In this document: piece by piece, positions 1 through 43,343 of the stretch
How positions within the stretch are numbered: the stretch's first letter is position 1
Layout: each line of letters begins with the position of its first letter
Translations under genes and position numbers: made by a program
The notes under the pieces: model-generated
Told to the model about the DNA's origin: nothing
Database searches by the model: none
The model's input: only the letters and a program-made list of their open reading frames with translations
DNA from: a virus
Lineage: Duplodnaviria > Caudoviricetes
Reading direction: 5' to 3' (one strand)
Virus record (IMG/VR): IMGVR_UViG_3300043754_000006
Coordinates: 1 to 43,343 of that record
DNA: 43,343 bases

Positions 1-126
1 GCGACCAAAGGGTGGCGCGCCGGGCATCATCAATGACCACGCCGGCAACAGCGGGCGCCACGGCTTCCCAGACGATGACCGCGACTGGACGCTGGAAGGG
101 CGCGCGACGAAGAAGGCCGCGAACGA
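1..126. repeat. Terminal direct repeat (circular-assembly overlap), copy 1
   Basis: 1-126 is identical to 43212-43337 and lies inside the helicase CDS. Confidence 0.95.
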
Positions 127-436
127 TAACGGGCCGCCGCCGCCAGTCACATGCGACCGCTGTTTCATGCAGATACGCCGCCCACTGCCGCCCGCGTGCC
201 CGCACTGCCAGAAAATCTTGCTCGCCGAAGTCAAGGAAATCGAAGTCGGCGAAGGCGAGCTGGTGAAGATGACCGACGACATGAAGCGCGAGCAACGCGA
301 GAAACTGAAGCGCGAGCAAGCCGACGCGAAAACGCTGGATGAGCTTGTGGCGCTTGGCAAACGGCGCGGCTACAAAATGCCGATGAAGTGGGCGCAGAAC
401 GTTTTCGGTGGACGACGGCGTGGAGCAGCCGCCTAA
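2..436 (+). CDS. C-terminal part of SF2 DNA helicase (continues from 42235 across the circular junction), with a Cys4 zinc finger
   Basis: Frame from nt 2 reads RPKGGAPGIINDHAGNSGRHGFPDDDRDWTLEG...CDRC...CPHC...RRRGAAA*, in frame with the ORF opening at 42235. Confidence 0.9.
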   Translation, partial: RPKGGAPGIINDHAGNSGRHGFPDDDRDWTLEGRATKKAANDNGPPPPVTCDRCFMQIRRPLPPACPHCQKILLAEVKEIEVGEGELVKMTDDMKREQREKLKREQADAKTLDELVALGKRRGYKMPMKWAQNVFGGRRRGAAA

Positions 437-474
437 CGTGCGGTGACACACACATTTACAAACTTTCCAAAGTA

Positions 475-488
475 TTCACGTCCGTAAA
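475..488. promoter_or_regulatory. Putative operator TTCAC-N4-GTAAA (variant of TTCAC-N4-GTGAA)
   Basis: Imperfect palindrome in an AT-rich intergenic gap; the same motif occurs at 5088, 8497, 41686-41711 and 42200. Confidence 0.45.
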
Positions 489-530
489 CGTTCTAACATG
501 GTGTCACCAAACCCCATGTTAGGAGTTGTG

Positions 531-1355
531 ATGGAAATCCAAATCGTAAATGTGACGCCGGCCCTTGCACGTGAGTACCTTGCGCGCAACGCAACGAACC
601 GCAGAGTGCGGCCTGGGCACGTCACCGCGTTGGCTGCCGTGATGCAGGCTGGGCAATTCCAATCGACCCACCAGGGGCTGGCGCTGAATGACCAGGGCGA
701 CCTGGTGGACGGCCAGCACCGGCTACTGGCAATCGTCAAGTCTGGCGTCACGGTCACGATGCCCGTGGCGTATGGCGTCAACGCAGAGCACTACGGCCAT
801 TTGATGATTGACGTGGGAATGAACCGCACGACGGCTGACGTGTACGCCGTCGATAGGTTCGTGGCGCAGCCCTGCACCTTCATTGCGTACATGCATCAGT
901 CCACCAGGCACAAAGCCGTCCTGAGGCCATACCTGGAAGCGTTCGGGCCGATCATCAGCGCCATCAGCAAGGGCGGCCGGCATATGCGGCGCGGCATCAC
1001 GTCGGCGCCGATGGTCGCAGCTGCAGCTATCCGCGTCGCGATGGGCGAGGACGCGCACATGGTGAACGCGAATTTCGTGGGCATGGTTCGACTGGACTAT
1101 GACCATCTTCCGCCAGTCGCGAACGCGTTCCTGCGCCAGATGTCGAATGGCCGCGTGGATCACGCGAACAAGTGGGACCTGTTCACGCGTGGCTGGCGCG
1201 TGTACGACGCGCGGGCCCAGCAGAACGTCAAGATTCAGGTGAAGGACCACGCCGCCATCATCCAGCCGGCGCGCGAGTTCATCGGCCAGTTCATCGCGTC
1301 CCCGGCCGCAATCGAAGCGACGCACCAGCGCGTGAAGGTTCTGTTAGATTCATAG
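531..1355 (+). CDS. ParB/Srx-like N-terminal domain protein
   Basis: N-R motif (NATNRRV) and LVDGQHRLLAI; AGGAG SD at 521-525 favours ATG 531. Confidence 0.7.
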   Translation: MEIQIVNVTPALAREYLARNATNRRVRPGHVTALAAVMQAGQFQSTHQGLALNDQGDLVDGQHRLLAIVKSGVTVTMPVAYGVNAEHYGHLMIDVGMNRTTADVYAVDRFVAQPCTFIAYMHQSTRHKAVLRPYLEAFGPIISAISKGGRHMRRGITSAPMVAAAAIRVAMGEDAHMVNANFVGMVRLDYDHLPPVANAFLRQMSNGRVDHANKWDLFTRGWRVYDARAQQNVKIQVKDHAAIIQPAREFIGQFIASPAAIEATHQRVKVLLDS

Positions 1356-1477
1356 GTACGATTAATCGTATCACGCAAAGCGATTTACTTTCACGATTTG
1401 TCATCTGCCCGCCTATGCGGGCAGAATTCATTTCACTCGCTGATTTGCAGCGGGCAACATTGACAAGTCGAGAAAAA

Positions 1478-1795
1478 ATGAAAACGAATATCATTGGCGC
1501 GATTGCAGGTATGGCAATGGCCGCAGCCTCTACAGCCGCAAGCAGCAAGCATATCGTCCTGAATACTGAAGAGATGCCGAAGCAAGCACCTCGCGCCCGC
1601 GACCGCGCCACGAAGAAGGGCATGCGCCACGTGCAAAACCCGGCAGGCACGAAGCTGGCGCGCGCTGCCAGCGAAGGCACCCTGACAAAACGCCATCCGT
1701 CCGCCGTCGATTCCTACTTCTCCAATCTGTACGCGCGCCGCATCACCGCCAAAAACGCGCACCGGAAAACCCGGCAAATGCTTCGCGCCGCGTAA
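1478..1795 (+). CDS. Hypothetical basic protein
   Basis: ATG 1478 follows an AT-rich gap; MKTNIIGAIAG...MLRAA*. Confidence 0.6.
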   Translation: MKTNIIGAIAGMAMAAASTAASSKHIVLNTEEMPKQAPRARDRATKKGMRHVQNPAGTKLARAASEGTLTKRHPSAVDSYFSNLYARRITAKNAHRKTRQMLRAA

Positions 1796-1828
1796 CTAAC
1801 AATACCAACAATTCAGCCGGGGCACGTC

Positions 1829-1990
1829 ATGGACCTTACTTGGTACATCATCGCGTTGCTGTCTATCTGCGCGGCCTGTATGTGTGGCATTGATCGCGCT
1901 CGCAATCGGTTGGTGCGCGGGCTTCTGATTTGCGTTGCTGCAGCGTGCATCGTCGTCGTCTACGGCGCCCTGGCTGCGGCCCGTTTTTAA
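1829..1990 (+). CDS. Small two-TM membrane protein (53 aa, not in the ORF track)
   Basis: Manual translation MDLTWYIIALLSICAACMCGIDRARNRLVRGLLICVAAACIVVVYGALAAARF*; fills the gap and abuts the next gene. Confidence 0.6.
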   Translation: MDLTWYIIALLSICAACMCGIDRARNRLVRGLLICVAAACIVVVYGALAAARF

Positions 1991-1991
1991 G

Positions 1992-2324
1992 GTGGCGCGC
2001 TTTCACTGCCGATGCAGGCACTGTGATGCGCGCCGTGTGCTGAAACTGCATCCCGAGAAATACGACCGTCGTTCGTACCCGCCATGCAGGACATGCGGAA
2101 AGAAGAACTACCGCATAGACAAATGGATGACGAACCGCGACACGACGGCGATGCGATGCGACTGCGCGGCGTATCACTTCCCCCATCGGCGCGGCTCGTT
2201 TTACTGCTGGCATCGGAAGGACGGCACGGGGCGATTCCCCGGCGATGCGGATTTCTGGACGCGGGATATGACCCAAGATCAACATGACGCCATGGTGGCG
2301 TCAAATATGGAGCAAGCAGCATGA
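1992..2324 (+). CDS. Cys/His-rich zinc-binding hypothetical protein
   Basis: CRCRHC, CRTC and CDC..YHFPHRRGSFYC motifs; GTG 1992; ATGA overlap with the next gene. Confidence 0.65.
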   Translation: MARFHCRCRHCDARRVLKLHPEKYDRRSYPPCRTCGKKNYRIDKWMTNRDTTAMRCDCAAYHFPHRRGSFYCWHRKDGTGRFPGDADFWTRDMTQDQHDAMVASNMEQAA

Positions 2325-3250
2325 CGACGTTTAAACAAATGATCCTGGCGAAGGAAATCAAGCGCGCAGACGCCATGCGCGTTCGATATCAGGACCTATA
2401 CGAAGAACCCGGCTTCAATCTGCGCATCGAAGATGCCGACTTCCAGGCGAGCATCGAAGCGCTGGCGGACCACATCGAGCAAGGCGCCCAGTATCCCGCG
2501 CTTGAAGTGCGCCCGCGCGACCTTGGCGGCGTGTTCATCGTGGACGGCCACCGCCGCAAGCGCGCCATCGGTCTGGCAATCGAGCGCGGCGCCCCGCTCG
2601 CTGATCGCGACGGCGAAGTATGGGTGCCCATCGTCGCGTTCGAAGGCAATGACGCCGACCGCGTGGCGCGCGTCATCACCAGCGCGGCAGGCCGCGCCCT
2701 ATCGCCTATCGAAGTCGCGCACGGATACGCACGCCTGCGCGCATTCGGCTGGGACAATACGCGCATTGCGCAGAAAGTCGGCAAGACACCCCAACACGTG
2801 GCCCAGCTGCTTATCCTGGCGGACGCGAACAGCGACGTTCAGCGCGCTGTAGGTGCTGGCGAGGTATCGGCCGCTGAAGCCGTGAAGCTGGTCCGCAAGC
2901 ACGGCGACCAGGCGGGAACGGTCCTGGCCGGCGCCGCAAAGAACGCACGCGGCAAGGTGACGGCCGGCACGATGCAAGGCAAGGCACTTCCGCGCAAAGT
3001 AGTGGATGAACTCGAAACATCGCTGAAATGGTTTGTCGGCGAACTGACGAGCGATGCGCGGGTTAAGATCACGCAGGCAGAAACGAATCCCGCGCAGTAT
3101 GCGAGCGCGGAAGTTACCATCAGCGCGGGCGCATTGGCCGAACTGGTCAAGGCTGCTGCACTGGCGGACGGGGCGCGCAAGCATCAGGACGAACGCGTGC
3201 GCGAGAATGCGGCGAAGGCTGCGCAGACTGATATTGAGGATGTGAAGTGA
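2321..3250 (+). CDS. ParB-like protein (ParB N-terminal domain plus HTH)
   Basis: GFNLR and IVDGHRRKRA motifs; LSPIEVAHGYARLRAFGWDNTRIAQKVGKTPQHVAQLL HTH. Confidence 0.8.
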   Translation: MTTFKQMILAKEIKRADAMRVRYQDLYEEPGFNLRIEDADFQASIEALADHIEQGAQYPALEVRPRDLGGVFIVDGHRRKRAIGLAIERGAPLADRDGEVWVPIVAFEGNDADRVARVITSAAGRALSPIEVAHGYARLRAFGWDNTRIAQKVGKTPQHVAQLLILADANSDVQRAVGAGEVSAAEAVKLVRKHGDQAGTVLAGAAKNARGKVTAGTMQGKALPRKVVDELETSLKWFVGELTSDARVKITQAETNPAQYASAEVTISAGALAELVKAAALADGARKHQDERVRENAAKAAQTDIEDVK

Positions 3251-3474
3251 ATACCAAGAAAACACCCTGGTTTCCAAGCGAAACGAAGCCGGTTCATGTC
3301 GGAGTGTATGACACCGTTTCCCCAATATTCCGCGATCACGGATGGTTCTGCATGTGGGACGGCAAGCAGTGGATGAAGCCTAGATCGAGCCCGGAAGTCG
3401 CTGCGCAAGTGAAAGAGCCTGCCGGTATGCAGAACCGAACCTGGCGCGGACTTGCAGAGCAGCCATCGGCATGA
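3247..3474 (+). CDS. Hypothetical phage protein
   Basis: Coupled by GTGA/ATGA overlaps; TPWFP..KPVHVGVY...WRGL pattern seen in phage early proteins. Confidence 0.7.
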   Translation: MNTKKTPWFPSETKPVHVGVYDTVSPIFRDHGWFCMWDGKQWMKPRSSPEVAAQVKEPAGMQNRTWRGLAEQPSA

Positions 3475-3863
3475 CCGAACACCGCATTCAAAACGAAATC
3501 CGAAACGCGCTGGCTGGCGAATGCCTGTTGTTTAGGGCAAACGTCGGGCGGGCGTGGACGGGCACGGACTGCATCAAACTGCCTAACGGCGACATGCTGA
3601 TTAAAAACCCGCGCCCATTCGACACGGGTTTGCCGCCAGGGTTCGGTGACCTGTTCGGCCTGGCGCCGCGTCTTATCAGCCAGGACGATGTGGGCACTAC
3701 GCTGGGCGTGTACGTGGCCGCCGATGTGAAATCATCGACTGGCCGCGCTACCGACAAACAAGCCGCGTATCTGCGCGCGGTAAATCATCACGGGGGCTTC
3801 GCGGATATTTGGCGCTCTGTGAAAGATGCGCTGGCTACGATTGCCAGGGCTAAGGGGAAATGA
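3471..3863 (+). CDS. VRR-NUC domain nuclease
   Basis: TEHRIQNEI, FRANVG, GFGDLFG and DVKSSTGRATDKQ (PD-(D/E)XK-type, VRR-NUC pattern). Confidence 0.8.
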   Translation: MTEHRIQNEIRNALAGECLLFRANVGRAWTGTDCIKLPNGDMLIKNPRPFDTGLPPGFGDLFGLAPRLISQDDVGTTLGVYVAADVKSSTGRATDKQAAYLRAVNHHGGFADIWRSVKDALATIARAKGK

Positions 3864-4204
3864 TGCAAACGAAAATCTATGTTGAACGCCAGCCGTGGCA
3901 GAACGGCGTAAGCCTGCACCTGGTTCAGCAAGCCGGCGAAGGTACCCGCTACGCCATCGCGCAGCCGGTAACTATGGAGACGATTACAGAAGATAACTTC
4001 GCAGGCCAGCATCACGCACCGTTCCTATCGCTGACGATGCACGCGGCACAGCTTCTGATGGACGAACTGTGGCACTGCGGGCTACGTCCTACCGAAGGAA
4101 CCGGAAGCGCGGGGAGCCTGGCGGCTACCGAACGACACCTGGATGACATGCGCAAGATTGCGCTTAAGGGCCTGTACGAGCCGACGAAGCGCACGGGGCG
4201 CTGA
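3860..4204 (+). CDS. Hypothetical phage protein
   Basis: Coupled ORF; AQLLMDELWHCGLRPTEG...ATERHLDDMRKI. Confidence 0.7.
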   Translation: MMQTKIYVERQPWQNGVSLHLVQQAGEGTRYAIAQPVTMETITEDNFAGQHHAPFLSLTMHAAQLLMDELWHCGLRPTEGTGSAGSLAATERHLDDMRKIALKGLYEPTKRTGR

Positions 4205-4205
4205 C

Positions 4206-4547
4206 GTGAACGCCGCCACCTTCGCGCGTCACCGCGCACGCATCGAACGCGAGCACCACGGACGCGGGCGTAAGTATCGCAAGGCGCTGGCGCATCTGAT
4301 AACGGATGCCCGCGCCGCGCTGGTTGTGATGCAGCGCAAGGTGGTTGGCTATCGCCTGCCGAACGGTGAAATGGTTTGCATCAAAACCCGGTATCGCAGC
4401 TGGGACGAAGCCACTGCAGACGTGATGCGAATCCAGGGGCTGCATACCGATGGCGACCGCGTGCCGGTTCGTGCGTATTCGTGCGCCCACTGTCGCGGGT
4501 TTCATACGACTTCGCAGGCGCGGCTATCGGCGCAGCAGCCCGATTAG
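4206..4547 (+). CDS. Hypothetical protein with C-terminal zinc-finger-like motif
   Basis: C-x-K-x-RY and RAYSCAHCRGFHTTS; GTG 4206 directly after the previous stop. Confidence 0.65.
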   Translation: MNAATFARHRARIEREHHGRGRKYRKALAHLITDARAALVVMQRKVVGYRLPNGEMVCIKTRYRSWDEATADVMRIQGLHTDGDRVPVRAYSCAHCRGFHTTSQARLSAQQPD

Positions 4548-4622
4548 AAAATACAAACGAAATTCACTGTTGCGCATACCGTATGATCCCCAGCACGCAT
4601 TTAATAACCATCTGGGCACTCA

Positions 4623-5075
4623 ATGTACGTCGTCAAATTTCACGCGTTCAGGGACGCGGGCAACACGCAGACGCGTTCGTTTCTCAAAGAGTCAACGCGC
4701 GACGCATTCATTAAGCAGCTGATCGAGCGCAAAGCCACGCTGCTGTCGGTTCATCGCGATGAAAACCCGCACATTGAGCAAATCCGCCAGCTGCTGCGCA
4801 CGCGAGACGAGATCACCGTGGCGCAAGTGGTGGACGCGTGCAATTGCACCAAAAACCAAGCGCAGCGCATGCTGAACAGCCTGGCGAAGGCGGGCGAAGC
4901 GACGCGCATGGTATCGCGCACAGAACAAAATTCACATCAGCACTGTTTCGCCCTCCGAGACCCCGACGCCGACCCCGTCGAATCACGGATGGCGCGCGAT
5001 GCCAAACGACGCGCCGCCGACATCAAACCGTTCCGCGATCCGTTTATCGCGGTGATGTACGGTGACGCATCCTGA
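4623..5075 (+). CDS. Winged-HTH domain protein
   Basis: ITVAQVVDACNCTKNQAQRMLNSLAKAG is a wHTH-like segment. Confidence 0.6.
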   Translation: MYVVKFHAFRDAGNTQTRSFLKESTRDAFIKQLIERKATLLSVHRDENPHIEQIRQLLRTRDEITVAQVVDACNCTKNQAQRMLNSLAKAGEATRMVSRTEQNSHQHCFALRDPDADPVESRMARDAKRRAADIKPFRDPFIAVMYGDAS

Positions 5076-5087
5076 TACGCGGGTAAA

Positions 5088-5117
5088 TTCACAACCGTGA
5101 AGGCGCGATGTTAAAAT
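5088..5117 (+). promoter_or_regulatory. Sigma70-like promoter (TTCACA-N18-TAAAAT, extended TG) overlapped by the palindrome TTCACAACCGTGAA
   Basis: Both elements read directly from the sequence, upstream of the HTH and primase genes. Confidence 0.55.
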
Positions 5118-5152
5118 AATCGCCTTCGCGAGACACTTGCCAGACAATAAAA

Positions 5153-5344
5153 ATGGACGAAAAAACCAAAAAGCTGCGCGACCTGATGAAGGCGCACAAG
5201 TTGGACTGCGCAGCCGTGGGGGAAATCCTGCAGCGCGCGCCGCAAACGGTTCGCGTGTGGCGCTGCACCTATGCTGCGCGAACCATTCCCGCCGATGCCC
5301 TCCGCGTTCTTGAGTTGACGCTGGCCGCGCGGGTGGCTGCGTGA
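5153..5344 (+). CDS. Small HTH DNA-binding protein (Cro-like)
   Basis: 63 aa; CAAVGEILQRAPQTVRVWR HTH pattern; first gene after the operator. Confidence 0.65.
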   Translation: MDEKTKKLRDLMKAHKLDCAAVGEILQRAPQTVRVWRCTYAARTIPADALRVLELTLAARVAA

Positions 5345-7614
5345 ATAAACCGGCAGAGCTGCACGAATCCGATATCGTTGACCAGTTTCGCGCCGCGATG
5401 GCGTCAGTGGGGCTGCGCACCGACGACAAGCTGGAAGCCGATGGCGATATCAATCGCTTCCATATCGACGGCGACCCGCCGCGCACGAAGAACGGCTGGT
5501 ATGTCCTGCACGTGGACAATATTCCGGCCGGCGCGTTCGGCTGCTGGAAGCGCGGCATTGAATCGTCCTGGTGCGCGAAAGCAGAAGCCGAACTGACCAG
5601 TGTGGAGCGCGCAGAAATCAATGCGCGCATCGAGCGAGCACGCGCTGAACGTGAGGAACGCCAGCGCCAGATGCACGCAGCTGTCGCCGACGAAGCGCGC
5701 CGCATGTGGGATGGCGCAGCGGAATGCGACACGCACCCGTATCTGGAACGCAAGGGCGTCAAATCCTACGGCCTGCGCACGGCCCAGTGGATGAACGGAA
5801 ACCAGGCCATGCTGGTGCCGATCATCGACGCCAGCGGCCAGATTGTCAGTCTGCAGGCCATCTTCGGGAACGTGAACCCCGTCATCGGGCGCGACAAGGA
5901 TTTCCTGGCTGGTGGCAAAAAACGCGGCTGCTGGTTTTCCATCGGCACGCCGCCGCCAGCTGGCAATGGCATCGTGGTGCTGTGCGAAGGCTATGCGACT
6001 GGCGCGAGCGTTTTTGAGGCAACGGGGCACTTTACCGTCTGCACGTTCGACGCCGGCAACATTAAGCCCGTCGCGCACGAACTGCGCCGCCGCTGGCCCG
6101 CTGCAACAATCCTGGTGGCGGCCGACAATGACCGCTGGACGGTGCCGACGGCGGAAAATCCGCACATCGTGGGAAACCCTGGCGTGACGTATGCGCGCCA
6201 GACGGCCGAAGCGATCCCGGCGCGGGTGCTGGTGGCAATCCCTGAATTCGCGGACCTGGACGGCAATCCGACTGACTTCAATGACCTGCACCAGCGTGAA
6301 GGCATCTACGCGGTGCGCGCGCAAATCAATGCAGTGCTGCCAAAGCCTGAACCGGCGAACGACAACACGCCGCAGCCTAAGCACCTGGCGCTGGACGCCG
6401 CCGTGAACCCGTTTGGCTTCCCGCACCTGTCGGACAAGGGGCAGCCGATTAACACGGTAGAAAACCTGGAATATGTGATTGGGGAATACGGCATCACCGC
6501 GCGTTACAACGAGGTGCGCAAGCAAGTCGAGCTGAACATACCCGGCCGCAGAGGCCGCACGCTGGACAATCGCGCGAACGTCGCGCTGGCCGAACTGAAC
6601 AGCATTTGCGCGCGCAACCGCATGCCACAGTCGATGCTGGCCGATTACGTCAAGGTGCTGGCCGACCGAAACACGTACAACCCGGTATGCGACTGGATTA
6701 AGTCGAAGCCGTGGGACGGTACGCCGCGCATCCAGGCGCTGCTTGACACGGTGACAGTGGACGGCGACGCCACGCTGAAAAACAAACTGATTTACCGCTG
6801 GCTGCTGTCTGCTGTCTCGGCGCTGTTTAAACCGTTCGGCTTCACGTCGCACGGCGTGCTGGTATTCACGGGTCCGCAAGGCCAGGGCAAAACCAGCTGG
6901 GTAAAAGCGCTAGTGCCCGAAGATATGGGCGTTGTCCTGGAAGGCGCCACGCTGGACCCGAACAATAAAGACACCGTTGTGAACGCGGTTTCTCATTGGC
7001 TGGTGGAGCTGGGCGAACTCGATGCGACGTTTCGCAAGTCGGACATTGCGCGCCTGAAATCGTTTGTGACGCAGGCCGTCGATAAGCTGCGCCGTCCGTA
7101 TGACCGCGTCGAGTCAGAGTATCAGCGCCGCACCGTGTTTTTCGCATCGGTCAACGAGGGCCGCTACCTGGTGGATACAAGCGGCAACCGTCGCTGGTGG
7201 ACCGTCCCCGTTCTGTCCGTGAACTACAGACACACCATCGATGTGCAGCAGGTATGGGCTGAATTACTGACACATTTCGAACGCGGCGAACAGCACTGGC
7301 TGCTGGATGACGAACAAAAGGGCGTCAACGACCTGAACACGGACCATGAAGCCGTGGACCCTGTTGAAGAAATGATCGCGGCCCATTTCGACTGGCAAGC
7401 CCTTGCTGGCATAGGCTATCGAGACATGACGGCCAGCGAGGTGCTTTCAGAAATAGGTTATGACAAACCGAATAAGGCGCAGGCCACCCACTGCAGCACC
7501 GTTCTTAAAAAACTGACCGGCGCCGACTCTAGGAAAACCGGGTCGCGCCGCGTTTTCAAAATGCCGCCTGTCGCGAGAAAATCGAGGGGGTTCGGTGACG
7601 ATTCCCCAATCTAA
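5341..7614 (+). CDS. Toprim primase fused to VirE/VapE-type SF3 helicase (replication protein)
   Basis: CEGYATG, AADND and TDFNDL Toprim motifs; Walker A GPQGQGKT; ELGELD; RRPYDR; SGNRRWW; C-terminal wHTH-like region. Confidence 0.9.
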   Translation: MNKPAELHESDIVDQFRAAMASVGLRTDDKLEADGDINRFHIDGDPPRTKNGWYVLHVDNIPAGAFGCWKRGIESSWCAKAEAELTSVERAEINARIERARAEREERQRQMHAAVADEARRMWDGAAECDTHPYLERKGVKSYGLRTAQWMNGNQAMLVPIIDASGQIVSLQAIFGNVNPVIGRDKDFLAGGKKRGCWFSIGTPPPAGNGIVVLCEGYATGASVFEATGHFTVCTFDAGNIKPVAHELRRRWPAATILVAADNDRWTVPTAENPHIVGNPGVTYARQTAEAIPARVLVAIPEFADLDGNPTDFNDLHQREGIYAVRAQINAVLPKPEPANDNTPQPKHLALDAAVNPFGFPHLSDKGQPINTVENLEYVIGEYGITARYNEVRKQVELNIPGRRGRTLDNRANVALAELNSICARNRMPQSMLADYVKVLADRNTYNPVCDWIKSKPWDGTPRIQALLDTVTVDGDATLKNKLIYRWLLSAVSALFKPFGFTSHGVLVFTGPQGQGKTSWVKALVPEDMGVVLEGATLDPNNKDTVVNAVSHWLVELGELDATFRKSDIARLKSFVTQAVDKLRRPYDRVESEYQRRTVFFASVNEGRYLVDTSGNRRWWTVPVLSVNYRHTIDVQQVWAELLTHFERGEQHWLLDDEQKGVNDLNTDHEAVDPVEEMIAAHFDWQALAGIGYRDMTASEVLSEIGYDKPNKAQATHCSTVLKKLTGADSRKTGSRRVFKMPPVARKSRGFGDDSPI

Positions 7615-8212
7615 ACTCTCGCGATCAATCGCGAAGAAGCAAGGTCTATCGCACTACTTCACGGGCAAGCCGTGCAAAAATGGACATGTTGCGCGGCGCA
7701 AAACGTCGAATGGTTCGTGCCTGCAGTGCGCCAGCGCCGACATGTCCAGATGCAGGATGGAAGATCCGCAGAAATTTCGCGAGCGTGATGCCCGGTGGAT
7801 CGCGAACAATCGCGAGCAAGTGCGCGCGAGCGCTGCGGCGTATTCAGCCAAAAATAGGCAAGCGGTTACGCGGCGCACTGCGGCGTGGAGAAAGGCGAAC
7901 CCGACCAGGCACGCAGAACACGTAAAGCGATACGCGCAGTCCAGACAGCACATTCTGCGCGCAAAGCTTGCGAGGCGCCGCGCCCGAAAACTGCGCGCGA
8001 CGCCGCCGTGGCTGACCGACGAACATAAGATGCTGATTCTTGCCATATATGACCAGGCGGTCAGGCTTTCGACGGAAACCGGCATGGCGCACGAGGTAGA
8101 CCACATCATCCCTTTGCAAGGCGACAATGTGTGCGGGCTGCATGTTCCATGGAATCTTCGGGTGACAACTATGAGGGCAAACCGCGCGAAGGGGAACCGT
8201 CATGCGCCCTAA
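7595..8212 (+). CDS. HNH homing endonuclease
   Basis: YFTGKPCKNGH...CLQC at the N-terminus; HEVDHIIPLQGDNVCGLHVPWNL...N HNH motif. Confidence 0.88.
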   Translation: MTIPQSKLSRSIAKKQGLSHYFTGKPCKNGHVARRKTSNGSCLQCASADMSRCRMEDPQKFRERDARWIANNREQVRASAAAYSAKNRQAVTRRTAAWRKANPTRHAEHVKRYAQSRQHILRAKLARRRARKLRATPPWLTDEHKMLILAIYDQAVRLSTETGMAHEVDHIIPLQGDNVCGLHVPWNLRVTTMRANRAKGNRHAP

Positions 8213-8474
8213 CGAACGCACAGTGACCCTTCACGATGGCAGCGAAGTGTCGAACTACAGCGAGGAACACCGCCACGAATGCGAAGCCCGCACCGTGCTT
8301 GCCATGCCATCTAAGCGCCAGCGCCAGGATTACCTTTGGGGCAAATGGGACCCAGCGCGCAAACGCGACGTTGACGGCGTGCTGCAGCGTCGTGGTGAAG
8401 CGGAGGTGAAGCGGCTGGAAGCTACTATCCTGGCGATTTGGGAGCAGCGTAAGCAAAAGCAATCGGCGGCGTGA
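8202..8474 (+). CDS. Hypothetical phage protein
   Basis: SEEHRHECEARTVL...RG motif common in proteobacterial phage replication regions. Confidence 0.7.
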   Translation: MRPNERTVTLHDGSEVSNYSEEHRHECEARTVLAMPSKRQRQDYLWGKWDPARKRDVDGVLQRRGEAEVKRLEATILAIWEQRKQKQSAA

Positions 8475-8496
8475 TGGCGATAGTGAAAATCAAATA

Positions 8497-8510
8497 TTCA
8501 CGCGTGTGAA
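8497..8510. promoter_or_regulatory. Putative operator TTCACGCGTGTGAA
   Basis: Exact TTCAC-N4-GTGAA in an AT-rich intergenic gap. Confidence 0.5.
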
Positions 8511-8560
8511 GAAAGAAGAAAATGATTTCACTGAAACGAACATCACGAATAGAGGGCACC

Positions 8561-8839
8561 ATGGCAGAGCATATAAACCAAGCAACAGAACCGAAGATGG
8601 ACCCATTCGACGCAATGGGTAAGCCGATATCGAGTGCGGCCCGTCAAGTCGGGTACGACGCATGCCGCGCTATGGGTCTGGATGCGCCCCGTTCTTGGGA
8701 GTGCGTCGGCGCAGTTTCCGATAAATTGGAACGCGACAAGCCTTACGATGCGCAAGGCGCCGCAATGAAGTTTCTAGACCTAACTGGCTCTTATCGCCTT
8801 ATGGCGACCATACTAGCGGCAGCGCAAGCACAGGCATAA
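8561..8839 (+). CDS. Hypothetical protein
   Basis: GAGGG SD before ATG 8561; fills the gap. Confidence 0.6.
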   Translation: MAEHINQATEPKMDPFDAMGKPISSAARQVGYDACRAMGLDAPRSWECVGAVSDKLERDKPYDAQGAAMKFLDLTGSYRLMATILAAAQAQA

Positions 8840-8882
8840 CCAACCCGCGCCAGCCGGATGCTGGCAGACACTAAGGATAAAA

Positions 8883-9416
8883 ATGAAGCTGACCAAACTG
8901 CAACGTGACGCATTCATCAGTGCCGTGATGAACGATGTTCCCATGATCGATTACAGGGAACGCGCACGCGTCGCGCTGCAAAAGAAAGCGATTGACCTTC
9001 TGCCGGCGAAGCTGAAGGCGCTGCATAAGGACTTCGGGCACTGGTTCAAGACTGACATTATTTGGAAGATGCCGGGCCGCCTCAGAAACGTTTCGGTCGT
9101 TTCGCACAATGACAATGAAACGATGAAGCAGATGCAGGCGGACGGCGACTTCTGGGCATCCATTGAAGAAATGGCGCGTCTGGACACAGAACAGGACGAC
9201 GCACGTACAGCGCTTCACTCGAAACTGCATGCCGTCATCTACAGCTGCACGACCGTCAAGCAGGCGCACGAACAGTTGCCAGAGTTCGCGAAGTACCTGC
9301 CCGACCCCGACGCGCCGACTGATCGAAGCGTGCCCGTCGTGGCGAACCTGGTCGCGGACCTGACTGCAGCAGGCTGGCCGAAGGACAAGAAACCGGCTGC
9401 GCGCTCGCGCAAATGA
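8883..9416 (+). CDS. Nmad5-like (nucleotide-modification-associated domain 5) protein
   Basis: MKLTKLQRDAFISAVMND...TTVKQAHEQLPEFAKYLP resembles the Nmad5 family; TAAGGA SD. Confidence 0.6.
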   Translation: MKLTKLQRDAFISAVMNDVPMIDYRERARVALQKKAIDLLPAKLKALHKDFGHWFKTDIIWKMPGRLRNVSVVSHNDNETMKQMQADGDFWASIEEMARLDTEQDDARTALHSKLHAVIYSCTTVKQAHEQLPEFAKYLPDPDAPTDRSVPVVANLVADLTAAGWPKDKKPAARSRK

Positions 9417-9417
9417 C

Positions 9418-9564
9418 ATGAACGAATACCGCGTTTTCATCGGCGCGCGTTATGTGGGCACGGTTCGCGCTGATAGTTGCATCCAGGCTGTCGAACGTGC
9501 CCGCGTGAAATATCGCCCTGGTGAACATGCGCGGGTTCGCGTGACGATGATGGGGGCGGATTAA
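9418..9564 (+). CDS. Small hypothetical protein (48 aa)
   Basis: Manual translation MNEYRVFIGARYVGTVRADSCIQAVERAR...; tightly packed between neighbours. Confidence 0.5.
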   Translation: MNEYRVFIGARYVGTVRADSCIQAVERARVKYRPGEHARVRVTMMGAD

Positions 9565-9669
9565 ATGATGGAGTTGCTGATTGTTTCGCATGTCGCTGCA
9601 GCGCTGGCTGGTGGGTTCATCGCCTGGATTGTCTGCAGCGTCAATTTTTTGAGTCAACCGGAGGCGTGA
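9565..9669 (+). CDS. Small single-TM peptide (34 aa)
   Basis: MMELLIVSHVAAALAGGFIAWIVCSVNFLSQPEA*; GTGA overlap with the next ORF. Confidence 0.45.
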   Translation: MMELLIVSHVAAALAGGFIAWIVCSVNFLSQPEA

Positions 9670-10832
9670 TGGAAGATCATTCGAAGCAGGCGGCGCATTA
9701 TGCGCGGGAGCTGCTGGAAGCGCAGGCAGCATCGGAATTCGACGCAAAGGTGATTGCCGACCTGGCCTCTGTGATGACTGCGCGCATTGAGCGCGGCACG
9801 GCTACGTTCTCTGACAAGATCACGCTGAAGCTTTGCACTGCGCTGCAGGCCGCCCAAGCCGCTGAGGGTGCGGTATCGGGGTTCAGGCTCGTACCGATTG
9901 AGCCCACCAGGGAAATGCTTCAGGCCGACGCCACGCAATTCACCGTCGGAACCGGACTGGGATACGAGGACAATAGGCGCCTCATGTGGAGAGCCATGCT
10001 TGCCGCCGCTCCCACGCCGCAAGCCGAGAGCGCCCACCCCTCGGCATCGGACGCGCCAGCCGGGGACGGGGGAGTGTTTAAGAACAAGCTTGCATGGGCA
10101 ACACTAATCGATGAGCATAAGTCTCATGACGGCAGCGTCGATTCGTTCGAACTGGCAGAATCGATAATCGACTCTCTCGCTGCAGCGACCCTCACGGATG
10201 CGACTGCCGAGCGCACTGCATTCGAAGCGTGGTACGCGCAAAGGGTTTCAGCGCCCATTGCCGACATAGTCGCCTTGCGTAGGGGTGATGGGTACACGTT
10301 GACTGCACCGTATCTTCAGTCGCTATGGACCTGCTGGCAATCCCGCGCCGCCCTCTCTCGCCCATCCGAGGCGGCGGGTGAGCAGGATTGGCATGCGCGA
10401 ATTCGCAAGTGGCGCGATGCGTTCGACGCCATGCATCGTCGAGCGATGAAGGCCGAAGCCGCCCTATCCGCAGGCTCCGAGGCGGCGGCAGGCGAGCCTA
10501 TCTATCAGATCAAGACCGAAGGCGTATTCGGACGATGGGACGACGTTTCTAAGGATCGCTACGACCAGTGCGTGACGCACGGCGATCCAACGCGCGCTCG
10601 CGTCGTCTACACCCACCCCGCCAGCGAGCCGCGCTTCTACAAACACATTGACGCTGAAGGAAACCCGTATTGGCTGCATACGCCACCCGCCAGCGAGTCG
10701 AAAGCGCTGACGGATGAGCATATAGACGCCTTGTGGGTCATGCGCGGCGACATTCACAACGGCGAACTGATGCCGCAGCTGCGCGACTTCGCCCGCGCAA
10801 TTCTTCGCCAATCTGATAAACCACAATCATGA
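9666..10832 (+). CDS. Mosaic Ea22/Ead-like multi-module early protein
   Basis: Recognisable modules (LVPIEPTREML..WRAMLAAAP; ERTAFEAW..WQSRAAL; LTDEHI..FARAI) joined by Ala/Pro linkers. Confidence 0.65.
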   Translation: MMEDHSKQAAHYARELLEAQAASEFDAKVIADLASVMTARIERGTATFSDKITLKLCTALQAAQAAEGAVSGFRLVPIEPTREMLQADATQFTVGTGLGYEDNRRLMWRAMLAAAPTPQAESAHPSASDAPAGDGGVFKNKLAWATLIDEHKSHDGSVDSFELAESIIDSLAAATLTDATAERTAFEAWYAQRVSAPIADIVALRRGDGYTLTAPYLQSLWTCWQSRAALSRPSEAAGEQDWHARIRKWRDAFDAMHRRAMKAEAALSAGSEAAAGEPIYQIKTEGVFGRWDDVSKDRYDQCVTHGDPTRARVVYTHPASEPRFYKHIDAEGNPYWLHTPPASESKALTDEHIDALWVMRGDIHNGELMPQLRDFARAILRQSDKPQS

Positions 10833-11443
10833 AATCAATAAAACTCGCAGCAATCACGGGGGCCTTTGCGCTCTGCGCGGCACTCTCTGCATGTGGTGGC
10901 GGCGGCGCGGCTGAACAGGCAGCAAGCGCCATATCGACGCCCGCACAGGCAGACAGCCAGCCAGCTGGCCCGATGGCCGTTAATCTCAAGTACCGGGCCA
11001 CGACGGTGGACAGCGGCATCTATTCGTCTGGCGGCGAAATGACCACGCAGCTGCCGCTTACGACGGGTTCGCCGTACAACTTCGCCAGCGTCTATTCGGT
11101 GACGATTCCGAACGTTGTCGATAGCGACGTGATCCACTGCGACGTGCAGGCGGAAATCACCAGCAACTACGATTTCGAAGTGCAGATTGATCGCGCCTTC
11201 GCCATCGGCACGACGAACGAGGCATGGCCCGAGCAAGTGCAACCGATACGCGGCACGAACGTCACGCTTTCAATGCATCACATGGCTATCGATTCGTCGT
11301 TCAACATCAAGCACCACACTGGCGCCGTCACTATCGCGTTCGACCTGTCTGCGGCGTCCACGGCTGGCCTGCAAGGGCAAGCGGTGACCGTCGAGCAGGG
11401 GTACGGCGGCATGCAGTGCTACATACTCGTTATCAAGCAGTAG
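10829..11443 (+). CDS. Lipoprotein of unknown function
   Basis: Signal peptide MKSIKLAAITGAFALCAALSA-C with lipobox LSAC, then GGGG and a beta-rich domain. Confidence 0.8.
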   Translation: MKSIKLAAITGAFALCAALSACGGGGAAEQAASAISTPAQADSQPAGPMAVNLKYRATTVDSGIYSSGGEMTTQLPLTTGSPYNFASVYSVTIPNVVDSDVIHCDVQAEITSNYDFEVQIDRAFAIGTTNEAWPEQVQPIRGTNVTLSMHHMAIDSSFNIKHHTGAVTIAFDLSAASTAGLQGQAVTVEQGYGGMQCYILVIKQ

Positions 11444-11471
11444 CATCCAGCGCGATGCGGCGAGCGAGAAA

Positions 11472-11492
11472 CCGGCTTCGGCCGGCTTTTTT
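11472..11492 (+). terminator. Rho-independent terminator ending the early/middle transcript
   Basis: CCGGC-TTCG-GCCGG stem-loop followed by CTTTTTT. Confidence 0.8.
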
Positions 11493-11511
11493 ACGCCTGG
11501 GGCTAACTCTA

Positions 11512-11727
11512 GTCCCAGATGGGACAACAGATTTTTTCGATAGTCCCACCGCAAACCCAATACCAGTAATGCTTTGCGGCTCTTGGGACTATATGGGACA
11601 AGATAATAAAACAATATAATGGGCTATAGAGCTACACTGTATATGCATACAGCATAGCCCACATACTCATTAGGAATCGTTGTCCCACTTGTCCCTTGGT
11701 CCCAAAGTTGGTCCCAGGCGCTGTCCC
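11512..11727. repeat. Iteron-like GTCCC/GGGAC array (10 copies) around an AT-rich core; putative replication origin
   Basis: GTCCC at 11512, 11543, 11682, 11691, 11699, 11711, 11723; GGGAC at 11521, 11585, 11595; non-coding. Confidence 0.6.
11637..11652. promoter_or_regulatory. LexA (SOS) box-like site CTGTATATGCATACAG
   Basis: Exact CTGT-N8-ACAG with an AT-rich spacer, 16 nt downstream of TATAAT (11615-11620). Confidence 0.6.
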
Positions 11728-11789
11728 TCAATTCGCGAAGCATGTAAAATCCCACACGTTGACAAAACGACGTAATTAACGGGGATGAC

Positions 11790-12278
11790 ATGCGATTACC
11801 GCGAAGCGTACAAGAAATAGCCGACGTGATCGGACGTGAACGCGCCCTGTATCTGATCGGGCAATTACCGCGATGTGTTGCTGGTGCGCCGGGTAAGCAG
11901 TCGTCTCGCGTGATGCTCTATGTGCCGACCGTTTCACGTTTGACGCTGCAGCACGAACTGGTGCGCATCCTGGGATACAAAGACGCGGTGAAGATGTGCC
12001 GACATTTCGGCGGCGAAATCCTGCAGCCGGCGAATTGCTCTGAGATTTACAGAAACTATCGAGATAGGATGATCGATAGTTATTTGCAGGAACGCGTTTC
12101 AGTCGCGCACATATCGGCGATCTTTTGCGTCTCGCGCGAAACCGTGAATGCGGTTCGACGCCTGCAGAAACCACAAGAGGATTCACCCGTGGCAGCGAAT
12201 GACAATGCCCCATCAAAACGAAGGGCGCGCGCTGTCAATGCATCCACAAGCCGATACCGGGGGAAACCTGCTGCTTAA
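11790..12278 (+). CDS. Mor/C-like late transcription activator
   Basis: LPRSVQEIADVIGRERAL..., FGGEIL, RDRMI and a C-terminal HTH (VAHISAIFCVSRETV); lies directly before the lysis and late genes. Confidence 0.7.
   Translation: MRLPRSVQEIADVIGRERALYLIGQLPRCVAGAPGKQSSRVMLYVPTVSRLTLQHELVRILGYKDAVKMCRHFGGEILQPANCSEIYRNYRDRMIDSYLQERVSVAHISAIFCVSRETVNAVRRLQKPQEDSPVAANDNAPSKRRARAVNASTSRYRGKPAA
12164..12206 (+). promoter_or_regulatory. Late promoter 1 (lysis/packaging): GCAGAAACCACAAGAGGA-N19-GACAAT
   Basis: One of five copies with identical spacing. Confidence 0.75.
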
Positions 12279-12477
12279 AATCGCCGGCTTGTGGGCGATG
12301 ATTGGCGTTACGTCATGGTCTGAGGCTGCGAGTTTCGCGGCCTTTTGCCTTACCGTGTATTTGTTCGCGCGGCACATCTGGCGCGATATCGTGCGGCCCT
12401 TCCTGGAAGATAAAGGCATCGTTAAGCGGCATCACAAGCATGCGCGCGACGATGACGATGCACTGGGGGCCGCATGA
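12238..12477 (+). CDS. Putative holin
   Basis: Small, two hydrophobic segments and a charged C-terminus; first gene of the lysis cassette. Confidence 0.65.
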   Translation: MHPQADTGGNLLLKIAGLWAMIGVTSWSEAASFAAFCLTVYLFARHIWRDIVRPFLEDKGIVKRHHKHARDDDDALGAA

Positions 12478-12710
12478 AGTTCATTGACGAAGCGCGTTTC
12501 TTTTGGCGCATGTATAGCACGCACGCTTACATGCTCACGATGGCTGTGCTGGGCGGCTTTGCGTGGCTGGCGAAAGTGCATCCCGAGTATTACGCGCGTG
12601 TGCCATCGTGGATGCTTGGCGTCGTCGCTGTCTTTCTGGCTTTCACGTATGGCATCAGCCGATGCGTGAAGCAGGTTTCGGTTTCGGGTGGCGACAATGC
12701 AGCCAGCTGA
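12474..12710 (+). CDS. Second small membrane protein (holin/antiholin)
   Basis: 78 aa with two TM segments, between the holin and the endolysin. Confidence 0.65.
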   Translation: MKFIDEARFFWRMYSTHAYMLTMAVLGGFAWLAKVHPEYYARVPSWMLGVVAVFLAFTYGISRCVKQVSVSGGDNAAS

Positions 12711-13155
12711 TTTTCTCGCTGCCGTGGCGCCATCTGCAAAGCTGTGCATGGCGCAAGCGAAAGTGCCAGCAAGCGTGACGCTGGCGCAGGCAATTCTTGA
12801 ATCTGCATGGGGTGGTTCAGCGCTCGCGACGCAGGGTTTCAATCTGTTCGGCATCAAGGCCGATCCATCGTGGCATGGGCAAACCATCACGATGCTGACG
12901 CATGAAGTCGTGAACGGCAAAACGATTGCGATAAATGCGCCGTTTCGCAAGTACACGTCCTGGCTTGGCAGTGTCGATGACCATGCGGCGTTTCTGCGCG
13001 GCAATCAGCGCTATGCGTCGGCATTCCTGACGACGACCGCTGAACAGTTCGTGACGCGCATTGCTCAGGCTGGATATGCGACCGACCCGAATTATGCGAG
13101 TGCGCTGATTTTCCTGATGCGCTCGCACAACCTTGAACAATACGACAGGGGCTAA
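12697..13155 (+). CDS. Endolysin, GH73 (FlgJ-type) glucosaminidase/muramidase
   Basis: AQAILESAWG, NLFGIKA, FRKY and GYATDPNY motifs. Confidence 0.92.
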   Translation: MQPADFLAAVAPSAKLCMAQAKVPASVTLAQAILESAWGGSALATQGFNLFGIKADPSWHGQTITMLTHEVVNGKTIAINAPFRKYTSWLGSVDDHAAFLRGNQRYASAFLTTTAEQFVTRIAQAGYATDPNYASALIFLMRSHNLEQYDRG

Positions 13156-13157
13156 AA

Positions 13158-13472
13158 ATGCTCTCAATCGTTGCCACCGTTATTTCGATCCTGAATGGGC
13201 TGTTCAATCTCTGCAAAGGATTGTTCGGAAAATCGTCGCAGCCAGTAGATGGCACGGCGAACGCTGTTGCGACCGAAAACAAGATCGGCGCCACGGCTGC
13301 CCAGGTTTCGCGCGATACGGCGCAGCAAGTGAATGAGGATATCCAAAATGCGACCACTGACGAGTCTGCTGGTGCTGCTGATGTGCGTGACGCTGACAGC
13401 GTGCGCGACCAGCAATCCGCAATCAATGACGCAATCGATCGCGCAAACGCATCAGCTGGTCCCGACAATTAG
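13158..13472 (+). CDS. Putative i-spanin (Rz-like)
   Basis: N-terminal hydrophobic anchor and helical tail; overlapped in another frame by a lipoprotein gene. Confidence 0.55.
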   Translation: MLSIVATVISILNGLFNLCKGLFGKSSQPVDGTANAVATENKIGATAAQVSRDTAQQVNEDIQNATTDESAGAADVRDADSVRDQQSAINDAIDRANASAGPDN

Positions 13473-13704
13473 CTGCTCGGAAGATACGCCCGATGTGACG
13501 CTGGGGGCGTATCCGCTACTGACGGACGATGCAGCGTTAGAGACGATGCCGCTGAACGAACAAGTGGCAGCACTGAAGAACGACCGAACGATGCAAGTCG
13601 TTTGGGCAGTCCAGACCAGCGGCGCGTTTGGATTGGAAAAGAAGATGCGCGCCGCGACACGAACCTGCCTGCAAACTCTCAGGGCGCGCGGGCTAATCAA
13701 CTGA
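13348..13704 (+). CDS. Putative o-spanin lipoprotein (Rz1-like)
   Basis: MRPLTSLLVLLMCVTLTA-C lipobox; GAGGA SD; starts inside the upstream gene. Confidence 0.65.
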   Translation: MRPLTSLLVLLMCVTLTACATSNPQSMTQSIAQTHQLVPTISCSEDTPDVTLGAYPLLTDDAALETMPLNEQVAALKNDRTMQVVWAVQTSGAFGLEKKMRAATRTCLQTLRARGLIN

Positions 13705-13718
13705 TAGGTGATTCGAAA

Positions 13719-14138
13719 ATGATTTCTCTTCTTTCCATCGTTTCGGCAGTCGAAGCCGTATTCACGGCAGCCGAAGAAGTCGAAACGGAATTCAACGTGC
13801 TGAAGCCGTACGTTACGCAGCTGATGCAGGCTGCTGAAACGGCGTATGGCACTTCGCAAATCGGCGGCCAGACCAAGTTCAATTCGGTCATGGCTGCAAC
13901 GAAGGCGATTGCGGCGCAGATCGGATTGACCTGGTCGAACGGTTTGGAAGCCGCCATCGCTGCGTTCATCAACGTGGCGAAAGCTGCTTTCAATGCGTTC
14001 GCTGGTGTTGTCTCGACTGTGGCACCGTCCACTGCTGCGGCTGTGTCGTCGGCTACCAGTGCAGTTTCGAGCGCAGCCAGCACGGCGAGCGCGGCGCTAG
14101 CATCGACCGTTGCTAGCCCGACTGTCACGCCGGCTTAA
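13719..14138 (+). CDS. Ala/Ser-rich hypothetical protein at the end of the lysis cassette
   Basis: AGGTG SD before ATG 13719; amphipathic helices and a low-complexity tail. Confidence 0.65.
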   Translation: MISLLSIVSAVEAVFTAAEEVETEFNVLKPYVTQLMQAAETAYGTSQIGGQTKFNSVMAATKAIAAQIGLTWSNGLEAAIAAFINVAKAAFNAFAGVVSTVAPSTAAAVSSATSAVSSAASTASAALASTVASPTVTPA

Positions 14139-14173
14139 CTGAAATAGTTTTCAACGCACGGTTTCAGTGATGA

Positions 14174-14210
14174 GCGCGCATCTGGGCAATCGGATGCGCG
14201 CTTTTTCTTT
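14174..14210 (+). terminator. Rho-independent terminator
   Basis: GCGCGCATC...GATGCGCGC stem followed by TTTTTCTTT. Confidence 0.65.
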
Positions 14211-14304
14211 CGGACGCAGACGAGCATCGATTAGGTACATGACTCTATATCGTCGCAATCCAGCAACAGTTGGGTTGACAAACGCCCAGATGGTGCACCG
14301 GCGT

Positions 14305-14350
14305 GGGTCCTTCCCCGGGGCGGCAGTGGGCGGTGACATGCTCGCCGCGC
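14305..14350 (+). other. Candidate cos region
   Basis: GGGTCCT (identical to lambda cosQ) at 14305; GGGCGGTGACAT (10/12 to the lambda cohesive end GGGCGGCGACCT) at 14328; just upstream of the small terminase. Confidence 0.5.
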
Positions 14351-14408
14351 CATCGCATGACTGGGACCGCTTAATAACCAAAAGTTATGATTACGGCGAA
14401 GCGATAGC

Positions 14409-14912
14409 ATGGGCGTGAAACTGAACCGTTCCGGCCTGGCTGAACACATGGGCGTAAGCCTGCCGACCGTTGATAGGTGGGTGAAAGATGGAATGCCCGT
14501 CGTTCAGCGCGGCGCGCGCGGCGTTGAATGGTCGTTCGACCTGGCAGATGTAATACGGTGGTACGCGCAGCGACAAGCCGAAGCAGCTGGGGGCGCCGTT
14601 GATGACCTGGCGGAAATCGAGAAGCGCACCGCGCGCGCAAAGATGGAGCAGGCCGAACTCGCGCTGGCGAAAGAAAAGGGTGTGGTTGCCCCTGTCCGTG
14701 AGTTTGAGCGCGTGCAGGCTGCTATGATGGCGGCTATTCGCCAGAACATTATGAACGTGCCGCAGCGGGCGGTTCTTCAGCTTCTGGGCGAGACGAACGA
14801 GACTGAGTTTAAACGAAAGCTGCGGGCCGAACTAACGCTGGCGCTTGAGCAATCCGCTAAGGCAGACCTGGCGCTGGATGACGACGAAGAAGAAGATGCA
14901 GACGACGCCTGA
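14409..14912 (+). CDS. terS: Terminase small subunit (lambda Nu1-like)
   Basis: LNRSGLAEHMGVSLPTVDRWVKDGMPV wHTH followed by a coiled coil. Confidence 0.9.
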   Translation: MGVKLNRSGLAEHMGVSLPTVDRWVKDGMPVVQRGARGVEWSFDLADVIRWYAQRQAEAAGGAVDDLAEIEKRTARAKMEQAELALAKEKGVVAPVREFERVQAAMMAAIRQNIMNVPQRAVLQLLGETNETEFKRKLRAELTLALEQSAKADLALDDDEEEDADDA

Positions 14913-15543
14913 AGTAATCTCGCGCGCTCAGGCCAAGACGCTTGGCTTGAAAACATATTTCACGGGCAACCCATGCCTTCGCGGACATATCGCCCTGAGG
15001 CAGACCGCCAGCGAAACATGCACGCAATGCGCCAAGGAAAAGCACAAGGCGCGCTACGCGGCGGACCCTACGCCGTACATCGCGCGCAGGATGGCGGCAT
15101 ACATCGCGAACCCTGAGGCAGAACGCGAGAAGATGCGGGGGCATTATCAGAAGAATAAGGGGGTGCAAGCCGCAAAGTCCCGCGAGCGATACTATGCCGA
15201 CCCCGAATCCCGTCGCGCAGCATCCCGAGAATGGGCTGCAAGGAACCCAGAAAAGCGCAAAGCGCAACACATCAAGCGACGCGCGCAGAAGCAAAACGCA
15301 GCTGCCGCGTGGAGCGTCGAGCTTACCGCGCTGGTTGCGCTTGAGGCGGCCGGCCTTACTGCTATGCGCGAGCGATGCACGGGCATATCGTGGCACGTTG
15401 ACCACATGCTTCCGCTGATTGGCAGAACGGTATGCGGCTTGCACGTATGGAATAACCTGCAGGTTATTCCGGCAGCAATGAACATGGGGAAGAAAAACCG
15501 GATGGTTTTCACCCAGCCAGGCGAATGGGTCGCTCGCCTATGA
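14896..15543 (+). CDS. HNH homing endonuclease inserted between terS and terL
   Basis: YFTGNPCLRGH...CTQC; WHVDHMLPLIGRTVCGLHVWNNLQV..N; paralogue of 7595-8212. Confidence 0.88.
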   Translation: MQTTPEVISRAQAKTLGLKTYFTGNPCLRGHIALRQTASETCTQCAKEKHKARYAADPTPYIARRMAAYIANPEAEREKMRGHYQKNKGVQAAKSRERYYADPESRRAASREWAARNPEKRKAQHIKRRAQKQNAAAAWSVELTALVALEAAGLTAMRERCTGISWHVDHMLPLIGRTVCGLHVWNNLQVIPAAMNMGKKNRMVFTQPGEWVARL

Positions 15544-17585
15544 AAGATGACGGCCAATTCTCAAACCTGGATGCGGTGGTAGGCGCGATGCGCGCCGCTG
15601 CCGTTCACCTGGTGCCGCCGCCGGATATGCTGCCATCTGAGTGGGCTGAAAATAACGTGGTAATCCCGGTTGGTAACGCCATCCCCGGGCCGATAAATTT
15701 CGACAATGCACCTTACCAAAGGGGCATGGTCAACGTCATCAAAGAGCCAGGCGTACTGCGGGCAGACTTCATGACGGGCGCCCAGATCGGAAAGACGCTT
15801 ACGATGCAGTGCGCGGTCGGGTTCTTTATCGCGCACGAACCGCGCAGCCAAATTTTCGCTCAGCCGTCGCAGGGCGACATGCAGACGTTCATGGAAACGA
15901 AGATGAAGCCGATGATTGAGGCTAATCCCGCGATTTCCATGCTGATGGCAAAGCCACGCAGCAGGCACGGCGTTAACAATTCCCGAATCGTTTCGTACGT
16001 CGGTGGATGGCTGATGACGGCGTGGGCCGGCTCACCGAAAACGGCTCGCGGACGCTCCGCCCCTGTAATTCATGCTGACGAAGTAGACGGAATGCCGCCT
16101 ACTGCCGAAGGCGATTTCGTTGAACTGCTGGGGCAGCGCGCCGCGACCTTTGGCGACCAGCGGCTTATGCTTCGCAGCAGCACACCAACCATTAAGGGTG
16201 CATCCCGCATCGAAACCGGCTTCCAGGAAGGTGACCAGCGGCGCTTCTATGTGCCCTGCCCTGACTGCGGCGAAGGCCAGTATCTGAAGTGGTCCAGCGT
16301 TCACTGGACGGGGCGCAAATCTACCGACATCGCTGACGCTGACGAAGATATCGGGCAAGAGCACCAGCCAGAAACTGCGATGTACAGCTGCGAAGCGTGC
16401 GGAGTTCTTTGGGATGACGGACGCCGGATCGGGGCAATTCGCAACGCAGAGCGCGACGGCCACGGCTGGAAAGCAGCAAAGCCGTTCAAAGGCCACGCGA
16501 GTTTTCATGCCCCAGAGATGCTTTCGACGTTCAGGCGCCTGCGCGATATCGTGCAATCGTATCTGGATAAGCTGGCCGTTGGCGACCTTCAGTCCTTCGT
16601 GAACGTTTCCTTGGCGGAAACTTGGGAAGAACGCGGCGACAAGGCCGACCCGAACACCCTGATGGCTCGCCGCGAGGTGTACCGCGCGCAGGTTCCGATG
16701 GGCGGCGTTTGGCTATCTGCCGGCATAGACGCGCAGCAGGACCGCCTGGAAGTTAAGGTGAAGGCGTGGGGCGTTGGGGAAGAGTCCTGGCGCATTGCGT
16801 ATTACGTCCTGTGGGGCGATCCGCTTGCGCCGGAAGTCTGGCAGGAATTGGAAGATGTGCTGAACGAAGAATTCGAGCACGAAAGCGGCGCCATGCTGCG
16901 CATCGGCGGCGCGTGCCTGGATACTGGCGGCACGAACTCATACACCCAGGTGGCATACGACTGGCTGCGCGGAAAGACTGGGCGCCGCATCTTCGGCGTG
17001 AAGGGCGTAGCAGGCTGGGGGCGCCCCATCGTTGAGAAGCCGCAGCGCAAGCAATCCGGCAAGAATGCGCGCAAGGTTGACCTGTTCTTGGTAGGCGTTG
17101 ACGAAGCGAAGTTGATAATCATGCGCCGTTTAAACATGCCGTCGCCAGGGCCTGGCTATATCCATTTCAGCCAGGATGCAGACGCCGAATACTTTCAACA
17201 GCTTACGGCGGAAAAGCTGGTGACGCGGTATGTGAAAGGCTACCCAAAGAGGGAATGGACAAAGCCAGACAGGGCGCGAAACGAAGCGCTGGACACTGAA
17301 GTGTACTCTTTCGCCGCGCTGAAGATAATGCAACCAAACCTGAAGCGCCTGGCGGAAAAGCTGCAGCAGTTCGCTCAACAAAATCGCGGCATTATCGCGA
17401 GAAAAACGGAAGAAACGCCGAAAAAAATCGGAGAACAGCAAAAAATCGCAGCAAACGACAACAAACCCACGCAGAACCCACAAGAGGAACGACCGGCACC
17501 GCGCACCGAGAATAGCGGCATTGTTCGGTCCAAGCGTGCCCTGAAGGCGAGAAATCAGAAGGGCAACTGGGCCACCAAATGGTGA
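15540..17585 (+). CDS. terL: Terminase large subunit (lambda gpA family)
   Basis: GAQIGKT Walker A, ADEVD Walker B, SSTPT, CPDC...CEAC, GIDAQQDRLE and RNEALD motifs. Confidence 0.95.
   Translation: MKDDGQFSNLDAVVGAMRAAAVHLVPPPDMLPSEWAENNVVIPVGNAIPGPINFDNAPYQRGMVNVIKEPGVLRADFMTGAQIGKTLTMQCAVGFFIAHEPRSQIFAQPSQGDMQTFMETKMKPMIEANPAISMLMAKPRSRHGVNNSRIVSYVGGWLMTAWAGSPKTARGRSAPVIHADEVDGMPPTAEGDFVELLGQRAATFGDQRLMLRSSTPTIKGASRIETGFQEGDQRRFYVPCPDCGEGQYLKWSSVHWTGRKSTDIADADEDIGQEHQPETAMYSCEACGVLWDDGRRIGAIRNAERDGHGWKAAKPFKGHASFHAPEMLSTFRRLRDIVQSYLDKLAVGDLQSFVNVSLAETWEERGDKADPNTLMARREVYRAQVPMGGVWLSAGIDAQQDRLEVKVKAWGVGEESWRIAYYVLWGDPLAPEVWQELEDVLNEEFEHESGAMLRIGGACLDTGGTNSYTQVAYDWLRGKTGRRIFGVKGVAGWGRPIVEKPQRKQSGKNARKVDLFLVGVDEAKLIIMRRLNMPSPGPGYIHFSQDADAEYFQQLTAEKLVTRYVKGYPKREWTKPDRARNEALDTEVYSFAALKIMQPNLKRLAEKLQQFAQQNRGIIARKTEETPKKIGEQQKIAANDNKPTQNPQEERPAPRTENSGIVRSKRALKARNQKGNWATKW
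17471..17513 (+). promoter_or_regulatory. Late promoter 2 (head genes), inside the 3' end of terL
   Basis: GCAGAACCCACAAGAGGA-N19-GAGAAT. Confidence 0.75.
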
Positions 17586-17588
17586 CCG

Positions 17589-18134
17589 ATGCCGCGCTGC
17601 CTATCTACCCTGCCCGTCCAGATCAACGCTGGCCTGGATTTCCAGGCCGTCGTGGAGTTGTGCGAATACCCAGCGACGACGTGGGGGCTTAACGCCGTCA
17701 TTCGCGGCCCGCAGGCGATCAATCTGACTGCCGCGCCGCAGGGCGATGCGTTCCTATTCACCGCGCCTGCCGCTACCACGTCAGGCTGGGCCGCCGGGAC
17801 CTATTGGTACAGCCTGCGCGCCACGCAGGGCACTGCGATCATGGAAGCCGGCAGCGGCGAACTGACCGTGATTGCCGACCTGTCCGCAGTCACTGGCGTG
17901 TACGACGGTCGCAGCCAGGCGGAAATCGCATTGGCCGCGCTTGACGCCGTCATCGCAGGACGCGCGACGCGCGACCAGCAGCGATACAAGATCAATGAGC
18001 GCGAGCTGTGGCGCATGACCATCGCGGATTTGCTGAAGCTGCGCGCGTACTACAGCGGCAAGGTGGCACGCGAGCGCACCAATTCGCAGAAAACTTCTGC
18101 GTTCGGCCGCCCCGTTTTCGTGAAGTTTCACTAA
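17589..18134 (+). CDS. Head-tail adaptor (gpW-like C-terminus with an N-terminal extension)
   Basis: Lies between terL and portal; YKINERELWRMTIADLLKLRAYY is a gpW-like motif. Confidence 0.65.
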   Translation: MPRCLSTLPVQINAGLDFQAVVELCEYPATTWGLNAVIRGPQAINLTAAPQGDAFLFTAPAATTSGWAAGTYWYSLRATQGTAIMEAGSGELTVIADLSAVTGVYDGRSQAEIALAALDAVIAGRATRDQQRYKINERELWRMTIADLLKLRAYYSGKVARERTNSQKTSAFGRPVFVKFH

Positions 18135-19721
18135 ATGAAAATTCCATTTTTCGGCAAGCGCACCGAAGCAGCCGCGCCCATCACGCGCGCCGCGCTGGCG
18201 GACGTTCCCAATACGCCGCCGAAGCGCCGCTGGATGGGCCGCATGCTGTCTGGCATGTTCAAGTCGTCGGTCGTCAACCCGAACGACCAATGGACAGCCA
18301 TACCGCTTCCGCCAGACCAGTTCATCACGCTGCGCCAGCCTGCCCTGGTGGCGCGCTCGCGCGAACAGTGGTCAAACAATGACTACGTGCGCGGCTACGT
18401 GCGCCGCTGCCGGCAGAACATCGTGGGCGAGCATGGTGTAAAGCTGCAAGCCAAGCCGATGCGCGCGAACGGCAAGATTGACAAGAACGCCGCGCAGGCC
18501 ATCGAAGATGCGTGGACCGAATGGGGCGAGCTTGGCAATTGCGACGTGACGGGCACGATGACCTGGCGCGAGCTGCAAGCGCTCGCCATCGAACACGCGT
18601 CACGCGACGGAGAATTCATTTTTCGCAAGGTGCGCGGCGCAGACGCTGGGCCGTTCGGCTTCGCGCTGCAGCTGCTTGACCCGCAGCGCCTGCAGGTTCG
18701 GTACGAAGCGAACGCTTTCGGCATCGCAGGCAATTTCATCCGCAACGGCATCGAGTTCAACCGCTACGGCCGACCCGTCGCGTACCACTTCGCCAGCACG
18801 GACGAAATGGACGCGTATTTTTACTACAGCATGGCGGGCAAGGGCTTCGTGCGCGTACCTGCTGACGAAATTATCCACGGCTTCGTCAAGGAAATGGCGA
18901 GCCAGCGGCGCGGTATTCCGTGGACTGCCACGGGCCTGTTTCGCATGCATCACTTGCAAGGCTTCGAAGATGCCGCCGTGCAGAACGCGCGCGCATCGGC
19001 ATCGAAAATGGGGTTCATCAAGTATGAAGATGGCTTCGGCCCCGAAGCCGACGACGACACGAACGTGGCGGACACGATCAACGCTGAACCGCTGTCGTTC
19101 CACGAACTGCCTGCCGGCGCGAGCATCCAGCCGTGGGACCCGCAATATCCCAGCGGCGAATTCGCCGTGTTTCAAAAGTCGATGCTGCGCGGCGCATCGA
19201 CGGGCTGGGGCGTCGCATACAACAGCCTGGCGAACGACCTGGAAGGCGTGAACTTTTCCAGCATTCGCGACGGCAAGGTGGACGAACGCGACAACTGGAA
19301 AGAGCTGCAGGGCTGGCTAATTTCGGTGCTGTGCAAGCCCGTTTTTAACGAGTGGCTGAAAATCGCGCTGCTGTCGGAAAAGATCACTGACACGAAAGGC
19401 AAGCCGCTGCCGGCCACGAAGCTGGCGACATTCAAGAAAGTCATTTGGCAGGGACGCCGCTGGGCGTGGATTGATCCGAAGTCGGACGCGACGGCGAAGG
19501 TGACGGAAATTCGCGCGGGCCTTACGTCGCCGTCGCAAGTCATCCGCGAGCAAGCGCGCGACCCCGAAAAGGTGTTCGCGGAAATCGCGCAGGACATCGA
19601 GGACATGAAGGCGGCCGGCATACCGGAAACCATCGTGAACATCATTTTTGGCGTCGCGCCCGCACCCGAACCCGCACCGAGCAAAGGCGACGTTTCCCAG
19701 GGCAAGGAACCGAAAGAATGA
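18135..19721 (+). CDS. Portal protein, lambda family
   Basis: LVARSRE..NND, DGE, NGIEFNRYGRPVAY, RGIP, NFSSIR and WIDPKSD motifs. Confidence 0.93.
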   Translation: MKIPFFGKRTEAAAPITRAALADVPNTPPKRRWMGRMLSGMFKSSVVNPNDQWTAIPLPPDQFITLRQPALVARSREQWSNNDYVRGYVRRCRQNIVGEHGVKLQAKPMRANGKIDKNAAQAIEDAWTEWGELGNCDVTGTMTWRELQALAIEHASRDGEFIFRKVRGADAGPFGFALQLLDPQRLQVRYEANAFGIAGNFIRNGIEFNRYGRPVAYHFASTDEMDAYFYYSMAGKGFVRVPADEIIHGFVKEMASQRRGIPWTATGLFRMHHLQGFEDAAVQNARASASKMGFIKYEDGFGPEADDDTNVADTINAEPLSFHELPAGASIQPWDPQYPSGEFAVFQKSMLRGASTGWGVAYNSLANDLEGVNFSSIRDGKVDERDNWKELQGWLISVLCKPVFNEWLKIALLSEKITDTKGKPLPATKLATFKKVIWQGRRWAWIDPKSDATAKVTEIRAGLTSPSQVIREQARDPEKVFAEIAQDIEDMKAAGIPETIVNIIFGVAPAPEPAPSKGDVSQGKEPKE

Positions 19722-21739
19722 GTACGAAACCGTCACAGCAGGATCGCCTGGCGCGCGCACTGGCAGAAGTTCAGAAGCGCGGACTAATTCAACGCGACAT
19801 GGATGTGGACGCGGTGGACGTGGACGCGCGCACCGTCAAGCTGTCGTTCAGTTCCGAAATCGAATATCAGCGCTGGTTCGGCATAGAAATCCTGTCGCAC
19901 GATCCTGCGCACGTTGACATGTCGCGCCTGACAAACAAGGCCGCGTTCCTGTGGAATCACAATTGGGACGACATGCGCGGCGTTGTCGAGACGGCCACTA
20001 TCGACAGCGACCGAAAGGGGCGCGCGACGGTTCGCCTTAGCCGGAGCCCTGCAGGCGAACAGATGCTGCAGGACATGGCGGACGGAATCATTACCAAGAT
20101 TTCCGTTGGATACATGGTAAGCGGCATGCGCCTGATTGAGGAGCGCGACGACGTGGACGTGTTCCAGGTGAATGCCTGGATGCCATACGAAATCAGCGGC
20201 GTATCCGTGCCCGCAGACGACACGGTGGGCGTAGGCCGAAGCGCCACGCAGAACCCACAAGAGGAAAAGCCCCAAACTGCGGCGGACAATCGCACGCAGA
20301 ATCAACCAATCGTAACCCCGAAGGGTATTCAACAAATGGAAAAAATCCTGCGTGACGCGTCGGGCAATCTCGTCCGCGCGATGGTGGGCGAGGACGGCAG
20401 CATCACGAAGGTGCTGGAAGTTCTCGAAAAAGCTGGCGACGAATCGCGCCAGGCGCAAGCGCGCGGCCAGGACGCCGAACGCGCCCGCGTGCGCGACCTG
20501 ACGGAAATGGGCCGCCAATATGGCGCCGTTGACCAGGCGCTGCAGTTCATCGCTGACGGCAAGACGCCCGACGACTTCCGCCGCGAACTGTTGGCGAATT
20601 TCGCCGCACAGCGCAACGCAGCGCGCCCGCTGAACGAACAGGTTCAGGACGGCGAAATCGGCCTGACGAACCAGGAAGCGCGCCGCTTCAGCATCATGAC
20701 GGCAGTTCGCGCCCTGGCGAACCCGAACAACCGCGCCTATCAGGAAGCCGCCGCGTTCGAATTCGAATGCTCGCGCGCTGCAGCGGCGAAGGCCGGCAAG
20801 GAATCGCGCGGCATCATGATCCCGTCCGACGTTCTGAACCGCGCGTTCAGCACGACGAACCCGGCAAGCGGCGCCGGCGCGAACGCGATTGCGACAACCC
20901 TGATGGCCGACCAGTTCATTGAACTGCTTCGTCACCGCACCTGGGCGCTGAAGCGCGTCACGACGATGGGCGGCCTGGTTGGTAACGTGGATATTCCGCG
21001 CCAGAACTCGCCGTCGCAAGCGTACTGGGTTGGTGAAGGTGCTTCGCCGACCGAAGGCGAACCGGGTATTGACCAGGTGTCGTTCAGTCCCAAGACCCTG
21101 GCCGCATTCACCGACATCACCCGCCGCCTGATGCTGCAATCGACGCCCGACGCCGAACTGATCGTGCGTAACGACTTGCTGCGCATCATGGCGCTGGCGC
21201 TGGATAAGGCCGTCCTGTACGGCGCTGGCGCAGCTGGCGCACCGAAGGGCCTGCTGCAGCAAACCGGCATCAACGCGGTTGAATTCGCCGCCGCAAGCCC
21301 CGCCTACACCGAATACGTTTCGATGGAAACGGAAATCGCTTTGGGCGACGCCGACGTGAATTCCATGTCGTACGTGCTGAACCCGACGCAACGCGGCGCA
21401 GCCAAAACCACGCTGAAGTTCCCGGCTGGTGTTGGCGGCGCGACCGTGGGCCAGGGCGGCGCGATTTGGGAACCCGGCAACACGGTGAACGGCTACGCCA
21501 CCGACGTGACGAACCAAGTCAACGCGGGCGATGTGTTCTTCGGCAACTGGGCTGATTACATCGTCGCGATGTGGTCGGGCCTGGACATGCTGGTGGACCC
21601 GTACTCGCTGTCGAGCAGCGGCGGCACGCGGATTGTTGTGTTCCAGGACGTGGACATGAATATCCGCCACTTGCAGTCGTTCTGCTACGGCAGCCAGACG
21701 GCGACGCCGAACACGGTCGCGCAGCCGTCCCCGACCTAA
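19718..21739 (+). CDS. Prohead protease-scaffold-major capsid fusion (HK97 fold)
   Basis: N-terminal LWNHNWD..ISVGY..PYEISGVSVPAD protease; C-terminal AYWVGEG...FGNW..LVDPY capsid. Confidence 0.92.
   Translation: MSTKPSQQDRLARALAEVQKRGLIQRDMDVDAVDVDARTVKLSFSSEIEYQRWFGIEILSHDPAHVDMSRLTNKAAFLWNHNWDDMRGVVETATIDSDRKGRATVRLSRSPAGEQMLQDMADGIITKISVGYMVSGMRLIEERDDVDVFQVNAWMPYEISGVSVPADDTVGVGRSATQNPQEEKPQTAADNRTQNQPIVTPKGIQQMEKILRDASGNLVRAMVGEDGSITKVLEVLEKAGDESRQAQARGQDAERARVRDLTEMGRQYGAVDQALQFIADGKTPDDFRRELLANFAAQRNAARPLNEQVQDGEIGLTNQEARRFSIMTAVRALANPNNRAYQEAAAFEFECSRAAAAKAGKESRGIMIPSDVLNRAFSTTNPASGAGANAIATTLMADQFIELLRHRTWALKRVTTMGGLVGNVDIPRQNSPSQAYWVGEGASPTEGEPGIDQVSFSPKTLAAFTDITRRLMLQSTPDAELIVRNDLLRIMALALDKAVLYGAGAAGAPKGLLQQTGINAVEFAAASPAYTEYVSMETEIALGDADVNSMSYVLNPTQRGAAKTTLKFPAGVGGATVGQGGAIWEPGNTVNGYATDVTNQVNAGDVFFGNWADYIVAMWSGLDMLVDPYSLSSSGGTRIVVFQDVDMNIRHLQSFCYGSQTATPNTVAQPSPT
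20248..20290 (+). promoter_or_regulatory. Late promoter 3, internal to the protease-capsid fusion
   Basis: GCAGAACCCACAAGAGGA-N19-GACAAT; AAGGG at 20321 and in-frame ATG at 20336. Confidence 0.75.
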
Positions 21740-21760
21740 TCGACGGCGCAGCGTAAGCCT

Positions 21761-21789
21761 GAAGGGCCGCCAGTTCGGCGGCCCTTTTT
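21761..21789 (+). terminator. Rho-independent terminator after the capsid gene
   Basis: AAGGGCCGCC-AGTTC-GGCGGCCCTTTTT. Confidence 0.8.
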
Positions 21790-21810
21790 CACAACCAACC
21801 AGGAAATTTC

Positions 21811-22101
21811 ATGAGCACCGAATCGACGGTTCTTATCAAGCTGACGGCGGCCACTGTCATCGATGGCGCCCTGGTGCGCGCCGGCACGAAACTCGAAATG
21901 ACCGACGACGAAGCGAAGTCCCTGCTTCGCCTGGGCAAAGCCGAATTGCTGACGCAGCCAGCTGCGCCCGTCGTCGCGAACAACGCCGCCGCTGCGCAAG
22001 CCGCTGCCGCACAGGCTGCAGCTGAAGCCGCGAAGCCCGCGCCCGCTGCGCCTGCCCCGGCACCGGCCGCGCCCGAAGCTGAAGCCGCGAAACCGGCGTA
22101 A
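21811..22101 (+). CDS. Small Ala/Pro-rich virion-associated protein
   Basis: AGGA SD; EAKSLLRLGKAE motif and a low-complexity tail; follows the capsid gene. Confidence 0.7.
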   Translation: MSTESTVLIKLTAATVIDGALVRAGTKLEMTDDEAKSLLRLGKAELLTQPAAPVVANNAAAAQAAAAQAAAEAAKPAPAAPAPAPAAPEAEAAKPA

Positions 22102-22153
22102 GCAACTCCCGAGCGTTTCACCCTTCCCGCATAAACTCAGGAACTGAACCGAA

Positions 22154-22510
22154 ATGAAAAACATTCTCGCATTGCGCGCCGCCGCCGCCATCACCGCGAC
22201 CGACACCGGCCCCGGCGTCAACATCGAAGGCGTCGAAGGCGACGGCTGGGTGGTGCTGAATTCGTCGGCGACGAACGCGGCCGGCAATACCAGCACCGTG
22301 ACGCTGCAGCACAGCAACGACAACGGCGTGACCGACCCGTGGACGAATACCGCAGTATCGTTCAATCAGGTGACGAACGCTGGCGCGAGCTTCCAGACGC
22401 AATTCGTTTCGCTGGACCAGTTCAAGGCATACGTGCGCGTCGTCAACACGCTGGCGGGCACGACGCCTGGCGTGACGTACGGCGTCGAAATGATCGGCAC
22501 GAAGCACTAA
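22154..22510 (+). CDS. Beta-rich virion protein (possible head decoration)
   Basis: Position in the head module; TVTLQHS.D...W..KAYVRV pattern. Confidence 0.6.
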   Translation: MKNILALRAAAAITATDTGPGVNIEGVEGDGWVVLNSSATNAAGNTSTVTLQHSNDNGVTDPWTNTAVSFNQVTNAGASFQTQFVSLDQFKAYVRVVNTLAGTTPGVTYGVEMIGTKH

Positions 22511-22513
22511 GCC

Positions 22514-22852
22514 ATGCCGCACCCAGCCTGGGACAATCCCGCCGATTTCGTGGATACGGATGATTTTGCCGTGAAGGCAGTCATCCAGTACCAGGCTGGG
22601 GGCACGCTCAATATCATCGGCATCTATGACGGGCCGTATGAACTGGCGAAGCTGAAGGAATACCAGCAGGACACCACGAAGCCGAAATTTACGTGCGTAG
22701 AAGGCACGTGCGTGAACGTGCATCGCGGCGATGACCTGGTGGTGTATCAGGCCGATGGCGTGACCGTGTTCGCCACGTTCGGTATCCTGACGTACCCGCA
22801 GCCCGATGGCACCGGCATGGAAGTGCTGCAGCTTGCGCCCGATGTGCAATGA
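22514..22852 (+). CDS. Head-tail joining protein (gpFII-like)
   Basis: Position; FVDTDDFAV...PQPDGTGM. Confidence 0.65.
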   Translation: MPHPAWDNPADFVDTDDFAVKAVIQYQAGGTLNIIGIYDGPYELAKLKEYQQDTTKPKFTCVEGTCVNVHRGDDLVVYQADGVTVFATFGILTYPQPDGTGMEVLQLAPDVQ

Positions 22853-23400
22853 TCCACTTCGATATTGAATGGAAGGACCTGCAGGCCATCGGCGACGAAC
22901 TGGGGGCATCCGAGAAGCAGATTAAATACGCGTTCTCGCGCGCACTGCGTCGCACGGCATCCGCCCTGCGAACCCTGTCATCGAAGGGACTGAAGAACGA
23001 ACTGCAGTTGAAGCGCGTCAACGCACTGCGCAAACGCCTGAAGTCACTGAAGCTGCGGCGCGGCGCTGGCATCGAAGGCGTGCAGCTTTGGTACGGTTTA
23101 AACGATATGCCGATTTCGTGGCTTAAGGGCACGCCGAAGCAAACCGCAGACGGCGCCACGTTTCGCGGGCAGAACTACCCTGGCGCGTTCGTCGCTGCCA
23201 GCAAATATGCGAACGGCAAAACCATCCTGAAGCGCAAGGGCAGCGCGCGCCTGGCTGTCGAAGAACAACTGTACGCGGTGAAGGACAAAGCCGACGTGTT
23301 CGTGGAAGATAAAATCTTCGTCCACGTCGAAGCGATTTTCTGGCCGCTGTTCAAACGCGAGCTGCACGCGCGCGTGAAATACAACATTGGGGAGCGGTAA
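22849..23400 (+). CDS. Neck/minor tail protein (lambda Z-like)
   Basis: Basic protein with AFSRALRRTA and GAFVA; position. Confidence 0.65.
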   Translation: MIHFDIEWKDLQAIGDELGASEKQIKYAFSRALRRTASALRTLSSKGLKNELQLKRVNALRKRLKSLKLRRGAGIEGVQLWYGLNDMPISWLKGTPKQTADGATFRGQNYPGAFVAASKYANGKTILKRKGSARLAVEEQLYAVKDKADVFVEDKIFVHVEAIFWPLFKRELHARVKYNIGER

Positions 23401-24068
23401 TGTCTACGCCGACAGACCCGAATGCATTTCTTGACCTGTCCGCGCTGCACGCGGCCATTGTGTCTGACATTCAGACGCAGTACCCGACGCTTGCGAATGT
23501 CGAGTTCTACCGAACCGAAGAACGCAAAAGCATTCCCATCCCGTCCATCCTGCTGACGCTGGAAGAATTCGAAGGCGAACCCGACCTGGACGTGGGCACC
23601 GGCCAACTGGCGGTAACTGCGCGTTTCTCTGCGCAGATCATCATGGGATTCAAGACGCCGAACGTGAAGCTGGCAATTCGCCTGTTCGCGTCGGCGTTCG
23701 CCGCGTGGCTGTATCTGCGCCGCTGGACGGGCATTGTCACGGACGCCGCGCAGGTTATCGGCGCATACCCAGACGAGTTCGACCCGCGCCTGGATGAATA
23801 TGAAGTCTGGCGCGTCGAGTGGACGCAGGGCCTGTACCTGGGGAATAACGCGTGGGTAGACACCAGCGCGCCGCTGACTTCGGCGGACGGCACCGCAGGA
23901 CCTTATGGCGCTGGCGTGATGGTTGGCACTTACCCTGAAGTCGGGACGCCGTACGTCCAGGACTATGTGCCGCTGGAAACTGACCCCACCGTCATCAGCC
24001 CGACGACCGTCGAACAGCTGAACGATTTCCCGCCTGATCCATTTACCGACCAGGAAACGCCGGAATGA
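23400..24068 (+). CDS. Tail completion/terminator protein
   Basis: Position before gpV; DEFDPRLDEYEVWRVEWTQ. Confidence 0.65.
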   Translation: MSTPTDPNAFLDLSALHAAIVSDIQTQYPTLANVEFYRTEERKSIPIPSILLTLEEFEGEPDLDVGTGQLAVTARFSAQIIMGFKTPNVKLAIRLFASAFAAWLYLRRWTGIVTDAAQVIGAYPDEFDPRLDEYEVWRVEWTQGLYLGNNAWVDTSAPLTSADGTAGPYGAGVMVGTYPEVGTPYVQDYVPLETDPTVISPTTVEQLNDFPPDPFTDQETPE

Positions 24069-24730
24069 GTTACGACCTGTCGGAAACGTATCGCAAGATG
24101 GCGGCGCTGTTTCGCTGGGCGACTGTCACGGGCGTGGACCTGTCGGACCCGACGGCGCCGCGTGTCACGTGCACCACTGGCGGCCTGGATACCGAGCCGA
24201 TCCCGTGGCACGCGGGCCGCGCCGGCACCACGGCGAAATGGTCCGCGCCCGTCGTCGGCGAACAAGGCATCGTGTTTGCACCTGGCGGCGAAACCACAAA
24301 CGGTTTTTTCCTGGGCGGCTTCTATCAAACGAACATGCCCGCGCCATCCACGGACCCGAACGTGGACATGACGCAGTACCCAGATGGCAGCACCGTCGAG
24401 TACGACAGCAGCACGAACACCCTGACGGTGAGCGTTTCCGGGAACGGGAATGTGGTGGTGAACTGCCTGGTGGCGACCATCAACGCGCCCACCAGCGTGA
24501 CGCTGAACACGCCGGAAACGCATATGACCGGGAACGTCCAGGTGGACGGAAACCTTGGCGTGACAGGCGCGATGGCCGTGCAAGGCCAGGGCGCATCCGG
24601 CGCGGTTTCGACGTTCGCGGGCAGCATCCAGATTACTGGCGGCGACGTGAAGGCGGACGGCATCGGCCTGAAGTCGCATCACCACACCGCGCAAGGTTCG
24701 AACGCCGCGACGACCACATCTCAAGACTAA
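24065..24730 (+). CDS. Baseplate spike protein (P2 gpV)
   Basis: WSAPVVGEQ, YPDGSTVEYD, beta-helix repeats and a C-terminal HxH metal site (LKSHHH). Confidence 0.92.
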   Translation: MSYDLSETYRKMAALFRWATVTGVDLSDPTAPRVTCTTGGLDTEPIPWHAGRAGTTAKWSAPVVGEQGIVFAPGGETTNGFFLGGFYQTNMPAPSTDPNVDMTQYPDGSTVEYDSSTNTLTVSVSGNGNVVVNCLVATINAPTSVTLNTPETHMTGNVQVDGNLGVTGAMAVQGQGASGAVSTFAGSIQITGGDVKADGIGLKSHHHTAQGSNAATTTSQD

Positions 24731-24732
24731 GC

Positions 24733-24775
24733 GCAGAACCCACAAGAGGAAGCACCCCGGCATGCCGTCGAGAAT
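24733..24775 (+). promoter_or_regulatory. Late promoter 4 (baseplate/fibre genes)
   Basis: GCAGAACCCACAAGAGGA-N19-GAGAAT, intergenic. Confidence 0.78.
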
Positions 24776-24781
24776 GGCGGC

Positions 24782-25120
24782 ATGAACGGCACCGACGCAT
24801 CCACCGGCAAATGGCTGACGGGGCTGGACCATCTGCGCCAGTCCATCACTGACATTCTCACGACGCCGCTTGGCAGCCGTGTGATGCGTCGCAACTACGG
24901 CAGCCGTCTGCCAGAATTGGTGGACGCACCAATGAACGCCGAAACGATTACCGATATCTACGCCGCGACGGTGGACGCGCTACAGACCTGGGAGCCACGC
25001 ATTCAGGTGACGCAGGTTATCGCGACCAGCGCAGCGCCTGGCCAAATCGGAATCAGCCTGGTGGGCATCTATACCGAAAACGGCCAGCCCGTGACGATTG
25101 ACGGCATTCAAGTGAACTGA
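24782..25120 (+). CDS. Baseplate wedge protein (P2 gpW/gp25 family)
   Basis: HLRQSITDILTTPLGSRVMRRNYGS and WEPRI. Confidence 0.93.
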   Translation: MNGTDASTGKWLTGLDHLRQSITDILTTPLGSRVMRRNYGSRLPELVDAPMNAETITDIYAATVDALQTWEPRIQVTQVIATSAAPGQIGISLVGIYTENGQPVTIDGIQVN

Positions 25121-26037
25121 TGGCAGCCACAATATCCACCGTTGACCTTTCGCAGCTGCCAGCGCCTACCATTGTGCAGCAGCTGGATTTTGAAGCCACC
25201 GTGGCTTCGATGCTGGCCGACCTGCAGGCGCGCGCGCTGGCTGCCGGCGTCGAGTTCACCGCGCTGCTTGAGTCAGACCCGGCGTATCTAATCATTGAAG
25301 TTTGCGCGTATCGCGAACTGCTGTTGCGCCAGGATATGAACGAAGCGTGCCAGGGCGTCATGCTCGCCTATGCCGTAGGCCCAGACCTGGACCAAATCGG
25401 CGCGAATTACGATTGTGCGCGCGAAACGATCACGCCTGAAAACGATTCGACCGTGCCGCCGACGCCGGCCGTCATGGAAGAGGATGGCCCATATCGTGCG
25501 CGCATCCAGCTGGCGATGGAAGCATTCACGTGCGCAGGCCCCAGCGGCATGTATTTGTCGCTGACGAAATCGGCATCGTCCGACGTGCTGGATGCGAACA
25601 TTGACAGCCCGACGCCTGGAACGGTGCGCGTCACGGTGCTGTCGCAAACCGGCAATGGCACGCCGCCCCAGTCAACCCTGGATGCAGTCACTGCGGCGCT
25701 GAACTCGGAAACGGTGCGCCCGCTATGCGACACGGTGGAAGTGATTGGCGCGACGGTCATTCCTTACACCATCAATGCCACGCTGACGTTCTTTCAAAGC
25801 GTCGATACCGACACGGTGACGGCGCTCGCGCAGGCTGCTGCGCAGTCGTACGCCAATGCGTGCCAGCGCGTCGGGTACACGGTCGCAGTTGCTGGCCTAT
25901 ACGCCGCGCTGAAGCAGGCCGGCGTGGTGAACGTCGCACTGAACGCGCCTGGCATCACGGCCGACCTGGACACAAGCGCCACGCAGGCATCGTACTGCAC
26001 CGGCATCACTTTGGTGAATGGCGGCTATGGCACTTGA
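25120..26037 (+). CDS. Baseplate protein (P2 gpJ)
   Basis: DLSQLPAP, LESDP, AYRELLLRQ, AGP and VRPLCD. Confidence 0.93.
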   Translation: MAATISTVDLSQLPAPTIVQQLDFEATVASMLADLQARALAAGVEFTALLESDPAYLIIEVCAYRELLLRQDMNEACQGVMLAYAVGPDLDQIGANYDCARETITPENDSTVPPTPAVMEEDGPYRARIQLAMEAFTCAGPSGMYLSLTKSASSDVLDANIDSPTPGTVRVTVLSQTGNGTPPQSTLDAVTAALNSETVRPLCDTVEVIGATVIPYTINATLTFFQSVDTDTVTALAQAAAQSYANACQRVGYTVAVAGLYAALKQAGVVNVALNAPGITADLDTSATQASYCTGITLVNGGYGT

Positions 26038-26617
26038 TTACACGAACGACACGGAAACCAGCCTACTTCCATACAACGCGAACGAATTTGAACGTTGCAT
26101 GGAAGGCACCACGTCGCGCATTTCAGATGTGCCTGTGCCCGTGCGTTCTATGTGGAATCCGCAGACGTGCCCCGTTGCGCTGCTGCCGTGGCTCGCGTGG
26201 GCATTCCGCGTAAACGAATGGGACAGCAGCTGGCCTGAAGCGACGCAGCGCGCGGTAATCGCGATGAGCGCGAGCGTTCACCGCATCAAGGGCACCGTCG
26301 CATCGATAAAAACCGCGCTGGCTGCGGCTGGGTTTCCTGGCGCCACCATCGTGGAAGGCGCAGGCGCCTGGTATCTGGATGGCTCGCGCATGCTGAACGG
26401 CGAAGATTACTTCGGCGATCCGACGAAGTGGGCCTGGTATCGCGTGCAACTGGCGCAGCCGATTGCGAACAGCCAGGTGGGCCAGGTGAAACGAATTCTC
26501 GCCGATACGGCCCCTGCCCGCTGTTATCTGGAAGCACTCGATTTTTCTGAAGCTGCATTCTTGCTGGATGGAAGCGTCCTGCTGAACGGCTCATATAACC
26601 TTGGACTGGCGCAATAA
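26027..26617 (+). CDS. Tail protein I (P2 gpI)
   Basis: SLLPYN, WNPQTCPVALLPWLAW and HRIKGT. Confidence 0.92.
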   Translation: MALDYTNDTETSLLPYNANEFERCMEGTTSRISDVPVPVRSMWNPQTCPVALLPWLAWAFRVNEWDSSWPEATQRAVIAMSASVHRIKGTVASIKTALAAAGFPGATIVEGAGAWYLDGSRMLNGEDYFGDPTKWAWYRVQLAQPIANSQVGQVKRILADTAPARCYLEALDFSEAAFLLDGSVLLNGSYNLGLAQ

Positions 26618-28584
26618 TGGCGAACATCACCGAAAACGACAGCTATGATTCTGGCGTCTATCAGTATCAGACGACGGACGCGGCGCTAGGCGGCCCGACT
26701 GGCGTAATGAATACGCCGCTTGGCAATCTCGCGAACCGCACGCGCTATTTGCTGAACCGTCTGCTGGACGGCGCGCTGAAGTTCATCACCGACAGCAGCG
26801 CGGCGGCCGGCACGATCACGCTGAACCTGACGCAGATTCCGCCCGCGCTTGTCGATGGCATGGAAGTCACTTTCCGCGTCGCAAACCTGAACCCCGGCGC
26901 AGTGAACCTTCAGGTTCAATACGGTGCACCAGGCGCGAACCCGACGACATCGACGCTGCCGCTGTATGGCGGCGATCACGTCGCGATGGCTGGCGGCGAA
27001 CTGCCTGTCGGCGCAATCGTTCGCGCCAAGCTGAACCTGCAACTGAACGCGAGCAATGGCGGCGCATGGGTAGCGCAGGCCGTCACTGGCGGTTACGCGC
27101 GCATTCCGACCGCGCCAATCGGCGACACGACGACGAAGGCCGCGAACATGGCGGCCGTGTCAAACGCAACGGACGGCCTGGCAACGATCAGCGTAAGCGT
27201 GGGCGCGAACATCACGCTGACGGCTGCGCAATACGGCTGCGCCATGCTGAAGCTGACGGGCACGCCCACCGCGCCGATTACCCTGCTGCTGCCTGCCGGC
27301 GTCACGGGCCAGTGGATCATCAACAACCAGCAAGGTGGCGCGAACAATATCACCGTGCAGCCTGCTGGCGGCGCAGGCGTGATTCTGCCGCAGCCGTCTG
27401 GCAGTCCCGTTGCCACCATCGTTATGAGCGACGGCGCCACGGCATCGTTCGCGAGCGCGCAGGCCGGCCAGGCCGCGTTCACCATCGTTCCCATCGCGTC
27501 GTTCACCGGCACCAGCATGACGGTCCCTGGCGGTTATTCGCCTGGCGCCATCATGATCGAGAAGAACGGTATTCTGCTTGAACCGACGAACGACTACACG
27601 GCGCCGACCAGCCCGACCGTCACGCTGGTGAAGCCTGCCGCATCGACGGACGTGTACAACGTCTATCGGTTCAACTCGTTCACCGTCGCAAACGCCGTGC
27701 AGAAGTCTGGCGATACGATGGGCGGCCCTCTGGGTCTCGCAGCCGGCAGCACAGGCGTGACGCCGTCCGCGGGCGACAGCAGCACGAACGTGGCGACGAC
27801 GGCGACCATTCCCGCAGCGCTGCAGTCGATTAGCGCATCGGTCGCGTCCAGCGCGCTGACGCTGGGATTTACGCCCGTTGGGCCGGTTCAGTTTCGCAAT
27901 CCCGCGCTTACCAGCGGCGTACCTGTGTGGATGCTGGCTTCCGCGATTGGTGCGCTGTCGCTGACGGTTCCATCAGGCGCGACACTGGGCACCGTCGCAG
28001 GCCAGCAGGCCACGGTGATTTTAATGGTCGCGTACAACGCTGGGGCGCCCGTTCTGTGCGTGGCAAACCTTGCCGGCGGCCTGGTTCTGGATGAAACGAA
28101 CCTTATCAGCCCGACGACGATTAGCGCCGGCGCGACATCGGCCAGCACGATCTATTCGGCGGCAGCTGTCGCGGCAAATAGCCCTTATCGTGTCATCGGC
28201 ATGGTGGAAATCACCGAAGCCACTGCGGGCACGTGGGCCACTGCGCCGACACTTGTTCAGGGTTCTGGCGGCAAGGCGCTTGCCGCTCTGACTAGCCTGG
28301 GATACGGGCAAACGGCGCAGTTAGTGAGTGCAAGCCGCGCATTCGGAACGACGTACTACAACACGACGGACAAGCCGATTGTCGTGAATGTGTATGGCGT
28401 CATGTCCGCAGGGGCGTCAGCCCTATACGGCTATCTCAACGGCACGCAGGTGTTTATCGGCGCGCAAGTCCCTTCTGGCGGCGGCGATTCGTCCATAACG
28501 TTCATCGTGCCACCGGGCTTTTCATACAGCGTGCAGGCATCAACCGGTACGGCATCGACCCCTATATGGGCAGAGCTTCGCTAA
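26617..28584 (+). CDS. Tail fibre protein
   Basis: N-terminal GGPTGVMN...LANRTRYL anchor; KSGDTMGG knob; Gly/Ala/Thr-rich; C-terminal YYNTTDKPI domain. Confidence 0.88.
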   Translation: MANITENDSYDSGVYQYQTTDAALGGPTGVMNTPLGNLANRTRYLLNRLLDGALKFITDSSAAAGTITLNLTQIPPALVDGMEVTFRVANLNPGAVNLQVQYGAPGANPTTSTLPLYGGDHVAMAGGELPVGAIVRAKLNLQLNASNGGAWVAQAVTGGYARIPTAPIGDTTTKAANMAAVSNATDGLATISVSVGANITLTAAQYGCAMLKLTGTPTAPITLLLPAGVTGQWIINNQQGGANNITVQPAGGAGVILPQPSGSPVATIVMSDGATASFASAQAGQAAFTIVPIASFTGTSMTVPGGYSPGAIMIEKNGILLEPTNDYTAPTSPTVTLVKPAASTDVYNVYRFNSFTVANAVQKSGDTMGGPLGLAAGSTGVTPSAGDSSTNVATTATIPAALQSISASVASSALTLGFTPVGPVQFRNPALTSGVPVWMLASAIGALSLTVPSGATLGTVAGQQATVILMVAYNAGAPVLCVANLAGGLVLDETNLISPTTISAGATSASTIYSAAAVAANSPYRVIGMVEITEATAGTWATAPTLVQGSGGKALAALTSLGYGQTAQLVSASRAFGTTYYNTTDKPIVVNVYGVMSAGASALYGYLNGTQVFIGAQVPSGGGDSSITFIVPPGFSYSVQASTGTASTPIWAELR

Positions 28585-28596
28585 GGAAAACACAAA

Positions 28597-29097
28597 ATGG
28601 CATTCTTCCAAGACACTCAAGGCGGCCTGCATTACCTTAGCGATACGGATATCGCGAACGGCGGCGAAGCGTTTTTGCCGGCTGGCTCCGTATCGATCAC
28701 TGACGCCCAGGCGGCAGCGATTCAAAACCCGCCGTTGACACTCGCGCAAGCGCAGGCCGCGCAGACTTCGGCGCTCTACGCCGCGTGCCAGGCTGCAATC
28801 GCGAGCGGCTTTCAGTCGAATGCGCTTGGCACAGCAAGCGGCTATCCGAGCACGCTGACCGACCAGGCCAACCAGAACGCTGTCGCAAGCAGCGCATCTG
28901 GTGGGGCGCTATGGTGTCAGGCGGGCGGCGCATGGTCGATGAAGCCGCATACGCAAGCGCAGGCGCAGGCGGTAATCGCGAGCTTCGTGACTTGGCTGAA
29001 CGCCTGCCAGCAACAGCTTGCGGCGCTAACCGCTCAGGTAAGCGCCGCCACTACCGCTGCGGCGGCGCAGTCGGTCAACTGGGTTGCCCCGGCGTAA
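28597..29097 (+). CDS. Tail fibre assembly/chaperone-like protein
   Basis: Follows the fibre; LPAGSVSITDAQA and GFQSNALG..YPS..DQAN patterns. Confidence 0.65.
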   Translation: MAFFQDTQGGLHYLSDTDIANGGEAFLPAGSVSITDAQAAAIQNPPLTLAQAQAAQTSALYAACQAAIASGFQSNALGTASGYPSTLTDQANQNAVASSASGGALWCQAGGAWSMKPHTQAQAQAVIASFVTWLNACQQQLAALTAQVSAATTAAAAQSVNWVAPA

Positions 29098-29151
29098 CGA
29101 TTAGACCTGGACCAACCTGCAGGAATATAAAAACCACAACCAAGGAAAGGT

Positions 29152-29943
29152 ATGAGTCTCGCCGATGATATTTTGGAAGGAGCACCAGGAGTAATCAGCA
29201 AATTCGCGGGCCTTAATTTGCCGCCAGGCTACCTGTGGGCGAACGGTGCGGCGGTCAGTCGCACGACGTATGCCAGGCTGTTCGCCGCGCTCGCGATTTC
29301 GGTAACGGGCACCCTGGCGAACGGAAGCCAGACGATTTCTTCCGTGTCTCAGGACCTGACGCAGCTGCCCACGTCGGTTGTGGGGGCACCGATTTCCGGG
29401 AATGGAATTCCAGTTGGCGCGATCATCAGCGCTGTCACCAGCAATTCGATCACGCTTTCGTTAGCCGCGACCGCGAGCAATTCCGGCGTTGCGGTATGCG
29501 TCGCCCCGTATGGAGTAGGCGACGGCGCCACGACGTTCAACGTCCCTGACCATCGCGGACGCGTCGGCGTCGGTCATGACCTGATGGGCACGGCGGCGGC
29601 TGGGCGCATAACGAGCGGCGGCAGCGGCGTGAACGGCGCGCTGTTGGGCGCATCTGGCGGAGCTGAAACCGTCACGCTTAGTACGGCGCAAATGCCCGCG
29701 CACACGCACGCGAATACGCTGACGGATAACGGGCACCAGCACCAACTCCCGAACGGTATCAACAACTCGGCAAGCGGTGGCGCGCAGGCAGGCAGCGTAT
29801 CCGGCGCGGCGTACAGTTCCACGGGGCTTTCGACCGTCGCGACGACCACCGGCATCACGCTTACGAACGCCAGCCAGGGCAGCGGCAACGCGCACAACAA
29901 CGCGCAGCCGTCCATCGTGATGAACTTCATTATCAAGACCTAA
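29152..29943 (+). CDS. Tail collar domain protein (second fibre-like protein)
   Basis: PPGYLWANGAAVSRTTYARLFA...YGVGDGATTFNVPDHRGR; GGAETVTL..QMPAHTH; HNNAQPS...FIIK. Confidence 0.85.
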   Translation: MSLADDILEGAPGVISKFAGLNLPPGYLWANGAAVSRTTYARLFAALAISVTGTLANGSQTISSVSQDLTQLPTSVVGAPISGNGIPVGAIISAVTSNSITLSLAATASNSGVAVCVAPYGVGDGATTFNVPDHRGRVGVGHDLMGTAAAGRITSGGSGVNGALLGASGGAETVTLSTAQMPAHTHANTLTDNGHQHQLPNGINNSASGGAQAGSVSGAAYSSTGLSTVATTTGITLTNASQGSGNAHNNAQPSIVMNFIIKT

Positions 29944-29967
29944 AACGATTTTCGCTGCGCCCCTGTT

Positions 29968-29992
29968 TGCCGTCCTTCGGGACGGCTTTTTT
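29968..29992 (+). terminator. Rho-independent terminator
   Basis: GCCGTCC-TTCG-GGACGGC followed by TTTTTT; abuts late promoter 5. Confidence 0.85.
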
Positions 29993-29995
29993 GCG

Positions 29996-30038
29996 GCAGA
30001 ACCCACAAGAGGAAACCCGCTGCATCGCGCGGGAAAAT
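29996..30038 (+). promoter_or_regulatory. Late promoter 5 (sheath/tube operon)
   Basis: GCAGAACCCACAAGAGGA-N19-GAAAAT, intergenic. Confidence 0.78.
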
Positions 30039-30082
30039 GCCGCCAATTCCTGGGCTGCGCCCTCTAAGGACCCAAAGCAAAA

Positions 30083-31549
30083 ATGACGACTACTTTTCTG
30101 CATGGCGCCCAAGTCTTGAACGGCGGCACGTCTGCGAACCCTGTCACGACCGTGGCAACGTCCATCATCGGCATCATTGGTACGGCGCCGAATGCGGACC
30201 CCACTGTGTTCCCGCTGAATACGCCGGTATTGATCCCCGGCAGCGCGCAAATTGCGGCGAGCCTGGACACTACCGTAACGGACCTGACCAGCGGCGCCGG
30301 CACGCTCCCCGACGCGGTTGATTCGATCCTGAAGCAAGCGGGCGCGGTCATCGTCGTGGTGCGCGTCGATGGTGGCACCGCCGCCATGCCTGATACGGCA
30401 CAGCAGATTCTGGCTAACGTGTTGGGCGGCGTCAACGCAAGCACCGGCCAATATCTTGGCCTGCAGGCTTTCCTGGCTTCGCAATCGATCCTTGGTTTCA
30501 CGCCGCGCATTTTGATCGCGCCTGGCTTCACGCATCAGCGCGTGGCGGGCGGAGTCATCGCCATCAACGTTTCGGCTGGCGGCGAAGGCTACACGAACGG
30601 CACCTATACGCTGGTTGCCACGGGTGGCACTGGCGGCAGCGGCGTTGTCGCAACGGCGACTGTGGCGAACGGCGCGGTGGTTTCCACGGCAATCCAGAAT
30701 TCTGGCGGCGCGTACACCGCTGCGCCATCGTTCGCGCTGCCTGCTTCGGCTGGAACCGGCACTGGCGCCGTATTCGCGGCGACCATCGGCACGGCCGGCA
30801 ATGCCGTCGTGTCCGACTTGATCCCGGTTGCGCAGCGCATTCGCGCCGTCATCATCCAGGACGGCCCGAACACGAACAACACGGATGCCATCACAGCGGC
30901 CGGCGACTTCGTGAACGGTCGCGTGTACATGGTCGATCCGCAGTTCGTAAAGACGAACGGAAGCGGTGACCTGATTACGTCGTATTCCAGCGCGGCAGTT
31001 GCGGGCCTGATTGCCCAGAACGACAACGCGAACGGCTGGTGGTGGTCCCCGTCGAACCAGCAACTGAATGGCGTACAGGCCACGGCTCGCGCCATCGATT
31101 TCAAGCTGGGCGACCCGAGTTCAGCCGCCAACCTACTGAACGAGTCGAACGTTGCGACCATCGTTCGCCAGCAGGGCTATCGCCTCTGGGGAAACCGCGC
31201 AACGGATGGCACCTTCCTGTGCGTCACGCGCGTGAACGACATTATCAACGACAGCCTTCAGGAAGCCATCCTATGGGCGGTTGATCGTGGCATCACCAAG
31301 AATTACGTTACTGAAGTCATCGAGTACGTGAACGCTGATTTGCGCGACCTGACGACCGAAGGCGCAATCCTTGGCGGCACGTGCTGGGCAGATGCAAACC
31401 TGAACTCGGATTCGAACATCCAAGCCGGCAAGATTTATTTCGACTTCAAGTGGACGCCCGTGTATCCGGCCGAAGATATTACGTTCACGTCGTATATCGT
31501 GGATGACTATATCCAGACGGTGTTCGCCGGCCTGACCGCACCGAACTAA
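30083..31549 (+). CDS. Tail sheath protein (P2 FI-like)
   Basis: FLHG, IIGIIGTAP, PRILIAPGF, GWWWSPSN and GYRLWGNR. Confidence 0.95.
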   Translation: MTTTFLHGAQVLNGGTSANPVTTVATSIIGIIGTAPNADPTVFPLNTPVLIPGSAQIAASLDTTVTDLTSGAGTLPDAVDSILKQAGAVIVVVRVDGGTAAMPDTAQQILANVLGGVNASTGQYLGLQAFLASQSILGFTPRILIAPGFTHQRVAGGVIAINVSAGGEGYTNGTYTLVATGGTGGSGVVATATVANGAVVSTAIQNSGGAYTAAPSFALPASAGTGTGAVFAATIGTAGNAVVSDLIPVAQRIRAVIIQDGPNTNNTDAITAAGDFVNGRVYMVDPQFVKTNGSGDLITSYSSAAVAGLIAQNDNANGWWWSPSNQQLNGVQATARAIDFKLGDPSSAANLLNESNVATIVRQQGYRLWGNRATDGTFLCVTRVNDIINDSLQEAILWAVDRGITKNYVTEVIEYVNADLRDLTTEGAILGGTCWADANLNSDSNIQAGKIYFDFKWTPVYPAEDITFTSYIVDDYIQTVFAGLTAPN

Positions 31550-31611
31550 GACGACGGCCGCGCCTGGCGCGGCTGCTGCTACAATCTCGCGAAAACTAGG
31601 AGCCTGGGCAA

Positions 31612-32118
31612 ATGGCCGCACGCGACGTACTGAAAAATCTAACGCTGTGGGTGGACGGTCGCGGCATGGCCGGCCAGGTTCAGATGGTCAACCCGCCGAA
31701 GCTTGCGCAGCAGCTGGAAGAATTCCGGGGCGGCGGCATGGTGGCGCCCGTCGCCGTGACGGTGGGGATGGAAAGGCTGGTGTCCGACTTCTCGCTGATC
31801 GCGTACGACCCCGACGTGCTGGCGCTGTTCGGCGTGGTGGAAGGCGCAAGCGTGCCGCTCACCATTCGCGGCGCGCTCGAATCGTTCGACGGCACCGTGA
31901 CGCCCATCATCATGAACATGCGCGGCAAGGTGACCGAACAGGACCCTGGCACGTGGGAAGCCGGCAAGGTTCCGTACCTCAAGACCACGATGGAACTGAA
32001 CTATTACAAGCTTACGCACGGCACGACGGTCGTTACCGAAATCGACGTGGAAAACATGATCGCGTCTATCAACGGCACCGACACGCTGGCGGCAATGCGC
32101 ACGGCGCTGGGCCTGTAA
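31612..32118 (+). CDS. Tail tube protein (P2 FII-like)
   Basis: LKNLTLWVDG, EEFRGGGM, YYKL and EIDVENM..INGTD. Confidence 0.93.
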   Translation: MAARDVLKNLTLWVDGRGMAGQVQMVNPPKLAQQLEEFRGGGMVAPVAVTVGMERLVSDFSLIAYDPDVLALFGVVEGASVPLTIRGALESFDGTVTPIIMNMRGKVTEQDPGTWEAGKVPYLKTTMELNYYKLTHGTTVVTEIDVENMIASINGTDTLAAMRTALGL

Positions 32119-32180
32119 TAGCGAACACCTGGCCGGCACAGACCGGCCAGCATTCAAAAACGATTTTCAACAGGTGAGCA

Positions 32181-32468
32181 ATGAGCGCGAAGAAAGACCC
32201 TGACTGGCTGAAGCCTGGCGACGACGGCAGCATGATTGTCACGCTGTCAAAGCCGTTCGAAGTCAACGGCGCCAAGCTGTCGTATCTGACGATGCGCGAA
32301 CCGTCCGTGGATGACCAAATCATCAGCGGCGACGTGCGCGGCAGCGAAGCGGTGAAGGAAGTTCACCTGTTCAGCAATCTGTGCACCGTTGCGCCGGCCG
32401 ATCTTCGCAAGCTTCCCGTGCGCGACTATCTGCGCCTGCAGGCGGCGTTCGCAAATTTTATCGACTAA
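32181..32468 (+). CDS. Tail assembly chaperone (P2 gpE-like)
   Basis: TLSKP, LTMREPSV and DYLRLQ; lies between tube and tape measure. Confidence 0.85.
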   Translation: MSAKKDPDWLKPGDDGSMIVTLSKPFEVNGAKLSYLTMREPSVDDQIISGDVRGSEAVKEVHLFSNLCTVAPADLRKLPVRDYLRLQAAFANFID

Positions 32469-32593
32469 GCGCCGACACCATCCGCAGCGGCGTTTTGAAG
32501 CTTGCCAGTCATACGGGCTGGTCTGAGGCGGAAATTTTAGGAATGCGGCAAAGCCGGTTCATATGGTGGCTTGAGGGACTTCCAGAGGAATAG
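32453..32593 (+). CDS. gpE' extension reached by a programmed -1 frameshift
   Basis: Slippery heptamer A AAT TTT at 32453-32459; the -1 frame reads YRLSADTIRSGVLKLASHTGWSEAEILGM...W. Confidence 0.75.
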   Translation, partial: KFYRLSADTIRSGVLKLASHTGWSEAEILGMRQSRFIWWLEGLPEE

Positions 32594-32602
32594 CGAACGC
32601 CT

Positions 32603-34639
32603 ATGGCGACGAATAAGCGGCTGTCCGCAACTATCACCATCGGCGGCGCAATCTCTGGAACCCTGAAAGGCGCGTTCGGAGAAGTAAAGGGCAAGCTTGG
32701 CGAAGTCGGCAAGGCCATCACCGACCTGACGAAGCGCCAGAAGCTGCTTGGCAAAGCCATCCAAGAATTCGGCCGAACCGGCAAAGACGTGGACGGCCTG
32801 CGCAATTCCTATGCGAAGCTGACGCAGCAAATCGAGCGCGCGCAACGCGCGCAGTCGCGCCTGAAAAACGCGATGCAGTTCAAGGAAACGGCCGGCAAAG
32901 TCGGCGGCTATCTGAAGTCTGCCGCAGGCTATTCGGCTGTCGGCGCTGGCGCGCTTGGCCTGGTTGGACGCGCTACAGTCGGCGCGGCAATCGAGCGCGA
33001 AAACGCCGTCAACGTCCTGCGAAACTCTGGCGCATCGAAGCAAGAGCAAGACGAGATGATTTCGGCCGCGCAGAGCTCAAAGCAGTTCGGCGTTTCGGTG
33101 ACCGAAGCCACCAAGATTGTGGGCGAGCTGCGCGCATCGCTTGGCAGCGCATCGCACGCCATCGAAGCGCTGCCCACTGCCCTGGCGGCAAAGTCTGGGC
33201 TGCAGCTGTACAACCGCTCGCACCCCGGCCATGAAATCGATGATGACGCGGCCTATTCGCTTGCGAAGATCGCCGACGAGCGCGGGGGCGCCACCAACCC
33301 GGCAGAAATGCGAAAGCAGATGAACTGGGCGTTCAAGGCCATCACCGGTTCACAGGGGAAGCTGACCGCTGCTGATTTGCTGACGGCGCAGCGCGGCGCC
33401 AAAGCTGCCGGCGTTGCGGCGACCGATGAAGCGTTCTTCGGCGACACGTTCCTGATGCAGGCGCTGGGCGCGCCTGGCTACGGTAAAGCGCTGTCCACGC
33501 TGAATAACGCGTGGATAGGCGGCCACCAGGACAAATCGCACCTGACGAACATGCTGAAGGACGGCCTGCTTGATCCGAAAAAGGTGACGCTGAAAAACGG
33601 CCTGGTTGACAAGTACAGCCCCGAAGCGCTGGTGAACCACGGGCTGTTCATTCAAGACCAGCAGGCATGGGTTGAAAAGTACCTGGTCCCGCTGGCGAAG
33701 CGCCAGGGCGTAAACCTGGATGACGATGCCGCCGTGCAGGCGTTCGCGGCGTCCATCACGTCCAACACGAACGCCACGAACATGGTGTTTCAGCGCCTGA
33801 AGAACCGCACCAGCATCGACCGCGACCGCCAGAACGTCCTGCAGGCGAATGGCATCACCGCATCCGACACCGCCAATCAGAATTCATCGGCCGGCAAGAT
33901 GGGTAATGCTCAAGCACGTTTAAACGATGCTGAAGCGCGCGTGGGCGCCGTCCTGCTGCCGAAATTCGCTTCGGCGATGGAAAAGACCGCGACCGCATTG
34001 GAGCGCGTCAACGAGTTCGCCAAAGAGCATCCGGCGCTGTTCAGAACTGTCGTGGAAGGGCTTGGCGCCCTGGCTGTCGGGCTGGCCGTCGCCGCGCCTG
34101 TTCTCCTGGTTGCAAATGGCGTCCTTCAAACTATCGCCGCCGTGAAGCTTGCGCGGGCGGCGGCCGAAGTCACGTCTCTGACTTCGGCGCTGGGCGGCGT
34201 AGAAGGCGCAGCAGCAAAGGCAGGCGGCGGCGTGCTGGGCTTAATCGGAAAGTTCGGCCTGGCGCTTGGCCTGGCGCAGGTAGCGCTGGCGGCAGCGAAG
34301 GCCGCAGGGCTGCCCGACGTGGACAAAAAGCAAGGCATCGCCGACGTGACGAACGGCGACTGGTGGGCCGCGTCTGCGCACCTATCTGCTGGCGATTTTC
34401 TGTCTGCAGGCTGGAATCGCATCACTGGCAAATCTGATGCCGACATCGCCGCATCGCTTGCTGGCAAGAAATCGGGTGGCGGCGGCAGCACTGACAACAG
34501 CGTGAAGGTGCAAACCATCAACGTGTACGCGCAGAACCCGCAGGACGGCACCGCACTTGCGAATGACTTCACACGCGAGATACAGAAGCGGCAGGCGGTC
34601 AAGAGTCGCAGCATAATGTTCGACGGGGCATCACAATGA
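32603..34639 (+). CDS. Tape measure protein
   Basis: 678 aa, helical and Ala/Gly-rich; follows the chaperones. Confidence 0.88.
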   Translation: MATNKRLSATITIGGAISGTLKGAFGEVKGKLGEVGKAITDLTKRQKLLGKAIQEFGRTGKDVDGLRNSYAKLTQQIERAQRAQSRLKNAMQFKETAGKVGGYLKSAAGYSAVGAGALGLVGRATVGAAIERENAVNVLRNSGASKQEQDEMISAAQSSKQFGVSVTEATKIVGELRASLGSASHAIEALPTALAAKSGLQLYNRSHPGHEIDDDAAYSLAKIADERGGATNPAEMRKQMNWAFKAITGSQGKLTAADLLTAQRGAKAAGVAATDEAFFGDTFLMQALGAPGYGKALSTLNNAWIGGHQDKSHLTNMLKDGLLDPKKVTLKNGLVDKYSPEALVNHGLFIQDQQAWVEKYLVPLAKRQGVNLDDDAAVQAFAASITSNTNATNMVFQRLKNRTSIDRDRQNVLQANGITASDTANQNSSAGKMGNAQARLNDAEARVGAVLLPKFASAMEKTATALERVNEFAKEHPALFRTVVEGLGALAVGLAVAAPVLLVANGVLQTIAAVKLARAAAEVTSLTSALGGVEGAAAKAGGGVLGLIGKFGLALGLAQVALAAAKAAGLPDVDKKQGIADVTNGDWWAASAHLSAGDFLSAGWNRITGKSDADIAASLAGKKSGGGGSTDNSVKVQTINVYAQNPQDGTALANDFTREIQKRQAVKSRSIMFDGASQ

Positions 34640-35109
34640 GCATAGGCAGCTTTGTATCCGGCTATGTGCCCATGCTTATGCTGGGCACGTTCCGGTTTTC
34701 GCTGAACGTCGCAGTGCCCCAGGAAATCGAGCGAAGCACGGAATACAAATGGCCGGCGCAGGCGCTGTTCGGCCAGGCGCAGGCACGTCAGTTCGTCGGC
34801 ATTGGTGACGATACGATCACGCTGCCAGGCGTAATCTTCCCCGAATGGAAGGGCAGCACGAACGCGATGAAAACTCTGCGCGGCTTGGCGGCGCAGGGCC
34901 AGCCGCTGCTGCTTATCGATGGCATGGGCACAGTGTATGGGCGCTGGGTCATCACGCGCGTGGATGAAAAGAAAAGCATATTCGCTGCAGCCGCGCAGCC
35001 TAAGAAAATCGAATTCAGCGTGACGCTGCAGTATTTCGACGGCGCGCAAGTTGGCCTGCTGCCAGACCTTAGCGGCACGCTGCTGGGCGCCGCAATTAGC
35101 GCGATATAA
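34636..35109 (+). CDS. Tail protein U (P2 gpU)
   Basis: MLMLGTFRF, QFVG.G.DTITLPG, G.VYGRWVI and KIEFSVTL. Confidence 0.9.
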   Translation: MSIGSFVSGYVPMLMLGTFRFSLNVAVPQEIERSTEYKWPAQALFGQAQARQFVGIGDDTITLPGVIFPEWKGSTNAMKTLRGLAAQGQPLLLIDGMGTVYGRWVITRVDEKKSIFAAAAQPKKIEFSVTLQYFDGAQVGLLPDLSGTLLGAAISAI

Positions 35110-35111
35110 AC

Positions 35112-35327
35112 ATGGCGACGACGACTTACACCACGAAGGACGGCGATGTGGTTGATGCCATCGCTTATGCCTATTACGGCACGCTGGACGGCCTGGTGGT
35201 CGAACAGTTGCTGGCGGCGAACAATGGTCTGTCCGATTACGGCCCGATCCTGCCGGCCGGCGTCGTCATCACGCTGCCAGTGATCGCGACGAACAACACG
35301 AACCAAGCCGTGAAGCTTTGGGATTAA
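35112..35327 (+). CDS. Tail protein X (LysM-like, P2 gpX)
   Basis: YTTKDGDVVDAIAYAYYG...N.GL...LPAG...LWD. Confidence 0.92.
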   Translation: MATTTYTTKDGDVVDAIAYAYYGTLDGLVVEQLLAANNGLSDYGPILPAGVVITLPVIATNNTNQAVKLWD

Positions 35328-35328
35328 C

Positions 35329-36414
35329 ATGGCGAACCCAGTTCAGCCGCAGTACCGCATCGTCGCGAACAGCAGCGACATCACGGCCACCATCGCGCAG
35401 CGGTTCGTTTCGCTCACTCTGACGGACGAAACGGGCGAAACCAGCGACATGGTGGAAATCACCCTGTCAGACCATATCCCGACGCAGCCAATCACGCTGC
35501 CGCCGACTGGCGCGCAATTGGACGTGTACCTGGGCTATGACGGCGCGCTGTCGAAAATGGGTTCGTTCATCGTTGACGAACTGGAACTGCTGGGGCCACC
35601 CGAGCAAATGATTATCCGAGCTCGCGCGGCATCGTACGACGCCGGCAACGATGGGGTGTTCCATCTGCAGACGCACAAGATTCGAAGCTGGTCGGCTGGA
35701 ACGACCATCGGCGCGATGGTCCAGAAGGTGGCAAAAGAACACGGCATGACCGGCGTGTGTGCGGCGTCGCTCGCCAGCATCGCGCTGCCGCACGTGGACC
35801 AGCAGGACGAATCGGACCTGAACATGCTGCTGCGCGTCGCGAAGAAGTACGACGCCGTGGTGAAGCCAGCCGGCAGCCAGCTGGTGTTCGCCAAGCGCGG
35901 CCAGTTCAAGAGCGCGAGCGGCCAGACGCTTACGCCGATCACCATTGATAAAACCGTCGCGACGCGCTGGCACTTCAATCAGCAGAAGCGAGAATCGGCC
36001 GGCACTGTCGTGGCCTATTACCATGCCGTGAAGTTTGCCAAGCGCCACATCGTTAGCGTGGGCGGCGGCGAACCTGTGCGGCGCATCAAACAGTATTTTC
36101 AGACCCAGGCAGAAGCCGTGGCGGCGGCTCAGGCTGAACTGTCCAAGCGCTCGCGCGCGCTGCAGACGATGCACATCACGGCGCCAGGCGACCCGAACGT
36201 GGGGGCAGAATGCCAGGTGACGCTGACGAGCTTCCGCGCGGGCATCCCGACGACGTGGATAGTTAAGACGGCAGAACACATTCTGGGGGCCGATGGCTAT
36301 TGCTGCCAGATCGAGCTGGAACAGCCCGACGCCAGCCAGCAGAACGACATCAGCGACGCGACGGACGGCGACACCAGCGACAACGCGGGCGACGCGAACG
36401 ACAGTGATACGTAA
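35329..36414 (+). CDS. Baseplate hub / late control protein D (P2 gpD)
   Basis: LTLTD, LGY, F.VDE, SW, DQQDESDLN.L.R motifs; acidic C-terminal tail. Confidence 0.9.
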   Translation: MANPVQPQYRIVANSSDITATIAQRFVSLTLTDETGETSDMVEITLSDHIPTQPITLPPTGAQLDVYLGYDGALSKMGSFIVDELELLGPPEQMIIRARAASYDAGNDGVFHLQTHKIRSWSAGTTIGAMVQKVAKEHGMTGVCAASLASIALPHVDQQDESDLNMLLRVAKKYDAVVKPAGSQLVFAKRGQFKSASGQTLTPITIDKTVATRWHFNQQKRESAGTVVAYYHAVKFAKRHIVSVGGGEPVRRIKQYFQTQAEAVAAAQAELSKRSRALQTMHITAPGDPNVGAECQVTLTSFRAGIPTTWIVKTAEHILGADGYCCQIELEQPDASQQNDISDATDGDTSDNAGDANDSDT

Positions 36415-36440
36415 TGAGTGCGCGTGAATGACTTTTGGTT

Positions 36441-36681
36441 GGGGGTATCGCTGGGGGTATCGGGTTGACCTAATCGCGCGCAGGCCCTATAAACATAGGG
36501 CTTTGCGACGCCTTTGATATTCCAAAGCACAAGGTTCATAGGGTTCACTGGGCGTCAAGGGGCATCACCGCCCGTCACTATAAGTAATTGATCCGCCGTA
36601 AGATTCCGGTCTAGCCGGAAAATTCGCAAGCGATTACAAAGACGGGTATTCGCCCCGCAAGGGGGTATCGCTGGGGGTATC
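36441..36681. other. attP-like region bounded by 21-bp direct repeats (integrase arm-type sites)
   Basis: GGGGGTATCGCTGGGGGTATC at 36441-36461 and 36661-36681; IHF-like GATCAATTACTTA on the minus strand at 36581-36593; non-coding and adjacent to int. Confidence 0.7.
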
Positions 36682-36685
36682 CTAA

Positions 36686-37960
36686 ATGACTGATTCATTC
36701 GCCCGCGCCCTATCCGACGCCAAGGTGCGCAACTCCAAGGCTGCCGACAAGCCCGTGAAGCTGACGGACGGCGGCGGATTGCATCTGCTGGTGCAGCCGA
36801 ACGGTTCGAAGCTGTGGCGCTACAAATTCCGCGTACACGGGCGCGAAGGGCTGCTGTCCATCGGCGCCTATCCCGACGTATCGCTGGCCGCTGCCAGGGA
36901 GCTGCACCAGGCGGCGCGCGAGAAAGTGGCGGCAGGAATCAACCCGGTTCACGAACGCCAGGACGAACGGCGCGAAGCGGCCCGCGCCGTAGTCGTGGCC
37001 CAGGCTGGTGCGTTCGGTGTCGTCCGCCAGAACTGGATGGACGACACGGCAGAAGAACTGAGCAAGCGCACGAAGCAGCAGCGCGCCTGGGCGATTGGTG
37101 CCTACCTGGCAGAACTGGAAAAAACCAGCGTGACCGAAATCAAGCGCCAGGACGTTTCGCGCATTCTGCTGCGCGTCCAGAAGCACGCGCCGACCGTGGC
37201 GAAGCGGCTGCGCGGCTGGCTGGATTGCATATTCGAACGAGCCATTGACGAAGGGCTGATCGAGCTAAACCCAGTCCCGCCAGCGAAGCTTCTGAAGCGT
37301 CGCCGCGCAAACAGCCATGTGGCGATGGAGCTTGCGGCATTCCCGCAATGGATGACGAACCTGGCGGCGTTCCAGTCTTACCCGTTCACCAAGGCGGCCC
37401 TGCTGCTGATCGTGCTAACCGGCTGCCGAAAAGAGGAAGCATGCGGCGCCGAGTGGTCGGAATTCGACCTTGACGCAGGACGCTGGGAAGTGCCGGCCTG
37501 CAGGATGAAGATGCGCAAGCAGCACGTATTCCCGTTGTCACGGCAGGCAGTCGAATTGCTGCGGCACGTCCGCGAGTTCTCAGAAGGCCGCAGATACGCG
37601 TTTCCTGGCGTCGGAACTGCCAAGCACATCAACGGCCGATCACTGAATTATCTGATGCGAAACACGCGAGCGGGAACCGAAACTGTGCATGGTTTTCGTG
37701 CGATGTTCAGCACATACATGAACGGGCTGAAAGAGGACCCTGACGTTATCGAAATGTGCCTGGCGCATGCCGACAAGAACACCGTGCGCGGCGTGTACAA
37801 CCGATATCAATACATAGATGAGCGCACCGCGATGCTGCAGAAGTGGGCGGACGATTTAGACGCGCTGGTGTCGAAGGCAAGCGGCAAGCCGCAGCAGCTT
37901 TACGTCGTGCAGCCGAAAGTCGGTTTTGCAAAAAAACAACTCACGAAGATCGCGGCGTGA
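36686..37960 (+). CDS. int: Tyrosine integrase, P4 family (Arm-DNA-binding domain)
   Basis: LTDGGGLHLLVQPNGSKLWRYKF; TGCRKEE (R); K; HGFR; LAH; VYNRYQY catalytic set. Confidence 0.95.
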   Translation: MTDSFARALSDAKVRNSKAADKPVKLTDGGGLHLLVQPNGSKLWRYKFRVHGREGLLSIGAYPDVSLAAARELHQAAREKVAAGINPVHERQDERREAARAVVVAQAGAFGVVRQNWMDDTAEELSKRTKQQRAWAIGAYLAELEKTSVTEIKRQDVSRILLRVQKHAPTVAKRLRGWLDCIFERAIDEGLIELNPVPPAKLLKRRRANSHVAMELAAFPQWMTNLAAFQSYPFTKAALLLIVLTGCRKEEACGAEWSEFDLDAGRWEVPACRMKMRKQHVFPLSRQAVELLRHVREFSEGRRYAFPGVGTAKHINGRSLNYLMRNTRAGTETVHGFRAMFSTYMNGLKEDPDVIEMCLAHADKNTVRGVYNRYQYIDERTAMLQKWADDLDALVSKASGKPQQLYVVQPKVGFAKKQLTKIAA

Positions 37961-37974
37961 TGTACTATGCAGTT

Positions 37975-38203
37975 TCACGAAGTCGCACACTCCCGACACA
38001 GGCACGCATCGCTGGACTGGACCACACGAATAGACGGTGGTTAGCGCCTAACAACCGCGAACGGTTCGGGGTTTTATCGTCTCCCTGATAGTGCGGCGAC
38101 TTCCACCCTACACCTTAAAAAGTGATTGCCCGATGACGCAGGAAACCTGCAGAGGGCGGCCCGAAGCGGGCCACGTAGAACCCCGCCAAGCGCGGGGTTT
38201 TTC
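37975..38203 (+). ncRNA. Candidate structured non-coding RNA
   Basis: TACTAT at 37963; long-range stem GAAGTCGC/GCGACTTC, nested hairpins and its own terminator; no credible ORF. Family not recognised. Confidence 0.4.
38179..38203 (+). terminator. Rho-independent terminator (rightward)
   Basis: AACCCCGC-CAAGC-GCGGGGTT followed by TTTCGTTTT. Confidence 0.75.
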
Positions 38204-38215
38204 GTTTTATGCGAC

Positions 38216-38243
38216 CAAAAGAAAACCCGCCGAAGCGGGTTTG
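38216..38243 (-). terminator. Rho-independent terminator of the leftward operon
   Basis: Minus strand reads AAACCCGC-TTCG-GCGGGTTTTCTTTT just after ssb. Confidence 0.8.
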
Positions 38244-38260
38244 TGATGTATGCGCTTACT

Positions 38261-38704
38261 TCAAAATGGTATGTCGTCGTCCATTTCATCCAACGTGGCG
38301 CCAGCTGGCGGGCGTTGCTGTCCGCCGTTCGACGCCGGCCGCTGCTGACGCTCGCCGCCCTGGCTGCCACCGCTGGCTGGCACATCACCACTACGCGGCC
38401 CCAGTTCGACGCTATCGACGCGCCCGACCATCTTCACGCCCTGCCCGTCGCGCCCTTCGTACGTTTCGATATGCACGTCTGCCAGCACGAAGCAGTGCAC
38501 GCTGCCTTTCGTCAGATACGGCGCCAACGCTGTAGCCTGGTTACCCCATAAGCTGGCGTCAATCCACTGGCTGGGCGGGTATTGCTCGCCGTCCTTCTTT
38601 CGCCCGCACACATACGCCAGCGAGAGATTGCACACCGCATCGCCGCCAGTTGTATAGCGCACTTCAGCATCACGGCCCAGTCGGGCCAGTCCGATCATTT
38701 TCAT
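38261..38704 (-). CDS. ssb: Single-stranded DNA-binding protein
   Basis: RLGRDAEVRYT OB-fold start; C-terminal DDDIPF. Confidence 0.93.
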   Translation of the reverse strand: MKMIGLARLGRDAEVRYTTGGDAVCNLSLAYVCGRKKDGEQYPPSQWIDASLWGNQATALAPYLTKGSVHCFVLADVHIETYEGRDGQGVKMVGRVDSVELGPRSGDVPASGGSQGGERQQRPASNGGQQRPPAGATLDEMDDDIPF

Positions 38705-38724
38705 AATGTGAAATCTTCCTGGTG

Positions 38725-38943
38725 TTACGCGCGACGCAGCTTCGCGTGCTCAGCTTCGCAGCCAGGCCCGCAGTACAGTCGCGTGTTGTCATTCGCCGCG
38801 AACGGTTCGGCGCAGTGAGGGTTCAGGCATTCGCCGATTGCCTGAAGGCGCGGCATCTTGCCCATCAAGACGCGCTGCCGTTCCAGCGCGTCCAGTGTGT
38901 TGGTGGCTTCGGCGGCCTGGGCTTTGTCGATATCGTCAGACAC
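38725..38943 (-). CDS. TraR/DksA-like C4 zinc-finger protein
   Basis: GTG 38943; SDDIDKAQ (DxxDxA) and CLNPHC...CGPGC. Confidence 0.7.
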   Translation of the reverse strand: MSDDIDKAQAAEATNTLDALERQRVLMGKMPRLQAIGECLNPHCAEPFAANDNTRLYCGPGCEAEHAKLRRA

Positions 38944-39295
38944 GGTGCACGCATCCCGGATGGCACGCGCATCCCTGGCCGCCTTTGCAGCATGCGCCGC
39001 CGTCTGGCGCTCGAAGATTGTCGTTCGCGTGCGAGACGACGGCGCCCGACCCTTCCGACTCACCGAACGCCAAAACGACGCTGCTCGCCTTCTTATGCTC
39101 GAATTCAATCAGCATATCGATGACGTGCCGCGCCTTCTCCAAATCCTGGACGCCGCCCTTTTGCCGAAACCGCGTCACGTACTTGACGATGGTATGCTGG
39201 CATGCATCCAGGCCGTTCGCCATGCTGTATTCCATCGGCTGGATTGGCATGGATTTATAGTGGTCCCCGCCCACTTGTGTTTCCAGTGCGCTCAT
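38936..39295 (-). CDS. DUF3310 (T7 gp1.7/SaV-like) protein
   Basis: QVGGDHYK..IQP...KYVTR..KGGVQDLEKA. Confidence 0.85.
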   Translation of the reverse strand: MSALETQVGGDHYKSMPIQPMEYSMANGLDACQHTIVKYVTRFRQKGGVQDLEKARHVIDMLIEFEHKKASSVVLAFGESEGSGAVVSHANDNLRAPDGGACCKGGQGCACHPGCVHRV

Positions 39296-39510
39296 TTCGG
39301 TTCGTTGTCGTTAGCTGCAACCATGTTCGCCGTCTCCCAGGCTTCCAGCTGCGCGATTGGATAGCGCACCTTGCTGCCTAGCTTTTGATACGGCGGCCCC
39401 TTTTTCTGCGTGCGCCAGTTCGCCAGCGTGCCAGTGCTGACGGCGAGGCCCCACCGCTCCGAGACTTCCGAAGCGGTAAGGTATTTCGGCTGTGATGCTG
39501 CCTGCGCCAT
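39292..39510 (-). CDS. Excisionase-like HTH protein
   Basis: YLTASEVSERW...TLANWR..KGPPYQKLGSKVRY. Confidence 0.8.
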   Translation of the reverse strand: MAQAASQPKYLTASEVSERWGLAVSTGTLANWRTQKKGPPYQKLGSKVRYPIAQLEAWETANMVAANDNEPK

Positions 39511-39530
39511 AGTGTGATGCTTCCCCGTGG

Positions 39531-40517
39531 TTATGAATTGACGCCAAGCGCCTGGTTCAGCGCATCAGCCTTCTGGTTGTCGTTCGCTGCTGCGCGTGCC
39601 GCGTCGAACGCCTGCGCCGACTTCTTCAAGTCGTCTGGGCAGCCCTTCTTGTCGATGGCGTTGCGCACCTTCGCAGGGAGTGCCTTCCAGGCCTTCTGCA
39701 GCGCTTCCATGCCCTGTTCGCACACCAGCTGCAGGCTATCGCGCGCCCGCTTCACTTCGTCGTCTACCGACTTGGCGCCGTCCACCCAATCGCGCAGCGC
39801 TTTGCCGGCTTCGGCCGTCAAGTATCCCGACGCGGCTTCGCCAGCGACGCCGAAAATCGACTGCAGTTCAGCGGGGCACTTGATGATATCGCGTTCCTTG
39901 CCGCCATTCCAAAGCATCAGGCTGGCGGTTAGTTCGAACGTGAAATTCTTTTCCTGGATGGGCAGAACGCCTTGCGGTTCGTACTCGGTCTTTCCTTCGC
40001 GCTTCACCAGCTTGACCTTTTCGCGAGCGCGCATGCAGGCGACGATGTGAAGCGGTGACTGCAGCATCACGCTCATGAACGATTTGTGTTCCCGCTTCGC
40101 GTCGTTCCATCGCGGATTCTTCGGCGCCTGCCCGTCGCGCCCAGGCGCGTGCGCGATATCTTCGCAGCCGCCAATTCCTTCCCACTCATGCGAAACGCTG
40201 TCGATAACGAGCACTTCCACGCCAGCTTTCACAAACGCCTGGATGGCTTCGATGTATCGCGCTGGCGAAAACGGCGGCTGCAGGTCGCCAATCAGGAATT
40301 TGTGAATGACGCCATCGGCATCGCGCAGCGCATCGCTGTACAGCCGGCCGCGCCGGTTTTCCGTGCAAATAAAACCTACTTTCTTGCTGTCGTAATTCGC
40401 CATGCCCCAGGCGAGTTGCAACGCCGTGAAAGTCTTTCCGCCGCCAGACACGCCGCCCAGTCCGATTACCAGCCGCGCCCCTTCGCGTTCGGCTTCTTCG
40501 ATTTTAAAGATGCTCAT
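39531..40517 (-). CDS. Sak4-like AAA ATPase / single-strand annealing protein
   Basis: GVSGGGKT, TENRRG, VIDSVSHEWEG and CMRARE; lies between the exonuclease and ssb. Confidence 0.85.
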   Translation of the reverse strand: MSIFKIEEAEREGARLVIGLGGVSGGGKTFTALQLAWGMANYDSKKVGFICTENRRGRLYSDALRDADGVIHKFLIGDLQPPFSPARYIEAIQAFVKAGVEVLVIDSVSHEWEGIGGCEDIAHAPGRDGQAPKNPRWNDAKREHKSFMSVMLQSPLHIVACMRAREKVKLVKREGKTEYEPQGVLPIQEKNFTFELTASLMLWNGGKERDIIKCPAELQSIFGVAGEAASGYLTAEAGKALRDWVDGAKSVDDEVKRARDSLQLVCEQGMEALQKAWKALPAKVRNAIDKKGCPDDLKKSAQAFDAARAAANDNQKADALNQALGVNS

Positions 40518-40535
40518 TCCGTTTTTGCCCCGTGT

Positions 40536-40667
40536 TTAAGAAAGAATCGCAGCCAGGATGGCGATGATAAAGCCGGTCATTACAACCAGCATCATCAACG
40601 CCCACATACCTGTTGCGAACATGCAGAAGTTGGCAGCCAGCTTGAAAATTGCTTCAACGACGATCAC
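40536..40667 (-). CDS. Small hydrophobic membrane protein (43 aa)
   Basis: GTGA overlap with the exonuclease stop; almost entirely hydrophobic. Confidence 0.5.
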   Translation of the reverse strand: MIVVEAIFKLAANFCMFATGMWALMMLVVMTGFIIAILAAILS

Positions 40668-41650
40668 GCGGCGCCAATCAGGTGTTCGTTTTGCTTCAGG
40701 TGCCACTGCGGCAGGCTGATCGTCTGCACGCTGCCGTCGCTGTATCCCGGCCACGTGTTCGTGTGCCGACATTCCGCGTAACGTTCCAGCGCGCCACGAT
40801 ACTTCGCGCGGCCCAGCGCCACGCTTTCGTCATCGAGAACGTACACCTGGACGGCATGCGGAAATGCTTTTTCGACGGCGATAAACACGAACGCCTTGGC
40901 GCTGGTCGGGTGCTTCGCGAAGTCGTCCGATTTCGACTGTCGCAGCGCTTCGTTCAGCGTGTCGAGATAGAACGGGTGCTGCATGTCGTACCCGTACTTT
41001 GCGATGGATCGTGCGAACCCTTCTGGGCTGGCGTCGTCTGTCGTCTTAAGATCGGCCACGATGCCATCCATGCGCCACAAGTCGGGCCGCACGCGGATTA
41101 GTTCGCCTGTCACAGGGTCCACGGCATACGCTGAATATTCGGTGACGTACTTGCTGCCGGTAAGCACCTTGCTGGCGGACGGATGCGCCATAACCGCATC
41201 GCGCATCGCATACAGCTGGTCGCGCTCTTCAATGCTGATGATGGTTCGGCCGGCATTCGCGACGGCGTAGCGCTGCTTAAGTTCGTCGGCGATCTTCGCA
41301 TCGGGGCAAACCGCTTTCAGGCGTTCGATGAGTTCTGCCTTCGTGCCCGATACTTTCTCGCCAGCATCCTTCAGCGCCGCTTTCAAGTCATCGATGGTGG
41401 ACAGCGCATCTTCGGGCAGCACCAGCGGCAGCACGTAAGATTCATTGAACAGTTCGGGTTCAAGAACCAGCATATGGAATGCGGTCCCGATGCGCATGGC
41501 TGCAGTTGGCTGGTTGTCATTAGCCGAAGTGCGCGATGCGTGAAGATGCAGCGGCGATGAATTCTGCAGCTTGCACAGCATCGAATTCGACGCCCCTTCG
41601 CCGCCGTGATAGTCGGCGTTGCTGATATCCCCGTAAATTCCCGGCTTCAT
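40664..41650 (-). CDS. RecE/ExoVIII-like PD-(D/E)XK exonuclease (DUF3799-like) with an inserted SAP-like motif
   Basis: PGIY..ISNADYH, GTAFH, RVRPD, DLKTT, YGYDMQ..Y and WPGY; AGGG SD before ATG 41650. Confidence 0.9.
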   Translation of the reverse strand: MKPGIYGDISNADYHGGEGASNSMLCKLQNSSPLHLHASRTSANDNQPTAAMRIGTAFHMLVLEPELFNESYVLPLVLPEDALSTIDDLKAALKDAGEKVSGTKAELIERLKAVCPDAKIADELKQRYAVANAGRTIISIEERDQLYAMRDAVMAHPSASKVLTGSKYVTEYSAYAVDPVTGELIRVRPDLWRMDGIVADLKTTDDASPEGFARSIAKYGYDMQHPFYLDTLNEALRQSKSDDFAKHPTSAKAFVFIAVEKAFPHAVQVYVLDDESVALGRAKYRGALERYAECRHTNTWPGYSDGSVQTISLPQWHLKQNEHLIGAA

Positions 41651-41685
41651 GTTTTCCCTTGTTGGTGACGTGGAAACAGAATCGT

Positions 41686-41711
41686 AACACGCGCGTGAAA
41701 ACGCGTGTGAA
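41686..41711. promoter_or_regulatory. Tandem operator-like sites upstream of the leftward operon
   Basis: AACAC-GCGC-GTGAA and AAAAC-GCGT-GTGAA. Confidence 0.45.
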
Positions 41712-41779
41712 GCATTTACGCTTAGTGATGACGAATGAAGCAACGATGCAGCGTTCGTATGCGAATGATATGCGCTGAC

Positions 41780-42193
41780 CTATTTCAGCCCCGCAATTGC
41801 CACACTGTCCAATCTGGACAGTTCTGTGGATGCCATGCGGACAAGCCTTTCCATCGCATCGATGGCATGCGCCAAGCGCGGGGCGTGCACGTCTAGAGAG
41901 ACGATGACGAATTGTTTCTGATCGTTTTTTGAGAGAAGCCCCATTGCCGAAAGTTCATCAAGCTTACGCGAAGCTGTCGCGCGCGGTACGCCGATATACT
42001 GCGCAATCTTCGATGCTGACATCGGGCGCCCTTCCATCTGCCCAATCGCAACAGCCATCATCAGTAAAGCGCGTTCCCAGTTCGCGCCGAAGTAGTCATC
42101 ATCGTTTCGGCTGGCGTATGCTTCGCGCGACAAATCGATTATCAAACGCATCAGGATCATCATGCGCTCGTTACGCTTGGCTCGTTCAGGCAT
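41780..42193 (-). CDS. Winged-HTH transcriptional regulator (candidate repressor)
   Basis: MSASKIAQYIGVPRATASRKLDELSAMGLL wHTH; divergent from the helicase. Confidence 0.75.
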   Translation of the reverse strand: MPERAKRNERMMILMRLIIDLSREAYASRNDDDYFGANWERALLMMAVAIGQMEGRPMSASKIAQYIGVPRATASRKLDELSAMGLLSKNDQKQFVIVSLDVHAPRLAHAIDAMERLVRMASTELSRLDSVAIAGLK

Positions 42194-42234
42194 CTCTCAT
42201 GTACAATCGTGAAACTGGGTGAATTCTCCAACCA

Positions 42235-43343
42235 ATGACAATAGAACTGCGCGACTACCAGTCCGAACTGGTCAAAGAAACGGGGCAAGCGTTGCGGCGT
42301 GTTCGTCGCGTACTGATCGTGTTACCGCCTGGTGGCGGCAAGACGGTCATTGCTGCTTTCATTGCGCAGGCATTTGCGCGCCGCGATCAACAGACGTTTT
42401 TCAACTGTCACCGCCAGGAATTGCTGAAGCAAACCAGCGGCACGTTCAATGATTGCGCGCTGCCGCACTCTTTTATCGCAGCAGGACGCCCGATGTATAT
42501 AAATGCGGCAGTCCAAATTTGTAGCGTGGACACCCTCAAAAATCGCTTATCAAAGTTGCGAGAGCCAAAGGCAGTCATATGGGATGAGTGTCATCATATT
42601 GGCGCAGCTGGCTGGGCCGCGATCATGGCGGCGTGGCCGAATGCATATCACATCGGCCTGACTGGCACGCCGTGGCGGTTAGATGGCACCGGCCTGGGCG
42701 AATACTTCGATGAAATGGTGCTGGGTCCGACGACGGCCGACCTGATCGAAATGGGCCGCTTGGCGCCATATGAAATCTACGCGCCCAACACGCCCGATAT
42801 GAAAGGCGCGCGCAAGCAGATGGGCGACTTTGCGAAAGGCGATGCGGAAGAACGGATGCGCGAGCCGAAGATAATCGGTGACATCGTCAACCACTGGAAG
42901 CGCAACGCGAGCGGGCTGCTTACCGTCGGCTATGCCGTCAACGTCGCGCACTCGCGATACATGGCTGACCTGTTCAATTCTGCCGGCATCCCATCGGCGC
43001 ACCTGGATGGTGGCAGCGAGGATGCCGAACGAAAACGCGTCATCCAGGCATACGCTGACGGCCACACGAAGGTGCTGTGGAACGTCGGGCTATTCGGCGA
43101 AGGGTTCGACCTGTCGGCGTGGGCCGGCAAACCCGTGACCATCGACGCTGCGATACTCGCGAACCCCACCACGTCGCTGTCGAAATACCTGCAGGAAGCG
43201 ATGCGCTGCATGCGACCAAAGGGTGGCGCGCCGGGCATCATCAATGACCACGCCGGCAACAGCGGGCGCCACGGCTTCCCAGACGATGACCGCGACTGGA
43301 CGCTGGAAGGGCGCGCGACGAAGAAGGCCGCGAACGAACGGGC
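42235..43343 (+). CDS. SF2 (DEAD/DEAH-like) helicase, N-terminal part; continues at 2-436
   Basis: Missing from the ORF track (no stop before the window end). Manual translation gives MTIELRDYQ, LPPGGGKT, WDECHH, GLTGTP, EGFD and YLQEAMRCMRP. Confidence 0.9.
   Translation, partial: MTIELRDYQSELVKETGQALRRVRRVLIVLPPGGGKTVIAAFIAQAFARRDQQTFFNCHRQELLKQTSGTFNDCALPHSFIAAGRPMYINAAVQICSVDTLKNRLSKLREPKAVIWDECHHIGAAGWAAIMAAWPNAYHIGLTGTPWRLDGTGLGEYFDEMVLGPTTADLIEMGRLAPYEIYAPNTPDMKGARKQMGDFAKGDAEERMREPKIIGDIVNHWKRNASGLLTVGYAVNVAHSRYMADLFNSAGIPSAHLDGGSEDAERKRVIQAYADGHTKVLWNVGLFGEGFDLSAWAGKPVTIDAAILANPTTSLSKYLQEAMRCMRPKGGAPGIINDHAGNSGRHGFPDDDRDWTLEGRATKKAANER
43212..43337. repeat. Terminal direct repeat, copy 2
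   Basis: Identical to 1-126; the final 6 nt lack 2 bases relative to 127-134. Confidence 0.95.

Follow-up and report, generated by a model that had tools for sequence, protein, structure and literature searches.

The tetrapeptide Ala-Asn-Asp-Asn (ANDN) occurs nine times in the genome of a myophage of the PPpW-3/Mica/Jilinvirus group and, judged from comparative sequence analysis, it is selected as a peptide, confined to non-virion proteins and kept across members of the group with alpha-, beta- and gamma-proteobacterial hosts. We suggest, with a probability of about 50%, that ANDN is written into the phage genes as a docking site for SspB, an adaptor of the host; lytic proteins would thereby be tethered to ClpXP and their lives shortened. 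The initial annotation had read the motif as a candidate SspB/ClpXP degron, and this interpretation is partly supported here. No published account of an ANDN motif in phage proteins was found in a literature search.

The window, i.e. the whole stretch of 43,343 nucleotides that was analysed, is the entire 43-kb phage genome. It shares gene order, core genes and ANDN at homologous sites with the PPpW-3, Mica, Persinger, phiRSP, Mano, Jilinvirus and Foxunavirus myophages, in none of whose examined annotations the motif is mentioned; the terminase large subunit (TerL) of the group members is 54–67% identical to that of the window. The host is likely to belong to the Burkholderiales, because the nearest named integrases (Table 1) and phages point there; no tRNA or tmRNA fragment, as an attP clue to the host, was found near the window's integrase.

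Over-representation of ANDN in the window

A six-frame search of the window gave nine copies of ANDN, against 0.16 expected over 63 hand-called ORFs, exactly where the initial annotation had placed them and with the preceding residues it had given (Table 1). The motif reads AANDN at six sites and is preceded by P, H or S at the others, and the same search found no ANDE. Each of the nine copies is read in the sense direction and in frame with a called gene, and none is off-frame or intergenic. The enrichment also holds against shuffled proteomes: 2000 per-protein shuffles contained at most 3 ANDN, and no tetrapeptide of the window proteome is more over-represented than ANDN (p = 1.4e-13). When 200 shuffled proteomes were searched for their most extreme tetrapeptide, whichever it was, the lowest p was 3.6e-7. 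At the DNA level, the word GCNAAYGAYAAY has 9 matches vs 0.17 expected, and no more than 2 in 100 dinucleotide shuffles. The 22 virion or assembly ORFs, which make up 6052 of the 13860 aa, contain none of the nine sites (p about 0.006), confirming the absence from virion proteins noted at the outset.

The sites are located outside Pfam domains or in loops, i.e. in exposed segments, as for short linear motifs, and their flanks contain 20% of order-promoting residues vs 30% in the background. In an AlphaFold2 model of RecE, the ANDN loop lies between helices 33-41 and 50-63 and is the lowest-confidence block (pLDDT 64). Some details of the initial annotation had to be amended. The variety of codons was real, the Ala of ANDN being encoded by GCG six times, GCT twice and GCA once, but the GCC that had been listed is never used; no PHROG or Pfam match was obtained for the 'TraR-like' ORF, which is so named from a four-cysteine motif and from the annotation that relatives have for the gene in this place. 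A 132-bp terminal repeat is present in the window, with the 3' copy 2 nt short within the ANDN codons of the helicase; the 5' copy is favoured by the relatives, in which ANDN was found in 22/31 helicases.

Table 1. Positions in the window of the nine ANDN sites and of other features considered in the text.
Feature	Coordinates	Strand	Placement or relation	Gene and C-terminal end	Homologues with ANDN
DEAD-box helicase, AANDN	116..130	+	linker before C-terminal four-cysteine region	from 42235 across circular join to 436; ends RRGAAA	22/31; two Jilinvirus cases at another, probably incidental site
Primase-helicase, PANDN	6352..6366	+	linker between Toprim (212-321) and VapE-like (454-670) domains	5341-7614	23/29
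Late transcriptional activator, AANDN	12192..12206	+	tail	11790-12278; ends GKPAA	17/26
Terminase large subunit, AANDN	17448..17462	+	C-terminal tail past nuclease domain (324-605)	15525-17585	13/27
DksA/TraR-like zinc-finger ORF, AANDN	38785..38799	-	loop between two cysteine pairs	likely 38725-38943; ends KLRRA
DUF3310 protein, HANDN	39017..39031	-	variable tail	38936-39295
Excisionase-like HTH_17 protein, AANDN	39304..39318	-	3 residues from end	39292-39510	19/28
Sak4-like AAA_24 ATPase, AANDN	39576..39590	-	tail	39531-40517	mostly limited to window's clade
RecE/DUF3799 exonuclease, SANDN	41513..41527	-	loop	40664-41650; ends HLIGAA	26 ANDN, 1 ANDD among 32
Late-promoter-like element, one of five copies	12164..12206	+	overlaps late-activator ANDN
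Tyrosine integrase	36686..37960	+	nearest named homologues Burkholderia (49-50%), Bordetella (48%)	ends TKIAA
Winged-HTH, repressor-like gene	41780..42193	-	between divergent RecE and helicase operons

Conservation and gain of the motif among relatives

Of 32 records of the phage family, 24 have 4–13 copies of ANDN, and the motif was found in 37 ORF families of the group, some of them incidental; virion proteins across the group contain 5 ANDN in 147,880 aa, vs 149 in 138,775 aa of non-virion proteins. In ten cultured phages of beta and gamma hosts, ANDN is kept at 46 of 60 core sites despite a flank identity of 23% and 203 synonymous codon differences (pairwise comparisons), which supports selection on the peptide as originally claimed. 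The alignment of homologues that had been proposed as a check revealed, in addition, gains at non-homologous positions: ANDN arose in the Sak4 and TraR-like proteins inside the window/Mica clade, and in Alexa and Mano the helicase motif is shifted to about position 417, which we kept as turnover. Position 276 of the helicase in Jilinviruses was dropped as a 'compensatory' site, being part of a conserved segment in which ANDN, ANDD and ANDE alternate; this copy, like those near the end of RecE and in HNH, is an incidental variant in a structured region. Among alpha-associated members, a Microvirga contig has 7 ANDN and a Sphingopyxis contig 4. The E. coli phage HeidiAbel_Bas97, with an annotated integrase and a CI-like repressor, has 6 (one probably incidental). 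In the excisionase, N67-D68-N69 is invariant across 19 rows, which were chosen for having NDN.

The residue preceding ANDN is A, G, P, S or V in 29/37 families (background 37%), a preference that presumably agrees with the first position of the consensus for SspB of E. coli. Two places after ANDN, proline is the commonest residue in 15/37 families and an aromatic in only 2/37; site by site, an aromatic at position 7 was found in 0/9 cases in the window and 2/195 in relatives. The Y of AANDENY, the head of the E. coli tag, is assumed to be needed in a ligand of E. coli SspB.

Comparison with tmRNA tags and SspB

The resemblance to a tmRNA tag head pointed out in the initial annotation is borne out by alphaproteobacterial tags, which have the ANDN head in 3/3 genomes. 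The native alpha system of tmRNA tag, SspB-alpha and ClpXP (structures 2QAS, 2QAZ, 2NYS) also has a spacing of 7-9 residues to AA/VA that is shared by some proteins of the relatives. In contrast to the alpha tag, the phage motif is written in genes, often internally or far from the C-terminus, and it is carried by phages of beta and gamma hosts, whose tags mostly differ. No tmRNA or tRNA was found in the window, and ANDN lies inside protein genes, not being added by tmRNA. None of the 30 Burkholderiaceae tags sampled begins with ANDN, and at least 8 of 301 Burkholderiales have ANDN-headed tags, indicating that beta hosts can use this head. In beta tags the residue at the fourth position varies (D, E, K or S), and nearly all sampled beta and gamma tags have an aromatic two places after the head.

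According to PMC8512704, the E. coli tag is AANDENYALAA, AANDENY is its SspB-binding half, and SspB binding alone can trigger the degradation of tags with a weak end. The phage motif shares with this tag AAND (the E. coli type of head, at 6/9 window sites, the alpha type being ANDN) and the modular logic of a head for the adaptor and a tail for ClpX, but it has N for E at position 5 and no Tyr at 7, where proline is common, and the terminal ALAA is absent from the nine proteins of the window, three of which end in AA. The comparison with host tags, which had been suggested as a check, went against the expectation: ANDN, and not ANDE or ANDD, is kept in phages of E. coli, Pseudomonas and Burkholderiaceae such as Burkholderia, and a tracking of the host tag, with ANDE in E. 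coli phages, was thus ruled out.

SspB itself is present in 59/61 genomes of the Burkholderiales, the likely host order, which supports the initial annotation; of 14 control genomes, those of E. coli and Caulobacter alone have it. No SspB family match was found in the window, and none of 16 phage records with an SspB-like gene is from the PPpW-3/Mica/Jilinvirus group. When a dimer of beta-type SspB was modelled with the tail of the excisionase, the complex scored 0.56, but an unrelated control reached 0.52, and the prediction was not counted for or against binding.

The protein ends gave a mixed picture. The full tag geometry, with a head and a terminal AA 6-10 residues apart, occurs at 0/9 window sites. 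In relatives, ANDN lies 6-10 residues from the end in 12 families, and 7 of these have AA, VA or AV as their last residues (counted by eye; baseline 0.20, p = 0.004), and whole tag-like tails (ANDN-x7-9-AA/VA) were found in some of them, including the methyltransferases of E. coli phage ep3 and Klebsiella phage KA2-1. In IMG/VR samples, 10/59 AANDN frames end in AA vs 1/68 for a permuted word (p = 0.003), and AANDN is enriched over its permutation (about 1100 vs 550). TraR-like homologues end in RRA or RAS in 7/7 cases with ANDN and in 0/11 without. Terminal AA shows no excess in the phage group (ANDN proteins 24/145 vs 71/373 of other non-virion proteins); in the window it was found in 3/9 ANDN proteins, plus one RRA, vs 4/50 others (p = 0.064). 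On bacterial chromosomes, AANDN and AADNN stand at 9:1, 13:2 and 2:0 in three alpha genomes, and at 2:1 and 3:6 in one beta and one gamma genome; of the AANDN matches, 19/29 were inspected, and some of these seem to be off-frame, some resemble mobile elements and others are incidental, so that no conclusion was drawn.

Clp signals are also encoded in natural substrates such as the SspB-bound RseA fragment, substrates with a C-terminal Ala-Ala, the Mu virulent repressor and lambda O. They likewise have a genome-encoded link to host ClpXP, with phage regulators under host proteases, but they are single proteins with their own signals, whereas here one motif is found in 37 ORF families.

Concerted loss in a sister lineage

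The records G069 and G071 are sister to the window (support 1.0), and their helicase and Sak4 are 79–84% identical to those of the window. They keep 0/6 and 0/4 core ANDN sites, respectively, and their RecE ends in GAD/GAE instead of GAA. No integrase was seen in either record, and the winged-HTH repressor-like gene is missing along with ANDN. From these comparisons, the motif was evidently lost in concert in an integrase-less lineage, which offers a natural control. The integrase-less phages ep3 and Arya still have 5/6 and 6/6 core sites.

Readers of the motif and alternative explanations

In the mechanism that we favour, the motif [A/P]-A-N-D-N-x-(P), which is exposed in loops and tails of the late activator and of proteins for replication, recombination, excision and packaging, would be read by host SspB; degradation would ensue where the carrier also has a ClpX-engaging end (AA, RRA) or a loose tail, and the benefit may be the clearing of lytic proteins on entering or maintaining lysogeny. 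The likeness of the head, the tag-like tails, the presence of SspB in Burkholderiales and the concerted loss in G069/G071 argue for SspB as the reader. This reading is weakened because the motif stays the same where the host tag differs, lacks the aromatic and shows no excess of terminal AA, because AANDE is not enriched over its permutation in IMG/VR (about 440 vs 410), and because ep3 and Arya keep their core sites and no window site has the full tag geometry.

The main alternative, of rather low probability, is that the motif is read by another partner needing the second Asn, either a protein conserved in proteobacteria or one of the phage without recognisable SspB sequence. The alpha-tag likeness would then be due to ancestry or to a reader in common, and the carriers would be brought together by the motif, for instance at replication sites or at another protease. 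The fourth residue does remain N in hosts with E/D tags (RecE has a single ANDD), the motif has its own preference for proline rather than an aromatic, AANDE is unenriched in viruses, and many carriers end in DIPF, RPF or TKW rather than AA. Against a phage-encoded reader, besides the missing SspB match, none of the window's genes shares the distribution of the motif in the 32 records. Against this alternative as a whole, the ssrA pathway seems needed to account for the tag-like distance to a terminal AA. A ParB-like protein was rejected, since its gene is absent in Alexa, G079 and G083, which have 5 ANDN each, whereas FoX1, MQ-4 and G001, with 1-2, do have it, as were DUF7696 and the conserved ORF 4143-4547, which gave no adaptor-like match.

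It is unlikely that SspB reads the motif while the carriers mostly survive as decoys or tethers, titrating SspB and slowing the turnover of ssrA-tagged and other SspB substrates in infection. Six of the nine window carriers have no terminal AA, several sites are internal and, in PMC8512704, AANDENY without a proper end is bound by SspB with little degradation; however, the carriers include probably scarce regulators (excisionase, late activator) and not abundant virion proteins, and one abundant decoy would suffice for nine. Still more improbable is that the motif no longer has a function in beta and gamma hosts, being either left over from an ancestor in alphaproteobacteria or simply a word favoured in linkers: the Microvirga and Sphingopyxis contigs and the incidental copies would fit it, but not the conservation in the ten cultured phages, the new sites in the window/Mica clade, or the fast erasure in G069/G071 in spite of their similarity to the window.

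It is very improbable that the repeat is a signal in DNA or RNA, such as a promoter box or a site for protein binding, and reads as ANDN only incidentally, since all matches are in the sense frame, the wobble positions vary about as background codon use at 178 other sites (AAC 153:AAT 25; GAC 149:GAT 29; AAC 145:AAT 33), and no common word was seen by eye in the DNA flanking the nine sites. This explanation holds in part for one site: the late-promoter-like element GCAGAA[AC]CCACAAGAGGA[AT]-N18-GA[CGA]AAT has 5 matches in the window and 0 in 100 shuffles, and the D-N codons of the late activator, GACAAT, are also its -10-like box. This overlap means that the late-activator ANDN is not a clean peptide-only case. 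Against a nucleic-acid signal, G069 retains the element without ANDN.

Implications for phage regulation

The known cases of phage control by proteases of the host each concern a single protein; one docking word in many proteins would make a regulon built on degrons rather than on promoters. The ANDN family extends the question to E. coli phages such as HeidiAbel_Bas97, whose integrase, CI-like repressor and ANDN copies mean that sspB and clpX mutants could test the motif directly in E. coli. If E. coli SspB reads ANDN without an aromatic, its specificity is wider than assumed; if not, another reader exists. A bolder view, to which we give a rather low probability, is that of a proteome-wide linear-motif programme in which one word would mark lytic DNA-handling proteins in phages of alpha, beta and gamma hosts. 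Its reader, in E. coli too, would be specific for ANDN and as yet undescribed, either a protein of the host or a mode of binding that differs from the textbook contact of AANDENY with SspB. If true, the ANDN programme would be a post-translational switch tied to lysogeny, dropped wholesale when a lineage turns strictly lytic.

The phage and its likely host

The window record is a single virus contig of 43,343 bases with a terminal repeat of 132 bp. A few bases from the contig end, in the ANDN codons of the helicase, the 3′ copy of the repeat is 2 nt short, probably an assembly-end artefact. The genes are those of a contractile-tail phage and include an integrase and two operons, one for replication and a divergent one for recombination; the TerL is 54–67% identical to those of PPpW-3, Mica, Persinger, phiRSP, Mano, Jilinviruses, FoX phages and Alexa. 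Since Burkholderia and Bordetella provide the closest named integrases and the Sak4 is ~90% identical to that of Mica, sequence likeness makes a member of the Burkholderiales the likely host. The repeated word GGGGGTATCGCTGGGGGTATC ahead of the integrase possibly represents the arm-type sites of attP. Two related HNH/endonuclease VII-like genes were also observed, as well as a block of endolysin, Rz-like pair and next ORF that, among 32 records, is common only to the related record G069 (51–66% identity), a member of the lineage that lost ANDN.

Coordinates of the features discussed (window positions unless a bacterial genome is named)
Feature	Position	Strand	Remark
Five-copy element	12164-12206	+	18-bp box, N18, hexamer
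Five-copy element	17471-17513	+	18-bp box, N18, hexamer
Five-copy element	20248-20290	+	18-bp box, N18, hexamer
Five-copy element	24733-24775	+	18-bp box, N18, hexamer
Five-copy element	29996-30038	+	18-bp box, N18, hexamer
Terminal repeat, 132 bp	43212-43343 vs 1-134		Copies at both contig ends
GGGGGTATCGCTGGGGGTATC repeats	36437-36463, 36661-36681		Flanking gap ahead of integrase
HNH/endonuclease VII-like gene	7595-8212		After primase
HNH/endonuclease VII-like gene	14845-15543		Between terminase subunits
Endolysin, Rz-like pair, next ORF	12474-14138		
Small repressor-like ORF	5153-5344		Terminal AA
tmRNA-sspB neighbours, L362 and L396	G002:C19:218595-219476		Bacterial genome
tmRNA-sspB neighbours, L363 and L397	G005:C91:13964-14942		Bacterial genome

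ANDN is enriched in non-virion proteins

All nine ANDN tetrapeptides reported in the initial annotation were found, with no others in the six frames of the window. The expected number is 0.16 and the maximum in 2000 shuffles was 3; the over-representation reached p = 1.4e-13, the best tetrapeptide in 200 shuffled proteomes, allowing for all tetrapeptides, being at 3.6e-7. As had been noted, the virion proteins of the window are free of the motif (9/9 sites in non-virion proteins, p about 0.006), and the homologues agree, with 149 ANDN per 138,775 aa of non-virion proteins vs 5 per 147,880 aa of virion/assembly proteins. The suggested placement in linkers and tails was also borne out: the sites fall between or beyond Pfam domains or in loops, one of them a zinc-finger loop, and that of RecE is predicted to lie in a loop modelled with the lowest confidence in a structure that is good elsewhere.

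The matches fall exclusively in the sense frame. The wobble positions of 178 ANDN sites, which share ancestry and thus are not independent, vary at about background rates. One exception to a peptide-only reading was found in the late activator, where the D-N codon pair coincides with the hexamer of the element GCAGAA[AC]CCACAAGAGGA[AT]-N18-GA[CGA]AAT. Its five copies lie ahead of or inside lysis, head, baseplate and sheath genes and are conserved in relatives, where the element translates as NPQEE/IPREE. The element looks like a late promoter, which would be the likely target of the late activator. Since G069 retains the element and has lost ANDN, the two signals are separable.

Spread across the family

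We compared 32 records: the window, 10 cultured phages, 16 IMG/VR records and 5 contigs from bacterial assemblies, several of them partial and two (G003 and G084) only distant relatives. ANDN occurs 4–13 times in each of 24 of them; 37 ORF clusters carry it, some incidentally. Two further phages outside this set, HeidiAbel_Bas97 and KA2-1, have 6 and 7 copies. In ten cultured phages of beta/gamma hosts the word xNDN stands at 46 of the 60 homologous sites of six core proteins. The flanks of these sites are identical at 417/1852 positions, and pairwise comparisons gave 203 synonymous differences; the NDN identity itself is by construction, the sites having been picked on NDN. Gain at non-homologous positions, raised earlier as a check, was detected in the tail of Sak4 and the loop of the TraR-like protein, which acquired ANDN in part of the family, and the Alexa and Mano helicases carry it at a new position. 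The extended form of the motif is [A/P]-ANDN-x-P.

Relation to the tmRNA tag and SspB

The comparison with host tags upheld the likeness to alphaproteobacterial tags, ANDN-headed in 3/3 cases, and mostly failed to show agreement with the own tags of beta/gamma hosts. None of 30 Burkholderiaceae tags (30 of 52 matching genomes) is headed by ANDN, and E. coli phages retain ANDN although the E. coli tag reads ANDE. Only 2/195 ANDN sites have the aromatic residue of beta/gamma tags, and AANDE, in one codon spelling, shows no enrichment in viruses. Among 301 Burkholderiales, however, at least 8 carry the tag ANDNSYALAA, so that the host of the window could itself be a match. SspB was found in 59/61 sampled Burkholderiales (58/60 without G110, a genome marked unpublished, which otherwise enters only the total of 301). 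SspB is described as confined to certain proteobacteria (PMC8138137), and AANDENY as the SspB-binding half of the tag, able to drive degradation of weak-ended tags (PMC8512704). Two alphaproteobacterial genomes have their tmRNA gene immediately upstream of sspB.

Complete tag-like tails occur in some relatives; of the 12 families with ANDN 6–10 residues from the end, 7 terminate in AA, VA or AV. In IMG/VR, AANDN in one codon spelling outnumbers its permutation about twofold (some 1100 vs 550, as estimated on 7 and 15 of 64 parts), and, among frames with a visible stop from 124 and 122 matches, 10/59 vs 1/68 end in AA. Within the family, terminal AA is a general non-virion mark (95/518 vs 12/531 virion proteins) with no ANDN-specific excess (24/145 vs 71/373 other non-virion proteins). 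In the window it is also found in the integrase, a small repressor-like ORF, DUF7696 and a holin.

A separate reader specific for ANDN is a less probable reading than SspB docking. A phage-encoded reader was not found by an SspB search of the window, in the 32-record gene matrix, in SspB-like phage records or in two conserved ORFs. Several large phages (H140, H141, H144, H148-H151), including Ralstonia FLC4-3B and FLC1-1B, Pseudomonas pf16, Erwinia AH06 and Xanthomonas RTH11, encode their own SspB-like protein, which is another route into the same pathway. Titration of SspB by the ANDN proteins is less probable again.

Concerted loss of ANDN in a sister lineage

A tree built from the Sak4, helicase and RecE of 31 records (G084 has no helicase and was excluded) places G069 and the related record G071 as sister to the window with support 1.0, nested amid motif-rich phages. 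They keep 0/6 and 0/4 core ANDN sites, respectively, and their RecE C-terminal end changed from GAA to GAD/GAE. G069, a complete record, gave no integrase match and is without the repressor-like HTH gene and the ParB-like gene. Among 30 records, those without any core site were 0/23 with integrase vs 3/7 without (Fisher p 0.009); since this reflects at most two independent events, 2/7 integrase-less records are partial, and ep3 and Arya are counter-examples, the link between ANDN and lysogeny is only a lead. For Arya, an integrase pseudogene is reported (PMC5754474).

A possible role of ANDN

A full-text literature search, covering few subscription papers, found no description of ANDN in phage proteins. 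New are its retention in phages of beta/gamma hosts, its disagreement with the tags of those hosts, its concerted loss and the prospect of testing it in E. coli. We favour, at a probability of about 0.5, a model in which host SspB would dock on ANDN and pass the carrier to ClpXP for turnover; the fixed second Asn may compensate for the absent aromatic contact. SspB docking is preferred because the tails that combine head and terminal residues implicate the ssrA pathway, because the nearest lineage lost the motif along with lysogeny genes, and because the carriers, which would be turned over, are cytoplasmic lytic functions that a lysogen has to silence.
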